From Haliotis rubra (taxonomy: Eukaryota), in NCBI RefSeq assembly GCF_003918875.1, contig NW_025766043.1, positions 1 through 64,000 on the forward strand: DNA of 64,000 nt. Reading direction: 5' to 3'. The notes beneath the pieces are model-generated. The model saw nothing but the letters and a program-made list of their open reading frames with translations. It was not told the origin of the DNA and did not search any database. The position numbers and the translations under genes were made by a program. This document shows positions 1 through 64,000 of the stretch, in pieces; within the stretch, counting starts at the first letter, position 1; the number at the start of each line of letters is the position of its first letter.

Positions 1-1704
1 GAAATGAACTGAACTGGTTTACTTGTTAATTCTGTTAAAATGACAAAACTTGTTCAAAAGGTTGAAAAAAATGTTAAATCAAATGGTTGTTAATAACTAC
101 AGCACTTATCAAGCTTAACAAATTCAAATCTTTCAACAGCTCTTTTTCAAAACATTCTGAAAACTTTGAATTCTGTCTTTAGGACAATATATGACAAACA
201 GAGCTAGCAGAATATTATTTAATATCATGGTGAATAACCCCCTAATCTGTAAACCAAAGACTTAAGTCTGCACTAAACATGCTAAAAGATTACGTATTGA
301 TAACTGATTAAGAATTCTAAAAGCAGATCAATATGGATAATTTAGACAATACTATTAACAAATAAAATGTCAAACATCAGACTCCACTAAAAAAAAATTA
401 TATGACAGCATCTAAAGTATATCTTGAGACCAAATATATTAACATGGTAATTATAACTTACATCATGTTTATATCCGAGTTAACAAAACATAAATTTTGG
501 GTTGTTTCATCCATAACAAACAAAATATGGTAAGTCCTCCTGCTTTCTGCTAGTCCATCTTTACCATTACACAACAAACCTTGGTCTCATTCAAGCACAC
601 ATCAGGATTACCAACAGAAAATCATAGGAACAAAAAAATAAAACACATTTACCAAAATGTTGTATCCATACAATATTGTTATGTGCAGGATGGACAGTGC
701 CAAGGATTACCTCCTTTTCACTAAACAACATTCAGAAATAACCCACTATACAGATGCATTTCTTAACTCTGTTCCTGTTAAATTTATATAAATAATTAGC
801 AATATTAAAAATGTCAAAATGGACAAATATTGGCACCATTTCCCCAGATACCTGGTGTCTGTATAGCAAAGAAAGCTAGCATCATCCACTATGTGGTTAC
901 ACAACACACTATATATTATACACATATTAATCCACCTGTAGCTAATGTACCACTGATGGAACAGAAGCACTCATCAGGTGCAGGGACTTCATGTACAATC
1001 ATATATCACAACATTCTATGATATATCCCATATGTACATATTAAACATCATAATCACCGGATGTAATTGCATGTCATCTTTGTGTCAACTAGCTGACTTT
1101 CTGAACACAAGACACCTGTGAACACATGGGCTCTTTTACCCACAATTCTCCTCTCTCATCTCCACGGTAACAGCTCAAATGGGCTTAGTTGTCGCCCTCC
1201 GCTCATCTCCACCTGCAAACCCTTACAATATACAGGGTTGCGTTGGCGTATCAGCACAACTGCTGCAAAACTGGCTTCTGTCAGTCGAGGCAAAAATATC
1301 ACTTGCAGCGATATGAGAATTAAAACCAACAAACGCTAAGCCTCCATTTTCATGATACCGTTCAGCTTTTACAGTTATCGCCTGAACCCCCACTGCCAAA
1401 GCACTCTCTTTTCTTCATAAGTGGCTTAACCTAATCTAATCCAGGCTGGTCTGAACTGCAATGGTGGTTTCGGAATGTTGGTAGAGTTGGAGCACGCCAT
1501 TCCATGGTCTGCTCCAGTGGGTACACTAGCACTACTACAAAGTCTTTTCTTCAGAGGCTCGTCACAAGCTGGCTCGCACATTCCACCGGGCCTGTCTCTT
1601 CAACGCTGGACTGGTTGGTTTCAATGATGACTGCTTATTGTCACCGATAGTTATCAACTTGTTTTCTCCGCCAAAGGAAGTTGTGTTCTGAATGTTAACA
1701 GCTA

Positions 1705-2325
1705 CTAATTCTCATCTCTGGCATCGAAGTCTGCTTTTAGGTTCGGCTTCTCGCATTTCAGCATGGGGCAGAGCCTTACTGATTTCAGCCACCGCTGATT
1801 CGGATTTGTCAGGATTCTTTTAAGACTGTCACATGCACCTAGGAGAGCAGCAATCTCAGCAACATCCATGTCGTTCTCAGAGTAGAATATTCTGTCTGGT
1901 AGTTTCTCCTGCACAGGTTGTTGCTCCTTGGTAGATTTCTTGTGTAGTAACAGCTGCATGTTCTCGCTCAAACCAGACACAAGCAGTGCATCTGTTGAGG
2001 GAATGGTCACCTTTGCGCGGGGAGATATCACTTGCAGAGCAGTGGGTTCCGCCAACCGAGTCAAATTCAACTTGCTTTATGGAAATTCCCTGCATGAATG
2101 ATAAACTGTCCTGCTTGTCGTCCGTGCATTGATTTTTCATTTTTCTTCTGCATGGGGAATCCAAACATGGATGAGAATTTACCAGGTCCATTTTGTTTGA
2201 ACTTCTCTTTATTGAGGTCATTTCTTGATCACTGACTTTGCTCTGAGAGTTGTCTGCCCCTTGACCATTCATCCCTTCCACTGCCACCTCTTCCTGGTCG
2301 ACCGGGCTACACAAGACAATCAACT
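1705..2325 (-). CDS. Crypton-derived protein, probable terminal coding exon
   Basis: ttcag acceptor at 2327-2326 in phase with ORF 1877..2323 (ELIVLCSPVDQEE). Overlapping ORF 1705..2070 is probably the continuation via an indel near 2077, so the true stop is either 1877 or 1705. Confidence 0.55.
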
Positions 2326-2454
2326 CTGAAACAATGAACAGATCAACATCACAAACTGGTACTAAGATATTTCAAACAATTTCATGGTCAGTAGGAAAAA
2401 TGATCTTTAGAAAAAGTGTCTCAAATTTCAATTTTGATCAACATGTTTGTGACT

Positions 2455-2570
2455 CTGTTGTTTTTATACGTAACTTTATATTCCAGCTATATGACAACAG
2501 ACTGTAAATAATGGCACCTGGATTAGGCTGCCTAGTGATTGATATTGTCAACACATAATCTACCTAATTG
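2455..2570 (-). mobile_element. Degenerate SINE family B fragment hosting the 26-bp minisatellite
   Basis: atattccagctatatg...ctgtaaataat...agtgat matches the minus-strand SINE-B copy at 4695-4850. Confidence 0.6.
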
Positions 2571-3520
2571 GGGAACTATAATAACCCACATGGTTGGGGT
2601 ACAATGAGCCACACGTTTGGGGAACTGCAAAGATCCATATGACTGGGGAACTACAATGATCCACATGAGTTGGGTACAACAATGATCCACATGGTTGGGG
2701 GACTTCAATGATCCTCATGATTGGGGGACTTCAATGATCCTCATGATTGGGGGACTACAATGATCCACATGATTGGGTGACTACGATGATCCGCATAATT
2801 GGGGGACTACGATGATCCGCATAATTGGGGGACTACAATGATCCACATGGTTGGGGGTCTTCAATGATCCTCATGATTGGGGGACTACAATGATCCGCAT
2901 AATTGGGGGGACTACAATGATCCACATGATTGGGTGACTACGATGATCCGCATAATTGGGGGACTACGATGATCCGCATAATTGGGGGACTACAATGATC
3001 CAAATGGTTGGGGGACTTCAATGATCCTCATGGTTGGGGGACTACAATGATCCACATGGTTGGGGGACTACAATGATCCACATAATTGGGGGACTACGAT
3101 GATCCGCATAATTAGGGGACTTCAATGATCCACATGATTGGGGGACTACAATGATCCACATGGTTGGACGACTACGATGATCCGCATAATTGGGGGACTA
3201 CAATGATCCACATGGTTGGGGGACTTCAATGATCCTCATGATTGGGGGACTACAATGATCTGCATAATTGGGGGACTACAATGATCCACATGGTTGGGGG
3301 ACTTCAATGATCCTCATGATTGGGGGACTACAATGATCCTCATGATTTGGGGACTACAATGATCCACATGATTGGGGGACTACAATGATCCTCATGATTG
3401 GGGGACTACAATGATCCACATGATTGGAGGACTATGATGATCCGCATAATTGGGGGACTACGATGATCTGCATAATTGGGGGACTACAATGATCCAAATG
3501 ATTGGGGGACTACAATGATC
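2566..3520. repeat. 26-bp minisatellite, ~37 copies (plus ~3 copies at 3830-3907)
   Basis: Unit gactacaatgatccacatgattgggg; period 26 (gact at 2701, 2727, 2753). Confidence 0.95.
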
Positions 3521-3939
3521 ATACTACAATAGCATCTGACCCTCTGACAAATCCGGAAGATTCGCCAACGGTCAGACAGAAGTCTACAACCCGACAGCCC
3601 CAGTGTCTGACTGTAAATTTCACATTGACTTTGACTGAAGTTGTTATATGTGTCATGTGACACTTGTTTGCTGTTTATAAATCTTATGTTTGTTAATAAT
3701 TTCAATGCCATTTATAAGAAATGTTAAATCTGAAATGTGTGTTTAATTATATTCTATGGGTCCTGTGAATTTTCAATGGGTCAGACAGACATCTGAAACT
3801 TGTTACTTTGAAACACCATTCGTGAACACTGATTGGGGTACAACAATGATCCACATGATTGGGGTACAACAATGATCCACATGATGGGGCTACAACAATG
3901 ATCCACAACCAAATCAACAAGTTTGACAACCCAATTCAT

Positions 3940-4006
3940 TTAACAGACCGCCACCATATAGCTGGAATATTGCTGAGTGTGGCGTAAAACTCAACTCACT
4001 CACTCA
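3940..4006 (+). mobile_element. SINE family B 3' end
   Basis: acagaccgccaccatatagctggaatattgctgagtgtggcgtaaaactcaactcactcactc. Confidence 0.8.
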
Positions 4007-4268
4007 CTGATAGCCTCTTAGGATCAGTATAGGTTGCTGGGGACTTATTCTAATCTAGATGCCCATGAGATAAACACATATCAGCTTTAACGTGTAGTGT
4101 GTGAAGAAAGATTGCATGTTAAACCAGCGTGGACGTATCCATCTCAAAATGCTTAAGTTATATATACCCACAAAAACATGCATGCTTGACATAACTGGTA
4201 TGCAATATTTATCTTTGGTCATATCATTAACAAGACCACAGCATGGATGACACAGAAATCACACCTAC

Positions 4269-4381
4269 CTCCTTGGTGGTATTCCACTAACAGTTTTCAG
4301 CCAGTCAGCAAATTTCTTGATGTCCTTCACAAGCAGGCCACTTAATTAACTCTAAAACCTTCATCTTTGCCGATCTCAAAC
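4269..4381 (-). CDS. Crypton-derived protein, probable coding exon 3 (contains indels)
   Basis: ttccag acceptor and gtaggt donor, phase 1/1. Reads approximately GLRSAKMKVLELI..GLLVKDIKKFADWLKTV..EYHQG with frame changes. Confidence 0.55.
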
Positions 4382-4694
4382 CTGGAACAATGGCCAACAA
4401 GCTAATTAATAACAACATCATGCAAAATCATGGTAACCATTCTGTAAGAATCACCCCAGCTTTTATGATGTGACCAACTTTGAAATTTGGGCCAGATCTT
4501 AACAAAACCCAGTTAGCATTGACCACCCTACACCAGTGGGGTTTATCTGGAAGTCTAACTGTCCATGTCTGGCAAACGTTTCTTTGGTAAAAATTGGTAC
4601 TTTCCTAAATTCTTATCTCAGGCATATTAACAGTGCATTCAACACCCATATTCCGAAGGTGTCAAGTTTATCCCTAACTCTGCTTTGTCTTATG

Positions 4695-4850
4695 TTGGTT
4701 GGTTTGTTGTTTTACTACCAGCAATATTCCAGCTATATGGCAGTGATCTGTAAATAATCGAGTGTGGACCTGACAATCCAGTGATCAACAGCATGAGCAC
4801 TGATCAGAGCAATTTAAGACGATGACATGTGTCAACCAAGTCAGCGAGCC
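4695..4850 (-). mobile_element. SINE family B, partial
   Basis: Reverse complement of the 3' part of the copy at 39968-40203. Confidence 0.75.
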
Positions 4851-5299
4851 AGTGATGGTATTCCTCATAGCCTTGTAGCATTTGAGGATAATAATATATA
4901 TAGTTAACCACTTCAAAACACTTCAACCCAAAACAACGGACAGAAAATGTAAATCTGGTAAATATTCTTCTTCAAGCAGGACTAGCTACAAACCATAGTA
5001 GTAACAGTAGTGTAGATTAGTGAAATAAGGTGTACCGTATTCCAATGGACTAGTTCTAAAATCCTAATTTCTTTGGTAGGCTATGTAAACATCAAATCTA
5101 TATCTGGGTAATTTGTATATTGAAAGTCACTAGCTTTATCAGATTCTCAAGGCAGGCTATGTAACAGCCGTACCAAATGATAAAGGTACCTGTTTACTAT
5201 GTTCACATTGTCTAACTCAATATATATTGAAGTATCACAGATAAAAGATGAGACAAAAAGACAATTACTCCAGATATAGGTCTGTACATATGCAGAGGT

Positions 5300-5490
5300 T
5301 TTAACAAAATGCTACAGATATATGTCTGTAGGTATGTAGATAGGTTTAACAACATGCTACAGATATATGTCTGTAGGTATGTAGGTTTGTGTAGAGGTTA
5401 AACAAAATGCTACAGGTATGTAGGTTTGTGAAGAGGTTTAACAAAATGCTACAGGTATATGTATGTATGTGTAGAGGCTTAACAAAACAA
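5300..5490. repeat. Degenerate short tandem repeat
   Basis: Repeated ttaacaaaatgctacag...gtatgtag units. Confidence 0.7.
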
Positions 5491-5635
5491 AATATATACC
5501 CGTGATAAAAATTTGCCATTTTTAGGGTTCTGCTCAATTATCCTCATGAGTACGAGTGGACTAGAAAGGTAAGTTTCCATTGCTGGCATGTAGTTAAGGA
5601 ACATTGTGTCATTACAACATCTTGGGCGGGCTTAC

Positions 5636-6035
5636 CAACAACGCTCTCATCCACTGGGTCGTCATCAGGGGACTCCGAATCTAGCGACGAACTGTCTCCT
5701 AGCGAATTATCATCAGCAAATGAATCATCTTGTGACAACACACTGGGCACTCGCACAGTTCGCTCAATGTTCAATGCATCTGTGCATATTGTTTCAATAA
5801 GAGGAATGTACGATGGACGAATCGAGTGGTTTGTGTAGTTTTCCTTAACTCCAGCTGATATTGATATCCTCTGCATGATTTTACTCAGGGTGGAGTTACC
5901 CAGTGGGGTATTGTCAAACCACACATAATCTGACTGGGATACACTCCGCTTAGGGACGCTGCCAGAACGCTTCAGTCATGGGATGGAGATGGGTCAGGTA
6001 CCTCAAGAATGATGCTACAGGGCAACGAGGATCTC
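5636..6035 (-). CDS. Crypton-derived DUF3504-type protein, coding exon 2 (apparent +1 frameshift)
   Basis: AG acceptor at 6037-6036. Reads GDPRCPVASFLRYLTHLHPMTEAFWQRP-(fs at ggg 5953-5955)-KRSVSQSDYVWFDNTPLGNSTLSKIMQRISISAGVKENYTNHSIRPS. gtaag donor at 5635. Length 400 is one base over frame. Confidence 0.85.
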
Positions 6036-6583
6036 CTGCAAGACAGTTATAACATTTATGAACCAACTAAGCAATAACAGCGTTATAAACCATCATATCA
6101 ATATAAATTGGAAGGTATGTATACATGGTCGATAAGACTGACTTTCAAATCAGTTAAACTCTTCCCATTGTATGTAATTATGTATATCCTGAACGGAAAC
6201 TACTCTACACCATTGTACTACATACATGATTTATCAAAGTGTCATAACATTTGATGATTTCTTTTGTCAACTATACAACATTATAATTAGGGCGGTACAA
6301 CCTTCACTCAAAACACCCACCTGTGTAACCTAGTTATTACTAAGAATGACAGTATGTCTTAGGTGTGGAGTGTGGGTGGAATTCTTTCTCAATAACGCTG
6401 TCACACAATATTTCTTGATTATTTCACAATATCACTCAGTTATACATACTTTATTATTTCTATTACAAATAACATTAGTATGTAGGCTGTGTACTAGTTA
6501 GCCATAGGCTCAGTTGCTGTAGTGGGTGATAAGATTTCTATAACTTCTATGACATCACAATGAGGAAAATGTTAGTGACCTAC

Positions 6584-7310
6584 CTGGTCTTTCCAGCATC
6601 TTTTCCCCTAGCCTTGTTCCAGTATGATCTACATCACCGTAGCCACCCATCTCCTTGATGTTGAACTTAGGGTGGTATTTTAACCAAACACTTTTCCTTC
6701 CGTCAACTTCTGTCGACACCACAAAATCATTTTTCGTCATGGCCCTCATACAGTCTTTCCCTCTGTTGACAATGTATAAATTCACATCGAAAAACACCTT
6801 ATTTTGTAGTGTTTCAGGGTTGTCGGTTTTCATTGCATCACTGAAATAGATTTTCCTCAAATCATCCATTTCTATTCTAAGTCTATGACACTTGCGTGGC
6901 CCCATTCTAACAGCCATCTCATAACACGCGTTGGCATTTTCAAAACTTTTGTCTTTGACAATGTCCAAGCCGGTCTCCTTCATGAAATATTTCTGTAGAC
7001 CGAGCCTGATATCTTTCAAACTGACAGTTGATCTGACCGGACCCTCCTCGAGCTTGGTCCTGACCTTACCATAAAAATCTCTGAGAAACTCCGACAACTG
7101 GTGAGGGGGCATGTGTGTTACACTATGAATGGTGTGTCCTTTCGTCATAGCGTATAACACTAACTGGTGTGTCGCCGAACCTATTAGGCTTTCCGTTTCA
7201 CCATCAAAACTAGTCTCAGAAAAGTCCTCGGATGAACGACTGCTCAGTGATCCCGAGTGTTGTCTCTTTTCCATTTTGAAGTCGAACTTACTCGTCGTAG
7301 CTTGAGCCAT
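6584..7310 (-). CDS. Crypton-derived DUF3504-type (KCTD1/ZMYM/QRICH1-like) protein, coding exon 1
   Basis: ORF 6555..7310 with LSEFLRDFYGKVR, IRLGLQKY and LQNKVFFDVNLYIVNRGKD motifs typical of Crypton-A/DUF3504 domains. GT donor at 6583-6582 (cca g|gtagg), phase 1. Confidence 0.85.
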
Positions 7311-7326
7311 CTTGTTGCTCAGATGA

Positions 7327-9926
7327 TGACGTCACACGATCCTAACATGGAAGGGTCTGACGTAGGTGTTTTCACGGAGACACTGACATCAAGTGAATGA
7401 ATAATGGATTAAGAACAAAATGTCATCTCTTCGAATGGAGGCTTTGATATAAAGTGTCCACAACTCTGCCGAAGACAGTTTACACACAATTGTGACACAG
7501 TGGTATATCGAGTAGATCGTTAATGTAGTTTGGTTGAGTGTACCCCCTCCCTCCCCACGATGGACTGGCCCAACTACGCAAGTGTTTCAATTCGTCACAG
7601 TAGTATGAGTCAGCGCGTACCGACTTCCGGGGGAATAAAACTCATAACAGCACAGCTCCGACCTAACAAAAGTATGACGTCATTGCCACGCCACTTGACA
7701 ACGGCTAGAAATAGAGAGCGCTTAGTAGGTGAGCGTGATCGAAACCGGCGTGTGGAGCTCGCCTTGTTCTGACGTCAGAGCAGAAAGCTGACACAAACAG
7801 CTTGTGACCGGCTTTATCATTGATCAGTGGTGGGACACTGAAATATCGCTTGTACCTTCTATTTCTTGGTTGCCGCTACGTTTTGGGGTGGGGTCTTTAC
7901 TATTACCCACTTGTATGGGTTACAGCTTTGTCCGGTATGTCATTGTATTTCCTCTTTCCCGTTACTGGATACGGTTCGTAGAATTTATTATGTCACTGTT
8001 GTGACGTGAACGCGGAGGCAGGGAAATTATTGATTGACTTTTTGTGTGCTCCGAGATTCACGTGTTGTTCATGTCACGTAATGGAATTATGTCACGAGGG
8101 CGTTGTATGTGTCATATTTACTTAACAACATATCTCTGTATATATGTATATAAATATTTTTTTCCCGTGACATAGTCAGGTATTGGAAATGAATATATGG
8201 CTCTGTAATTAATTTAAAAACTATTCGAGGAATGCTGTTTAAATGTCAAGACTGTATAAACTGGTTTCATCTTAGGCCTATTTCCAGGACAAGCCTGTTA
8301 ACATATATTCCTTGAAACTGAACCTTTCCTGTGAATGCGGCAGAGTTGATTAAGGTTAATAGGACCAATTGTAGATTTCTAGTTATTACATTTGAACATG
8401 TAGAACGAGTGGAGAAAGGGGGGCATAGATTCATCAAACGATATTCACCAAACGCCTGGAGAATATCCCAGCGACAAATGACATTTACAGACGCGCCTGG
8501 TATTGACGTCAGTTGGCGTGGTCTGACGTCATCACTCGCGCGGTCACCAGGCACTAATGTTATGTTGCTAAGAGATAGTAACTGTAAATACAACCAGTTT
8601 GGCAGGCAGCTTTAGCCAACTCTAAACTTATGCAGACTTTAAATATACTTATATCGTCATCTTTTAAACTTCAGGTTGACACACAGATGACATGTGATAT
8701 AATTAAAGACCATAAATCCTATATTTTAGACGAACTTTAAGTTTAATGCATTAATAGATTCATTTTGTTTTTACTCCTGATGTTTCTCACTATTTGGTGA
8801 AATTCACCTCCTTTGGTTTCAAGGACACGACAGGGGAAGAAAAGAACTCTCATCAAATATCAACAGACAACATCATTCTCTGCCGAACATTTTATTTGAC
8901 GGGGCGACGATGACGTTCGACCTCATACCTTGACGTCACAATGACGTGGTTATTGACGTCAGAGGGTTATTAGCGTGGTCGGCGCTCTATCAGAGTACCT
9001 GTTCGATATTGTTGGAAACAGAAGACGTATTGTAGTTAATATACTTGACTAAACATTTCTGATGTCAACCTGGATAGAGGGGGATGGGGGTGGGGGTGGG
9101 GTGGTTTCGTTAGATGAACCCCCTACTTGGATCCATCAGTGCGTGTTATGGTTCACTCTTGGTTCACGAACTATTTTTCTTTCAAAACATAGCAATACAT
9201 ATTTTAAATTCATTTTTTATTTAATAATGGATTTTAAATTTTAAAAAAGAAGAAGATTATCATAAATTAATTATAACCTATAGCTAACATGTCAATATTG
9301 AAATTTGGTATACCTGTACATGTCGACTTTTTCACTAAATGATTATATTTAGTTAGAGAAAGGTAAGAGTTGAAAACCCGTGAATACATGGGAACAAGTT
9401 GCTGCGAGCACGGCTGGTGAACAACCTGTGTATATCTCCCCGGTCGATATACGTTGCCTCGCTCTCTACAAACACACCAATCGAGTTCTGACTTGTTTAC
9501 ATTGAATGGTATATATAATGGCGGCCCGGCGGAGAGGGACATGGGTTTGTTTGGTTAGCGTTCCTTACACTATGTAGGTAATGAGGTTTGCGCATGATCA
9601 ATAATTACAGGTGAGTTGGCGTTGTCGATGGAGCTTAATTACTGCACATGGTCCGAATGACAGTGTACCTGTTGCACGTTAGTAGGCCTATTTTGAATAT
9701 ATAGATCTGGTATTGTGGGATGTTTGCGACCATGATATTTAACACTGGGTGTTATGTGCGGTAACTTCATTTCGACATAACAACTGCGTGGAATCCTGTT
9801 GTTAATCGTTGATTACGATTTCCCCCGTGTATGAATGACGGCTTTGTGAACCCCGATAATTCAGTGTATTATATCTCTATAAATACATACCCAGGACTCA
9901 TTAGTTTCGGTTGGGAAGTGACGTCA
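7327..9926. promoter_or_regulatory. Cluster of 8 perfect CRE/ATF palindromes (TGACGTCA) between divergently oriented genes
   Basis: TGACGTCA at 7327, 7675, 7770, 8504, 8524, 8931, 8954 and 9919, in a CpG-rich region between the DUF3504 gene (-) and the ANK-SOCS gene (+). Function is inferred only. Confidence 0.5.
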
Positions 9927-11276
9927 CCACCCCCTCCTCTCTGACAAAGCACAACTATTCTCTCGCTTATGGGAGCAACATTACTGGACCGCTAGTTGTA
10001 GCTTCGTGTCTATAAAATCGGGCTGAAAACGAAGTTATGGGAAGACTGGACGAATTATCTCTCTGTGTTTACCATCTCCCACCCAATCCGAATTTTCATT
10101 CCGACTTTAATTAATAAAATATTTTCTTACCTCAGTCCCCCCCCCCCCTCCCCTGTGTAGAAATGTATGCTGTTATGCAATAAAAAGAATAATTTTGCCC
10201 TTGCAATCCCATTAAGAACATGTAACAGGAGAACTTTCTTTATATACGTTTATTACAAAATTATTTCCGAAGCAAAGCGACTCAATCTACATAATAAATT
10301 AAAGACTGTCACCAAGTGATCTAAAAGTTTGAATTTCATAAAAAGTTATACTATTAGTGTAAAATATGTTTTATAATTTTAAATATTTATTTCTTACTGG
10401 TTGAAGTTGGAGATGAGAAAAAAAAGAAAATAAACACGGATGGCCGAACGAAAGGGTCAGTGGTATTTGTTGACCACTACATACGGAGAAACGGTAATTT
10501 GGATCGGATATGGTCCAAAATAATCGAATGACATTCCAGACATGAATATCGTTTATAATAAATTGAAGATAACATAACGGACAGATGAGGTGGGTTATTT
10601 TAGTGTCAGGTGAATTAGGACTCATGGCAAGGGTATGTAATAGAATGGAATTATAACGCTCTGGATAAACGAGGTCGCATGGCAATGTCCCATCCTGCTA
10701 ATACATACTGTATGTCAACCTGACGAGTAAGATGGGAGGTGATGCGATAGGGAACCAGAACTTCAACGAACATAAACTTTGAAAACTCCATGAAACTATT
10801 GTTTGTGTCCAATGTCAACGTGACAGTTTTCGGTTTGCATTAAATCAGTACAAGCGCTGTACTAAGCTTGGTATATAAGTAAAGGGGCTTAGATAGGGGG
10901 AAATAAAATGTAAACAGGCAAGATGCAGTACATGTTTTTCTTGAAATATTTCAACAATCTAACACAATAATCTCGTACCAGTAGGGCAGATTTGGTATGG
11001 ATGACAACACTATAATATCCTGAGGTCATGTTTCGGTATAGATCCTTACATGTCATACCGCGTCAAGTTATAGCTGCAAAGTTCGTAGAATTTAAATCGA
11101 AACGTCGCATCATATATACTAGAATAAAGAACTTGTCATCAATAAGATGTATCTTGTCTTACTGTTTTCCTTCATCTTACAAAATGCCGTTCAAAGATAT
11201 AGAACCAGCTCATCCTCGACAAGTTTCACCATTGTAGACCGACCAGCCTGTAAATTAACCAGAGAGTTCCCTAGAA

Positions 11277-11312
11277 CCAGGGATAATCTACAACATTATA
11301 TAGTCTCCCTGC
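11277..11312. mobile_element. 36-bp TIR-only mini-element (CCAGGGA... family) with 5-bp TSD
   Basis: ccagggataatctacaacattatatagtctccctgc flanked by tagaa (11272-11276; again at 11487-11491 after the SINE insertion). Same termini as the element at 31342-33239. Confidence 0.6.
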
Positions 11313-11316
11313 TAGA

Positions 11317-11478
11317 GTGAGTGAGTTTGGTTTTACGCCGCTTTTAGCAATATTCCAGCAACATCACGGCGGGGGACACCAGAAATGGGCTTCACACAAT
11401 GTACCCATGTGGGGATTCGAACCCGGGTCTTCGGCGTGACGAGCCAACGCTTTAACCACTAGGCTACCCCACCGCCCC
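11317..11478 (-). mobile_element. tRNA-derived SINE family A, full length
   Basis: Box A (tagcctagtggttaa), box B (ggttcgaatcc), (ACTC)n tail. 12-bp TSD ctccctgctaga at 11305-11316 and 11479-11490. Confidence 0.92.
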
Positions 11479-12414
11479 CTCCCTGCTAGAACAAATGAAT
11501 GAAGGAACAGACTACTAAATGTTTGTTGTAAACTTTATTCCTTTATAATTTTGTAACGATTTCATATTGTAAGCTGTTGCTTTTAGCTACGCTGTGGTTA
11601 CATTTAAACATAATATTTTACTGGTGAGAGGACTAGTACTAAGCACTTGCTAACACTGTGCCCCAAAAGTGATACTTTATTATTTCTACAGTCGTGCCCC
11701 GTTTAACTTGCGTATATTTATTTACCTATAGTAGGCATAAATACCCATCAACCGAAGAGCTGTATGTATGAGCAACTTAACGGACAGTCCATCGAATGTC
11801 TGCAAGACTGCTGATGCCGCAGTAAACACCATGTACTCTCGTACATTCACTCACTCACTCGAACGATAAATGATGTCCGGTTACGGTAACACACACTCAG
11901 CCAGGCCATAGGTAGATTATAACCAATCTGTTACATGATCAAAGCTGTTACGACACGTGTAGGTTACTTGGAGCCTATGGGGCAAGGTTATCCCACTGGG
12001 AAAATTTTCCCATGAAAATTTGGGGATTTTTTTTAACAAAGCCTTGAGGACACCCACACCGACTGGTTTTACTGCAGTGATGAACTAACTATATTTATGT
12101 ATACGAAGTCACTTGTAAACGTACCTGCTAGTTTGTATGCTACTTGTATGGATACAAAACGAGCATTCGTAAGCACTTGTATCATTTTAGGACGGGCAGA
12201 AGGTCACGGAAACGGACGATTGTAGGCAAATGGAAAACGCGTATTCGTGACCACTCGTTTCCTCTCGGGCGCAAGTGGGGACGAATGGGCACACTGTTAC
12301 GACGTCACTGGCTTTGTTACGTCATTATGACGTCATAACAAAAAACGAAATTGTTTTAAAAATGGTGAACTTCACAGAAAAATCCCAAAGCCCACTCGAT
12401 GCCTTCTTTCAGAT

Positions 12415-14055
12415 ATGGGCACTCCCACCGACCAGGACAGTCATGTACAAGCAGTCCTACGCTCTATCCTCAACCATGAAGACAGCACAAATCTCCGAAA
12501 CTTAATAGACAAGTGTTCCCCGGGAGCTCTGCAATCATGGCGTGATAGTAGTGACCTTGACCTTCTTCACCATGCAATACTGACCAACAACGTAGTGGCA
12601 GTCGGTACATTGTTCTCCAGAGGTCTGTTCAAGACGCCACACGAACCTGGCCGTCACCCCTACCTCCACCTTGCGTGCCATCTTGGATACAAGTCGCTCC
12701 TCATCATGCTGCTTCAGGAGAGAGCAGACGACAACAAACCAGCGCTGTTTCACTTTCCAGGAGACAAAAGTCATAGTGTAAACAGTGTAGACGTAGATAA
12801 TGAACAGAAGAAATGTACGCCCCTGGACGTGGCGTCAGAGGCTGGTCACCTCATGTGTGTGAAAGCAATTTTGGATTTCTGTCAGACAGGAAGCAAACCA
12901 ACCAGCAAACACAAATCCGAGAGCTATACAGATCTTGCGTGTAAACTGGACTCTCCCAGTGCCCTTCGCTTACTGCTGTGTGAGAATCCCTCTCAAGCTG
13001 ATCTACAAAAAGCAGTTGCTCTTGCGCTCAAGATGGCCCGGCCAGAGTGTCTAGACGCACTGCTTCGTTATGACATTGATCAAAAGGTTGTGTTTGGCGG
13101 GATGAATTTCTTCCATGTACTGTTCAAGTATAGCTATTCCTTTGACAAATCATGGTACGAGTCTCTCGTGACAGTGACGTCAGTGTTGTTGCGCCATGGG
13201 CAGTCGGTTCACGCGTTTCATCCGTCCAGGACGTTTCCTCTCTACAGCCTACTGAGTCACACCCACTTCCACGATCTCGAGCGATCAGCACCATATCGAA
13301 TAGCTTGTCTGCTGCTTCTGTTAAATTCCGGAGCGGATCCCAATTTTGATGAAATAAAAATAGAGGAGCTTGTGAATGAAAATGAATATGAAACTGCTTT
13401 CGGAAGAAAAGCCTACCCATCTGCACTTCACAGTCTTTTTGATACTCTGTCCACATATGTAGCCGATGACTGTGAACTGGACACCATCTATAAGTTTATG
13501 TACAAAAGTACAGAGATCCTCTTGAATCACGGAGCAGACGTCAACTACATTGGGGACACTGGACAGAACCGGTACGGGACCAGTCTCCACGCTCTAGCAG
13601 ACACAAGCAGACATCTTGGTTTCCACAAGCAGACGTTGCTTCTGCTTCTGCGTCATGGCGCGGATCCGAACATACACACGGATTGCTTGCCGTTGAACTA
13701 CTTCTGTGAAGTTTTCTATGGCGACGTTACGACCTCGACCAAAGACACAACCTTCCAGAAACTAGCAGACAGCACACGACTGGGACCTTTATTGAAAGGG
13801 ATGACGCTGAAATCTCTACAGGAATCTGAACAATATATCAGACAGCTGAAAGATGACGTGGAGAAGAATTCACGTGGGAGTGCCTGTTTGGGCGTGGTAT
13901 TGGAGGAGATAGAGACCTATACTACACATGTATGGAGCTTGAAAAGATCCTGTATGCAAGTAATATGGGCTCAAACTGGCAGAAAGTTCTTAAACGTTGG
14001 TTATCTCCCCTTACCGTTAGCTTTGAAGACTGAAATACTCGCGGAGGTGATGTAA
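12415..14055 (+). CDS. Ankyrin repeat and SOCS box-containing protein (ASB-like), 546 aa
   Basis: Uninterrupted ORF with ankyrin motifs (LLHHAI, YLHLACHLG, TPLDVASEAGH, LLNSGADPN, LLNHGADVN, LLRHGADPN) and C-terminal SOCS box SLKRSCMQVI...LPLPLALKTEI. Splice acceptor ttctttcag at 12411-12412 just before the ATG. Confidence 0.9.
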   Translation: MGTPTDQDSHVQAVLRSILNHEDSTNLRNLIDKCSPGALQSWRDSSDLDLLHHAILTNNVVAVGTLFSRGLFKTPHEPGRHPYLHLACHLGYKSLLIMLLQERADDNKPALFHFPGDKSHSVNSVDVDNEQKKCTPLDVASEAGHLMCVKAILDFCQTGSKPTSKHKSESYTDLACKLDSPSALRLLLCENPSQADLQKAVALALKMARPECLDALLRYDIDQKVVFGGMNFFHVLFKYSYSFDKSWYESLVTVTSVLLRHGQSVHAFHPSRTFPLYSLLSHTHFHDLERSAPYRIACLLLLLNSGADPNFDEIKIEELVNENEYETAFGRKAYPSALHSLFDTLSTYVADDCELDTIYKFMYKSTEILLNHGADVNYIGDTGQNRYGTSLHALADTSRHLGFHKQTLLLLLRHGADPNIHTDCLPLNYFCEVFYGDVTTSTKDTTFQKLADSTRLGPLLKGMTLKSLQESEQYIRQLKDDVEKNSRGSACLGVVLEEIETYTTHVWSLKRSCMQVIWAQTGRKFLNVGYLPLPLALKTEILAEVM

Positions 14056-14344
14056 ATATATACAAGTATATATCAGTTTTCAAGTAATATCACAAATTTA
14101 AAAAGTTCAGTTTACAAGAGATGTCATGGAATTTGGTTGCATTATATTTAGTCACAGTCCTGGTTTCCTGGTTTCACGCTTAACACGACAAAGTCGTTGT
14201 TAGCAGACTGTGTGCGTGTGTTCTCGGGACCAGACGTGCCTATTGTTTGTCATATGTGTTCTATTGTCATGTATTGGATGGTCATGACTTGTTACAGAGC
14301 AACAATTTTACCATTCTCCGCTATACTCCGATCACATTTTATGC

Positions 14345-14512
14345 GGGGCGGAGGGGTAGCCTAGTTGTTAAAGAGTTCGCTCGTCACGCTCAACACCTGG
14401 GTTCGATTCCCCACATGGGTACAATGTGTGAAGCCCATTTCTGTAGTCCCCCGCCATGATATTGCTGGAATATTGCTAGAAGCGGCGTAAAACCATACTC
14501 ACACACTCACTC
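14345..14512 (+). mobile_element. tRNA-derived SINE family A
   Basis: Same head, body and tail as 11317-11478. Confidence 0.9.
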
Positions 14513-14820
14513 ATTATTATGCAAGCTATAAAACATGTTTTTTCGGAGCACTAAGCACGAATATCTTGGTTTTGGGCACAAGGGAAAATCCTGTAAGATA
14601 TCATCGAATTCATTATATGAAATCACTCACCATGACATACCCTATTTTTCCAAAGATAAATTGTAAGATACAACGTCTAACTGAATACATTAAACACAAT
14701 GATCGTTTGCTACTTGTTTCTGTTATTACGTAAAACCTACTGTATCAAAGGCTGGTCTGAGGTTAACGCCGCACTCTGCTCTATGACGGCTGTTGATCGA
14801 ATCTACAACCGACAAGTTTG

Positions 14821-15182
14821 TAGGGGTGTAACGATGCATCGAACTATCGTTGGATTGCAATTGTTGAGTCTCCGATAGCAATTAATCGATGGTAGAAACG
14901 AAAATTGAAAATGAAATTGACTTCCGTTGATAAATGCGCCGCGCAAAATACAGGAAGTACCAGATTCGTTCTCTTTGATTTATCAAAAGAGACTGCGACT
15001 ACTTCAGCTTGTTAGTATGTCATATAAACTATATATACATTCATTCGGGAAATGACTTCAAATGAGACAATTCAAGGAGAGAAAAAACTATGGCAATAGT
15101 ATTGCAATAGTTGGTCGCAATAGTAACCTGCAATAGGCTATCGCTATCGCAATAGTTGTTTCTCCCTCAATAGTCACCCCTA
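14821..15182. mobile_element. Probable hAT-like MITE
   Basis: Termini taggggtg...caccccta; subterminal gcaatag repeats; TSD degenerate. Confidence 0.5.
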
Positions 15183-15247
15183 CAATCTAGTTCTCGACAT
15201 CATGAAGAATCAGTCAAGTGTTCGAGCATGAACATCCGAAGAGAAAC

Positions 15248-15416
15248 TGACTGACTGACTGAGTATAGTTTTACGCCGCTTTTAGCAATATTCCAGCAAT
15301 ATCACGGCGGGGGACACCAGAAATGGGCTTAACACATTGTGCCTATGTGGGGAATCGAACCAGGGTCTTCGGCGTGACGAGCCAACGCTTTAACCACTAG
15401 GCTACCCCACCGCCCC
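15248..15416 (-). mobile_element. tRNA-derived SINE family A
   Basis: Full length; TSD ccgaagagaaac / ccgaatagaaac. Confidence 0.9.
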
Positions 15417-15501
15417 CCGAATAGAAACAAACATCTACGGATGATAACATGGTGTACAGAAACAAAACCCGTTGTTGGCATCGTGACGTATAGTAACAAA
15501 C

Positions 15502-15617
15502 ACCTGCTGATAAGTACTGCATAATGTGGCGTTACATGTTATATAGATGCCACAACCTGCTGATAAGTATTGCATAATGTGGCGTTACATGTTATATAGA
15601 TGCCACAACCTGCTGAT
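15502..15617. repeat. ~54-bp tandem duplication
   Basis: acctgctgataagta(c/t)tgcataatgtggcgttacatgttatatagatgccaca twice. Confidence 0.85.
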
Positions 15618-15804
15618 GGCAACACGACACATAGACACATGTAGATGTTCAAGTTCATGAATATTACGTGACGTACAGGATCAAAAGCCAGTCACTTGGT
15701 GCTGACGTTACATGACGTATTGGAGCAAGCACCTGCTGATGCATACGTTACATGACGTATGCCAACAACTACTCGCGAGAAATGGCTTACAGTACATGTA
15801 TATA

Positions 15805-17316
15805 CACGGGGAAAAGTATCGCAACACCTGTGATTTTAACCCCCATATAGCCATGTATATTCAAATCATACATATATTGTTGTTTGTGTGTTTCCTTTGG
15901 CCAGCCTGGGACACCAATCTCAGATATCCACGTGCTACGATAAATGCGAGCATCACGAATACGTGTACCAGTTATCAAGTTTCAGTAAACCGTTCTTACT
16001 GATCGATAATATAGAAAATCAATTGATTCTGTTGCTGATAAGTAAACATGGGGCCTCATCAAATAGCCACTATTCCAATATGGCAGATTATTGGTATGCG
16101 GAATGCTGGCATGTCACTGAGGGCTATTGCAAGACCTGTTGGTTGTCTGCCGATTGGCCAGAAAACATCAGCAAACGTTCAGGTCAACCACGAGTGACAC
16201 CACTTCGGGAGGTTACAGCCCTTCTCACAATCACAAGTTTTCATCCGTTCATGTCAAGTGGGGTGTTAAACAGAGTGGCTTCAACATCGTCGTTTGTCCA
16301 ACAAAACGGTCCCAAATCGCCTAAACTCGGCAGGGAATTGAACCAGACGACCTGTTATCATCTGAGCACAAACCAGCACGACAAGCTTGATGTCAAGGTC
16401 GACGTCACCGCAATTTGACGTCATCTGGAACGCCACTGGTCGGACGGAAGTCTATATCATTTGGTCATGACTATAGGGGACGCGGTAACAATATATATAC
16501 ACGGAATATCTCGGAACAAGTGCCGTTTGGCGGGGGGTTATTGACGACGTGGGATGACGTGACTGTATACCTGATCTAGTAACGATCAGATAAAATGTGA
16601 ATGTGACATATATGACAGAGTTGTTATACCACATTCCGATGACCATCCTCTGAACACAATACTATGGTCTCCGTGGACAACGATGCCAGGCCACATCGTG
16701 TATGTGCTGTTAGTGAGTTAGTTCCTATATCTAGAAGCGGTAGCATCTCTACCTTGGCTCACCGGGAGTCCAGATCTCAATCTCATAGAGCAGATTTGGG
16801 ACTTTAGGGTTCGCAGAATATGCCACAGATCCTCCAATATTAGATAGTAATGCATTACAACAAGCCCTCCGTCAAGAATGGAACTCAATACCCCAACGTT
16901 AAATTCAATGTCTGATACAGTCAGGGTCAGGGATGTTATTGCAGTTGGCGGAGGTAACACCAGATATTGATATTGTGTTCGGTTCCTGATACATGTGATT
17001 TCCTGAGGAATGTATGTCAGAATCTTGAAAATACCAACACTTGTTAACGTCATACGCCCTTGGGTAGCAGCACTACAAAATGTGTCAATTTTGCAATGTT
17101 TGCTCCTCTGAAGCAGCAACTAGATGTATTTGTCTTCCTCCTTGCGTTTAGCTTTGCCATTTATTCAATTGGGTTTAATTTTTTCTCTTCTTTTTTTGGA
17201 GTGTCAGTGTATCCAGATACTAGGTTAAATTGAGGTTTCTATGGTTTTTCTATGGTTAATGGTAACATATTGATATTATGGAAAATATGGGGTGTTGCGA
17301 TACTTTTTTCCATTTG
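15805..17316 (+). mobile_element. Degenerate Tc1-family DNA transposon
   Basis: TIRs cacggggaaaagtatcgcaacacc and ggtgttgcgatacttttttccatttg flanked by TA. Broken transposase: QIIGMRNAGMSLRAIARPVGC (HTH), RSGQPRVT, DNDARPH, PWLTGSPDLNLIEQIWD, LQQALRQEWNSIP, VIAVGGGNTRY*. Confidence 0.85.
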
Positions 17317-17954
17317 TATACATGCTCTGTCTTCAGCCAAATTGTTGACACTGCTGGCACTGCGCGTTACATGCTCCAGTGCCTGTATATATAATCCCAG
17401 TACATGCGAAGACAAATATGAAGAACTGAGATCAAACAGCTAGCGTGTTATCACGTAGCTCTCGGTGTTGACGTGATGCTGACGTAAGCCGTTGTTGATT
17501 CGCAGCTAATGACGTCACGCCACAGATTAACGCTGAGCGGTAAGTGAGCGATAATCACCTTCTCCATCACGGCCCCGCAAGCAATCATGGCCACCCAGTA
17601 ATAAACCTTTTTGTTGACGTGTAGCCTCATAGGTACCATATGGTCGGCCTCGTGAACTGCCGCGGGATAAACCAGTACAACTGAGGGACACAGTCACCTT
17701 GTTGATTACTCCCTGTGCTCTATACGGTTTTTTTTGTGGTTGCCATTATCACGATACAGAAACACGGAAATACGAGGTCCTCTGATCTTTTGTTGTTACG
17801 TTGTCACATTTCTCAAAGAAAATCAGGATATCCTTAGGCAAAAATATCCTTGATTAAATCAAGTAAATGGCTAACTCGTGTTTACAAGACCTTTTTTCTA
17901 GAATGGACATCTTTTCTTAATGACTCTCAAATGAATAATTTTACATTTAAAGGT

Positions 17955-18115
17955 TGAGAGAGTGAGTTGAGTTTTGAGCCGCTTTTCGCAATATTCCAAC
18001 AATATCAAGGCGGGGGACACCAGAAATGGGTTTCACATATTGTACCCATGTAAGGAATCGAACCCGGGTTTTCGGCGTGACGAGCGGACGCTTTAACCAC
18101 CAGACTACCCCATCG
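17955..18115 (-). mobile_element. tRNA-derived SINE family A, diverged
   Basis: Matches the family A consensus on the minus strand. Confidence 0.85.
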
Positions 18116-18257
18116 ATCCTCCGGACACAAGGGGACTCGAATCGGTCAACGTCGGACATTACTACACGTGACCGAATTGTATATTATGTAAAATAAATAT
18201 TAAAAACTTTAAACTGAATTTGTATAATCCATGAAAGGTTTGGTTACCAAATTTATT

Positions 18258-18312
18258 CAGTCTAAGTAAACTAAGGCTCAGTATTATTCGTTACACTGCT
18301 ATCAGTATAGCG
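18258..18312. mobile_element. Partial copy of the 92-bp palindromic MITE
   Basis: cagtctaagtaaactaaggctcagtattattcgttacac matches the left arm of 29257-29348. Confidence 0.7.
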
Positions 18313-19012
18313 AAAATGTTATAATAAATTTGGTTCAAAAAGAAAATGAAATAAAAAAGAAATAAAACCCTTTGACCAAAAAATGATATATAAAGACAAG
18401 AAAAGCTTTATCTCCTTGATCAAAACTCTATATTTCATGTGATCTGGTCGGCATATTCTGAAATTGAAAGAATACTTGTTTGGATAAACGAGTGAGATCA
18501 ACACGCGACGGAGCATGGTGCACGTGCGTCATGATTATCAACACATTTCTCGTTTAACACGCAATGGCGAAATCACACAGTATAAATAAAGACTGCAAAG
18601 ATTGTTGGAATATTTTCAAATATCTTGCACATCAAAACGTTTCGTCAAAGTCTGAAGGTAGGGATGTATTTTATTTTCACGGAAGGAGGGGTGTGTTCAA
18701 ACGTAAAGAACACATGATAGACTGTCGGCGCGAGTGCTCTGCTGTACATGCACTGAGGTTGCTGCATGCCTGAATTTATGGCGACTGACGTCACACTATA
18801 ATATATTAAATATATATATATTGTGTCATGTCTGTATATGTATATTGTTTTCTTTTTTATGCAATTGTAATCGAAAGAACTGTTCTCAAATTGTATAATG
18901 TGTTTCAATCATCCACTACAACAATCTGGTTGGTCCACGTTATATGTACATACTTTGGTTCAAGGAAGACTGGGTTAAATATGAATTTGCAACCACATGA
19001 CTACTACAGTGT

Positions 19013-19365
19013 GGACCGCCTCCGTGGTGTAGTGGTTAGAGCGTCCGCCCGGAGAGCGGAAGGTCGCGGGTTCGATCCCCGACCGCGTCATACCAAAAAG
19101 ACGTTAAAATATGGTACTTGTTGGTCCCTGCCTGGCGCTCGGCATTAATGGGTACAACAAGGACTGGTCCGCTCGGAGTCAGTATAATGTGTCTGAGTGG
19201 GGTATTCATGCTTCACTGCGGCATGGTATCTCAGTGAACTAGCACTATAAAACCAGCTTAAGTCTGGGCTAGTACAAGCAGCCGCACATACACATACACA
19301 CGCATGCACGTCGTCATATGAGCGAAATATTCTCAAGTACGACGTTAAACCCAATTTCACCTCAC
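19013..19365 (+). mobile_element. tRNA-derived SINE family C (central domain resembles Meta/MESC-type mollusc SINEs)
   Basis: Box A gtgtagtggttag, box B ggttcgatcccc; central tcataccaaaaagacgttaaaatatggtacttg...cagtgaactagcactataaaa. TSD ctactacagtgt / ctactacaatgt. Family name is from recall only. Confidence 0.85.
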
Positions 19366-19487
19366 CTACTACAATGTTTGAAATGTCGAACGTTTATGTT
19401 ACTATCTGAGAATTCTGTTATGGTGTTGACACATACCAGTTGTTGTTTATAACTGTACGAACAATTGTAAATCTCCAGAAATTGTCA

Positions 19488-19787
19488 GGGACCGTTCAGA
19501 ATTTATGGATGTTGGGTGTGATGATGATTTTTAAAGGGGGTGGGGTGGGGGTGTCTCCCATTTTTGTGCCGGGGAGGTGGGGTGGGAGTTCAGCAATTTT
19601 GTACATAGAGCAATTTCAAAATTATGCTTTAAAATTATGGGGGATGGGGGGGTAATTGACTTTGTACATGGTATTGAGGGGGGTCACTTACTTTCTACAT
19701 AAATCTTAGGGGTGTCATTCACATTGTACATGCCTTTCCATGAACATCATCATCTCCACCAGCCCACCATAAATTATGAACAGTCCC
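19488..19787. mobile_element. PIF/Harbinger-like MITE
   Basis: ~21-bp TIR gggaccgttcagaatttatgg / ccataaattatgaacagtccc with tca and taa flanks. Confidence 0.7.
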
Positions 19788-21049
19788 TAAATAATAGAGT
19801 CTGGATCAGACAATGCAGTGATCACTAGAGAGAGATACCTGATCCAGATGAGAAGTCTCCTTCTTGCGGCCGTATGTTCATTTCATTTGTATATCTTTGT
19901 GTAGAGGTGTGACCTTTCCTTTCCTATTCCCCTTCAATAAATTACCTCTTTAATAAATTACCGTCCCTAAACCTGATATTGTGGTGATGATTTAGATCGA
20001 GTGACCTAGATATAGTGCATAATGTACGCATTTCTATATTCATCCACCCAGTTATGCATATCGATGCCATGAACAAGTTAATTTTGATAAATTAAAGAAA
20101 AAGTTTCACCAAATACACATGAACTAAAGCCATATTACCCGAAACACATGTTTATGTGTATTTATAAACTGAGCTTAAAAGAGAAGTTTGATTGGAGTTA
20201 CCTCCCCTGTGTGATTTCACAATCGCAGGCAAGTCGGCGATTTCTCAGTAAGGCTCAATCAAGCGTTTCCACTCAGGGTGTTGTTGGCTCGTTGTGCAAG
20301 GCCACCTGTATATATACAGCTAAGGTCCCACGTCACCATTACAGGATCTGGGGGGCAGGATGTGAGACAACACAAGCGGCCGCTGACAGTATTCAAGAAA
20401 ACCATCTTACTTTCACTTTCACTGAGAGTGACTGGATGTTTTAATTTAAACATATCTTCAATATATCGTTGGTACGTATCTTTGCATTTCCGACTTGCAA
20501 TTATTCTCGATTGAAGAATATTGTACCGTTTTTGCATCTATTTTCTATACATTTATATGTTTTATAGGGACAGTAAGACCCAGCTAAACCAACTGTTAAA
20601 CAAATTCAAATTCAGTGGCAGCTAGTGCACCTCATTTCTTTTGTTCTATTAACTTAATTTCGTAATTCCATTTATCACGTATTACATTTACGAGTCGCAG
20701 TCAATAATGCAGTTTTATGACTGTTTGAAAACAAAAGTTGGTGAATTTATAGAATTGAATGAGTTCACGTGAAATGTATCTGATTTAAAGTTTTTGGTCA
20801 GGACGTAAATCAGAAAATTTTCCCCGTCTTGTTTACCTCATGACGAGACTCAGTTCGCCATGTCACTGATGTCAAACGTCCATGTAGCCACCAATGACGT
20901 GAAACTTTCCCCTGAATAATTTTACATAATATTTAGTGGAAACAAGTCAAGATTGTTTAATCGTTGAATGCACGCGTTTGCATCTGTGTGATCATGTCTT
21001 GAAATGATAACATATTTTTTCCTTCCAGAAACCGTCCACTCATCTCAAC

Positions 21050-21439
21050 ATGTCGGACTCTATTTCCTTGACATCCATATCTGTTGGAGAAGCCCTCCGC
21101 ATGTGCAAGGCAACTACTGACATTGACGTTATTATAGAGTTGTCTAAGCATGACAACCCTCAAGTCCGCCAGAGGGCGCTGAAAGAGATGTGTCCTTGCC
21201 GCGTTAAGAAGGACCTTGACGACTTCTGGCGACGGGTGGTGCAGATGATTGACGACGAGGCAGACAATGTCCGCATGCAGGTTCTGCACACTCTCTGCGA
21301 CGGCTCCCCACAGCACATGGAGTTCGCCGTGGCGGAAGCTCTGGAGGTGTTCAACCATGACACCAACAAGGAAATCAGGAGAAAGGCCCACAAAGCCCTC
21401 ACGTCGTACAGAATGAGAGGCAAGTGGAACATCATGTAA
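21050..21439 (+). CDS. Small HEAT/ARM-repeat protein, 129 aa, uncharacterised
   Basis: GC-rich clean ORF preceded by acceptor ttttttccttccag (~21028). Three HEAT-like units (HDNPQVRQRALKEM, DEADNVRMQVLHTL, HDTNKEIRRKAHKAL); CPCRVK and LCDGSP motifs. Confidence 0.85.
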   Translation: MSDSISLTSISVGEALRMCKATTDIDVIIELSKHDNPQVRQRALKEMCPCRVKKDLDDFWRRVVQMIDDEADNVRMQVLHTLCDGSPQHMEFAVAEALEVFNHDTNKEIRRKAHKALTSYRMRGKWNIM

Positions 21440-22143
21440 TGGGGAGGTGCGGAAAGGAGCGGGGAACAACAATGAAGGATTTCTCTTATAGACAGCAGCC
21501 ATCCTGCATGGCCTGTTGGCCCGTAACTAGGACAAAAGACGTGATGAGTTGGAACAAGTTTGAGAATCAACAGAGGAAGAACATCGTTATGTAGGCCTGC
21601 AGTCTAACAGCGTTGTGTCGAACTTCGGGTTATCTCGAAGAAGAAAGGCTTGGTCCATGCGTATTCTTTATTAAGTCATAATTTTGCGGATGAGCTCAAC
21701 CTTGGATAACTCGAAGTATTTACGGAGAACCTTATAACATCGACACAAATGTGTTTTACTGTAAGTTATAACTGGTGCCCTACATGTTGAAACTTGCTCC
21801 ATCCGAGCTTTTAGTCGTAGTTCTTGTTGATGCTATAAACCGCCGAAGTTGGACCATGACATAAATCCATCCACAGACGTTTTAGAACAAATGTTACGGA
21901 AATCTTAAGTCTAATTTGGCTTGTGGTAGCACTACCGTGAGTGCCAGCCACGCTCCATTTGTCGAACAGATTATGCTGTCAAATATGCTCAAGACTGCAT
22001 TACCATTTACCATATGTGATATAGACTCATGACTTTATAAATATACTGATGATGTTGTTATTTTTATAATATAAACATGCATTTGTCTAATACAAGATTT
22101 GTTATTTGTTCAATGCGCCCATTGCTTGTTATGACAGAAGATA

Positions 22144-22345
22144 CCCGTGAAGGTCTTCAGATACCCATGCATGCCGTAAGATGCGACAAACGGGATAGGG
22201 TGATCACACTCGCTGACTTGGTTGTCACATGTCATCGTATATATCTTAATTGCGTAGCTTGATACCTATGATGTTGATCCGCGTGAATGATGTTGCTGGA
22301 ATATTTCTAAAAGCGGCGTAAAACCAAACTCAGTCAGTCAGTCAG
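22144..22345 (+). mobile_element. SINE family B, diverged/chimeric
   Basis: cccgtgaagg...cccatgc...gtaagatgcgac...ctcgctgacttggttg...gctggaatatt...ggcgtaaaacc. Confidence 0.7.
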
Positions 22346-22383
22346 TCCTAATTGCGTAGCTTGATACTTATGATGTTGATCAC

Positions 22384-22590
22384 TCGTGAAGGTCCAGGTT
22401 AGAATGAACCTTCACTAACCCATGCTTGTCGTAAGAGGCGACTAACAGGATCGGGTAGTCAGGCCCGCTGGCTTGGTTGACACATATCATCGGTTCCCAA
22501 TTGCGCAGGTCGATGCTCATGCTGTTGATCACTGGATTGTCTGGTCCAGACTCGATTATTTACAGACCGCCGCCATATACCTGGACTATT
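22384..22590 (+). mobile_element. SINE family B (V-domain-like)
   Basis: cccatgcttgtcgtaagaggcgactaa core; matches 39968-40203. Confidence 0.85.
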
Positions 22591-22799
22591 TCCTATGGCT
22601 GGCCTGACGACTACATTGTTGGACACGCCAGTAACGTATGATCGTGGGTTGAATCTCGGGGTGTGCCGCTTACATTTCTTATTATCTCAGCATCATACGT
22701 ATTTTTGTGGATATCACCAAGGTGGTGCACGTCTGTCACCTCAACCTTTCCTACCACAGTAAGATGAAGTTCACCAATAAAACTGGAATACTGTTCAGA

Positions 22800-22950
22800 G
22801 GGCGGTGGGGTAGCCTAATGGTTAGAGCGTTTGCTCGTCACGCCGAAGACCCAGGTTCGATTCCCCACATAGATACAATATGTGAAGCCCATTTCCGGTG
22901 TCCTCCGCCGTGGAATATTGCTAAAGGCGACGTACTCACTCTCACACTCA
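22800..22950 (+). mobile_element. tRNA-derived SINE family A
   Basis: Family A head and body. Followed by the same 3' flank as the 14345 copy. Confidence 0.85.
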
Positions 22951-23719
22951 TTAATATGCAAGCTGTAAAACATGTTTCTGAGAGCACTAAGCACTAATAC
23001 CGTACTTTTGGGCACATGGAATAATTCTTGAAGATATCATCGAATTCATTATATGAAATCACTCATCATGACATGCCCTATTTAGTCTTGAAGATGAAAC
23101 CAAGCACTTGTCCTATGTACACTTGCTAAATATTGTATTGCTTTTAGAAATAACTAGCGACCGACTTGCGGTGAGAAAATGCCTCGATTGTCACGTATGA
23201 AAATCAGGATGTTGAAATGTTGTCTATCCGAGGGATAACGCCATCATATCTATGTGTTCATAATTCGTGACAAAGGGCAGTATGTCCGTCTTCCGTCGTG
23301 TTACAGAGTGCTTGTGAGTAACCATACAGGAGAAGCCCCTATTATGTCCACGTAACGGCCAACAAAGGATATGACGATGCATTCTCTATGTAGTCATGAC
23401 GTCATAGCCCGATACAACGCGGATTTTGAGTCAGGGACAGCAAACGTGTGTGTACCACAATAGAACTGAAATAATATAAATCAAGTGTATAAAATAACAT
23501 TTATTTATCACAACGTTGGTTGTGGATTTTTTGTCGCCAAAACTACCAAACTACTAACGATGTATATAGTTAGTGGTCGGTGTGAAATTGTAACAGATTT
23601 TATCTCCGGGTATGTGATGAATATAGAGTTATCATATCTGTTCCAAACAAAATCTACTGTGCCAAGTAGGTCAAGGCACAACCCAATTGTGTCAGGGATA
23701 TGAAATATACAGACCAATC

Positions 23720-24480
23720 GTGTCTGGCGGGATGAAAACGCAGCCTTATTGTGTCAGGGGATGAAGACACAACCTTATTGTGTTTGGTGTGATGAAGACA
23801 CAGGGGGATGAAGACATGGCCTTATTGTTTCAGTGAGGTTGAAGACACAGCCTTCTTGTGATGAAGATACGGCCCTGTTGTGTCAGTGAGGTAATACATA
23901 GCAATATTGTGTCAGGGAGGGTGAATACATAGTCCTATTGTGTCACGGGAGATAAAGACATAGGCCTGTTCTGTCAGGATGGAGTGAAGACACAGCCCTG
24001 TTGTGACAGGGAGGTTAAATACATCGATCATGTCTGGGGGAGTGAAGGCAAAGCCCTGTTGTGATAGGGAGGTAGAAGGCAAAGCCCTGTTGTGACAGGG
24101 AGGTAGAAGGCAAAGCCCTGTTGTGACAGAGAGGTAGAAGGCACAGCCATGTTGTGACAGGGAGGTAGAAGGCACAGCGCTTCTGTGACAGGGAGGTAGA
24201 AGGCACAGCCCTGCTGTGACATGGAGGCAGCAAGCATAGCCATGTTGTGATAGGGAGGCAGCAAGCAGAGCCCTGTTGTGACAGGGAGGTAGAAGGCACA
24301 GCCCTGTTGTGACAGGGAGGTAGAAGGCCCAGCCATGTTGTGACAGGGAGGTAGAAGGCCAAGCCATGTTGTGACAGGGAGGTAAAAGGCCCAGCCATGT
24401 TGTGTAAGGGAGATGGAAGGCACAGCCATGTTGTGACAGGGAGGTTAAATACACTGATTGTGTGTGTGAGGGTGAAGACA
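23720..24480. repeat. 31-bp minisatellite, homogeneous core 24050-24445, degenerate on the left
   Basis: Unit gccctgttgtgacagggaggtagaaggcaca; period 31 (24085, 24116). Confidence 0.9.
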
Positions 24481-24626
24481 CAGTGTCAGCCCTCCTGGTA
24501 TTACAAGGGAGGCAACTCTCTACAACAATTTCGGGCAACAAACACCATTGGCACTAAAACCGGAGGCATAAAAGAAGACATATATATCATTACAACAGAC
24601 ACATGCATGCAGTGTTAGTAGATATG

Positions 24627-24640
24627 TTTATTGATTTATT
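24627..24640 (-). terminator. Candidate tandem AATAAA poly(A) signals for the FN3/EGF gene
   Basis: tttatt at 24627 and 24635, at the end of an AT-rich stretch ~3.9 kb past the stop at 28493. Closer candidates exist (e.g. ~28126). Confidence 0.3.
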
Positions 24641-26009
24641 TAGTACAAAACAATAGAAAATATCAACAAATAACCAAAGTATGTGTAAATCATGTAAGAA
24701 TACAGTGAGATTTTTGCAGTTGGTATGTAAATAATCACATCAAAACACCAAATTATGAAAAGGTAATATGTCTCAACAGTTTCACAACCAGTCTGCCATC
24801 ATTGTTTATTGGGGAATCATTTTGAGGGTAAAACATTTAGAAAAAGGAATGTTGTTTCATGTCACAGTTCAAACAAAATTGATTTTCTGCTATAGGGAGA
24901 GGCTGACAACATCAAATTAACTTTTAAGCCCAAATCCAGAGGGACTCTTGTCATCCCAAACTGGTTTCCTCTTTAGATATGGCTTGGGTGAGATGCGATC
25001 TCCTGGAAGATATATCGCAACAATCAAAACTTTATCACAATGCTTTGCACATGATTGTGATGTCATTGTTCACCTTGATGTCACAATCAAATGACATCAC
25101 TAACCTCTCTGCCGCTGAAACAGGTTATCTGTTCTTTTTTACACTCAAAACACTGCGTATTACTGTTTACAAACTGAAAAGTTGGAAGAATGAATTTGGA
25201 TGATAAATAGAAAATCACTCATGTATTTTGATATCAAATATATCAACACTTATTTTGAAATGCTTAAACAATCCTCATCAGGTCTCGGAGTTTCAAATCC
25301 TCATCGACTCATATTAATATATTTCATATTAAAAGACATTTTGAATTCTCTATATACACGATTTTAAATTTTCTAAATAACTGATGCTAAACTGAAAACT
25401 TTAACAGATCATTTATTTTGCAAATGAAAAATATATTTGTTCACTGCATTGCATTCTACTTTGCTAGATACACCTACATAACAACAAGTCACACATTACA
25501 CATAGAGAACGGTAAGAACACTTCTGTATATATGTAGAATAAACCGTAACTTTTCCATCATGTTTAAACCTTTAAAAACAACATCTTGTACCATGATTAC
25601 CAATGTCATTAAAATAAATTAATCATAATCAAGAATCGCAGTGATATTTTTCTACACTCTGCAACATTTGGAAACATCACAATGACAACAGGTCTAAAAG
25701 CCTTGTCTGTATATCAGACTGGTTCTATGTATTACCCCCCAAATCACTAAAAGTACAAACAAATGTTTCAGATCTGTTACGGAATGTCATATCGACATTC
25801 CTAAAATGGAATTGTGTGGAATATTACTATAAATATTGTGTTTATGGTATTTGGCAATGTCACTGAAATCAAATTATGATCTGAGAACCATTCTATAGAT
25901 GGTTGCATCAGGTGGGCATTAGCAAACTTCTACTGTCCAGTGAAAATGAAGGGAGGATGGGTTCTTAAGCCAATCAAATGACACGGCTTTATTTCCGTTC
26001 TGTTGCTTG

Positions 26010-26237
26010 GGGCAGTGGGGTAGCCTTGTGGTTAAAGTGTTCAATTGACACACCATAGACCCACAGCCATATTGCAAAAAGTAAACTAAGTAGAGTCAAA
26101 CTAAACCTATTTACTCAGCCTAAAGGGCGGTGGGGTAGCCTAGTGGTTAAAGTGTTCACTTGACACACCATAGACCCACGGCCATATTGCAAAAAGTAAA
26201 CTAAGTAGAGTCAAACTAAACCCATTTACTCAGCCTA
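26010..26237 (+). repeat. ~115-bp tandem duplication of an internally deleted SINE-A-like unit
   Basis: ggggtagcct(t/a)gtggttaaagtgttca..tgacacaccatagaccc...tttactcagccta twice. Confidence 0.8.
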
Positions 26238-27444
26238 GAGTTAGTTTCAAACAAAACTAACCACCACCAAACACTGTTTACACCCGATACTAACCAATTT
26301 GGGCGTTGATTCTTTCAGATTCAGAAGCAACAAGATGCTTAAAATATCCACATCTGCATAATATACAATTTATTCCGACCTCTGTTTCCGTTTATGAAAA
26401 ACAGAAATCACTGCTTGCACATATTGAAAATAAAAAGCCTCCGCACTGATTGGCTGACTGGAAAGATCACCTGACACAACCTGCTATGAAGGTATCCTCA
26501 GGTCTTTACACGGGGGAATCACCTCCGAGTAACAAATCAGATTGTAATGAGTTCTCATCATTACAACATAGAGATATAATTCATAGAGATATAATTCATT
26601 ATTAATGAATATAGACATAAGCCAGTCTAATCTGCAAGCAATTTTAACATGATAAAAATATTTTGGCAATCTGAGATTGTTACGTTTCCATATGAAAAAT
26701 GTCTGGACCACACACTTAGTGTCAACAGTGATGTTCATTCAGCAACACAGGGACAACGGTTTGTCCACACGCCAGGAAGGTTTTATGTGTCCTGTGTATG
26801 AAGACTACTGTCAAGTGTGGACTGACCCTACTTGTGGCTAAAACAGAGTATATCATCCAATGCCCACATATAATTATTGATCCTACAATGTAGGAGGAAT
26901 TAACAAAAGGGGAAATTGACAGCATATGAAAGCAACTTTCTGTGACAAAACAGAAGTCGCCCACAGCTGCTGTCCCAGGCCTTAAGCCAATGCATTAATG
27001 AAGAATTTTCATTCAGCTTCTGATAACTCAAGGACTAACAGCAAAGTGTGCTAACATCCATCAGAATCTCATACTCTCAGCAACAGCACATTTTGATTGG
27101 ATGAGAACATATTTTGATTAGATTAGAACCGAATACAAAAGAATCGATTTCTTATTTGGATTTGTCTCATTTTAAGATTGATCAAATTCATTCTTCTCAA
27201 ATATCACTGTGATAAATGAATAATAACAAATACTACTGCCTCCTCTTTTTGGAAAGTTATATGGTAGAAGTTGTTCCATTGACATACAACTGGAATATAG
27301 TCCCATCATGCCAATATTGATATGTCCAACTAAGTACAGAGTATACTTTTACATACAACGTACACATACGTGGTTCCCAGTTTGTGACCGGCATTATACA
27401 GACATGTCACAATGGACTGACACAACACATAATCACATACCAGC

Positions 27445-27727
27445 ACACATCATCAGTATATCATCATATATCATCATATACCATCAATATACCATCATAT
27501 ATGATCAATATATCATCGTTTATCATCATATATCATCAGTATATAATCATATATCACCAGTATATCACCATATACCACCAGTATATCATCATATACCATC
27601 AGAATATCATCATATATCATCATATATCACCAGTATATCATCATATACCATAAGAATATCATCAGTATATCATCATATATCAATATATCTTCATATATCA
27701 TCAGTATATCATCATATATCATCAGTA
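27445..27727. repeat. Low-complexity (catatat/cagtatat)n repeat
   Basis: Direct inspection. Confidence 0.9.
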
Positions 27728-28492
27728 CAGGTAATGAAATAATGGAATGTAACATAAACAATATAAAAATAAGTTTCTATGTCACCACCTTTAAAAGCTA
27801 TATATCCTGTTAAGTAGAGATATATCGATGATTATTATGACCCACATATCTATGTGTGACAATTATCTCAACAGCAGGGGTATCTCAGGTAGAGTTCATG
27901 CCTTAATTGTTGACAATGTGTTGACAAACTAAAGGTTGTGACACAAACACTTAATGGATGACAATTTTGTGTTATGGCATATAAAAAAATATTTTAAAAA
28001 TTGTGAAAAAAATATTTCAGTCTGCACAAAATTTCTTTTGGTAAAGTGATTTGAATAACAATATTCTTTCGCAACAGAGATGTTTTACTTGTTTGGTTGC
28101 CATTTAAGAAATATTCTGTGCATATTTATTCTATAAATGGTCACATCTAACATTTTTTACAAACTGATATATTTAATATACAATTCATTGAGAGCTTTGT
28201 GCTGGCATGTTTGAACATTACCAACATTTCATTATTCAGACAGGCTAAGACTTAGTAGGAATGTTTACACAACCTCAATTTGAAATATTTGTTCATCAAG
28301 ATATCTGAAAAACATAACAAATATTATTGACCAAGCAAACTAATAGTAGAGTTTAAGTTCACTAGAGTTATGTCCCCTGATACTTGCGATTTCATGCAAG
28401 AACATTTACTTGAAATGCCAACATAAAACCTTCAGCTTCACAAATTTGAACACATTATCTATACAGTCTGACCTGTATTAGACTGGTGGTTA

Positions 28493-28650
28493 CTACAACA
28501 GGCCATCTTCCATAGTGCAGTCTGTGCGCATCTTCCCATCGCTGCACACACAAATATACCTGGCATCATCAGTCTCCATGGTGACACAGGTGGTACCCCG
28601 AGGACAAGGACTATTCCTGCAAGGGTTTGTGGGACGGGAACATCCTGGTT
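28493..28650 (-). CDS. FN3-array gene, terminal exon: EGF-like domain then stop
   Basis: Not in the ORF track in this frame. tcttcag acceptor, phase 1: EPGCSRPTNPCRNSPCPRGTTCVTMETDDARYICVCSDGKMRTDCTMEDGLL*. C-x4-C-x5-C-x10-C-x-C-x8-C spacing is EGF-like. Confidence 0.8.
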
Positions 28651-29256
28651 CTGAAGATACAGAGATATATTCCTACAGAACGTGGTCCTGCCAGTCACAC
28701 ACTGGGAAAATTCCAGGTCAGCTGTGCTTGTTTCCTAGAAATGTTATATTTGACAGCAATATTTGAGCTAAATGATGCCAGCAATATTTTAGCTATTGAT
28801 GAGCTATATGTTGCCGACCAAACAAACCTAGTACTGTATATTGAGAAATAGTCTGACAGGACCAAACAAATAAGATAAGAAGATAAACTTTATTGTCCTG
28901 CAAGGGAAATTTGTTTTGCATTCAAAGAGCCAATACAAGCATATAACAACAAATAATTTAAAGTATATATACACAATGCCAAGCTAATCAGAATATAATG
29001 TTGAATTATAACATAACCAAAGTTCGTGATATAATAATCACTTGTGCCTCATCATAGATTTCACTATTACAATTTTGGAGGAAGATTTAGAAGTTTTATA
29101 CTGTATGGACAAATGATTTTGAAGTTCTATTAGTTTTGTAATACATGATTTTGAAACGGCGGCCAGAAGGCAGAAGTTCATAACATTCATTTAAAAAGTG
29201 TGATGGATCCAATTGATTTCATTTCAGAAATGTAGGCCATCCGGTCCATAATTCAC

Positions 29257-29348
29257 CAGTCTAAGTAAACTTAGTCTCAGTACTATTCGTTACACTCCTC
29301 AGTATAGTAGGGTAACAAATAATACTGAGGCTAAGTTTACTTAGACTG
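29257..29348. mobile_element. 92-bp palindromic MITE with 9-bp TSD (Mutator-like)
   Basis: TIR cagtctaagtaaacttag...ctaagtttacttagactg; ataattcac at 29248-29256 and 29349-29357. Confidence 0.85.
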
Positions 29349-29628
29349 ATAATTCACATACATAGTCCTTTAATATACTTGACAGAGTACCTCATTATAT
29401 AAATTATGACATGTGACAATATTTGATAGATTTACCAACAACATTTAAATATGCTTACATGATACATTTAAATCAAATACAATTGTTTTCAATCCAGTTT
29501 TGTCTTAATTTAAAACTGCAAAATATGAAAGCTCCTAACTGCGGCCAGAAGGCAGAAGTTCATAACATTCATTTAAAAAGTGTGATGGATCCAATTGAAT
29601 GGCCAGAGCTTTCTTCTTAACTTTTGAC

Positions 29629-29897
29629 CACGGCTCGATTTAAGAGATGTTGACCTACTTGCACCGGGTGCAACCTAAGATAAAAACCTAGTTGCACCAG
29701 CCAAATTCTAATCGCACTGCTTCTATTGCAATATGTAATGAAAGAAATATGCTATTGAACTATTTAGATGTTTTATTCACAAGTTTACCCACTCACAAAT
29801 TGACCTGCACCTGGTGCAAATTAGACTAATAACTAGGTTGCACTTTGTAATATTTGCTAGCACCAGTGCAAGTAACAAAGCACTAAATCAAGCCCTG
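29629..29897. mobile_element. hAT-like MITE inserted in the LINE ORF
   Basis: TIR cacggctcgattta / taaatcaagccctg; flanks share tttgac; internal tgcacc(a/t)g repeats. The LINE reading frame resumes across it (QYES|KVKKKALAIQLDP). Confidence 0.7.
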
Positions 29898-30866
29898 TTT
29901 GACTCATACTGAAAAGGTAGAGGTTCGAAATTGAAGCCACAAATTTTGCTTGAGATGTTTACAATTTTGTCAAGTTTGTTTTTCTGTGTAAGAGGAAGAT
30001 TGCCATACCAGGCATGAAAGCAGAAAGTTAAAATACTATTAATGAATGTTTGGTAGAATAATTTTAAGATATTAGTGTCTACATAAAATGATCGCAATTT
30101 TCACAGAAAGAAAAGCCTCTGTTGTGCTTTCCTATATACAGGATGCGAATTTGATTTCCATGAAAGTTTATTATCAATGATAGTACCCAGATATTTATAC
30201 TCTTCTACTGTTTCTACTTCCTGTCCATCAATACAAACAGGTTTCAGTTTATTTTTTCCACTTCGGAAGTCAATTATAATTTCCTTTGGGTTTTTTATGT
30301 TCAGGGAGAGGTAATTGTCTTTGCACCATGAAGTAAACGCATCAATATTTTTCCTATACTCTAACTCTGATTGACAAATAAACCCAACCAAAACGGCATC
30401 ATCAGCAAATTTGAAATTCAGACAGGTGGATAAATGAGATATACAGTCATTTGTATAGAGTGTGAAGAGGACAGGGGACAGGACACAGCCTTGAGGAGCA
30501 CCAGTACTCGCAAGATTAACGTCAGTCACCAAGGCTGATCTATTGATCATCAAATCAGCTCCTACGACAACCTATGTCCCTGGGGAACCATTCTAACCCA
30601 TAATACACATGGCGGCAGTATGCTTGTTGGTCATCACAGCTGACTGACGGAGGACATGGCTGCTTTCATGTCATCACATACTGAAGGCATACAGAGTGAC
30701 ATGCACACGTGTGCACACTTGTCTGCAGGCTTGATACTGCTAGCCGACAGAGACAGCACATAGCATGCTATGATGGATACCCCATATCTGTACCCACTCT
30801 TAGCTGACCAGACATAGTTTGATTCCCTTTTGTGCAGAGTTCCATGCAGGATTACAAGTATGACAT

Positions 30867-30960
30867 ACCGTATATGACCGTCTATAAGCCGAATTTTGAG
30901 GACCAAAAAAAGCCGTCTGTAGAAGGGGGTCGTCTTATCCATGAGTTACACTTTCGTCAA
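30867..30960. mobile_element. Possible pogo/Tc1-mariner terminal fragment
   Basis: ta|ccgtatatgaccgtctataagccg...ggtcgtcttat resembles CCGTA-type termini; no partner end found. Confidence 0.35.
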
Positions 30961-31341
30961 ACTTTTTTCCAGGGGTAAGAAAACAACATCGTATCACTCC
31001 GCGTGAACAAACAACAGAAGACGACTTTGTCAGTAGAGACGTCAAATTTGCAATTAAACATCACTAGACAAGATTAATTACCATTTAAGTTACAAGTTGT
31101 TTTTGCTGGGCATTGTTTTATTTGCAGGGATTAAGATTACCGTGCGTATTTGTCTCGTACACAAAGCCGGAAATAGCAATCAGCTGTGCACACGTTTCCC
31201 GGCGAACAAGTTCAAACATGCACAATAATATAACGGGATGAATTCTATTGATTGAATACTATTATTTAACCCAAAGAAATATATCCTAGCATTGTGTAAT
31301 AGTTTTTATGTAAAAACTATATAATCAACACTAAGGTTATA

Positions 31342-33239
31342 CCAGGGATACTCTACAACAGGGATAGGTCACTCGCTTGCTTTCTTTACCATTTGTACTA
31401 ATTAACGTGTGCCTCGTCATGCTCCAACGCACACAGTGACTTGGTTCGGTCCCAGCGCAACTTCGGCTGCGTTTAACAGTACTTCAGCCAGTGTATTGTA
31501 TAGGTCGGAATTTTACAATGAATGAATGAATTAATTAAGAGCAAGAATTTTATGTGAATGAATGAAAGAAATTAAGAAAAAGAACAAAAGAAAAAGAACA
31601 TATGTGAATGAACGAAAGAATAAATGATACACCACGGCCATCTCTCCCCAAACATGTTAAAGAACGCAAAACTATCGGTAGAACACATGTTAACATCAGC
31701 TGTCCTTTTTATAAAAAATCTACTTTGAGACATTTTTTTACATTAGTAACTAATTCAGATATCTTATTGCATGTGTGGAATGACATGGGCATTGACAGAA
31801 TGTTAACTGACACTGTCACAGACCCCTCAAGAACAGAAAGTTTAGAACTATCACAAAGCCTTGCAAACACCTTTCCAGTTTTGTCAAATACTAAGATCAA
31901 CAAAAGAAAGAAAGAAGTTTTAGAACTATAACACTCAAGCATTACAAGCACCAATGGTATCAGAACAGATCGTGATATGTCATATTTTCACACACCTCAA
32001 ATACACACTAACAAAAAAAACAAAAAAACTATCACTATTACTTGCAAAAACTTTCACCTGATGGTATATTCCCTCATAAAAATTAAAGGTGTTTGTGAAA
32101 GATGTTTTAGAACAATAACTAGAAACACTCAAACAGCGCCCTGTAGTATTTCAATGGCAGATCGTGATATGTCATATTTTTCACACACCTCAAATACACA
32201 CTAACAATTTTTTTAAATTATAAAACTATTACTATTACTTGCAAACACCTTTCACCTGATGGTATATTCCCTTATAAAAATTGAAGGTGTATGTGAAAGA
32301 TGTTTTGAACTCTAACTAGAAACACTCAAAAAGCCCTGTAGTATTTCAATGGCAGATCGTGATATGTCATATTTTTACACACCTCAAATACACACTAACA
32401 ATTTTTTTTTAAATTATAAAACTATCACTATTACTTGCAAACACCTTTCACCTGATGGTATATTCCCCTCATAAAAATTGAAGGTGTATGTGAAAGATGT
32501 TTTGAACACTAACTAGAAACACTCAAACATAGCCCTGGAGTATTTCAATGGCAGATCGGCGATATGTCATATTTTTACACACCTCAAATACACACTAACA
32601 AATTTTTTTAAATGATAAAACTATAACTATTACTTGCAAACACCTTTCACCTGATGGTATATTCCCCTCATAAAATTGAAGGTGTATGTGAAAGATGTTT
32701 TTGAACACTAACTAGAAACACTCAAACAGCCCTGTAGTATTTCAATGGCAGATCGTGATATGTCATATTTTCACACACCTCAAATACACCCTAACAAAAA
32801 TTTTTAGTTATAAAAATATCACTATTACTTGCAAACACCTTTTAACTAAAGGTATATTTCCCTTCTAAAAATTAAGCGAATATGTGAAAGAAGTTTTAGC
32901 GATATAATTTAGTCTTTCTTCGCTGTGTACTGAGAATTGAAGCCAGTGAGCTACAACATGCCCACTTGAAACTTTACTACAAAGCTACTGTACTTATACT
33001 GACACTAATAACAAGTATTTGACTTAAAATGAAGTGACAGAATAGGTAACTTATCTTCTACGTGTAGGTTTTCAGTTGTCACAACACTCAGCGTATGTAA
33101 TCAGCTGTTGAAAATAAACCGGGCTCAATCTTAAAAACCACGCTGCCGCCATATTGGCTGCACTGGTCACGTGACGAGCCGAGGCATAGCTTAGCAGCTT
33201 TCCGAAGAGTGACCACTCCCCCTTATAGAGTCTCCCTGG
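31342..33239. mobile_element. 1.9-kb non-autonomous TIR element with 5-bp TSD carrying a tandem array
   Basis: TIR ccagggatactctacaa / ttatagagtctccctgg (15/17, extendable to ~33 bp); ttata at 31337-31341 and 33240-33244. Confidence 0.72.
31966..32900. repeat. ~196-bp tandem repeat, ~5 copies
   Basis: gatcgtgatatgtcatatttt recurs at ~31968, 32160, 32356, 32554 and 32751. Confidence 0.92.
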
Positions 33240-33467
33240 TTATACGGACCATCATGAACGTGGTAAGCACGTGACATGGAACGAGGCGGTAATGTCATTT
33301 GGTATGAGGCCACCTGGGATTGCTAAAGTCATACACAGAAACACACAAAGACACAGACAGAATCACAGACAGACAGATGCATGCACAAACACACATACAT
33401 TTTACATAATGTAAATTTCTCTCTGAATATAACAGTACATATTCTTAACATGACGTAGCTGGCTCAC

Positions 33468-33674
33468 CTGTGCATCCTGTTTCAGAGACAGTGTACTTGA
33501 CGACCTTTGACATCTGACCAAATCCCTTCCTGTTTCGTGCCTGCACCTTGATGTAGTATCGTGTGTCCGGGGTCAGGTCCTTGATGACGACGGACAGACG
33601 ATCCCCCCCAACCCCCTCCATCACCCAGTCTTGCGTCTCTGCATCCTCTGTCGCTGTGTAGTACACCAGGTACC
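33468..33674 (-). CDS. FN3-array gene exon: second half of DCC/neogenin FN6-like domain (copy 3)
   Basis: GYLVYYTATEDAETQDWVMEGVGGDRLSVVIKDLTPDTRYYIKVQARNRKGFGQMS; AG/GT, 207 nt, phase 1/1. Confidence 0.9.
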
Positions 33675-34035
33675 CTGGAGCAACAGTTGCCATGGTAACT
33701 CAACATGGTAACAAAAGGGCATCATATAAAACCCTAAAAATAACTGCAGCTGCAGTTTCCATGGATGCAGATTACATAGACAATGGAATATTATGTTGAA
33801 CACCTGGTGTCCTCTAGCATCACAGTTGCCATGGTGATATAGCTTGATGCAGGGTCATCCAACAGATGACATTCTTATCTTGTCGTGTTGTTAACAGGGT
33901 TAAGATTTTCGGTCATGTGGACAAGGTGTCCAACCTTGGATCTGGAGGCCTGTGGTTCGAATTCCATCACTAGACTCAGTTATAAACACTTACAGTTTAA
34001 GGAATAGTGTATAACTTGTGGTACAGTTGACTTAC

Positions 34036-34146
34036 CTGTAATTAAACCATTAGTCTTGGCTGGTGGCTGCCAGGTGACGATGGCAGTGCCATAGTTGCTG
34101 CCTGAGACTGCTGTCACGGTAACGTCCTCCGGTGGACCCCCAGGTG
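34036..34146 (-). CDS. FN3-array gene exon: first half of FN6-like domain (copy 3)
   Basis: APGGPPEDVTVTAVSGSNYGTAIVTWQPPAKTNGLIT; 111 nt, AG/GT. Confidence 0.88.
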
Positions 34147-34736
34147 CTACAACAGCCGTTCAGTATGTAAACATTGTACTGTGACATTATTACCCACATG
34201 TCATGTGATGGTACCATCTGATTGGAAATTGGACAGGTAAAATTACTCGTGAAAAATATTTTAAAAAAACCCATTCTTCTTTTGTGTAGTATATACACAC
34301 GTTCAACACACGGACAGCCTACAAAATGTGTCTGTAAGTCAAATCCCTTTAATAAAACGTTCATCACTACAATTGCATACAAATTGCTCTATGATCTTTG
34401 TTAGTCTGATGGAAAAGTCATATATGTGAAAAGTTAAGGACACTATAAAGATTTATTATTTTTTTTGCAATAATTTAACTTAAAATCACACCATTTACAT
34501 AACTGTGTTAAATATGTTTTAGTAAGTGATTGAAATTATGCTTTAAAGAAGGAATTCCAATAATTGTTTTTAGATTTGCATGAAGAATTCAGGATTCAAC
34601 AAAGTTAGATTTCTACTTTGCATTTGAAATTCAGGGGATGTCGACAAACTCAAGGATGGACATTTGAATCTGCATACTCACAATACCTGCTGCAAATATA
34701 TATACCGTAAATACTGGAAATATATGCCATAACTAC

Positions 34737-35073
34737 CTGCTTCTTTAGTCTTGACTGCAAGTGTCATGCTCCATGGACTGTGCTCGCCATACTGAACCGA
34801 CATGACTGACATCTCATACTCCGTGTTGGCCTCGAGGTCCATGATCACAACGAACGGGTCATGAACAGATAGGTTCTTAAAGCGGGAGTCCAGAGAAGGT
34901 TTTACACTCTTGTACCGGACAATGTACTCAACGTCTTCATGTGAGTGTCCTTTCTTGTGAGTGTCTTTCCAGGTGAGAAGTGCTGATTCAGCAGTAATCT
35001 TGCGGGCCTTCAGACCTACTGGGGGTAACTCGTTGTACGAAGCTCTCGTCTCCCGGTGAGCAGATTACATCCC
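34737..35073 (-). CDS. FN3-array gene exon: DCC/neogenin FN5-like domain (copy 2), one frameshift
   Basis: PPVGLKARKITAESALLTWKD...YIVRYKS...DLEANTEYEMSVMSVQYGEHSPWSMTLAVKTKEA; 337 nt, indel probably at or near the G5 run at 35021-35025. Confidence 0.85.
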
Positions 35074-35602
35074 CTATAAAAGACAGTTGGATAAAACCTG
35101 TATGAAGATCAGGGTCAGGTGATTTAGCTTGCTGGATCATGCAAGTCATCATATGCCATACATCTATGCCCATGATGTCAGTCTCTAGATTACCTTGTCT
35201 AAAGTGAATCTCAAGTGACACCTACTTCCCTCACTTCATGACACAACCCTGTATGGAGTTTAAATGCACACGATCCAGGACCCTGAACATGAATTATTAA
35301 AGGGGGCTCATACAGTTGTGTATTTGTTTCTTCGCTCAATCACAAATGAAACATGAAAAAAATTATGAATACTATTGAATATATTGAAAATATTTTTAAA
35401 ATGAGATGATTGACCTTCCATCCACTGTATTAAAGATATAATGTCTGGCAGTATACAATGAACGTTTGAGACAATTCCTAACTTATGTGGGAAAATAGAT
35501 ACTTGTAGCACTGTATCAGGAAATATATGCTGCAGACTACGATTAGTGTCAAGCAATAGACTACAGTTAGTTCATAATCACAGCAGAGTTGGTGTGAAAT
35601 AC

Positions 35603-35800
35603 CTGTGCCAGATGTTCTGACCATGGATGAGCGAGATAGAGGTCCGTACCCCTCCTCATTTCGTGCTTGTATCTTGAAGAAGTACTTGGTGCAGGGAGTG
35701 AGGTCAGTGATGGTGGAGGTCAGAGTGTCGCCCAGCACGGCCTCCAACACCCATTCCCGCTCCGGCTTGGTATCATCCGTGGAGTAGTAGATCAGGTAGC
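35603..35800 (-). CDS. FN3-array gene exon: second half of FN6-like domain (copy 2)
   Basis: GYLIYYSTDDTKPEREWVLEAVLGDTLTSTITDLTPCTKYFFKIQARNEEGYGPLS; 198 nt, AG/GT. Confidence 0.9.
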
Positions 35801-35824
35801 CTACAATGGAGGTATGTTGTGTGA

Positions 35825-36905
35825 GATAACCACAACCATCTCTCTGATAACACCACAACCATCTCTCTGAAAATGGCCGGAATCATTTCTCTGACAACAC
35901 AAAAACCATCTCTCTGATAACACCACAACCATCGCTCTGAAAATGCCGAAATCATTTCTCTGACAACACAAAAAACATCTCTCTGATAACACCACAACCA
36001 TCGCTCTGACAACACAAAAACCATCGCTCTGACAATGCCACAACCATCGCTCTGAAAATGCCAGAATCATTTCTCTGACAACACAAACACCATCCCTCTG
36101 ATAACACCACAACCATCGCTCTGACAACACCACAACCATCTCTCTGAAAATGCCAGAATCATTTCTCTGACAACACAAACACCATCCCTCTGACAAGACA
36201 ACAACCATCTCTCTGACAACTCTCTGACAACACCACAACCATCTCTCTGACAACACAACAACCATCTCTCTGACAACTCTCTGACAACACCACAACCATC
36301 GCTCTGACAACACCACAACCATCGCTCTGAAAATACCGGAATCATTTCTCTGACAACACCACAACCATCTCTCTGATAACACCACAACCATCGCTCTGAC
36401 AACTCTCTGACAACACCACAACCATCTCTCTGACAAGACAACAACCATCTCTCTGACAACTCTCTGACAACACCACAACCATCGCTCTGACCACAACCAT
36501 CTCTATGACAACACCACAACCATCGCTCTGACAACACCACAACCATCTCTCTGACAACACCACAACTATCTCTCTGACAACCCCACAACCATCTCTCTGA
36601 TTACAACACAACCATCTCTCTGATAACACTACAACCATCACTCTAACAACACCACAACCATCGATCTGAACATGCCGGAATCATTTCTCTGACAACACAA
36701 AAACCATCCCTCTGATAACACAACAACCATCTCTCTGACAACACCACAACCATCTCTCTGACAACACCACAGCCATATCTCTGACAACACCACAACCATC
36801 TCTCTGACAACACTACAACCATCTCTCTGACAACACTACAACCATCTCTCTGACAACACTACAACCATCTCTCTGACAACACCACAACCATCTCTCTGAC
36901 AAAAC
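35825..36905. repeat. 23-bp minisatellite with higher-order variants
   Basis: Unit ctgacaacaccacaaccatctct, interleaved with aaaatgccagaatcattt variants. Confidence 0.92.
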
Positions 36906-37328
36906 TATAAGACACAGCTCTGACAATACTGGAATATGTTGGCCTTACAAAAAGAGATTACAGACATTCACAGGGGTTGTTTCCCTTCTTATCACCAGGA
37001 TCTGCTGCTCAAGACTTTAAATCCCTGGTTTGCTATACCGGTGTTTGTTGCATTCTCAACAGTAGTACACTTCAGTGTCCTGTATCACTTTGCTTTTCTC
37101 ACACAAACATCATATCATACCTGACGCACCTGCAGTACCCACAAAAGCACCATCCTAGCAATCATATCTGAACAGCTGAAACTTTATGAAGCAACTCTAC
37201 TGCCTGACAAATAGAGTGATAACTTGTGGAGTTACACTGTGTTTCCTTAACAACTTATTTCACTGCTGCAATGATTCTGGTAATACTGATATGGATGGAC
37301 TTGCACCACCCTTTGTTACTATAATTAC

Positions 37329-37436
37329 CTGTAATGACGCCATTAGGAATGGCTGGAGGTTGCCAGTTGATCAGAGCAGTGTCACCTTTGTCATCTGCTA
37401 CTGTCACGGTGATGTCTGCTGGTGCAGTACCTGGAG
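37329..37436 (-). CDS. FN3-array gene exon: first half of FN6-like domain (copy 2)
   Basis: APGTAPADITVTVADDKGDTALINWQPPAIPNGVIT; 108 nt, AG/GT. Confidence 0.88.
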
Positions 37437-37755
37437 CTGCGGACCAAACAACAACTTGATTAATCCAGCACTGTACCTAGAGGTGCGGACCAAACAACAA
37501 CTTGATTAATCCAGCACTGTACCTAGAGGTGCGGACCAAACAACAACTTGATTAATCCAGCACTGTACCTAGAGGTGGGGACCAAACAACAACTTGATTA
37601 ATCCAGCACTGTACCTAGAGCTGCGGACCAAACAACAACTTGATTAATCCAGCACTGTACCTAGAGGTGCGGACCAAACAACAACTTGATTAATCCAGCA
37701 CTGTACCTAGAGGTGCGGACCAAACAACAACTTGATTAATCCAGCACTGTACCTG
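37437..37755. repeat. 46-bp minisatellite, 7 copies, overlapping a splice acceptor
   Basis: ggaccaaacaacaacttgattaatccagcactgtacctagaggtgc at 37441, 37487, 37533 ... 37717. Confidence 0.95.
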
Positions 37756-37778
37756 GATGTAACATTTAGTCCCCACTG

Positions 37779-37935
37779 AGGTAGCCTAGTGGTTAAAGCG
37801 TTCGCTCATTACACCAAAGACCCGGGTTCGAATCCCCACATAGGCACAATGTGTGAAGCCCATTTCTGGTATTCCCCGCCGTGATACTGCTGGAATATTG
37901 CTAAAGGCGGTGTACTACTAAACTCACTCACTCAC
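37779..37935 (+). mobile_element. tRNA-derived SINE family A
   Basis: Box A/B and (ACTC)n tail. Confidence 0.88.
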
Positions 37936-38024
37936 TGACAATGAACATGAAATGTTATTACTGGAGCTTCCTGGAAAAATATAGAAAGCCTTTCATGTAC
38001 GGACCAAGAACTGTTAAACATTAC

Positions 38025-38222
38025 CTGCTGCCGAGGTGGTGAAAGCAACAACATTAGAGAATGGTCCATAACCCTTCCTGTTCCGAGCCTGCACCTTGAA
38101 GTAATTCGTCTGCTCTGGCTTCACACTGTTCAGGCGGGTCGACAGATCTTCACCTTGCACCTGCATGACTGTCCAATCTCTGTTGTCCCATGTCTTGTTA
38201 GTGGCGTAGAGAATCGTGTAGC
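38025..38222 (-). CDS. FN3-array gene exon: second half of FN6-like domain (copy 1)
   Basis: GYTILYATNKTWDNRDWTVMQVQGEDLSTRLNSVKPEQTNYFKVQARNRKGYGPFSNVVAFTT; 198 nt, AG/GT. Confidence 0.9.
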
Positions 38223-38650
38223 CTGAGTGTGTAAACATTTTGGGTCTTACATCACATGACGATGTATTTTCTGACCAGTAATTTGCCCAGATATGATCAA
38301 TGTCTTATATATCTAGAATATCTGAACAAAATTTCAACACATACCACATATCAACATCCAGCTCTTCAGAAAAGAAGAGGTCTGTCATGCGATCAGAGGT
38401 TTTACATACAAGGGCTATATGGATGCAAACAGTGTTCAATAAATTTGTGTAACCATGGTAACATGGATTAAAGAACTTAAGTACTCCATCTGTAAACTCT
38501 GGCTGATCATCTCTCTTTTTCATGTATAATTATTGGATTATGTTGCCATGGCTACATACATGAAAGCTGCAACAAAGGCATAAATATATGTCTACACCGT
38601 TTTTGTAAACCCATTCAAACAAAGATACTATATGATGCAGACGGACGTAC

Positions 38651-38752
38651 CCGTGATGACTCCATTAGCCTGTGTTGGGGGCTGCCAATTGATGGCAATG
38701 GAGTCCTGTGTGTCGCTGAGAACAGTCAGGTCCGTTGGTGGCGTGGCAGGTG
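38651..38752 (-). CDS. FN3-array gene exon: first half of FN6-like domain (copy 1)
   Basis: APATPPTDLTVLSDTQDSIAINWQPPTQANGVIT; 102 nt, AG/GT. Confidence 0.88.
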
Positions 38753-38951
38753 CTATAAGAATTGAATTTTCATCCAAAACAAAATCTCCCAAGAGCTATC
38801 ACTACAATAATTGCATCAAAATGCTTGCAGACAAGTCACCTCATTGGTTACCATGACATCACAATCAAATGACATCACTAATCTTTCTTCCACTAAAGCT
38901 GGTAAGCACAACTTTCTATACTCTTGACACAGATTTACTGTTTGCAAACTA

Positions 38952-39289
38952 CAGCTTGTTCAGCTTAACCTGAGCTACTCTACATATGACTGGGAGGTCA
39001 AATGGCACAAACAGCAGATCGAGTTAACTTCATTAAATAGGGGAGCAGAGAATGTTATTAATGTTGCATTTGTGCGAAGCATGCATACATGGATTTGTTA
39101 CAGAACCCGGAAAACAACACTTTTTTAAAGAAAGCTGACGATTTCTCGTCACTGAGATGTCAAACGGCGACCTGTTCAGACATGTTGACAATCAACTGAC
39201 AAATGTGCACCCTTCACAATAATAGACCCAACCAGTTGTGATACACAATGCATTAGTATTCACTTGATCAAGTCAAGCTGAACAAGCTG
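38952..39289. mobile_element. Tc1/mariner-like MITE
   Basis: TIR cagcttgttcagctt / aagctgaacaagctg flanked by TA. Interrupts a dispersed repeat whose uninterrupted copy is at ~25075-25220. Confidence 0.75.
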
Positions 39290-39437
39290 TAATATGGTTG
39301 CATGAATGACTTTGGATGATAAAAAGAATCGGATTTGGGTATATTGATTTATAAAATATCAACATTTCTCAAGTTCACAGTTGATAAATACAACAACACT
39401 TCAGTACAATACTCTCGGTAACAACTGTGTTTCCAGC

Positions 39438-39514
39438 CCATTTCTGGTGTCCCCTGCCGTGATATTGCTGGAATATTGCTAAAAGCGGCATAAAACCATG
39501 CTCACTCACTCACT
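39438..39514 (+). mobile_element. 5'-truncated SINE family A
   Basis: 3' half plus tail; TSD ctgtgtttccagc / ctgtgttcccagc. Confidence 0.8.
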
Positions 39515-39686
39515 CTGTGTTCCCAGCAGATAGAGTTATACATAGTTATTTCATGTCAGGGATTTATGTAGAATATTTGACGTCTAGTCTGTCATAAATG
39601 TTTGTGACAATGCCAAAATGGAATAGCAACATTGCCCCTAATACTATTATCCATGTGAAAACAAATGTCATGATTCTTTAGGGGTG

Positions 39687-39747
39687 ACCCACCGTGATAT
39701 TGCTGTAATATTGCTAAAAGCAGCATAAAACCATTCTCACTCACTCA
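39687..39747 (+). mobile_element. 5'-truncated SINE family A
   Basis: 3' end plus tail; 11-bp TSD ctttaggggtg at 39676 and 39748. Confidence 0.8.
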
Positions 39748-39967
39748 CTTTAGGGGTGGCTTCCATTTCCTTTAGAAGGGGCATTTACGCTTAGGTTAAC
39801 ATTACTGCATTAAAGGTTACGGGGAATATAACTTTAAAATAACTACCCCTTTCAATAAAATAATTGTATTTTTACCCATTACAATTGCCACTGTCAGATT
39901 GGAATCCTGAGAATACTCTGCCACTGCCTTGTATGTGTGTCTCTGTTTCAGTACTTAAAATATGCTA

Positions 39968-40203
39968 CCCGTGATGGTCCAGGTTAGAATATTGGCCTTC
40001 AGTAATCCATGCTTGTCGTAAGAGGCGACTAACGAGATCGGGTGGTCAGGCTCGCTGACTTGGTTGACACATGTCATCGGTTCCCAATTGCGCAGATCGA
40101 TGCTCATGCTGGGTTGTCTGGTCCAGACTCGATTATTTACAGACCGCCGCCATAAAGCTGGAATATTGCTGAGTGCGGCGTAAAACTAAACTCACTCACT
40201 CAC
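39968..40203 (+). mobile_element. SINE family B (V-domain-like core, no tRNA head visible)
   Basis: ccatgcttgtcgtaagaggcgactaac core; same 3' tail as family A; TSD-like acttaaaatatg / acttaatatatg. Confidence 0.85.
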
Positions 40204-40452
40204 TTAATATATGTCACAGGTATATACTTCTGTTAGAGAAGGCTTCATTCTCTTTACACGGTTTTCACAGTAGCCAGAATTTATACACAATGGACTTGAT
40301 TTATTATTTTCGCTGGTGTTTATAGATGTACATTGGCATTTATCTCTACCGTCAACATAACTAACTTTAAACAAAATATATTATATTTCCTGATTGTAAC
40401 TTCATAACTAACAAAACATTTTGTAAATGTGGCTAAGTGAGTTCCACCATAC

Positions 40453-40762
40453 CTGACTCGTGGGTCAAGATCAGAGATGACATGCTCCATGTTGAGTTTT
40501 CCCTTCCGTCCGTAACATGCACCGATACTTCGTATTCTGTGAAGGGCTTGAGGTTGTGTATCTGTACGCTGGTGTGAGAGGTGGCAACATACTGGTACAC
40601 TTCATGCTTGTGACGGTACCTAACCATGTACAAGTAGTTGTCAGGAAGCTCTACCCCGGCCTTCTGGTTCCCATCAGTCCACGCATGCGATGATGGAGGA
40701 TTTAGGACTGAAGCTGCCCTGTATCCCGACTGGTGGCGTGAGTGCGCTGTTCCGACTCCACT
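40453..40762 (-). CDS. FN3-array gene exon: DCC/neogenin FN5-like domain (copy 1), frameshifted
   Basis: LTPPVGIQ...(fs)WTDGNQKAGVELPDNYLYMVRYR...NLKPFTEYEVSVHVTDGRENSTWSMSSLILTHES; 310 nt, AG/GT. Confidence 0.85.
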
Positions 40763-41193
40763 CTATAATGAACAACCTCACAGTAACATATTGTAACATA
40801 ATGTTGGCAAATATATAGTATATGATGGGTGAGTCTATAATACTATTTTGTTTAATTAATATTTCAATGCTGAAATATGTTACAACATAGATCCTCACCC
40901 AAGGTAGTGAAGGACCAATGTCAATAATGTATAGTATGAGCGTAAAAAAAGACTTCAAGGCTTTTTTTTATAAACTTATAACACTAAATACAAAAACACT
41001 CATTCACACCACAAACACAACTAATAAAAGAACAGTCAATAATAACAACAACAATTTATACAATGCTGCAATGCATCCATAAGGACAACATTAATGAACT
41101 TAGTCACTGTGCACTTGATATTCATTCTCAGCTCCCTGGGGATCATACAACCCAAGTGGCCATTCAGGCACCAGTTACATTGTTCATGGGTGA

Positions 41194-41354
41194 GTGAGTG
41201 AGTTCAGTTTTACGCCGCTTTTTGCAATATTTCAGCAATATCACGGCGGGGTACACCAGAAATGGGCTTACACATTGTGCCCATGTGGGGAATCGAACCC
41301 GGACCTTCAGCGTGACGAGCGAACGCTTTAACCACTAGGCTACCCCACCGCCCC
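41194..41354 (-). mobile_element. tRNA-derived SINE family A, full length
   Basis: 13-bp TSD tgttcatgggtga at 41181 and 41355. Confidence 0.92.
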
Positions 41355-41807
41355 TGTTCATGGGTGAACAGAGGTCAGTTTTAAACAAAGTGAGGTAGAC
41401 ACCACATGAGCTAATTGTGCTTCAGGGTTAGGTTGCATCAGTTGCTAAGTTTCTAATACATTAAACCACAAATACAGTCACAACAAACTGTCGTATTGGT
41501 CCTGGACACTTGCTATATAATTTAGTTGAAACATGCATAACAAACTATGGTTATAAACATAGTAAAATTAGTGATCCTACAGTTAGAGGCCCAGGATGTG
41601 ATCCTGTTGAGTTCATTTTGACCTTAGTTTACTGTCTTTCATTCACATAACTTTTGCCTGGTCCAGACATAGAGGCAGGCTGCTGCCATACAGCTGTAAT
41701 ATTGCTGACAGAGGCATTAAACAACAAACAAACCATGCAGAAAATCAAGAAAACAAGAAGCAAGATGGTCTATATAATAGATAATGTCAGTTCTTCAAGA
41801 AACCCAC

Positions 41808-41897
41808 TTTTGAGTGTCTTGACTGCATCATAAAGAGGCTGCCCCACTCCAATCTTGTTGAAGCCGACAAGTTTCACCACATACTCTGTGTTTGGCT
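41808..41897 (-). CDS. FN3-array gene exon: end of DCC/neogenin FN4-like domain
   Basis: EPNTEYVVKLVGFNKIGVGQPLYDAVKTLK; 90 nt, AG/GT. Confidence 0.88.
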
Positions 41898-42429
41898 CTG
41901 TGGAGGACAAAGATGGATGACATCAAAGGTCTGTCTGACTACAGTTCTAACAGGAGGGATGACTGATATTCATGAAGACATAGTAGACACCACAAGCATT
42001 TCAACACTATGATTATTATGTTGAAGTGAGCGTATGTTCTTTACTGGCATTCATGTTTACCAGTTTGATCAGAATTCTGTATGCATATAAGAACAATATT
42101 GCAGAGATTATTGACGCAAAGTTCAGTTGACCAGAATACAGAACATCAAGTGTAATCACATCATCACGCACATCACAAGGAACATTTTTCCTTTACATTG
42201 GGTGATCTCGAGGTACAATTTTTATTCTGTTTAAGTGTAGATTTCTACTTGGTATGTTTTGCTAAATATAGGGCCTCTTTAGAAAGACTTAAAATCACTG
42301 GCAATATTAGGGCCTTTTCAAAGCTAAAATTAATTCAAGTTCTTTTGCATAAAATGTCCAAATAACTGTCTTTTCAAACCCGTGTGAACCCTGTGGATGA
42401 ATGAGATTGGTAACACAGCAGACACTCAC

Positions 42430-42632
42430 CTAGGTTGATACTACGGTATAAGACATCTGATGCTTGTCCACCACTGTGCTGTGGGTGTCTGGGATGCCCT
42501 TCCGTAGCTGAGGATGTAGCCGTCCGCGAGGTCAGCTGGGAGGAGAGAAGTGGGGCCAGTCAATCACCACGCTGTTGCTACTTGGCCTCAGACGTAAATG
42601 AGTAGGTGGGGCCGGAGCACTGTAGACCCTGT
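42430..42632 (-). CDS. FN3-array gene exon: start of FN4-like domain, several indels
   Basis: APAPPTHLRLRPSSNSVVIDW...ADGYILSYG..GIPDTHSTVVDKHQMSYTV; ttttcag acceptor, gtgagt donor. Confidence 0.8.
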
Positions 42633-43159
42633 CTGAAAAGGGCATGAAAACTTAAAATAAACCTACAGTAAATATCACTCCATAGTTTTAAATTGTATGA
42701 AGTAACTTTTTCAGTGTTCATAATCAAGGTGGTACTGAACTCTGTTATGTTTCATTGCTGTAGTATTTTAATTTAAAACATGATAACTCTTTAATATTTA
42801 AGTTTACGACAAAGACCTCTTGACTTACAAGCTTAATTTCAAATGCTGTATACGATTAATGATATGTTTACAGTATTTGATGCACTACATGCAAATACCA
42901 CTTGAATCACAAATGCCATTTATGTGCATTATAGAGAGCTTAAATGGTTTTCCAATACTTCTTAAAAACAGCAGCTATCTCTGCCTGCATGTTTACTAGA
43001 CATGAGGCAGGTTGGAACATCTCGTCATACAGTCCACTAGAGTACAGTCACCATCACCTGCCGTGGTCTCTGTTTTATTCAGAATCTACTGAACACTGTC
43101 GTTAGAGAGGCCAAATGACAACGATGTATAATGGCGTCATGTTACTGCTGTCAACATAC

Positions 43160-43311
43160 TGTGTGTCCTGATGGTGTCAGACGGAGGACTGGCCTGGCTG
43201 ATGCCGATTTCGTTTCTTGGCTGGGACCTGGAACATGTGCGATGTTCCTGGCTGCAGGTTCTGTACAGTGTAGGAGTTCTTTGTGATATCCTTGGATGCT
43301 GTTACCCAATC
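43160..43311 (-). CDS. FN3-array gene exon: second half of Robo-FN1-like domain, one frameshift
   Basis: DWVTASKDITKNSYTVQNLQPGTSHMFQV-(fs ggg 43223-43225)-QPRNEIGISQASPPSDTIRTH; phase 0/1. Confidence 0.85.
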
Positions 43312-43580
43312 CTAAACAGTCAAAATGGGGCTAAAAATCCCTCAAAGCTACAACCATGAAACATATTACAAAATCAATAACATACACAAATGAACAAATT
43401 TTACCTCAAATCTTTTGTAATATTTTTATGGGAGGGTGTAAGAAGTGATGCATGTGAACAAAATCTGTAGGACTCAATTCTTACAACTTCATTTAAACAC
43501 ACTGCAGAGGTATCTGTAATTCATCATTGGTTTCTATTCAGCAGGTAGAGAGAGTCTGGAAAACACACAGTGTGAGGCTC

Positions 43581-46218
43581 CACACAAACAGTCAGTCTCT
43601 TCAAGGATTACACAGGATCAGCCATCTAAAGGTACCACAACTGACACACCACACAAACAGTCAGTCTCTTCAAGGATTACACAGGATCAGTCATCTAAAG
43701 GTACCTGGCACTGACACACACACAAACAGTAATTCTGTCAACAGTCAGTCTCTTCAAGGATTACACAGGATCAGTCATCTAAAGGTACCACAACTGACAC
43801 ACCACACAAACAGTCAGTCTCTTCAAGGATTACACAGGATCAGTCATCTAAAGGTACCACAACTGACACACCACACAAACAGTCAGTCTCTTCAAGGATT
43901 ACACAGGATCAGTCATCTAAAGGTACCACAACTGACACACCACACAAACAGCCAGTCTCTTCAAGGATTACACAGGATCAGTCATCTAAAGGTACCACAA
44001 CTGACACACCACACAAACAGTCAGTCTCTTCAAGGATTACACAGGATCAGCCCATCTAAAGGTACCACAACTGACACACCACACAAACAGTCAGTCTCTT
44101 CAAGGATTACACAGGATCAGTCATCTAAAGGTACCAAAACTGACACACCACACACAAACAGTCAGTCTCTTCAAGGATTACACAGGATCAGTCATCTAAA
44201 GGTACCACAACTGACACACCACACACAAACAGTCAGTCTCTTCAAGGATTACACAGGATCAGCCATCTAAAGGTACCACAACTGACACACCACACAAACA
44301 GTCAGTCTCTTCAAGGATTACACAGGATCAGCCATCTAAAGGTACCACAACTGACACACCACACAAACAGTCAGTCTCTTCAAGGATTACACAGGATCAG
44401 CCATCTAAAGGTACCACAACTGACACACCACACAAACAGTCAGTCTCTTCAAGGATTACACAGGATCAGCCATCTAAAGGTACCACAACTGACACACCAC
44501 ACAAACAGTCAGTCTCTTCAAGGATTACACAGGATCAGCCATCTAAAGGTACCACAACTGACACACCCTACAAACAGCCAGTCTCTTCAAGGATTACACA
44601 GGATCAGTCATCTAAAGGTACCACAACTGACACACCCTACAAACAGTCAGTCTCTGCAAGGACTACACAGGATCAGCCATCTAAAGGTACCACAACTGAC
44701 ACACCACACAAACAGTCAGTCTCTTCAAGGATTACACAGGATCAGTCACCTAAAGGTACCACAACTGACACACCACACAAACAGTCAGTCTCTTCAAGGA
44801 TTACACAGGATCAGCCATCTAAAGGTACCACAACTGACACACCACACAAACAGTCAGTCTCTTCAAGGATTACACAGGATCAGCCATCTAAAGGTACCAC
44901 AACTGACACACCCTACAAACAGCCAGTCTCTTCAAGGATTACACAGGATCAGCCATCTAAAGGTACCACAACTGACACACCACACAAACAGTCAGTCTCT
45001 TCAAGGATTACACAGGATCAGTCATCTAAAGGTACCACAACTGACACACCCTACAAACAGTCAGTCTCTTCAAGGATTACACAGGATCAGCCATCTAAAG
45101 GTACCACAACTGACACACCACACAAACAGTCAGTCTCTTCAAGGATTACACAGGATCAGCCATCTAAAGGTACCAACAACTGACACATTCTACAAACAGT
45201 CAGTCTCTTCAAGGATTACACAGGATCAGCCATCTAAAGGTACCACAACTGGACACACCACACAAACAGTCAGTCTCTGCAAGGATTACACAGGATCAGC
45301 CATCTAAAGGTACCACAACTGACACACCCTACAAACAGCCAGTCTCTTCAAGGATTACACAGGATCAGCCATCTAAAGGTACCACAACTGACACACCACA
45401 CAAACAGTCAGTCTCTTCAAGGATTACACAGGATCAGCCATCTAAAGGTACCACAACTGACACACCACACAAACAGCCAGTCTCTTCAAGGATTACACAG
45501 GATCAGCCATCTAAAGGTACCACAACTGACACACCACACAAACAGTCAGTCTCTTCAAGGATCATTACAGGATCAGCCATCTAAAGGTACCACAACTAAC
45601 ACACTACAAACAGCCAGTCTCTTCAAGGATTACACAGGATCAGCCATCTAAAGGTACCACAACTGACACACCACACAAACAGTCAGTCTCTTCAAGGATT
45701 ACACAGGATCAGCCATCTAAAGGTACCACAACTGACATACCACAAACAGTCAGTCTCTTCAAGGATTACACAGCATCAGTCATCTAAAGGTACCACAACT
45801 GACACACCACACAAACAGTCAGTCTCTTCAAGGATTACACAGGATCAGTCATCTAAAGGTACCACAACTGACACACCACACAAACAGTCAGTCTCTTCAA
45901 GGATTACACAGCATCAGTCATCTAAAGGTACCACAACTGACACACCACACAAACAGTCAGTCTCTTCAAGGATTACACAGCATCAGTCATCTAAAGGTAC
46001 CACAACTGACACACCACACAAACAGTCAGTCTCTTCAAGGATTACACAGGATCAGCCATCTAAAGGTAACCACAACTGACACACCACACAAACAGTCAGT
46101 CTCTTCAAGGATTACACAGGATCAGCCATCTAAAGGTACCACAACTGACACACCACACAGTCAGTCTCTTCAAGGATTACACAGGATCAGCTATCTAAAG
46201 GTACCACAACTGACATAC
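43581..46218. repeat. 69-bp intronic minisatellite, ~38 near-identical copies
   Basis: cacacaaacagtcagtctcttcaaggattacacaggatcagccatctaaaggtaccacaactgacacac; period 69. Confidence 0.97.
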
Positions 46219-46622
46219 CAGAAAGCTGTAATCATTAGGAGAGGTGTTACTATTCACTCACATATTCGATGAAATACACCATAAAACTTGGTAAATTTCA
46301 TTTTTTTTCAAAACAATTCTCATGCTCGCTCATGGATTTCATCAAAGCTGTAAAAATCTAACACCTGCTCCAGGCCCGGCTTCCTTTCCACAAGAGTCTG
46401 ATATGAACATGTGTCCATGAAACAACTGAAATAGCTTTCAGAGTTGCATCAAACTTGACTCCCTCACTCACCCTCCGTCAGCAATCCAATTAGATATGAC
46501 GATGTGTCAACTTTGTCAAGCAAGACTGACCACCTGATCCCATTAGTCATCTCTTACAACAAACATGGGTTGCAGACGGCCAATTCTAACCCCAATCTCC
46601 CCTGGCGACTGTATATACTCAC

Positions 46623-46789
46623 ATGTTTCTGTCCACTGATGCTGAAGTACTCAATGATGTAGCCAAGGAGTTTGTCCTGCTGTGCACGGGGTCCCGGCTG
46701 CCATGTCAGCTTCACGCTGGTGTCTGTGACGTCTGACTCCACCACCTGGGGCTGCGGCGCCTCGGGCAGCTTCAGGCTGAACACTGACT
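46623..46789 (-). CDS. FN3-array gene exon: first half of Robo-FN1-like domain (most 5' exon visible)
   Basis: SVFSLKLPEAPQPQVVESDVTDTSVKLTWQPGPRAQQDKLLGYIIEYFSISGQKH; ccacag acceptor (phase 1, so upstream exons exist), gtgagt donor. Confidence 0.88.
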
Positions 46790-46987
46790 CTGTGGAATTG
46801 TTAACTGCTGTCTCTAAAAAATAGAAACACGGGCACGGTTTTACCTTGACTTACAAAGGTGGGGGACCAGGGTACCCCCAACAATAAATGTTACAGGTCC
46901 TTGCTGGGAATATGAGGGACCTGTAAAATATTGATACGGTGTAGTGTACATTCAGATAATTACTCCAGAGCCAGGAGTAATCAGTGG

Positions 46988-47198
46988 CAGGGGTCCAGTG
47001 TTTTTTTCTGCCGGGCAAGCAAATTTGTATATCACACTGTACCGGTGTCCAGTTGACTTTCCAATATTTATTATGTGGTTTATTTAAAAAATCAACAAGA
47101 AAACGGCCGGTATAGTGGGAAAATTATCAGGGCAAGTGATTTTACATGTGCCACTGTACCGGAGTACACTAGCAATTTTAAAGTTCTTTCCACCCCTG
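46988..47198. mobile_element. Probable MITE with CAGGGG termini
   Basis: caggggt...acccctg; agtgg on both flanks; internal gggcaag and ctgtaccgg repeats. Confidence 0.5.
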
Positions 47199-47778
47199 AG
47201 TGGTCATGTGGACAGCGGTCATGACTGATGGGAGAAATTACAAACACAGATAACTACTCCTGACACATGGTAGGGATTTTTGTGTGTCTCTTTGGATGCA
47301 GAATCTTTTGGTTTCTGCGTCGCGTAAAACCTGGAAACATGGGTCAGTGAACTGTGATTTAAAAAGCCCTTTTCTAGTGGGAATATATTCTTCGTATTAG
47401 TGACCTCAATAAAGCATCTCCTGGCTTGAAATGTCTAGTATCTATAAAATCTTATGATTCTCACAGAAATTTGTTAAAAAATGACATTTCCCTTTGAAAT
47501 TTACTGACAAAATGGACGAAACATGTGATTCTCTTCTCATTTTGTTATCTCTCCTGTATCCATGACTACAAAATGGCAGTGACAGACCATGCTGAGTTTG
47601 GTTTTTTTCAGCAAATAGAAAACAGATCTGCATGTACAATTACTGTCAAACACTTTAGCTCCCAGTTTAATGCAATACATATAAGACAACAGATAATTGT
47701 ATCACAGTACATAAGCCAAAACTGCTCTAAACAATGGTCAAGATTATTTATTAATTAAGAAATACAGTTCGCTCTACC

Positions 47779-47911
47779 ACCATGTATAGTGTAATAAAAC
47801 ACACTTTCGCCCTAAATTATTATAGTTAAAGTACAAGGACACTTGCGTCCGAGTGCTTTTAACGTTATAATAGTTTAGAGTGAAAGTGTGCTTTATAACA
47901 CTATACATGGT
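47779..47911. repeat. ~130-bp imperfect palindrome (fold-back/MITE-like)
   Basis: accatgtatagtgtaataaaacacactttcgccctaaattattata ... tataatagtttagagtgaaagtgtgctttataacactatacatggt. Confidence 0.85.
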
Positions 47912-48289
47912 ATTAAACTTGGCTATATTCTTACCTAAAATACCAAATTTAATACTTTCTAAGGATGATTACGATTAATTCAAGGCAGAAAGAGCAAGCA
48001 GCGGTGTCGGTGACCTAAATTAAGAATCCTGGCGACAGGGCTAACTGGCAAGCTATTTAACGCTTGTTCTATTGGTGTGTCTGCCCCTCACGTTCAAGAC
48101 CTAGCGTTACCAGAAAAACAAATGATAACGGTTTGATGGCCGGTTTTCGTTACGGTCGAAGAAATATCTTCTCTGAATTGGTTTGAGTACATCTGTCATT
48201 AACTTTGACCATATGGGACAATATGAGCGTGCGATTTCTACTACCAGCGGTAAGTTTAGATGAGTACATCCAGATGAAGCTGAGTAGTC

Positions 48290-51200
48290 CAGTGACATTC
48301 CACGATTGCATCGTGGAGATGTAAACGTGTACCTTATGGTTTACCAGATAGCAGTAAACTTTAATTCAGAAAATCGGCGATGGCAGATCATCGCTGTTAT
48401 CATTGATTTTCTGGGTATGAAACGAACATCGAAAGAACAATGCCAGTTAACCAATGAAGTTATTTGGAACAATAAATATTATCCTTAGAAAGAATATTAA
48501 ATTATCTTAGAAATGATTCGGCTCTACCGCCATGTATAGTGTTATAAAGCGCGCTTTAAGCCTAAACTGTTATAGCGTTAAAGTACTTTCGGACATGGCG
48601 TCATGCTAACTATAATAGTTCGAAGTGTTTTAACCACTTAGCAATGAGTGGTAAGCGAACAAATGTTTCTTGGTAATAGTAACCGCTGAGCCGATTGTTT
48701 GGGCGGTTTTATTATTGCTGTGATATTGTCTGTTGTCTTATGTGTTGCATTAACTGGAGCTAGTGTTTGATGAAGTGATGCCGAATCTGTTTTCTGTTGC
48801 CGAAAATTGACTCGTGGTCTGTGGATGCGGAGAGACAAAGGAGAATCGCATCGTTTGAATCGTTTATCGTGCATCATCGAGAATGAATTTTGACGGAATT
48901 TCTGTTGATCATGGGGTACATGAACGCCGTTTCGAGCAAATTCTTTTGATGAGATGCGCTAATAAATTATTCCCCGCTAAACTTTGATGCGGTTCTTAGC
49001 CGCGTTCCGGAACTGCGACATCGAAATACGGAATGTGGCGGCGAATCTGGGGTTCACTGGTCGAAGACGCAGCGATATCACGCGATGGTCAAAGTGGATG
49101 TAATTTCTTCATCATTTCTCATGTTTCCGAAGTGGGCAAAATTGCTGGTGCTTTCGACGGTGGCATCAGCACGCCTGATATTTTCCTTGCTGACGTTTTT
49201 AAAATGAAACCGCATGATAAATGACGGAGAGTCGGCGGACCGCGTGTTGACTGTACAAATTTTAACGCGGCGAAAAACGCTGGACTACCGCTGTTAGCAC
49301 CGATACTGAACCAATTATCTCGATGTGCCGCTTCGGCGGGTCCTCATGACTGACGGAAGACCTGTGACGACTGACCGGGGAACCTGGTCTACACTGCGAA
49401 GTCGAGGCCAGAGCACCATTATCATCGTTTCTGACAGGACGGCAGTTCACGGAAGTCATTTCGACCTGTTGGAAATGATGCGGTACTCGGCGTAACTGAA
49501 CATGACGGCAGGATGCAGCAGGATATTTCGCTGACTGCATCGTTGGTGCTTCGTCGTCGGACATATTCAATACGATTAAGCCGAGGAAGATTGAGGGTTC
49601 CATTTGTTGACGAAACGACCAGCTCGGATCAGTTGGTCGATCTTTAACGATTGACGTAGTCGTATCTGAACTGGCGTTGATGAATTGGTGAGGAGTCAGT
49701 GACGACTCTATTATTTCGGTGTTTCGTGGACGCATGTTCATCGAGATTTCTTTGATGAAGCGGAATCGTTGAACACGGCTTTGTTGAATCGTGACGCCAG
49801 CGAACGAGAAATGAGTACTGGAGGGTTATGGTTATTTCTTATGAAACAGGTGAACAATGGCGCACTATACATCGATCGCAGGTATCGCGGGATTGTTTTA
49901 GATTGGCTGATCCGCAATCGCTGACTGACTTTCGTTTGGTGTTGATTATTTTGCTGAATGACGATCTATTAACGATCGCGGAAGGGCACTGACTGTTTGT
50001 GATGATTAACCGATCGTTGTTGCTGAATATTTTGATCTATTACGACGTCGCTGAGACGACTGTTTGATATTGATTATTGATCGTTGATGATGCTGATGAC
50101 TGATAACGATATCGCTTGAAGATTTGTTTCGACGTGATGATTATTGATCGGTTATTGATGCTGCTGAATGACGATGTATCATGACGACATTGATTATTGA
50201 ACTGATCTGTCGCGGAAAGCGACCGTTTGTGCCGATGATTGACGATCGATTGGTGATAACTGATAACGAAAGTATTTGTGTTATCGATGGACATTGACGC
50301 CTTTAGATGTTTTGTGATCGCTTGAACTGGTGGGCTTCGTTTTGTTATTGATGGGATGATGATCCTGATATTGATAGAGACTTTATTCATGAGTTATATT
50401 TTGAATGACGATCTGATAATCGCTGAAGACGATGTTTGTTCGGTGTCGATTGATGACGCAGATGGCGTCTCGATAACAATCGCGAAGACTTTGTGTTGTG
50501 TTATTGATGTTGCTGATAGATGACGATCTATTGCGAAACGATAAACATATGATTGATCGGAACGATATTTTATGATGGAACGATATTTTCTCTGTTGTAA
50601 TCCTTGAAGAAGACTGATTTCGATGATGATCGTCGATTATTGACTGGCTTTGATATTCGCTGAAGAAACTGACTGAAATTGATGATGGAAGTGTTTGATC
50701 TGTGTCTGGAAGACTGATGATCGGTGATGTTCGGTTGATGACACCACAGATATTTTGATCTAAACAATCGCTGAAGAAGCTTTGACTGTTTAGCCAAGAG
50801 ACGCCTTTAGATATTTTGATCCCTGACAACCGATCTGAAGAGATTTGACTTCATTATTTAGATGGCACGATCTATTGAAGAAGCGCTGTTTGATGATTAT
50901 TGATGGAATGACACTTGCTGGTGACTTTGATCCTGACGATCACTTTAGAACTGTTTGTGATGATATTGTCGCGCTTTGGAATGGCACGATCTGTTAGTCC
51001 TTGCGAGAAGACTGACTTTGTTGGTAATGACGCAGATGTTTGATCCTGTCGTATCTGAAGAACTGTTTTGTTTAACGGGAATTATTCGATCAGTTGACTT
51101 TCTTCAGATAACGATCCTGTGATCGCGAACTTTGATGTTATTGATTATTGTCGGTGGTACGATCTATTGATCCTTGAAGAACTTTGACTGATGATTATTG

Positions 51201-54200
51201 ATCGGTTATTGATGCCACAGATATTTGATCTGATATTCATGACGACTGTTTATAAACCGGTATGGTTGTGTTTTCTTTGGAAACGATCTATTCGCTGACT
51301 TCGACTGTTGATGATGTTATTGTCGGTGTTACTGCACCGATGACGTTCTATTGATCTTTGAACGACTTTGATTACGTATTTTGAATGATCACCAGTAACC
51401 GATCGCTTGGCGGCTTTGAACTGATGACCGGTATCGGTTGACACCAGATGTTTCGATCACAATGATGACTGACTGTTTATTGATGATGATATGGAATATT
51501 GATGCTTTAATGACGATCTATTGTCGCAGTGACTTCGATGACGCGATAAGTTATGTTTAACGAATGACTTTGATCTGTGTCGATCTGGAAGACTTTGATA
51601 TTCGGTTATTGACGCAGGTGACGGTCTGTAATGATCTGGTGCGATTTTGTTGCATGCATCACTTTCTTACGCCTCCCATGAAATGCGGGCGAGGTATTTC
51701 ATTGCGTTTATTGTGTTGATTTTGCATATTATGTTCAAATTTGTAACTTCGGACGCAATACGACTGTTGAGACCCGGGTAACAACGTCGGGAACTATGCG
51801 AAAGAACTTTCTTTACGCTGTACGGTACGGCCAATGTTCGGGTCGACAAATGGAAACCGACCGATACTGTTTCATCGAACACTGTCTTCAACGGTAACAT
51901 GGCGTCGTTAGACCATTACGCCTCTAGCGACCGATTACTGATGAAACAGCGGCGAAATGATGATGAACTGTATGGCGGATGTTATTACCTTTTCGTCTGA
52001 AACAAACGTGCGGGCGGGAGCGCTGTGATTTTTAAAATTGTTGAATATACATAATGCGTTGTTCGAAGTGTTATTTCCGTATTGTGGTGCATCAGGCTAA
52101 CAACCAGGCGTATCGTGTCGTTATGCGGCACCATTTTGAAGGCCAGCGAAGTCAGAGATAACGACAAAACTTCAATGATAAAGTTATCGCTCTTTTGGGA
52201 ATTAACTACGGCGAAGTTCGGTACTACGCGATTATGAACGCTGAAAAGATTACTTCATACAATTTAAAGGCAATGGTGATATTTACTGGCAGGTTTAGCA
52301 CGGGGTTCGTAGCGGTGCGGGGTCTACGGTAAGATAAAAGCCCACCGCCGACTAGATCGCAGAATGGCCAGCACAACAGCATGGTGATCGCCAACTGGAC
52401 ATCCTCGGCTACCGGCATCCCCAGGTACCCGCGGCTGATGTGGCTCATCGAATCGCTGCGATGTTGTCGACGATCTGCTGTCACGGGAATTCTGCGGTTG
52501 AAAGACGGATTATTGAACGAAGGCGGTATTTTGGCTTTGAAAGACTATCGCCGGTTGCCCTGAAGACACCAGCGAGCATACCAGGAAAGAAATCTACGCT
52601 TAAACGGGTAAATTGACGCACCAGTCGCAATGAAAGTGTTCGCTATGGCATTGATGATGTTAGCGATGTTCTGTACCATTCTGTTCAGCTGAGCACTGAA
52701 TCGTAATACCGTATTATTTATATGCATGCGAAATTCTGGTAAACTGATATGAATGCCCGATAGGTACGCTCGCATTTCCTTCAACATGGCTGTCGCCAGT
52801 GTTAGTATTATTCGTAATTGGAGATCTCCCTGTTAGGCTGTGTCGAACGGTGATAAATCCTTTTGATACTTCCACGAAGCAAACACTGAAGCATGGTATT
52901 ATTAGGCTTCAACTGGGTGAGTGAACGGCACTAACATGATGCGGTCGGTACTCAAAAGTGGAGTTTCTTACTGACATTATGTTATAGTTTCTTCGTTTTC
53001 TTGATTTTTCTGACGTTTAACATACTGATAAGCAATGTAACTGTGCAATGACGTATGCCTCTAACGGACCAGGTAAAGTTATGTGAATGAAGACGGTGGC
53101 AAGGTCAAATGAACTCAACGAGGATCACATCTGGGCTTGTAGGATACTAATTTTACTGTTCATAACCATGGTTTATTATGCGTGTTTCAACTAAATATGG
53201 CAATGTCGGTTAATGCATTTGGTTGTTGACGACCATGGTTTAATATTATTGAAGCGGCGGCTGATTGCAACCCTAACCCTGACTGATCCCTTCGTATTAT
53301 TCTACTTTTGTTAAAGACGACTTTTCTGTTCGCCCGTAACGGTAACTGATGTTAAACAGATCGCTAGTCGGCTGATTCACATGAGCGCAGTATTGTTTCT
53401 GCGGGTAGATGTTAACGAATATTTGCTGGCGTGGTAAACTGAACCTGCCCGTACCGGCTGTGACGGTGGCATGAATGACGCTGGTGTGCTCGGACTTTGG
53501 TGTCGGTGCGGTGTTGGTTGTTGTGTTGATGGCTTTATGTGTGCATTGCAACGTTGACCATTGACTGTTGCTTTATTGGACGGTGATATGGTGTTTTATT
53601 GTTGATGTTATGGACATCGAAAAGAAGGCGGCAGTCTTTTTAACGGCTCGTATATACGTTATTGGGCATTGATTCTTCATACCTTGGTGAGGATACATGT
53701 TCGGCGTTGAAATATTAGGCAAAGGTATTGTTATGAACTCGCCCGTCGCTTCGCTATATGTTCGCCGGCGATATCGACTGATAGTGTTGCTGATTTACGT
53801 TCGTGCTGGAATTGGTCGAACGGCGCTCATGCGCCGGTCGTACGGGCATTCGATCGAGAATCATCCGTCAAATTGAATGAACTGTTTCAGAGGCGGTGGC
53901 TTTCACGACTGACTGCTGTCGGTTGGTAACGGTGCAGGCGTGGTCTTCCATTATGTTGCTGCTCTCTGCTCAGGCCTAAAATGCCAGTATCGTTATGCCG
54001 GTGAAGAAATGACGTGAACGGTCGGTATCGTTAGTTTCCTTGGCCCGGAAATGTTTTGTTGGATATGGTTACCGTCGAGAATGCTGTATTTTGTTTAGAA
54101 GTTGGTTGGTTGACGTTGAAGACGAATGCCGATATTCACGTCATGAACGCCGGCGATATTAGTCGAGTCGTTATCGTATGAAGTGCGGTATTGGTAAAGA

Positions 54201-57200
54201 ATGAGCTATATTGAATTGATTGTTGATTTGGTTTTTGGCGTAAATTCCGGCACCTAGGCGGTCGCAGACGAACGACCCGGCGTAAATAGATCTGGCATGA
54301 CCGGGCTGTTGATGACCGAGATAAATTACCGGATGGATTCGAACTACGTTTGGTTATGAGGCCAATGATGACACCGGACGTCGCGGTAGTAGCGAACGGT
54401 TACTGACTATACGATGCGACGGTGACGGTAATGGTCGAAATACGGTATTTTGTTGAAGGGCCAGTTCCTTTTGGTGACACAATGCGTGTTGACAATGCCC
54501 TTCTGAAAGGTGGAAGCCGCCCCTGAGTGGTGATTGGTGCGTAGCAGCAGCAATGTTACGGCATTGTCGCGGTGGTGCCCTGAGACTCGCGTTCTTCGTG
54601 ACCGGGAACGATATTGCTATTCCCGTTTTGATGCAGAGCATTTGGGCGAACGGGCGTCGAAATATTCTGCATGGAATCACGGGCGTGGTAAACCAATACA
54701 TCTTGCTGGTTTGAGTGATGATTGACGTGTTTTTATGCGGCTTTGACATTCCGGCGGCTTATCGCGACGAACGCAAGTGAATGGGCTACGGTTGATGCGG
54801 TATTGGCAAATTGTTGTTGATTTATCGGCTGTGGAGACGCGAATGTTGATGACACATGGAAATCGGCTAATAACGGAAACCGAGGTCATTCATCTGACAA
54901 ACTGTTCCACGACTGTTCCGACGACTGATCGAATGATATATTGCGTCCGTGTCACCGGCTGTTGAATATTGATGCATTTGTCGTTGATCGGCATGTCACG
55001 GTGAATTAAGCGTTTGTTCATCGGAAATCAGATCGACTTTCAACGAAAGTGTTTTCGGTTCAATGACGAAATCGTATTAACTGGCGCAGTATCGGCGTGT
55101 AACGTTATAACCTATTTATTGAGTTGGCTTCGTCTTGCTGTTTGTTATGCGTTACTCCCCGGTCATGGTAGCTTCGGGTGGGCTGGCAACAGTTTGCAAA
55201 CGGTAGTCTGTTGTCTGGGTATGAAGTTGGTAACACCGACTTGGTGGAAGATGTCATTTGTTATTGATGAACTGATATACTGGCCCGTACGATGCGACCG
55301 GTGATGCCGGAGATTTTGTTTTGGATGGCGGTGCTTATAACGCCTGCCCGCGCCGCCCGGCGGAACTTCGACTGTTCTCGGCGTTGCAATCCCGTGCCGT
55401 CGATGGCGACTATTTTACGGGCTAATGAATAAATCGCGTGCGTCGTTGCGTCTGTCTTTGTTTGGTGAATTAGCGACGTGGTGTTTTCGATGACTTTTCG
55501 GCAACATAATCAATGGTGCTGCGTGAAAGATGACCGAGGACTTACGGTATAAGTTGTGATCATCGGTGCCATCGATTTTATATTTTATTGAACTTTGTTT
55601 GCATCCGTAACCGCTTGTATACGATATGTTGAACACTCTTCTTTCTGGAAGCTTCGGATGTTGATATATTGTTGTCGTGTTGATTTTATGTTCGAGGTAT
55701 TCTGAATATGAATTGATCATGTCTGGAAAAATTACTGGTCGAAGCCATGGTCATGGTAAAGACGAATGTTGCCTGGTACGCATTCATGTAGTACGTGAAC
55801 GAAGATTGGCGGTCATGCGAATTATCAGGTAATCTGAACCATACGGTAGAATATTAACTTCCAGAACGACATCGAATGCGAATAGGAACGAGAAGGAGTT
55901 ATGAACCGTTATCAATGTTGTTGCTTTCGCCACCAGGCGACGAATGTTTAACGGTTCTTGATCGTACATCGAACTTTCTCATTTTTCCGGAAACTCCGAT
56001 GGCATTTCATCGTTCGACCCGATGGAAGAATAATTATTTATTACTGCCGTAGCAGCAATGTTCAGCTATGACGACCGAAATGAGCTTCGCACATTGTGCT
56101 ACAATGAGGATTCGAACCGATTAACGGTGTTGCTAATTTACCGATGAGGAACTTAATCGATTACGTCCGAGTACGGTCGCTGAATTGATCGAAGTTGTTG
56201 TTTGATCGCGCCTCTAGTACGGTCGCTGAATTATCGGAAGTTATTGTTTGATCGCGCCTCACGATTAACGGATTAATCGAAGTTATTGTTTGATCGCGGC
56301 TTTCAGTGCTAGTTAATCGAAGTTGACCCGTTGATCCCCGCCTACAGGTAACAGTTATTCAGTTGTTGTTTGGTCGCCTCAGGTACGATTAACAGTTAAT
56401 CGGATGACCCGTTTGATCGCGCCCTCTGAGTACGGTCTTTAGTTTGTCGCGGCTCTCAGTACTGCGGCGAACGTCGCGTGACGGCGAATTGTTTAGTGAC
56501 CTTCTTCTGAACTGAAACGACACTCGGCCATTCTAATGGCGTCGTTACAGGTAACGAAAGAGATGATCATCCTGTCATTACCAGGATCGTTTTGGTCAAT
56601 GAAGTTGTTGCAGTCAACTCCGCAGTTATCGCGCTCTATTTGTCGGGCATTGGTGCTTCATGGTTTCGGCTTGTTCGAACGTTGCTAGGATGAACAACTT
56701 TGGGGCGCACAGGTTATGGGCATGATGTTTGATATTGATGAGGCTACCCGCTGATGTTGCTTACTGACATTAAACAGGCGATTTAGCGAACTGTGCGAAT
56801 GTTAATGAAAACGTACGTGATGTCTGTGATATCGCCAGACTGACATATTCGTGTTGTCGAGCCAATGTCTTGTCGAAGACTCGGTTATTGATGATTGTTG
56901 TATGGTCGAAGATGATTCAGTGTTGATGATTTATTAGTATTGTCGAAGATATTTGGTATTGTTGTCGAGGAACATAATAGCTGTGTGTTGAAGATGATAT
57001 TGTTGTCGGGTATTTGTTAATCGGTTTATTGTCGAAAATGATTCGTCGAAGCGTGTTGTGTTAAATTGATGATTTAACGGTATCGAAAATGATTGTGTGA
57101 ACCAATTTATTGATGAAGGCTGATATTGTAATGGAAAGATGATTTGTCCGAAGCGATATTCTGTTGTCGAGTTGTCGAAGATGTTATGCTTGTCGAAGAA

Positions 57201-60200
57201 GATGGTTATTATTGTTGTCGAAGAGACCGTCGAAAGAATGATAGAGAACGTATTCGTTGATCGAAGAAATGTTCGACGTGTTGTGTTATCGGCGACTGTT
57301 GTATTCGATTGATCGAAGGACGATCGTGATGATGATAATGTTGTATTGTTGTCGAAGACTGATCGAAGATGATTTGTTATGCTGTCGAGAGGACTGTTTG
57401 TGTTGATAAAATGTTCTGTCATTTCGGATTCGGTTGTATTGTTGTCGAAGCTAAACGCATTTCGAAGCGACCGGTATTGACATTGTCGAAGGCGATGATT
57501 TTGGTTGTCCGGCGATGACTAACGTTGTCGAAAATGATTTAGGCATTTTCAAGCGTGTTATCGAGAGATGATTTTATTGTTGTCGAAGGATTCATTGGAA
57601 TTTTCGAGAGAAGATTCGGTTATTAATGTTATCGAAGAGATGGTTGGTTATCTCACGCAACCTTCCTCATTGTAACTTACCTGATCTACTACTCGGTCGA
57701 TACGACGTTGGCGTGCTGGCTGACCTCACCATCACTGACATACTTCACTACGCAATACTTCTTCAGATACTGGCTTTGCGCAATGAAAGGAGAATATACC
57801 GACAAATCGAGTCGACATCTGGCTTTAGTATTCCGCACCAGCTCTGCTAACCGATATGTTTTCGCCGGTCTTAACGACGCCAATAAATGATCTTACGGCT
57901 GATGCAATGCTACTAATGTCGAAGATTCGTGCTGCCGAACGATATAACGATGGAGATAAATCATCTTCATTTTAAAAATGTTTCAATATATTCAATGACA
58001 TTCATAATTTTTTAAATGTTTCATTTATTGATTGGCGGTACGCGGCAATGACTTTAACTGGTCGTGATGTTGTAAATGTACGGACGTGTCGTAATTGAGA
58101 ACTATTCGCGAATTCACTTTGAACAGGCGGCCTCTGGACTGACGTCGTGAATGGTATGACGCTGTGACGTGATCCGGCGAAGCTAATCTTGACGATCTTC
58201 ATGGGAACTCGGCTTCTTGTCTTTATGAGGATAATCTTATGCGACTGGTGCAACGGCGCGATGAATGGGGCCATGGTGGCAGTCCGCTTCTCGCCTGAAG
58301 ACTGCTCGCGAAAGGACGCTACGTGAAGGCGTTGATTACTGTCGGTACAGGTGTAAAACGCTCTCTGAATCGCTTTAAGTGTCTGTTCATGACAGTTCGT
58401 TGAGCATGGACACCGAAGTAACGCGATGAATGTCGGTCGTTCGACGAGCATGACTTTGCAGTCAGACTAAAGAAGCCGTGGTGTATCAGCCATTCGATGC
58501 TGCGGCGGGCGGTGATGACAATAGCAATTCGAAGTAATCGTCGCCCGGTTTGTGGGCGATCCCCACGAATTTCGGAAATACGAAAATACCGGTGCTAAAC
58601 GATCTGAAATGGTGTGGAGGCTAAGCAAGCATAATTTTGTCCTTACTAAAACATGTTGTACCGGTTATGAAATGGTGTGATTACCCAGGTTGATACGACG
58701 AAATATTAAATCTTTGCTCGAACGTCATAACTTTTCGCATGCTCGACTTTTTCATCGAACTGGCTGCCGTAGGCGAACTGGCAGCTGCGGTATTGTTGAC
58801 GTTTTAATGAGGGACGTTTGAACGCATTTGTGAAATGTCATGATTGAGCGTCAACGCTGTACACCAAGAAGAATGGTTTCAAAATATTTTCGCGGTACCG
58901 ATAAATTCCAATCGAATATTTCATCGTGGTGTCTGACCTGTCGATGCATGCCTGAGCGACCGATTTTCGGGGTATCACCGGGCATTAAACGACGACGGTC
59001 TCGGGCGACGACTCGGCTTTGCCAAATAGTCACCGAACTAATGATTTGGTACAGGTGGTCAACTGTGCCACCAAGTTATACGCTGTTCATGAAGTAACGG
59101 TGTTTATGGCTTTGAGTCACCGGTATTGATGAATTCTGGTGGGTTGAACGCCTTGTCACGTGACGAATCTTAACCTGATTATTTAACGCGTTTTGTAGAA
59201 TGTCGTCTGTTGGATGACTACCGCATCAGCTTTATATCGCCATGGCTGTGGATGAAGACGCCGGTCGTTCGGCAACTATTCCATTGTCTGTAATCTGCGT
59301 CGAGCGGCTGCGGACATTTTGGGGTTTATGTGATAGCGTTACCGTAGTTGATTACCGTAACGGCAACCGAGGAGCACTGATTGATACCACGGCGTGGAGA
59401 TGCGGGCATGAACTGGTGATGGAAGAGTTGGTAACTCTGTCGTCATCTTTGACCCGACGCCGCGATACTACGTCGGGTGGGAGCGCGAGCAGAGGAGATT
59501 TCGGTCGGTGTCGAATAGTCAGCTACGCGATATGCAGGATATGCGAATTGACCGGCTGCGTCGTCGTTAAAATGTTTGTTATGACCGAGAGGAGAAATTT
59601 ACATTATGCTGGAAATGGCGTATTCGGGCTGATGCATGCATCTGTCTGATATAGGTGTTTCTGTGTGTGACAACTTGATCCCAGTGACCTCGCTTTAGTG
59701 ACGTGCATATAGTTCCGTAATCGCGTTAACGCCATTGGAACGTTGGTCGCTCTTCGGCCTGGCTTCGCGCCGATATCGCGTGTTCAGTACGTAATAATAA
59801 CGTCAGCGTCGGACTGGAATGACCCGTTTACCTAAACGGCTGTTATGGGCCCGGTGTTGTTGTTTCCCGTAGAAGATAAGTTACCCTGTTCTGTCGCTTC
59901 GTTTAGTCGGAAATACTTGTTGATAGTAGTACGGTAGCTTTGTAAACAGTTTCGAGAATGGTATTGTCAGCTCACTGGCTCATTCTCGGTACACAGCGGC
60001 TTTAGAGCCATATGTACTTCTTTCCGCATATTGGTTGGTACAGAATATACTGGCGAATGAATTTTACGTAATGGTGATATTTTATAACTGAAAATTTTTT
60101 GTTGGTCTTGTTGGTATTGTGAAAATATGACATATGCGCCCGATCTAGGAAGACAGATTATTCCGAAGCATCTTTCACATACGCTCCAATCCTGCCATCG

Positions 60201-63200
60201 AGTGGTGTTTACCGAAACCAACGGACCTGGATTTTATCATTTAAAGATTTGTTGATATTGTTTGAAGATTATTAACAAATATGACATATAGCCGATCTGC
60301 CGTTAATGCTCCAGGCGTTGGTGTTTCACAATGATTCAAAACATCTTTCACGCGCCTACATTTTTGTATTCATCGGGTGAATACCTGGCTCGGTAATGAA
60401 TAGTTTATTTGAAAATTGACCAGTCCGGTGTCAATAAAATATGATATCGTAATCTGTGAAGCTGGTCGTTTCTGGATGAAGTTCAAGCATCTTTCGCCGC
60501 CTTCATTTTATGAGAATATGCAAATCGAGGTAATTCGTTGTGTCTAATAACAGTTTTGATTTAAAGAAAATTGTTAATTTGGTATTATTGAAGCGCGAAC
60601 ATTATGCGCCGTTATTACTGAGGCGTTGTTGGTGTTTCAGATATTGTTCAAAACAAACGCCTTTGATTTTGTGAGGGAGAACTATACCGTCGAATGATTT
60701 TTGCAATCAATGATGATAGTTTTGTTTTTGTTGATCAGATGATATTAACCATGAACATCGCCGATCTGTTTAACGATAAGCCATTATTAACTTCAACGAT
60801 GTTATGATTCTGAAAACTTCTTTCTTGTTCCGATCTTGACGACAAGGTGGAAAGGTGTTTTCTGAAACTTTAATGATGATTCTAAACTTTCTGTTCTTGA
60901 GGGGTCTGTGTTTGATCGTCTGACTTCTGTCCTGCCCATCAATCATTCCGCACGTACCAATAAAATATGCGAATTGGTTACTAATAATATAGCGGTACGC
61001 AAAGGACGGCTGATGTTAACATACTGCAGTTTTGGTTCAATGTTTGAGGAGGAAGATGACGTGTTGGCTCATTTATTCTTCTTTGTTCTTTCTTGAACAA
61101 CTTCGTTCGTTAAAATTGTATTCAATTGGAATTCATTCGGAAATTCGATCTCACGCGTACTTGTTAGCGCGGCGAACGATTCTGTGGGTGAAACGGCGGC
61201 GTCGTGTGGCGTGATTCAACTGTTGTGGTATCTGATTTATTGGCTGCTGGTGTTGATTATGGTGCGTAAAACTGTGCTGTCTTTAGGTTCTTTCTTTGGG
61301 TTAAAATTCAACCAGTATTCGATCGATAGAATTCGTCGTCCTATTCGACGGTGCGTGTTTGAACTTGTTGAAGCGATGATAACGCAACGATTGTGCCGGT
61401 TTTCAAATGCGCGCGGTGTCTTCTGCAGGCAACGAAACTGACTTATGACTTTAAATGACGGTGATGTTTGATACCCAGGTGGCGTGCTCGCGACGAGGAA
61501 TGAGTCTTCTGTTGTTGTTCGCGGCAATCTGATGCGTGTTCGTTTTCTTGCCCTGGAAAGTTTGACGGTAACTCGTAGGCGACTGCACGGGCGACAAGAG
61601 CATAAACGGATAATGCGACATGTCATCACTATGATACGTGAACTTCTGAGAGATGTCGCGGTAAATTGAACGCATGGTGTCAATCGGCAATACCGTGGGC
61701 TGGCGGCCGCGAACGAAGTGTGCTGATGTGCGTGATGACGTAACGACCGTAATCGTCGGTCGACAACGACACCAACTGCTTCCTGCGCATCGTATTATCG
61801 GGTTGAGAATATTACGAGACATAGATTTGTCGTGGAGCTTCGATTTGATGATCAATAGTCGGCCTTGTTGACTGGCGTTAATCTTCAGGTACTGGTGCTT
61901 TCCTCAGATGATCTCTTCACGCTGTACTGAAATGGGCTGTTATGTCTCGTTTATCCACCTGTCTGAATTTCAGGGCCCCGCTTTGTTCGTTCAAGTTTTG
62001 ATTTGGGTTGTTGTCGATCAGGATGGTAACCAAATGATGATGGTTCGTGATTGAAATTACCCTGTCACGAACATGAAATTATAGTGCGACTTCGAGATGA
62101 GCTGAAGCGACTTGTTTATTCGATGGACGAAATGAAACAATGAAGGTAGACCTTATCGTTATTAATAAACTTCGTGAAGTCAAATTAGCATCTATCAGAA
62201 GCGCGGCAGAAGACTTTTCTTTCTGTGAAATTAACGTCATTATGTGAACATAATGTAAGATATTCTGCCAAACGTTCATTAATAATGTTTAACTTTCGCT
62301 TTCATGCCTGTTTATCAACGATCTTCACTCTTTACCGAAGATGATATTGGAACCTCCACCTTCGGTATAGTCCAGGCTGAGCTTGATTTGGTCTTTGTTG
62401 TTAACTAATATTACAAAGTGCGACACCGGTTATTAGTCTGGTACCGGGTGCTGGAGCTCGACGAATAAACATCTAGTTCAATAACGCTATTTCTTTCATT
62501 ACATATTGCGGTAAACGATCTTGATTAGGTTTATCTTGGGTTGCGCCGATCTGAGTCGGCATCTTCATCGACGTCAAAGGATGAAGAAAGCTCTGGCCGT
62601 TAAACGGATCCATCACCTTTAAATGAATGTTATGTTCTTCTTCTGGCCCTCTGATTAGAGAGCTTTCATCATTTGCGGTTTTTAAGTGAAGACAAAACTG
62701 GTTGGCTGTTATTGTTTGTTTGAAATGATAAATGGCTTTATGTTTAAGCTGTTGTTGTCAAATCTATCATCAATGCGTAGTCATAGTAATTCTTTCTATC
62801 GGTATTAAGGACGTATTCGTATTGAATTAATCGGTCTGAGTGAAGCTTCGGCGCCGGTTTTGTTTGCCCTGCCGCTACTGAGAGTCAATAACGATAATTT
62901 TCGAGACAAGTTGCCAGACTGTTGATTATGGACGTTGAAAGATATTGGATCCATACGCTTTTAAATGAATGTTATGAACTAGCGGCTCTGACGTTCAAAT
63001 CATTTTTAAAGCTATTGAACTTCGAAATCGTTGTCATACGGTAAAATCTTCATCGAAGAACAACGATAATCATGGTGAACAAAGTGATTGACCATGACGG
63101 TTATGTTCCCTTCGGCATTATATTACGATTGGCATTGTCATATACTTTGGAAGTTGACTTTGTTCGTTATATTCAACGTGATGATATTTGAATGCGAACA

Positions 63201-64000
63201 AATTTCCTTGCGGAGACGATGAAGTTTGTCTTCGCGGTTCGGGCTTTCTGACCATTGCTACGGGTTGACGACATGTGGCTCAGTATTGGCACGACGTCGT
63301 TGGCTTTCAGATATTTAACGTCAGTATGACGTTTCAGGAGAACAACGGGTTTTCCCGGTCGACTGGCGAGGACCAGTTCGCAATGGGGTATGTCGAGACA
63401 GTGTTGGATCCCCTGAAACCGGGAACCAGTCGCTGATCTGGGGTGCCGCCTGCGGAAGACTGACGACCGAGGTACTGTTGGTGCGGCGATAATTGCGCTA
63501 ACGTTGTGTCAACCGCCGGTCAATGGTCGGACTGACTATTATTCGTTCCAGGCTGATGACCATCGGGGGTCTGATGAACTTGACTCTGCTGACCGGTTTG
63601 GCGGTCGGCAATGTTTGTTGTGTTTTCGTTAACGGTGAACTGTTTCAGGTGGTTGTCGAGCATTCACTGCAGGGGTGGCCTGATAAATTGATGAGAATCG
63701 TTGTTGTGTTCAGGCATGCCGACACCTGGCTCTCGATGATTGTAAATAACTTGTCGGTTTTGTGAAATGTTGAACAACCGTTTGCCAGAATAGTATGCGC
63801 GGAATGTTTCAACTGAAGTAACGACAGAGCTTAATGAGCAATGTGAAAAATCTTATTCGAATCGCTTTACCGAAGAGGCTTTTTGTGCGGTTCGAAGGCC
63901 TGCAATTTTTAAAGGCTGACGCATATTATGCATGGCGGGTGATCGTCCGTAGTGTTTGATGATGCGGCAACGACGCGATGCTGGTCGGGCATGGTCACGG
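48290..64000 (-). other. Corrupted inverted copy of ~27,900-48,250 (probable long-read fold-back artefact)
   Basis: Exact reverse-complement anchors in colinear order: 47955-47965/48482-48492, 47890-47910/48530-48550, 35782-35798/57678-57694, 31817-31847/60880-60910 (31/31), 29728-29749/62488-62509. Blurred mirrors of the 69-bp (~49,900-51,640), 46-bp (~56,165-56,460), 23-bp (~56,870-57,650) and 196-bp (~60,060-60,770) arrays. Confidence 0.93.

What the first reader, a model, noticed from the sequence alone, without database searches (positions are those of the whole stretch)
27900..64000. Giant fold-back centred at ~48,270: the last 15.7 kb is a blurred mirror image of the preceding ~20 kb
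Seen: colinear reverse-complement anchors throughout (see feature). About 18.2 kb of the left arm (47,900 to 29,740) maps to about 14.0 kb of the right arm (48,540 to 62,500), a ratio of ~0.77, so errors are deletion-dominated. Exons, introns, young SINEs and near-perfect minisatellites are all degraded alike, and there is essentially no spacer. Young homogeneous repeats present in both arms cannot be reconciled with ancient divergence. Inference: a nanopore template-complement (hairpin/fold-back) read whose second strand was poorly base-called was assembled unpolished. The real sequence upstream of the FN3 gene is therefore absent, and any gene calls beyond ~48.3 kb are spurious.
Basis: partly seen in the sequence, partly recalled or inferred. 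Interest (0 to 1): 0.7.

Follow-up and report, generated by a model that had tools for sequence, protein, structure and literature searches.

The report
Unpolished nanopore fold-back read artefact
The last third of this small abalone contig is not real genome sequence but a badly base-called reverse-complement re-reading of the DNA just before it, so it is an assembly artefact that should be trimmed and any genes called on it ignored.

Summary
From a turn at 48,326/48,328 (symmetry axis about 48,274), the sequence runs back as a colinear reverse complement of 48,221 to 16,383. This continues through the window end to the contig end at 73,180. Length ratio is 0.78 and identity per alignment column is about 63%.

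- The window is a 73-kb contig (C1153). Its left 47.9 kb is a genuine allelic copy of a 3.3-Mb contig (C2267), with 1.44% symmetric substitutions.
- C2267 continues past the turn with different sequence and no fold-back.
- Contigs assembled from four public runs (Logan's contigs, most likely Illumina data; three samples) cover the left side. They give essentially zero depth over 48,650-52,249 even at 80% likeness.
- The right arm's errors are strand-asymmetric (A>G 910 vs T>C 273). They are dominated by short deletions with geometrically distributed lengths, and homopolymers are compressed.
- Damage is equal in exons, introns, a LINE fragment and arrays.
- Young repeats that match their genome siblings at 94-99% in the left arm match the same siblings at 73-84% in the right arm.

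That assembly used ONT R9.4 reads, including 2D hairpin-kit libraries, with Racon and Pilon polishing and PurgeHaplotigs.

Verdict: not a real feature. The scan noted similar fold-backs elsewhere in this genome.

The parts
16383..48221 (+). Left arm: genuine genomic sequence (allelic haplotig of C2267), the stretch re-read in the right arm
   Evidence: Colinear with C2267:1,257,463-1,305,996 at 93-98.6%. Substitutions 1.44% with a symmetric spectrum. Public-run contigs match it with 0 differences in places (records 6 and 8).
47935..48326 (+). High-copy ~370-bp dispersed element read forward to its end at raw-read quality; the last unpolished piece before the turn
   Evidence: At least 1,836 candidate copies in the genome, all 83-84% identical to this copy. 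Clean copies are 92-99% alike, but this copy is only 82-86% like them.
48222..48327 (.). Turn of the fold-back: single-copy loop or lost start of the return strand; symmetry axis about 48,274
   Evidence: The forward element ends at 48,326. Its reverse complement resumes at 48,328 from element position ~264.
48328..64000 (+). Right arm: blurred reverse complement of the left arm, continuing outside the window to the contig end at 73,180; not real sequence
   Evidence: HSP chain. Zero depth over 48,650-52,249 in 4 runs at 80% likeness. A>G 910 vs T>C 273. No credible Pfam hit on the 10 longest ORFs.
33448..46850 (-). Series of FN3-domain exons of a real gene in the left arm. ORFs at 33,448-33,699; 34,681-35,064; 35,481-35,882; 38,017-38,304; 40,436-40,762; 46,557-46,850.
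   Evidence: Pfam fn3 E 1.7e-8 to 2e-4. Four of the six exceed the gathering score; 38,017-38,304 and 46,557-46,850 fall just below it. Their mirror images are shattered: tblastn gives at best E 6e-4, split over frames.
43580..46220 (+). 69-bp x 38 minisatellite; its mirror at about 49,800-51,900 has lost its periodicity
   Evidence: TRF. Identity at lag 69 is 0.758 on the left. The best lag on the right gives 0.305 against a mean of 0.268.
37427..37754 (+). 46-bp x 7 near-perfect array (97%); its mirror at 56,170-56,375 is barely detectable
   Evidence: TRF. Identity at lag 46 is 0.979 on the left and 0.40 on the right.
47757..47943 (.). Palindromic, MITE-like, very high-copy element just before the turn. 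It explains the one plus-strand HSP.
   Evidence: Plus-strand HSP 48,490-48,586 <-> 47,740-47,834. 'Opposite strands' joints and depths of 10^5 in public-run contigs.

Best explanation
The sequence from about 48,328 to the contig end (73,180) is not genomic sequence. It is the second, poorly base-called half of a single nanopore read that read one strand and then turned onto the complementary strand of the same molecule. The turn may come from a 2D-kit hairpin or from a fold-back molecule in a 1D library.

Inferred mechanism: as the return strand passes the pore it re-zips with the already translocated first strand, moves too fast, and bases are missed or miscalled.

Inferred assembly history: the assembler used this read to extend an allelic contig. 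Racon and Pilon then cleaned the left arm, where other reads map. They could not touch the right arm, because nothing maps to sequence with about 63% identity per alignment column. The contig probably escaped haplotig purging because only about 65% of it aligns to the primary contig.

Shown here: the mirror structure, the absence of short-read support, the single-strand error signature, the normal allelic contig, and the ONT/2D provenance of the matching assembly. Inferred: that one read is responsible, which kit it came from, and why purging failed.
For: Structure: colinear reverse-complement chain to the contig end, ratio 0.78, far above the controls.

Reads: contigs from 4 public runs (3 samples, 2 studies) cover 46,250-48,449. 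Depth is zero over 48,650-52,249 apart from 12x scraps in X1 and under 0.5x in X2, at 80% likeness.

Error signature:
- Per true base, A 0.565 matched vs T 0.724. A>G 910 vs T>C 273 (chi-square 432, p 5e-96) and vs G>A 331.
- Deletion lengths are geometric: 1045/524/271/159/92.
- Indel events are about as frequent as substitutions.
- Homopolymers of 5 or more are called at about half length and are about 3-fold depleted.

Real-divergence control, C1153-left vs C2267: 1.44% substitutions, symmetric spectrum (85/76/69/85), balanced indels. This equals the published heterozygosity of 1.3-1.5%.

Uniform damage: FN3 exons 0.648, intron flanks 0.660, LINE RT 0.645, the rest 0.653.

Young repeats: the same genome loci match the left copy at 94-99% and the right copy at 73-84%.

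Quality step at the turn: forward about 85%, return about 63%.

The allelic contig C2267 has no fold-back, and the right arm does not match its continuation.

Provenance: 1,378,282,171 bp in 2,855 contigs against H. rubra A6 at 1,378,265,264 bp in 2,854 scaffolds. That assembly used ONT R9.4, 14 LSK108 plus 5 LSK208 libraries, Albacore 2.3.3, wtdbg/DBG2OLC/QuickMerge, Racon x2 plus Pilon, and PurgeHaplotigs (PMC6774278).

Known physics: inverted duplicates give missed bases and a shorter low-quality second arm (PMC7229812). The 2D complement strand has lower quality because of re-zipping, and the hairpin adapter is abasic (PMC5770995).
Against: - Read support was tested on only 4 kb of the right arm (48.3-52.2 kb), and with assembled contigs of runs rather than raw reads. 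The tool itself warns that a hole proves nothing.
- No raw nanopore read was seen, so 'a single read' is inferred.
- No hairpin or adapter sequence is visible at the turn, and about 106 nt are unaccounted for there.
- About 63% identity per column is poor even for a complement strand.
- The LSK208 libraries had N50 of 9.5 kb or less. An arm of 32 kb or more fits the long LSK108 libraries better, so the kind of molecule is undecided.
Confidence: 0.92

Rival explanations
1. The fold-back structure is real. In this reading, the haplotype carries a recent, near-perfect palindromic inverted duplication. Only the letters of the second arm are wrong, because nanopores read the second arm of real inverted duplicates badly.
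For: Spealman et al. (PMC7229812) show that real inverted duplications give this read behaviour. Short reads from a perfect palindrome would all map to the clean left arm, so zero depth on the blurred arm does not by itself exclude it.
Against: Allele-specific contigs of run X1 near the turn show the C1153 allele at single-copy depth. At 47,235-47,399 it is 68.0 against 62.7 for the other allele. At 47,445 it is 37.8 against 51.2. Shared sequence is 110-137, which fits 1:1:2 and not the 2:1:3 expected for a palindrome on one haplotype. The arm ends exactly at the contig end, as a read end would. The allelic contig has no such structure. No junction-spanning 'opposite strands' contig was listed at the turn, though 104 joints were not shown.
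Confidence: 0.04
2. The right arm is a real, old or hypermutated inverted segmental duplication that diverged by about 35% in place.
For: Colinear inverted similarity over 25 kb. An earlier follow-up in this scan read another fold-back in this genome as an old real duplication (s1-352091, not tested here).
Against: No short-read contig support. Transposon copies that are 94-99% like their siblings in the left arm are 73-84% like the same siblings in the right arm. The insertions would therefore have to be both younger and older than the duplication. The strand-asymmetric spectrum is impossible for mutations fixed in double-stranded DNA. The indel-to-substitution event ratio is about 1, against 0.4 between real alleles. 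Exons are no better kept than introns. Array periodicity is erased.
Confidence: 0.01
3. The right arm is an assembler mis-join rather than one fold-back molecule. A separate, very poor read from the opposite strand was attached through the palindromic MITE-like element or the high-copy element at 47.8-48.3 kb during DBG2OLC or QuickMerge merging.
For: The turn lies inside high-copy repeats next to a palindromic element. The assembly was a merged meta-assembly.
Against: The mirror starts within about 100 nt of the turn and stays colinear for 25 kb. That would be a coincidence for an independent read. Ordinary Albacore-era raw reads are about 87% accurate (PMC5770995), as is the forward piece here (about 85%). 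The drop to about 63% exactly at the turn is the known behaviour of a covalently linked return strand. Either way the right arm is an artefact.
Confidence: 0.03

Closest known systems
Low-quality second arm of nanopore reads across inverted duplicates (Spealman, Burrell & Gresham 2020, PMC7229812)
   Same: There is an abrupt loss of accuracy right after the inversion junction. The second arm is shorter than the first because bases are missed, and the lengths of the two arms are correlated. Here the ratio is 0.78 and accuracy falls from about 85% to about 63% at the turn.
   Different: In that paper the inverted duplications were real genomic variants. Here allele-specific depth and the allelic contig argue that the fold-back existed only in the sequenced molecule or read.
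ONT 2D chemistry reads (template - abasic hairpin - complement) base-called as one 1D read
   Same: The template and its reverse complement sit in one read. The complement has lower quality because of re-zipping (PMC5770995). Five LSK208 libraries went into the matching assembly and were base-called with Albacore 2.3.3. An abasic hairpin would leave no recognisable letters, and none are seen at the turn.
   Different: Those libraries had read N50 of 9.5 kb or less, while this arm spans at least 32 kb. A fold-back molecule in a long LSK108 library is at least as likely. That Albacore 2.x no longer splits 2D reads is my own recollection and was not checked.
PacBio missed-adapter (SMRTbell) palindromic reads, and palindromic chimeras after whole-genome amplification
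   Same: Both give a read that runs into its own reverse complement and can create inverted-duplicate contig ends.
   Different: Their two arms have equal quality, and PacBio errors are insertion-rich. Here the second arm is much worse and deletion-rich, and the matching project used no PacBio data or amplification.
Unpurged haplotig in a diploid long-read assembly
   Same: The left 47.9 kb is an allelic copy of C2267 with 1.44% divergence, equal to the published heterozygosity.
   Different: It carries a 25-kb false tail. The aligned share falls to about 65%, which probably kept it below the purge threshold. This is an inference from the tool's default of 70%, which I recall from memory.

Membership tests
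Fold-back (template-complement) nanopore read artefact left unpolished in an assembly | The second part is a colinear reverse complement of the first, starting at the turn with no or a tiny spacer | tested here: met
   The chain runs 48,478-73,131 <-> 47,969-16,383 and the loop is at most 106 nt.
Fold-back (template-complement) nanopore read artefact left unpolished in an assembly | The second arm lacks independent read support | tested here: met
   zero depth over 48,650-52,249 in 4 runs at 80% likeness, with the left side covered. Only 4 kb was tested, and with contigs of runs.
Fold-back (template-complement) nanopore read artefact left unpolished in an assembly | Differences have a single-strand sequencing-error signature: strand-asymmetric, deletion-rich, homopolymer-compressing, and blind to function | tested here: met
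Fold-back (template-complement) nanopore read artefact left unpolished in an assembly | The genome was assembled from nanopore reads | tested here: inconclusive
Size and contig count match the H. rubra ONT assembly, differing by 16,907 bp and one record. From memory, 16,907 bp is the size of the H. rubra mitochondrial genome. The record's name is hidden.
Fold-back (template-complement) nanopore read artefact left unpolished in an assembly | One raw read spans the turn, with a drop in Q-score after it | not testable with these tools
   All runs served were assembled contigs, and no raw nanopore reads were available.
Real palindromic inverted duplication | Arm sequence present at doubled copy number on the carrying haplotype | tested here: not met
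   C1153-allele contigs have depth 68.0, 37.8 and 83.6. The alternative-allele contigs at the same sites have 62.7, 51.2 and 138.2. Shared sequence is 110-137. These are k-mer depths of contigs, so the measure is rough.
Real palindromic inverted duplication | A junction and a distal flank supported by independent reads | tested here: inconclusive
   No junction contig was listed at 48.3 kb. However, the junction lies in a high-copy repeat written at raw quality, and the contig ends within the arm.
Old inverted segmental duplication | Strand-symmetric divergence, with insertions younger than the duplication found in one arm only | tested here: not met
   A>G 910 vs T>C 273. Young repeat copies are present in both arms but degraded only in the right arm.

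The most novel reading that the evidence does not exclude
The sequenced abalone really carried, on one haplotype or in some cells, a palindromic inverted duplication of at least 32 kb. It would turn inside a high-copy element upstream of the FN3 gene, and the nanopore merely blurred its second arm.
Probability: 0.04. Interest if true: 0.35.

Novelty: not a real feature. Interest (0 to 1): 0.1.

Why it matters
There is no new biology here, but the result has practical consequences.
- About 25 kb of a public reference contig (48.3-73.2 kb of a 73-kb contig) is false sequence.
- The false tail is rich in spurious open reading frames on the minus strand, which can seed false gene models.
- The rest of the contig is a redundant allele of C2267.
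- The FN3 gene's true upstream region should be read on C2267, where an array of midkine/pleiotrophin-type domain exons lies.
- The same tests can be applied to the other fold-backs noted in this genome, one of which was earlier read as real. The tests are short-read support, the A>G versus T>C asymmetry, deletion excess, and the identity of repeats to their genome siblings.

Tried and rejected
- MAFFT global alignment of the arms and edit-distance-like global alignments were not used for rates. With lenient scoring, random or unrelated sequence already gives 0.50-0.51 identity per column, against 0.57-0.64 for the real pair. Chained BLAST HSPs were used instead.
- One BLAST parameter set was invalid.
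- A fuzzy-regex count of 69-bp units timed out and was replaced by lag autocorrelation.
- A search for microhomology or a short inverted repeat at the turn was inconclusive, because both sides are at raw quality.
- I did not search for ONT adapter or hairpin sequences. I would have had to type them from memory, and the turn leaves no unexplained spacer to hold one.
The prevalence of the artefact is therefore unknown.
Full report
**Observation**

The window has no N. Default blastn of 48,271-64,000 against 1-48,270 gives 19 minus-strand HSPs, 18 of them strictly colinear. They run from 48,530<->47,910 to 63,233<->28,879 at 66-85% identity with many gaps. The single plus-strand HSP is explained by a palindromic MITE-like element at 47,757-47,943.

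With permissive gap costs, nine chained HSPs cover 19,787 of the 24,912 bases after the turn. They span 48,478-73,131 <-> 47,969-16,383 at 62-72% identity per column. The same search covers 274 bases on the plus strand, 0 bases after base-shuffling, and 1,519 bases in scraps after shuffling 50-bp blocks.

**Context**

The window is G000:C1153:1-64000, and the contig is only 73,180 bp long. The mirror therefore continues beyond the window to the contig end.

The left part, 2-47,872, is colinear in the plus orientation with a 3.28-Mb contig, C2267:1,257,463-1,305,996. Identity is 93-98.6%, lowest in tandem arrays.
- Between the two contigs, substitutions are 1.44%.
- The spectrum is symmetric (A>G 85, T>C 76, G>A 69, C>T 85).
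- Indels are balanced.

This equals the heterozygosity published for the matching genome, 1.3-1.5%. Contigs of public runs match the C1153 allele with zero differences in places, next to contigs of another allele at similar depth (records 5, 6 and 8). The left arm is therefore real: it is an unpurged allelic contig.

C2267 continues past the equivalent of the turn with different sequence. It shows only scattered dispersed-repeat matches and no colinear fold-back. The right arm of C1153 does not match that continuation.

**The turn**

Positions 47,935-48,326 are a complete copy of a ~370-bp element with at least 1,836 candidate copies in the genome. All of them are 83-84% identical to this copy. 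Seven genome copies (six fetched plus the copy on C2267) are 92-99% identical to each other, yet only 82-86% identical to this one. The last 400 bp before the turn are thus unpolished, at about the accuracy of an Albacore-era raw read. The published median is 87.6% (PMC5770995).

The reverse complement of the element restarts at 48,328 from element position ~264. Up to ~106 nt (48,222-48,327) is therefore either a single-copy loop or the lost start of the return strand. The symmetry axis lies near 48,274, and no unexplained adapter-sized spacer remains.

Accuracy falls from about 85% to about 63% exactly at the turn.

**Read support**

One search found runs that hold the clean part of the contig. 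X1 and X2 (one sample) hold 0.74-0.75 of the sampled words. X3 is from the same study and X19 from another.

These four runs were laid on 46,250-52,249 at 80% likeness.
- All four cover 46,250-48,449. Unique depth is about 110-137 in X1, with huge depths over repeats.
- All four give zero depth in every bin from 48,650 to 52,249. The only exceptions are scraps of about 12x in three bins of X1 and 0.4x in two bins of X2.

These are contigs of runs, and the tool warns that holes prove nothing.

**Error signature**

Taking the reverse complement of the left arm as truth, the fate of each true base differs by base.

| True base | Matched | Substituted | Deleted |
|---|---|---|---|
| A | 0.565 | 0.183 | 0.251 |
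| T | 0.724 | 0.085 | 0.191 |

- A>G occurs 910 times, against 273 for its strand complement T>C (chi-square 432, p 5e-96). The reverse change G>A occurs 331 times.
- Mutations fixed in double-stranded DNA cannot be this strand-asymmetric. The real allelic comparison in the same region is symmetric.
- Deletion lengths fall off geometrically (1045, 524, 271, 159, 92 ...). Insertions are fewer (502, 127, 31).
- Indel events are about as frequent as substitutions, against 0.4 between the alleles.
- Homopolymers of five or more are called at about half their length. They make up 0.19% of runs in the right arm, against 0.59% in the left.
- The right arm has more G and T than a true mirror would. 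GC skew is +0.125 against +0.073 expected, and AT skew is -0.118 against -0.063.

**Blindness to function and age**

Six minus-strand ORFs in the left arm match Pfam fn3 with E from 1.7e-8 to 2e-4. Four of them exceed the gathering score and two fall just below it.

| Class of left-arm sequence | Match fraction in the right arm |
|---|---|
| FN3 coding parts | 0.648 |
| Intron flanks of those exons | 0.660 |
| LINE reverse-transcriptase fragment | 0.645 |
| Everything else | 0.653 |

- tblastn of the FN3 ORFs against the right arm gives at best E 6e-4, split over frames.
- The ten longest right-arm ORFs have no credible Pfam match. The only hit is below its gathering score, at E 0.008.
- The 46-bp array drops from 0.979 to 0.40 identity at its own lag.
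- The 69-bp x 38 array drops from 0.758 to no significant periodicity.

Dispersed repeats at 29,400-30,200 match named genome loci at 94-99%. Their mirror at 62.1-62.8 kb matches the same loci at 73-84%. An old duplication cannot contain young insertions in both arms that are degraded in only one.

**Provenance**

G000 has 1,378,282,171 bases in 2,855 contigs. The published Haliotis rubra assembly A6 has 1,378,265,264 bp in 2,854 scaffolds (PMC6774278). The difference of 16,907 bp in one record is the size I recall for the mitochondrial genome (own knowledge).

That project used the following:
- MinION R9.4 with 14 LSK108 and five LSK208 libraries;
- Albacore 2.3.3 and Porechop;
- wtdbg and DBG2OLC assemblies merged by QuickMerge;
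- two rounds of Racon and one of Pilon;
- PurgeHaplotigs.

By my recollection LSK208 is the 2D hairpin kit, whose chemistry covalently joins template and complement through an abasic hairpin. The complement was known to read worse because of re-zipping (PMC5770995). Spealman et al. showed that any self-complementary strand is pulled faster once the junction has passed. This gives missed and wrong bases and a shorter second arm, and they compared the effect with 2D chemistry (PMC7229812).

**Mechanism**

One covalently continuous template-turn-complement strand was read as a single read.
- Its template part lies within 16.4-48.3 kb.
- Its complement part was called at about 63% identity per column with about 22% of bases missing.
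- The assembler extended an allelic contig with it.
- Long-read and short-read polishing corrected the unique left arm but could not align anything to the right arm.
- The high-copy element just before the turn also stayed raw, because short reads multi-map there.

The LSK208 libraries had N50 of 9.5 kb or less. A fold-back molecule in one of the long LSK108 libraries is therefore at least as likely as a 2D-kit read, and this stays open.

Only about 65% of the contig aligns to C2267. That is below the 70% default I recall for haplotig purging, which would explain its survival. This point is an inference.

**Rivals**

- *Real recent palindrome blurred by the pore.* This is the only serious rival. 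It is disfavoured by allele-specific depths near the turn: 68.0 vs 62.7 and 37.8 vs 51.2, with shared sequence at 110-137. This fits 1:1:2 and not 2:1:3. The arm also ends at the contig end, and the allelic contig is normal.
- *Old or hypermutated real duplication.* This is excluded by the read data, the strand asymmetry and the repeat-age paradox.
- *Mis-join of a separate bad read.* This remains possible but is still an artefact.

**Verdict**

This is not a real feature. The true upstream region of the FN3 gene is on C2267. The scan has noted similar fold-backs on other DNA of this genome (s1-344926 and s1-352091).

Noticed in passing
L010:3393-3680 and 4135-4554; L017:2642-2881, 4554-4829 and 9714-9983 (all minus strand; C2267:1,308,393-1,334,983): The real sequence upstream of the FN3 exons, on the allelic contig, holds at least five exon-like ORFs. 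Each matches the PTN/MK heparin-binding C-terminal domain (PF01091, E 2e-15 to 5e-6). This could be a tandem array of midkine/pleiotrophin-type domains, possibly part of the same minus-strand gene as the FN3 array.
   Followed up: partly
window:12331-14052 (+): A 574-aa uninterrupted ORF with ankyrin repeats (Pfam Ank_2, E 6e-11). It lies in the part of the contig left of the mirrored stretch.
   Followed up: partly
C2267:1,305,996-1,307,604 versus window:47872-47928: The allelic contig carries about 1.6 kb flanked by 39-bp inverted repeats (92% alike) that is absent from C1153. This is a likely transposon insertion polymorphism between the haplotypes.
   Followed up: partly
window:47757-47943 and 47935-48326: Two very high-copy elements lie side by side. 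One is a palindromic MITE-like element (depths up to 10^5-10^6 in run contigs, with 'opposite strands' joints). The other is a ~370-bp element with at least 1,836 candidate copies that are 92-99% alike, which suggests a young family.
   Followed up: partly
window:48328-64000 and on to 73,180: The false arm has more long ORFs per kb than the real sequence: 64 ORFs of at least 75 aa in 24.9 kb, against 99 in 48.3 kb. Most are on the minus strand, probably because of its G+T excess. It can therefore attract spurious gene predictions.
   Followed up: partly
whole contig C1153 (73,180 bp): Only about 65% of the contig aligns to C2267. The false tail probably kept this haplotig below the purge threshold, so other surviving small contigs of this assembly may carry similar tails.
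   Followed up: no
same genome, other pieces (earlier notes s1-344926 and s1-352091): Two more large fold-backs were noted by the scan in this genome. One was suspected not to be real, and the other was read by a follow-up as an old real inverted duplication. Both deserve the tests used here.
   Followed up: no
window:30104-30571 (-): A LINE-type reverse-transcriptase fragment (Pfam RVT_1, E 1.4e-9) sits inside the FN3 gene region.
   Followed up: partly

What the first reader, a model, noticed from the sequence alone, without database searches (positions are those of the whole stretch)
28493..46789. Mosaic Robo/DCC-like FN3 array ending in an EGF domain with no membrane anchor: candidate secreted guidance-cue decoy
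Seen: 13 exons with canonical splice sites and consistent phases give 7 FN3 domains, then an EGF-like domain and a stop, with no hydrophobic TM segment or cytoplasmic tail. From recalled family sequences, domain 1 resembles Robo FN1 (YIIEYFS...W...GISQASPPSDTIRT). Domains 2-7 resemble DCC/neogenin/Frazzled FN4 (LRLRP...GYILSYG..GIP...FNKIGVGQPLY), FN5 (PPVG...STWSM) and FN6 (WQPP..NG.ITGY...DW...GD.L...QARN.KG.GP.S), in the order FN4-FN5-FN6-FN6-FN5-FN6. Established: FN4-FN6 of DCC/neogenin form the netrin- and RGM-binding region, and the canonical receptors have one copy followed by a TM helix. Inference: an exon-shuffled, multivalent, secreted netrin/RGM- or matrix-binding protein rather than the neogenin orthologue. 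I do not know this architecture from any described family.
Basis: partly seen in the sequence, partly recalled or inferred. Interest (0 to 1): 0.8.

Follow-up and report, generated by a model that had tools for sequence, protein, structure and literature searches.

The report
Secreted midkine–neogenin FN3 mosaic gene
The window holds most of a real, snail-specific gene for a secreted protein that joins three midkine-like heparin-binding domains to re-duplicated copies of the ligand-binding FN3 domains of the neogenin/DCC receptor (plus one Robo-like FN3 and perhaps an EGF tail); relatives already sit in other gastropod genomes, mis-named "neogenin", and nobody has studied them.

Summary
In the window the frame is broken at least six times (E2, E3, E5, E10). 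A second, collinear copy of the locus (C2267, 96-98.5% identical) lacks those indels and carries three private ones. A mosaic of the two copies gives one open frame, so these look like assembly or haplotype errors, not a pseudogene.

- D1 groups with this genome's own Robo FN1 and shares its intron.
- D2-D7 are neogenin FN4-FN5-FN6-FN6-FN5-FN6.
- A canonical neogenin lies elsewhere (C702).
- No TM or P1-P3 exon follows.

On C2267 a signal-peptide exon and three PTN_MK_C (midkine/pleiotrophin) exons, all phase 1, lie 3.5-5.6 kb upstream. The window lacks them because its 48-64 kb part is a fold-back assembly artefact.

Relatives with the core layout (signal peptide, three MK_C, neogenin-type FN3 array, no TM) occur in Aplysia, Elysia, Plakobranchus, Batillaria and Littorina. 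One is a spliced transcript contig. None has the Robo-like domain or the EGF.

The EGF splice and any netrin/RGM "decoy" role are untested.

The parts
46623..46789 (-). E1: N-terminal half of D1 (Robo-FN1-like FN3). Phase-1 acceptor, phase-0 donor CAT|GTGAGT.
   Evidence: Best non-self match in the own genome is the Robo FN1 exon on C1002 (46% identity). The C2267 copy has one extra codon.
43160..43311 (-). E2: C-terminal half of D1. The window copy has a 1-nt insertion (A at 43215) that shifts the frame.
   Evidence: The intact C2267 copy best matches the Robo FN1 C-half (53% identity) and human ROBO2 FN1 in the PDB (6.7e-12).
42430..42632 (-). E3: N-terminal half of D2 (neogenin FN4 type). 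There are three frame shifts in the window copy.
   Evidence: (C2267 copy in one frame).
41808..41897 (-). E4: C-terminal half of D2 (FN4 type). Identical in both copies.
40453..40762 (-). E5: D3 (neogenin FN5 type) in a single exon. There is one frame shift in the window copy.
   Evidence: WGS contigs differ from the window at 40686-40712, where C2267 also differs.
38651..38752 (-). E6: N-terminal half of D4 (FN6 type), ending ...NGVITG.
38025..38222 (-). E7: C-terminal half of D4 (FN6 type).
37329..37436 (-). E8: N-terminal half of D5 (FN6 type). Intact here, frame-shifted in C2267.
35603..35800 (-). E9: C-terminal half of D5 (FN6 type).
   Evidence: D5 groups with Aplysia domain 8 and Batillaria domain 7 (97/87).
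34737..35073 (-). E10: linker plus D6 (second FN5-type domain). The window has one extra G at 35054; C2267 has a private 2-nt deletion further on.
   Evidence: (best PDB hits are neogenin/DCC FN5).
34036..34146 (-). E11: N-terminal half of D7 (FN6 type). Intact here, frame-shifted in a G5 run in C2267.
33468..33674 (-). E12: C-terminal half of D7 (FN6 type). Donor CAG|GTGAGC in phase 1. If the donor is not used, the frame stops 6 codons later at 33448.
   Evidence: (neogenin FN6, 5.6e-18).
28493..28650 (-). E13: putative last exon. Phase-1 acceptor, EGF-like domain, stop codon. Use in the transcript is unverified.
   Evidence: 98% identical copy in C2267; poly(A) signals at 28177 and 28130.
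47900..64000 (.). Not part of the gene. This is a fold-back (palindromic) stretch that replaces the true 5' flank. It is collinear with the reverse complement of 47.8 to 28.9 kb at 60-73% identity, with as many gaps as mismatches.
   Evidence: skew flip at 48 kb; homology to C2267 ends at 47872.

Best explanation
The window holds exons 5-17 of a roughly 970-residue secreted mosaic protein of a mollusc. The organism is most likely a gastropod.

The full gene can be read only on the second copy of the locus, C2267:1285.8-1310.5 kb. Its order is:
- a signal peptide
- three midkine/pleiotrophin C-type (PTN_MK_C, heparin-binding) domains
- one FN3 copied, intron included, from Robo FN1
- six FN3 derived from neogenin FN4-FN6, in the order 4-5-6-6-5-6
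- probably one EGF-like domain, then a stop

There are no Ig domains, no membrane anchor and no neogenin cytoplasmic motifs. Every module is a phase 1-1 exon set, the classic substrate of exon shuffling.

The gene is a divergent member of an uncharacterised gastropod family (signal peptide, three MK_C, an array of eight or nine neogenin-type FN3, no TM).

Shown here: the architecture, the origin of each domain, family membership, and the absence of a TM.

Inferred mechanism: the protein is secreted and held on heparan- or chondroitin-sulphate proteoglycans of matrix or cell surfaces by the basic MK_C domains. There it displays several copies of the FN5-FN6 unit, which in neogenin/DCC binds netrin, RGM and heparin. 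I put about 0.8 on 'secreted, glycosaminoglycan-tethered FN3 scaffold'. I put about 0.35 on the narrower claim that it captures or presents netrin/RGM-type ligands (decoy or co-factor).
For: Gene model. Indels are private to one copy or the other and several sit in short homopolymer runs (AAA at 43215, GGG at 35054, the G5 run in E11).

Domain identity: PDB hits, blastp against neogenins, and trees.

Exon structure: the FN4, FN5 and FN6 exon splits match those of the canonical gene on C702.

N-terminus: the signal-peptide exon and three MK_C exons are all phase 1. Pfam PTN_MK_C scores are 27.9, 27.5 and 56.8 bits against a cut-off of 25.3. PDB hits are midkine and pleiotrophin.

Family:
- P0183 is a 3922-nt Logan contig with a 1216-aa ORF, whereas the related Elysia chlorotica gene spans 21 kb. 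It must be spliced mRNA joining three MK_C to the FN3 array.
- Aplysia, Batillaria and Littorina models have the same layout.
- The Elysia locus has three MK_C exons directly upstream of its FN3 array.
- Our model aligns end to end with the Batillaria protein (residues 1-912 to 1-953, E 5e-88).
- D5 groups with family domains rather than with canonical FN6.

No TM in our model, nor in the four family members scanned (P0183, P0185, P0187, P0302), beyond the signal peptide. No P1-P3, TM or Ig exon nearby. Genes on the opposite strand at 21050-21439 and 12415-14055 bound the locus.
Against: There is no transcript evidence from this species. Only RAD-like and whole-genome runs were found.

Three junctions are therefore models: MK_C to E1, inclusion of D1, and E12 to E13.

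Neither copy of the locus is open throughout.

No relative has the Robo-like FN3 or an EGF, and no EGF exon lies downstream in Elysia.

Identity to family members is only 28-32%. Positional orthology of the FN3 copies is mostly unresolved.

No binding test of any kind was run.
Confidence: 0.8

Rival explanations
1. The protein ends without an EGF. E12 is the last coding exon, read through six codons to the TAA at 33448. The EGF-like exon at 28650-28493 is unused, or belongs to something else.
For: All relatives end straight after their last FN3 (...PKELL) and none has an EGF. No EGF exon lies downstream in the Elysia locus. The E12 donor could simply be inherited from the duplicated FN6 units, whose donors sit at the same place. 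E13 is below Pfam thresholds.
Against: The E12 donor is a near-perfect consensus (CAG|GTGAGC). E13 has a pyrimidine-rich acceptor in the required phase 1 and the full six-cysteine EGF spacing. ATTAAA and AATAAA follow the E13 stop by 316-363 nt, and none follows the 33448 stop within about 850 nt. No other EGF exon or gene that could own E13 was seen between 21.5 and 33.4 kb.
Confidence: 0.35
2. It is a secreted matrix or adhesion protein whose FN3 array no longer binds netrin or RGM. The neogenin-type domains serve only as spacers or as heparin-binding modules.
For: Identity to canonical FN4-6 is only 31-52%, and the FN5-type domains have the longest branches in the tree. The N-terminal MK_C domains, and the lysine-rich linkers in relatives, point to glycosaminoglycan binding as the dominant activity. 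Lineage-specific secreted multi-FN3 proteins are common in molluscs (my own knowledge).
Against: Only the FN4-FN6 types were kept and multiplied. From established structural work on netrin-DCC/neogenin and RGM-neogenin, these form the ligand-binding part of the receptors. The PDB entries hit are those complexes. FN1-3 types are absent.
Confidence: 0.45
3. There are two separate genes: a small secreted gene with three MK_C domains upstream, and a 5'-incomplete FN3 gene. The match in phase is a coincidence.
For: Read through its donor, the third MK_C exon reaches a stop after 8 codons. A stand-alone midkine-like protein is therefore possible. No transcript from this species is available.
Against: A spliced transcript contig (P0183) and four independent gene models in other gastropods carry MK_C and the FN3 array in one ORF. 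The same adjacency is seen in the Elysia locus. E1 needs an upstream phase-1 donor. The MK_C exon provides one 3.5 kb away, within the range of the gene's other introns. No other candidate was found in 45 kb.
Confidence: 0.12
4. It is a decaying pseudogene copy of neogenin exons, and the frameshifts are real.
For: There are at least six frame breaks in the window copy and three in C2267.
Against: No break is shared by the two copies, and several sit in short homopolymer runs (AAA in E2, GGG in E10, the G5 run in E11). There are no in-frame stop codons in the 972 codons of the mosaic model. The window's contig also carries a raw-read-like fold-back. Whole-genome contigs disagree with the window at E5 sites where C2267 also does. 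The family is conserved across gastropod orders.
Confidence: 0.05
5. The repeated FN5 and FN6 exons are an assembly duplication of one FN5-FN6 unit.
For: The contig is of poor quality.
Against: The repeated FN6-type exons are far from identical at protein level (E12 against E9 42%, against E7 39%). The same order is present on the independent contig C2267 and in other species.
Confidence: 0.02

Closest known systems
Uncharacterised gastropod proteins annotated 'neogenin [Aplysia californica]' (P0185), 'neogenin-like [Littorina saxatilis]' (P0302), hypothetical proteins of Batillaria attramentaria (P0187) and Elysia chlorotica (P0032), Elysia marginata (P0186), Plakobranchus (P0184), and the transcript contig P0183
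   Same: In the full-length models (P0183, P0185, P0187): signal peptide, three PTN_MK_C domains, then an FN3 array that begins FN4-FN5-FN6-FN6; no Ig, TM or cytoplasmic motifs. The alignment with P0187 is collinear (E 5e-88). P0032, P0184 and P0186 are 5'- or 3'-partial models of the same array; P0302 carries PF01091 plus fn3 and no TM but its sequence was not inspected here.
   Different: The relatives have 8-9 FN3 and long lysine/arginine-rich linkers, and they end ...PKELL. This gene has 6 neogenin-type FN3, short linkers, an extra Robo-FN1-like FN3 between MK_C and FN4, and a possible EGF tail. Identity is only 28-32%.
Neogenin / DCC / Frazzled netrin and RGM receptors
   Same: D2-D7 fall inside the FN4, FN5 and FN6 clades. 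They keep the exon splits of the canonical gene of the same genome on C702.
   Different: There are no Ig1-4, no FN1-3, no TM and no P1-P3. FN5 and FN6 are duplicated in tandem. The protein is secreted. The true orthologue lies elsewhere.
Midkine / pleiotrophin (Drosophila Miple) heparin-binding growth factors
   Same: Three domains pass the Pfam PTN_MK_C threshold. Their best PDB matches are midkine and pleiotrophin C-domains.
   Different: No PTN_MK_N domain was found. The C-domain is triplicated and fused to a 770-residue FN3 array, instead of forming a 13-kDa cytokine.
Roundabout (Robo) FN1
   Same: D1 is 46-53% identical to the FN1 of this genome's Robo gene on C1002 and shares its phase-0 intron.
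   Different: Only this one domain is Robo-like. There are no Robo Ig domains, FN2-3, TM or CC motifs.

Membership tests
DCC/neogenin/Frazzled receptors | Four N-terminal Ig domains | tested here: not met
   phmmer with neogenin Ig1-4 and Robo Ig5 found no Ig-like ORF in the window or in C2267:1250001-1350000. tblastn with 150 proteins gave nothing either.
DCC/neogenin/Frazzled receptors | Six FN3 domains in the order FN1 to FN6 | tested here: not met
   Only the FN4, FN5 and FN6 types are present, in the order 4-5-6-6-5-6. No other FN3 exon was found.
DCC/neogenin/Frazzled receptors | Transmembrane helix and cytoplasmic P1-P3 motifs | tested here: not met
   P1, P2 and P3 exons are found on C702, but none is found in the window or in the 40 kb downstream on C2267. 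No convincing TM ORF was found. There is no hydrophobic segment in the model beyond the signal peptide.
DCC/neogenin/Frazzled receptors | FN4-FN6 homology (ligand-binding region) | tested here: met
   E values are 1e-21 to 1e-33 against neogenin FN4 and FN6, and 1e-10 to 1e-17 against FN5. Clade support is 99-100 for FN4 and FN5 and 94-98 for FN6.
Gastropod MK_C + FN3-array family ('neogenin' of Aplysia etc.) | Signal peptide followed by three PTN_MK_C domains | tested here: met
   On C2267:1310498-1308413, the exons are phase-compatible and all three pass the Pfam cut-off. These exons lie outside the usable part of the window.
Gastropod MK_C + FN3-array family ('neogenin' of Aplysia etc.) | FN3 array beginning FN4-FN5-FN6-FN6, with no TM | tested here: met
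Gastropod MK_C + FN3-array family ('neogenin' of Aplysia etc.) | One transcript joining MK_C and FN3 exons in this species | not testable with these tools
   No RNA run was served. The join is shown only for a relative (P0183).
Gastropod MK_C + FN3-array family ('neogenin' of Aplysia etc.) | C-terminus ...PKELL directly after the last FN3 | tested here: not met
   The model ends in an EGF-like domain (...EDGLL). If the E12 donor is not used, it ends ...GEPATSC.
Robo receptors | Five Ig domains, three FN3, TM and CC motifs | tested here: not met
   Only D1 is Robo-like. The Robo gene itself is on C1002.
Midkine/pleiotrophin | PTN_MK_N plus PTN_MK_C in a small (about 13 kDa) protein | tested here: not met
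   Three C-type domains are present. No N-type domain was found among the cysteine-rich or lysine-rich ORFs listed for C2267:1304900-1312500. The ORF continues into the FN3 array.
EGF-like domain | Six-cysteine pattern C-x4-C-x5-C-x(8-11)-C-x-C-x8-C, and profile match | tested here: inconclusive
   The pattern is present. PDB phmmer gives DLK1 at 0.005 and Notch1 at 0.04. The Pfam EGF_Mua-3 score is 17.2 bits against a cut-off of 27.

The most novel reading that the evidence does not exclude
Gastropods have a dedicated extracellular regulator of netrin/RGM signalling. It would be a proteoglycan-tethered, multivalent trap or presenter, built by fusing midkine-type heparin-binding domains to multiplied copies of the ligand-binding FN5-FN6 unit of neogenin. 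In this lineage it was further remodelled by capture of a Robo FN1 and an EGF module.
Probability: 0.15. Interest if true: 0.75.

Novelty: new variant of a known kind. Interest (0 to 1): 0.45.

Why it matters
If the model holds, this is a clean, datable case of exon shuffling. Modules from three or four unrelated signalling proteins (midkine/pleiotrophin, Robo, neogenin, and perhaps an EGF protein) were joined through phase-1 introns into one secreted protein. Only the ligand-binding FN4-FN6 part of a guidance receptor was kept and multiplied.

The model gives a testable candidate for an extracellular modulator of netrin/RGM or proteoglycan signalling in molluscs.

It also flags a naming problem. 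Automatic pipelines call these proteins "neogenin", which will mislead orthology tables.

In practical terms, contig C1153 is an error-prone duplicate of part of C2267 with a fold-back artefact. It should not be used for gene models.

Tried and rejected
- RNA evidence. Two run searches (the 7.4-kb stretch 33400-40800, and exon E10 alone) found only small RAD-like runs holding the same fixed fraction of words, plus whole-genome runs. None is on record as RNA.
- Read laying. Whole-genome contigs laid on 37350-43340 confirm that the exons exist in independent data. They differ from the window at E5 sites. The indel table was truncated, so the individual exonic indels at 43215 and in E3 could not be read off.
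- TM or cytoplasmic exon. tblastn with the octopus neogenin tail and a hydropathy scan of minus-strand ORFs from 14 to 33.4 kb gave only microsatellite- or transposon-derived hydrophobic ORFs.
- The tblastn hit running from E12 down to 33328 is a (TG/TC)n-derived low-complexity ORF lying beyond a stop codon, not a TM exon.
- Big HMMER search with FN5b. The top of the list is bacterial multi-FN3 proteins, through summed scores. The useful hits were single-stretch neogenins and the Elysia protein.
- Close (vetigastropod) orthologue. A profile search seeded with the window's exons added only the Littorina protein.
- EGF or Robo-like exon in the Elysia locus: none found.
- Strict signal-peptide scan: empty. 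The relaxed scan found the real candidates.
That 'signal peptide' is the translated polypyrimidine tract of a phase-1 acceptor.
- Netrin-contact residue check. My recollection of a DCC FN5 methionine in the ...WSM motif could not be verified in the paper library, so it is not used.
- C1112 'FN5-like' hit: it is a generic FN3, not a family member.
- No complex prediction was sent. No netrin or RGM sequence of this genome was in hand.

Full report
**1. What is in the window**

The finding lies on the minus strand of an AT-rich animal sequence. All have AG/GT borders. There is one phase-0 intron inside the first FN3, and phase 1 at every other junction.

Pfam fn3 hits the exon translations. The last intron holds a reverse-transcriptase fragment at 30104-30571.

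In the window's own letters the frame is not open:
- E2 has one extra A at 43215.
- E3 changes frame three times.
- E5 changes frame once.
- E10 has GGG for GG at 35054.

**2. A second copy of the locus explains the frameshifts**

The window is G000:C1153:1-64000, in a genome of 1.38 Gb in 2855 contigs. A collinear copy lies on the 3.3-Mb contig C2267 at 1257463-1305996. It is 96-98.5% identical, with many small gaps.

Exon by exon, every window frameshift is absent from C2267. There, E1-E5 read in one frame. C2267 in turn has private shifts in E8, E10 and E11 where the window is intact. Several of the indels sit in short homopolymer runs: AAA in E2, GGG in E10 and the G5 run in E11.

Taking each exon from the copy in which it is intact gives 2336 nt. 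This is open from E1 to the stop in E13, 777 codons.

Whole-genome contigs from public runs cover the exons. They disagree with the window at E5 positions where C2267 also disagrees.

I read the indels as consensus errors or haplotype-private lesions, not as an old pseudogene. No lesion is shared, and there is no in-frame stop.

**3. The window's 5' flank is an artefact**

Homology to C2267 stops at 47872. At the same point GC and AT skew flip.

The stretch from 48.6 to 63.2 kb is collinear with the reverse complement of 47.8 to 28.9 kb. Identity is only 60-73%, and gaps are as frequent as mismatches, across introns and exons alike.

Uniform, indel-rich divergence of this kind is what a raw long read folded back on itself looks like. 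It is not what an old inverted duplication looks like. I therefore looked for the gene's 5' end on C2267.

**4. Origin of each FN3**

PDB sequence searches gave these results:
- E10 best matches neogenin/DCC FN5 (6e-9).
- E12 best matches neogenin/DCC FN6 (6e-18).
- The halves of D1 match ROBO2 FN1 among generic FN3 hits.

Against octopus, horseshoe-crab and other neogenins:
- D2 hits only FN4 strongly (about 1e-21 to 1e-24).
- D3 and D6 hit only FN5.
- D4, D5 and D7 hit FN6 (1e-27 to 1e-33).
- D1 has no preferred partner.

In maximum-likelihood trees of single domains:
- D1 pairs with this genome's Robo FN1 (100/99).
- D2 sits in the FN4 clade (99-100).
- D3 and D6 sit in the FN5 clade (100/99).
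- D4, D5 and D7 sit in the FN6 clade (94-98).

The trees hold only neogenin FN1-6, Robo FN1 and family domains, so D1's link to Robo rests also on the whole-genome scan. Both halves of D1 have their best non-self matches at C1002 (46% and 53% identity). C1002 is the Robo orthologue: its Ig5 matches ROBO2 Ig5 and its FN1 matches ROBO2 FN1. The phase-0 intron lies at the same place in both genes. D1 was therefore copied as genomic DNA.

The canonical neogenin (Ig1-4, FN1-6, P1, P2, P3) is on C702:723192-757245. It has the same exon splits: FN4 in two exons, FN5 in one, and FN6 split after ...ITG.

**5. No anchor**

- No P1-P3 exon lies in the window or in the 40 kb downstream on C2267.
- No further FN3 or Ig exon lies in 164 kb searched.
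- No credible TM ORF lies between 14 and 33.4 kb.
- Opposite-strand genes bound the locus: a HEAT-repeat ORF at 21050-21439 and an ankyrin-repeat ORF at 12415-14055.

**6.

E1 needs an upstream phase-1 donor. On C2267 the same strand carries four exons, each with phase-1 borders:
- a textbook signal-peptide exon at 1310498-1310399
- three exons at 1309707-1309555, 1309334-1309185 and 1308592-1308413

Each of the three passes the Pfam PTN_MK_C gathering score (27.9, 27.5 and 56.8 bits; cut-off 25.3). The third best matches midkine and pleiotrophin structures.

Joined to E1-E13, they give a 972-residue model. Its only hydrophobic segment is the signal peptide.

**7. It belongs to a family**

The FN5b search of 1.8 billion representatives returned an Elysia chlorotica hypothetical protein. 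Its domain order is FN4-5-6-6-5-6-5-6-6.

A search with that protein, and then with a profile, found further relatives:
- a 1216-aa ORF on a 3922-nt Logan contig (P0183)
- 'neogenin [Aplysia californica]'
- Elysia marginata and Plakobranchus models
- Batillaria attramentaria
- 'neogenin-like [Littorina saxatilis]'

The full-length models inspected (P0183, Aplysia, Batillaria) begin with a signal peptide and three PTN_MK_C domains. The Elysia marginata, Elysia chlorotica and Plakobranchus models are truncated at one end, and the Littorina sequence was not inspected, though it carries PF01091 and fn3. The four members scanned for hydrophobic segments (P0183, Aplysia, Batillaria, Littorina) have no TM beyond the signal peptide.

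The related Elysia chlorotica gene spans 21 kb, so the 3.9-kb contig P0183 must be spliced mRNA. This is transcript-level proof, in a relative, that MK_C and the FN3 array form one protein. The Elysia locus also has three MK_C exons right upstream of the array.

Our model aligns end to end with the Batillaria protein (E 5e-88, 28% identity). D5 groups with the penultimate FN6 of Aplysia and Batillaria (97/87), which argues for shared ancestry of the duplications. The other positional relations are unresolved.

No relative has a Robo-like FN3 or an EGF.

Two literature searches (midkine with FN3 and mollusc; PTN_MK_C) found no description of such proteins.

**8. The EGF end**

In favour:
- E13 has a good acceptor in phase 1 and the Notch-type cysteine spacing.
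- It gives weak DLK1 and Notch matches, and it has a copy in C2267.
- It is followed by poly(A) signals, which the alternative stop at 33448 lacks.

Against:
- No relative has an EGF.
- There is no RNA evidence.

I put about 0.6 on its use.

**9. How it probably works**

Shown: a secreted architecture, with basic midkine-type domains at the front and several FN5-FN6 units behind.

From established knowledge:
- MK/PTN C-domains bind heparan and chondroitin sulphate.
- FN4-FN6 of DCC/neogenin carry the netrin and RGM sites, and DCC FN5 binds heparin.

Inference: the protein is held on proteoglycans and offers multivalent FN5-FN6 surfaces. Whether these still bind netrin or RGM (as decoy, presenter or co-factor), or act only as matrix modules, is open. 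I give 0.35 to the first and 0.45 to the second.

**10. Verdict**

The claim of uniqueness does not hold, and the decoy idea remains a hypothesis.

The organism is a mollusc. The best canonical-neogenin matches are Octopus, Saccostrea and Tegillarca, and the family is known only from gastropods. The assembly statistics remind me of a published nanopore abalone assembly. That is recollection only and was not tested.

Noticed in passing
window 47900-64000: Fold-back. This stretch is the reverse complement of 47.8 to 28.9 kb at 60-73% identity, with gaps as frequent as mismatches and a flip of GC/AT skew. It is most likely a palindromic raw-read artefact in contig C1153.
   Followed up: yes
window 43580-46220: A 69-bp tandem repeat of 38 copies (92% matches) in the intron between E1 and E2. 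It is also present in the C2267 copy.
   Followed up: partly
window 35830-36940: A minisatellite in the E8-E9 intron. It gives long spurious Cys/Trp/Arg-rich ORFs and strong C over G skew. The C2267 copy is shorter.
   Followed up: no
window 30104-30571 (-): Reverse-transcriptase fragment (RVT_1, 1.4e-9) of a retroelement, inside the putative last intron.
   Followed up: no
window 37750-37950, 39350-39550, 39950-40350, 41150-41350: Very high-copy short interspersed elements. Summed contig depth is 1e6 to 2e7 in whole-genome runs, and there are many chimeric joints. Further copies with the same ORF motif (...FSNIPA...YHGG...) occur elsewhere in the window.
   Followed up: no
window 12415-14055 (+): Intronless 546-aa ORF with ankyrin repeats (Ank_2, 4.8e-11). 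It is a separate gene on the opposite strand.
   Followed up: partly
window 21050-21439 (+): 129-aa ORF with HEAT repeats (HEAT_2, 2.3e-6). It bounds the FN3 gene downstream.
   Followed up: partly
window 6555-7310 (-): 251-aa ATG-initiated ORF with no Pfam match.
   Followed up: no
G000:C702:723192-757245 (+), loci L025-L034: Canonical neogenin/DCC orthologue of this genome (Ig1-4, FN1-6, P1-P3). The Ig3 exon was not picked up clearly by tblastn.
   Followed up: partly
G000:C1002:144561-147707 (L037): Robo orthologue (Ig5 and FN1 exons), the apparent donor of D1.
   Followed up: partly
G000:C2253:302376-302582 (L008): Another FN6-like second-half exon, 32-35% identical to D4, D5, D7 and to canonical FN6. 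It may belong to a further DCC-subclass gene.
   Followed up: no
L048 (Elysia chlorotica RQTK01000005.1), 388-7428 (-): A hyaluronidase (Glyco_hydro_56) gene is the upstream neighbour of the Elysia family member. The annotated Elysia protein starts inside the lysine-rich linker and misses the signal peptide and two MK_C exons at 9135-9272 and 9810-9938.
   Followed up: partly
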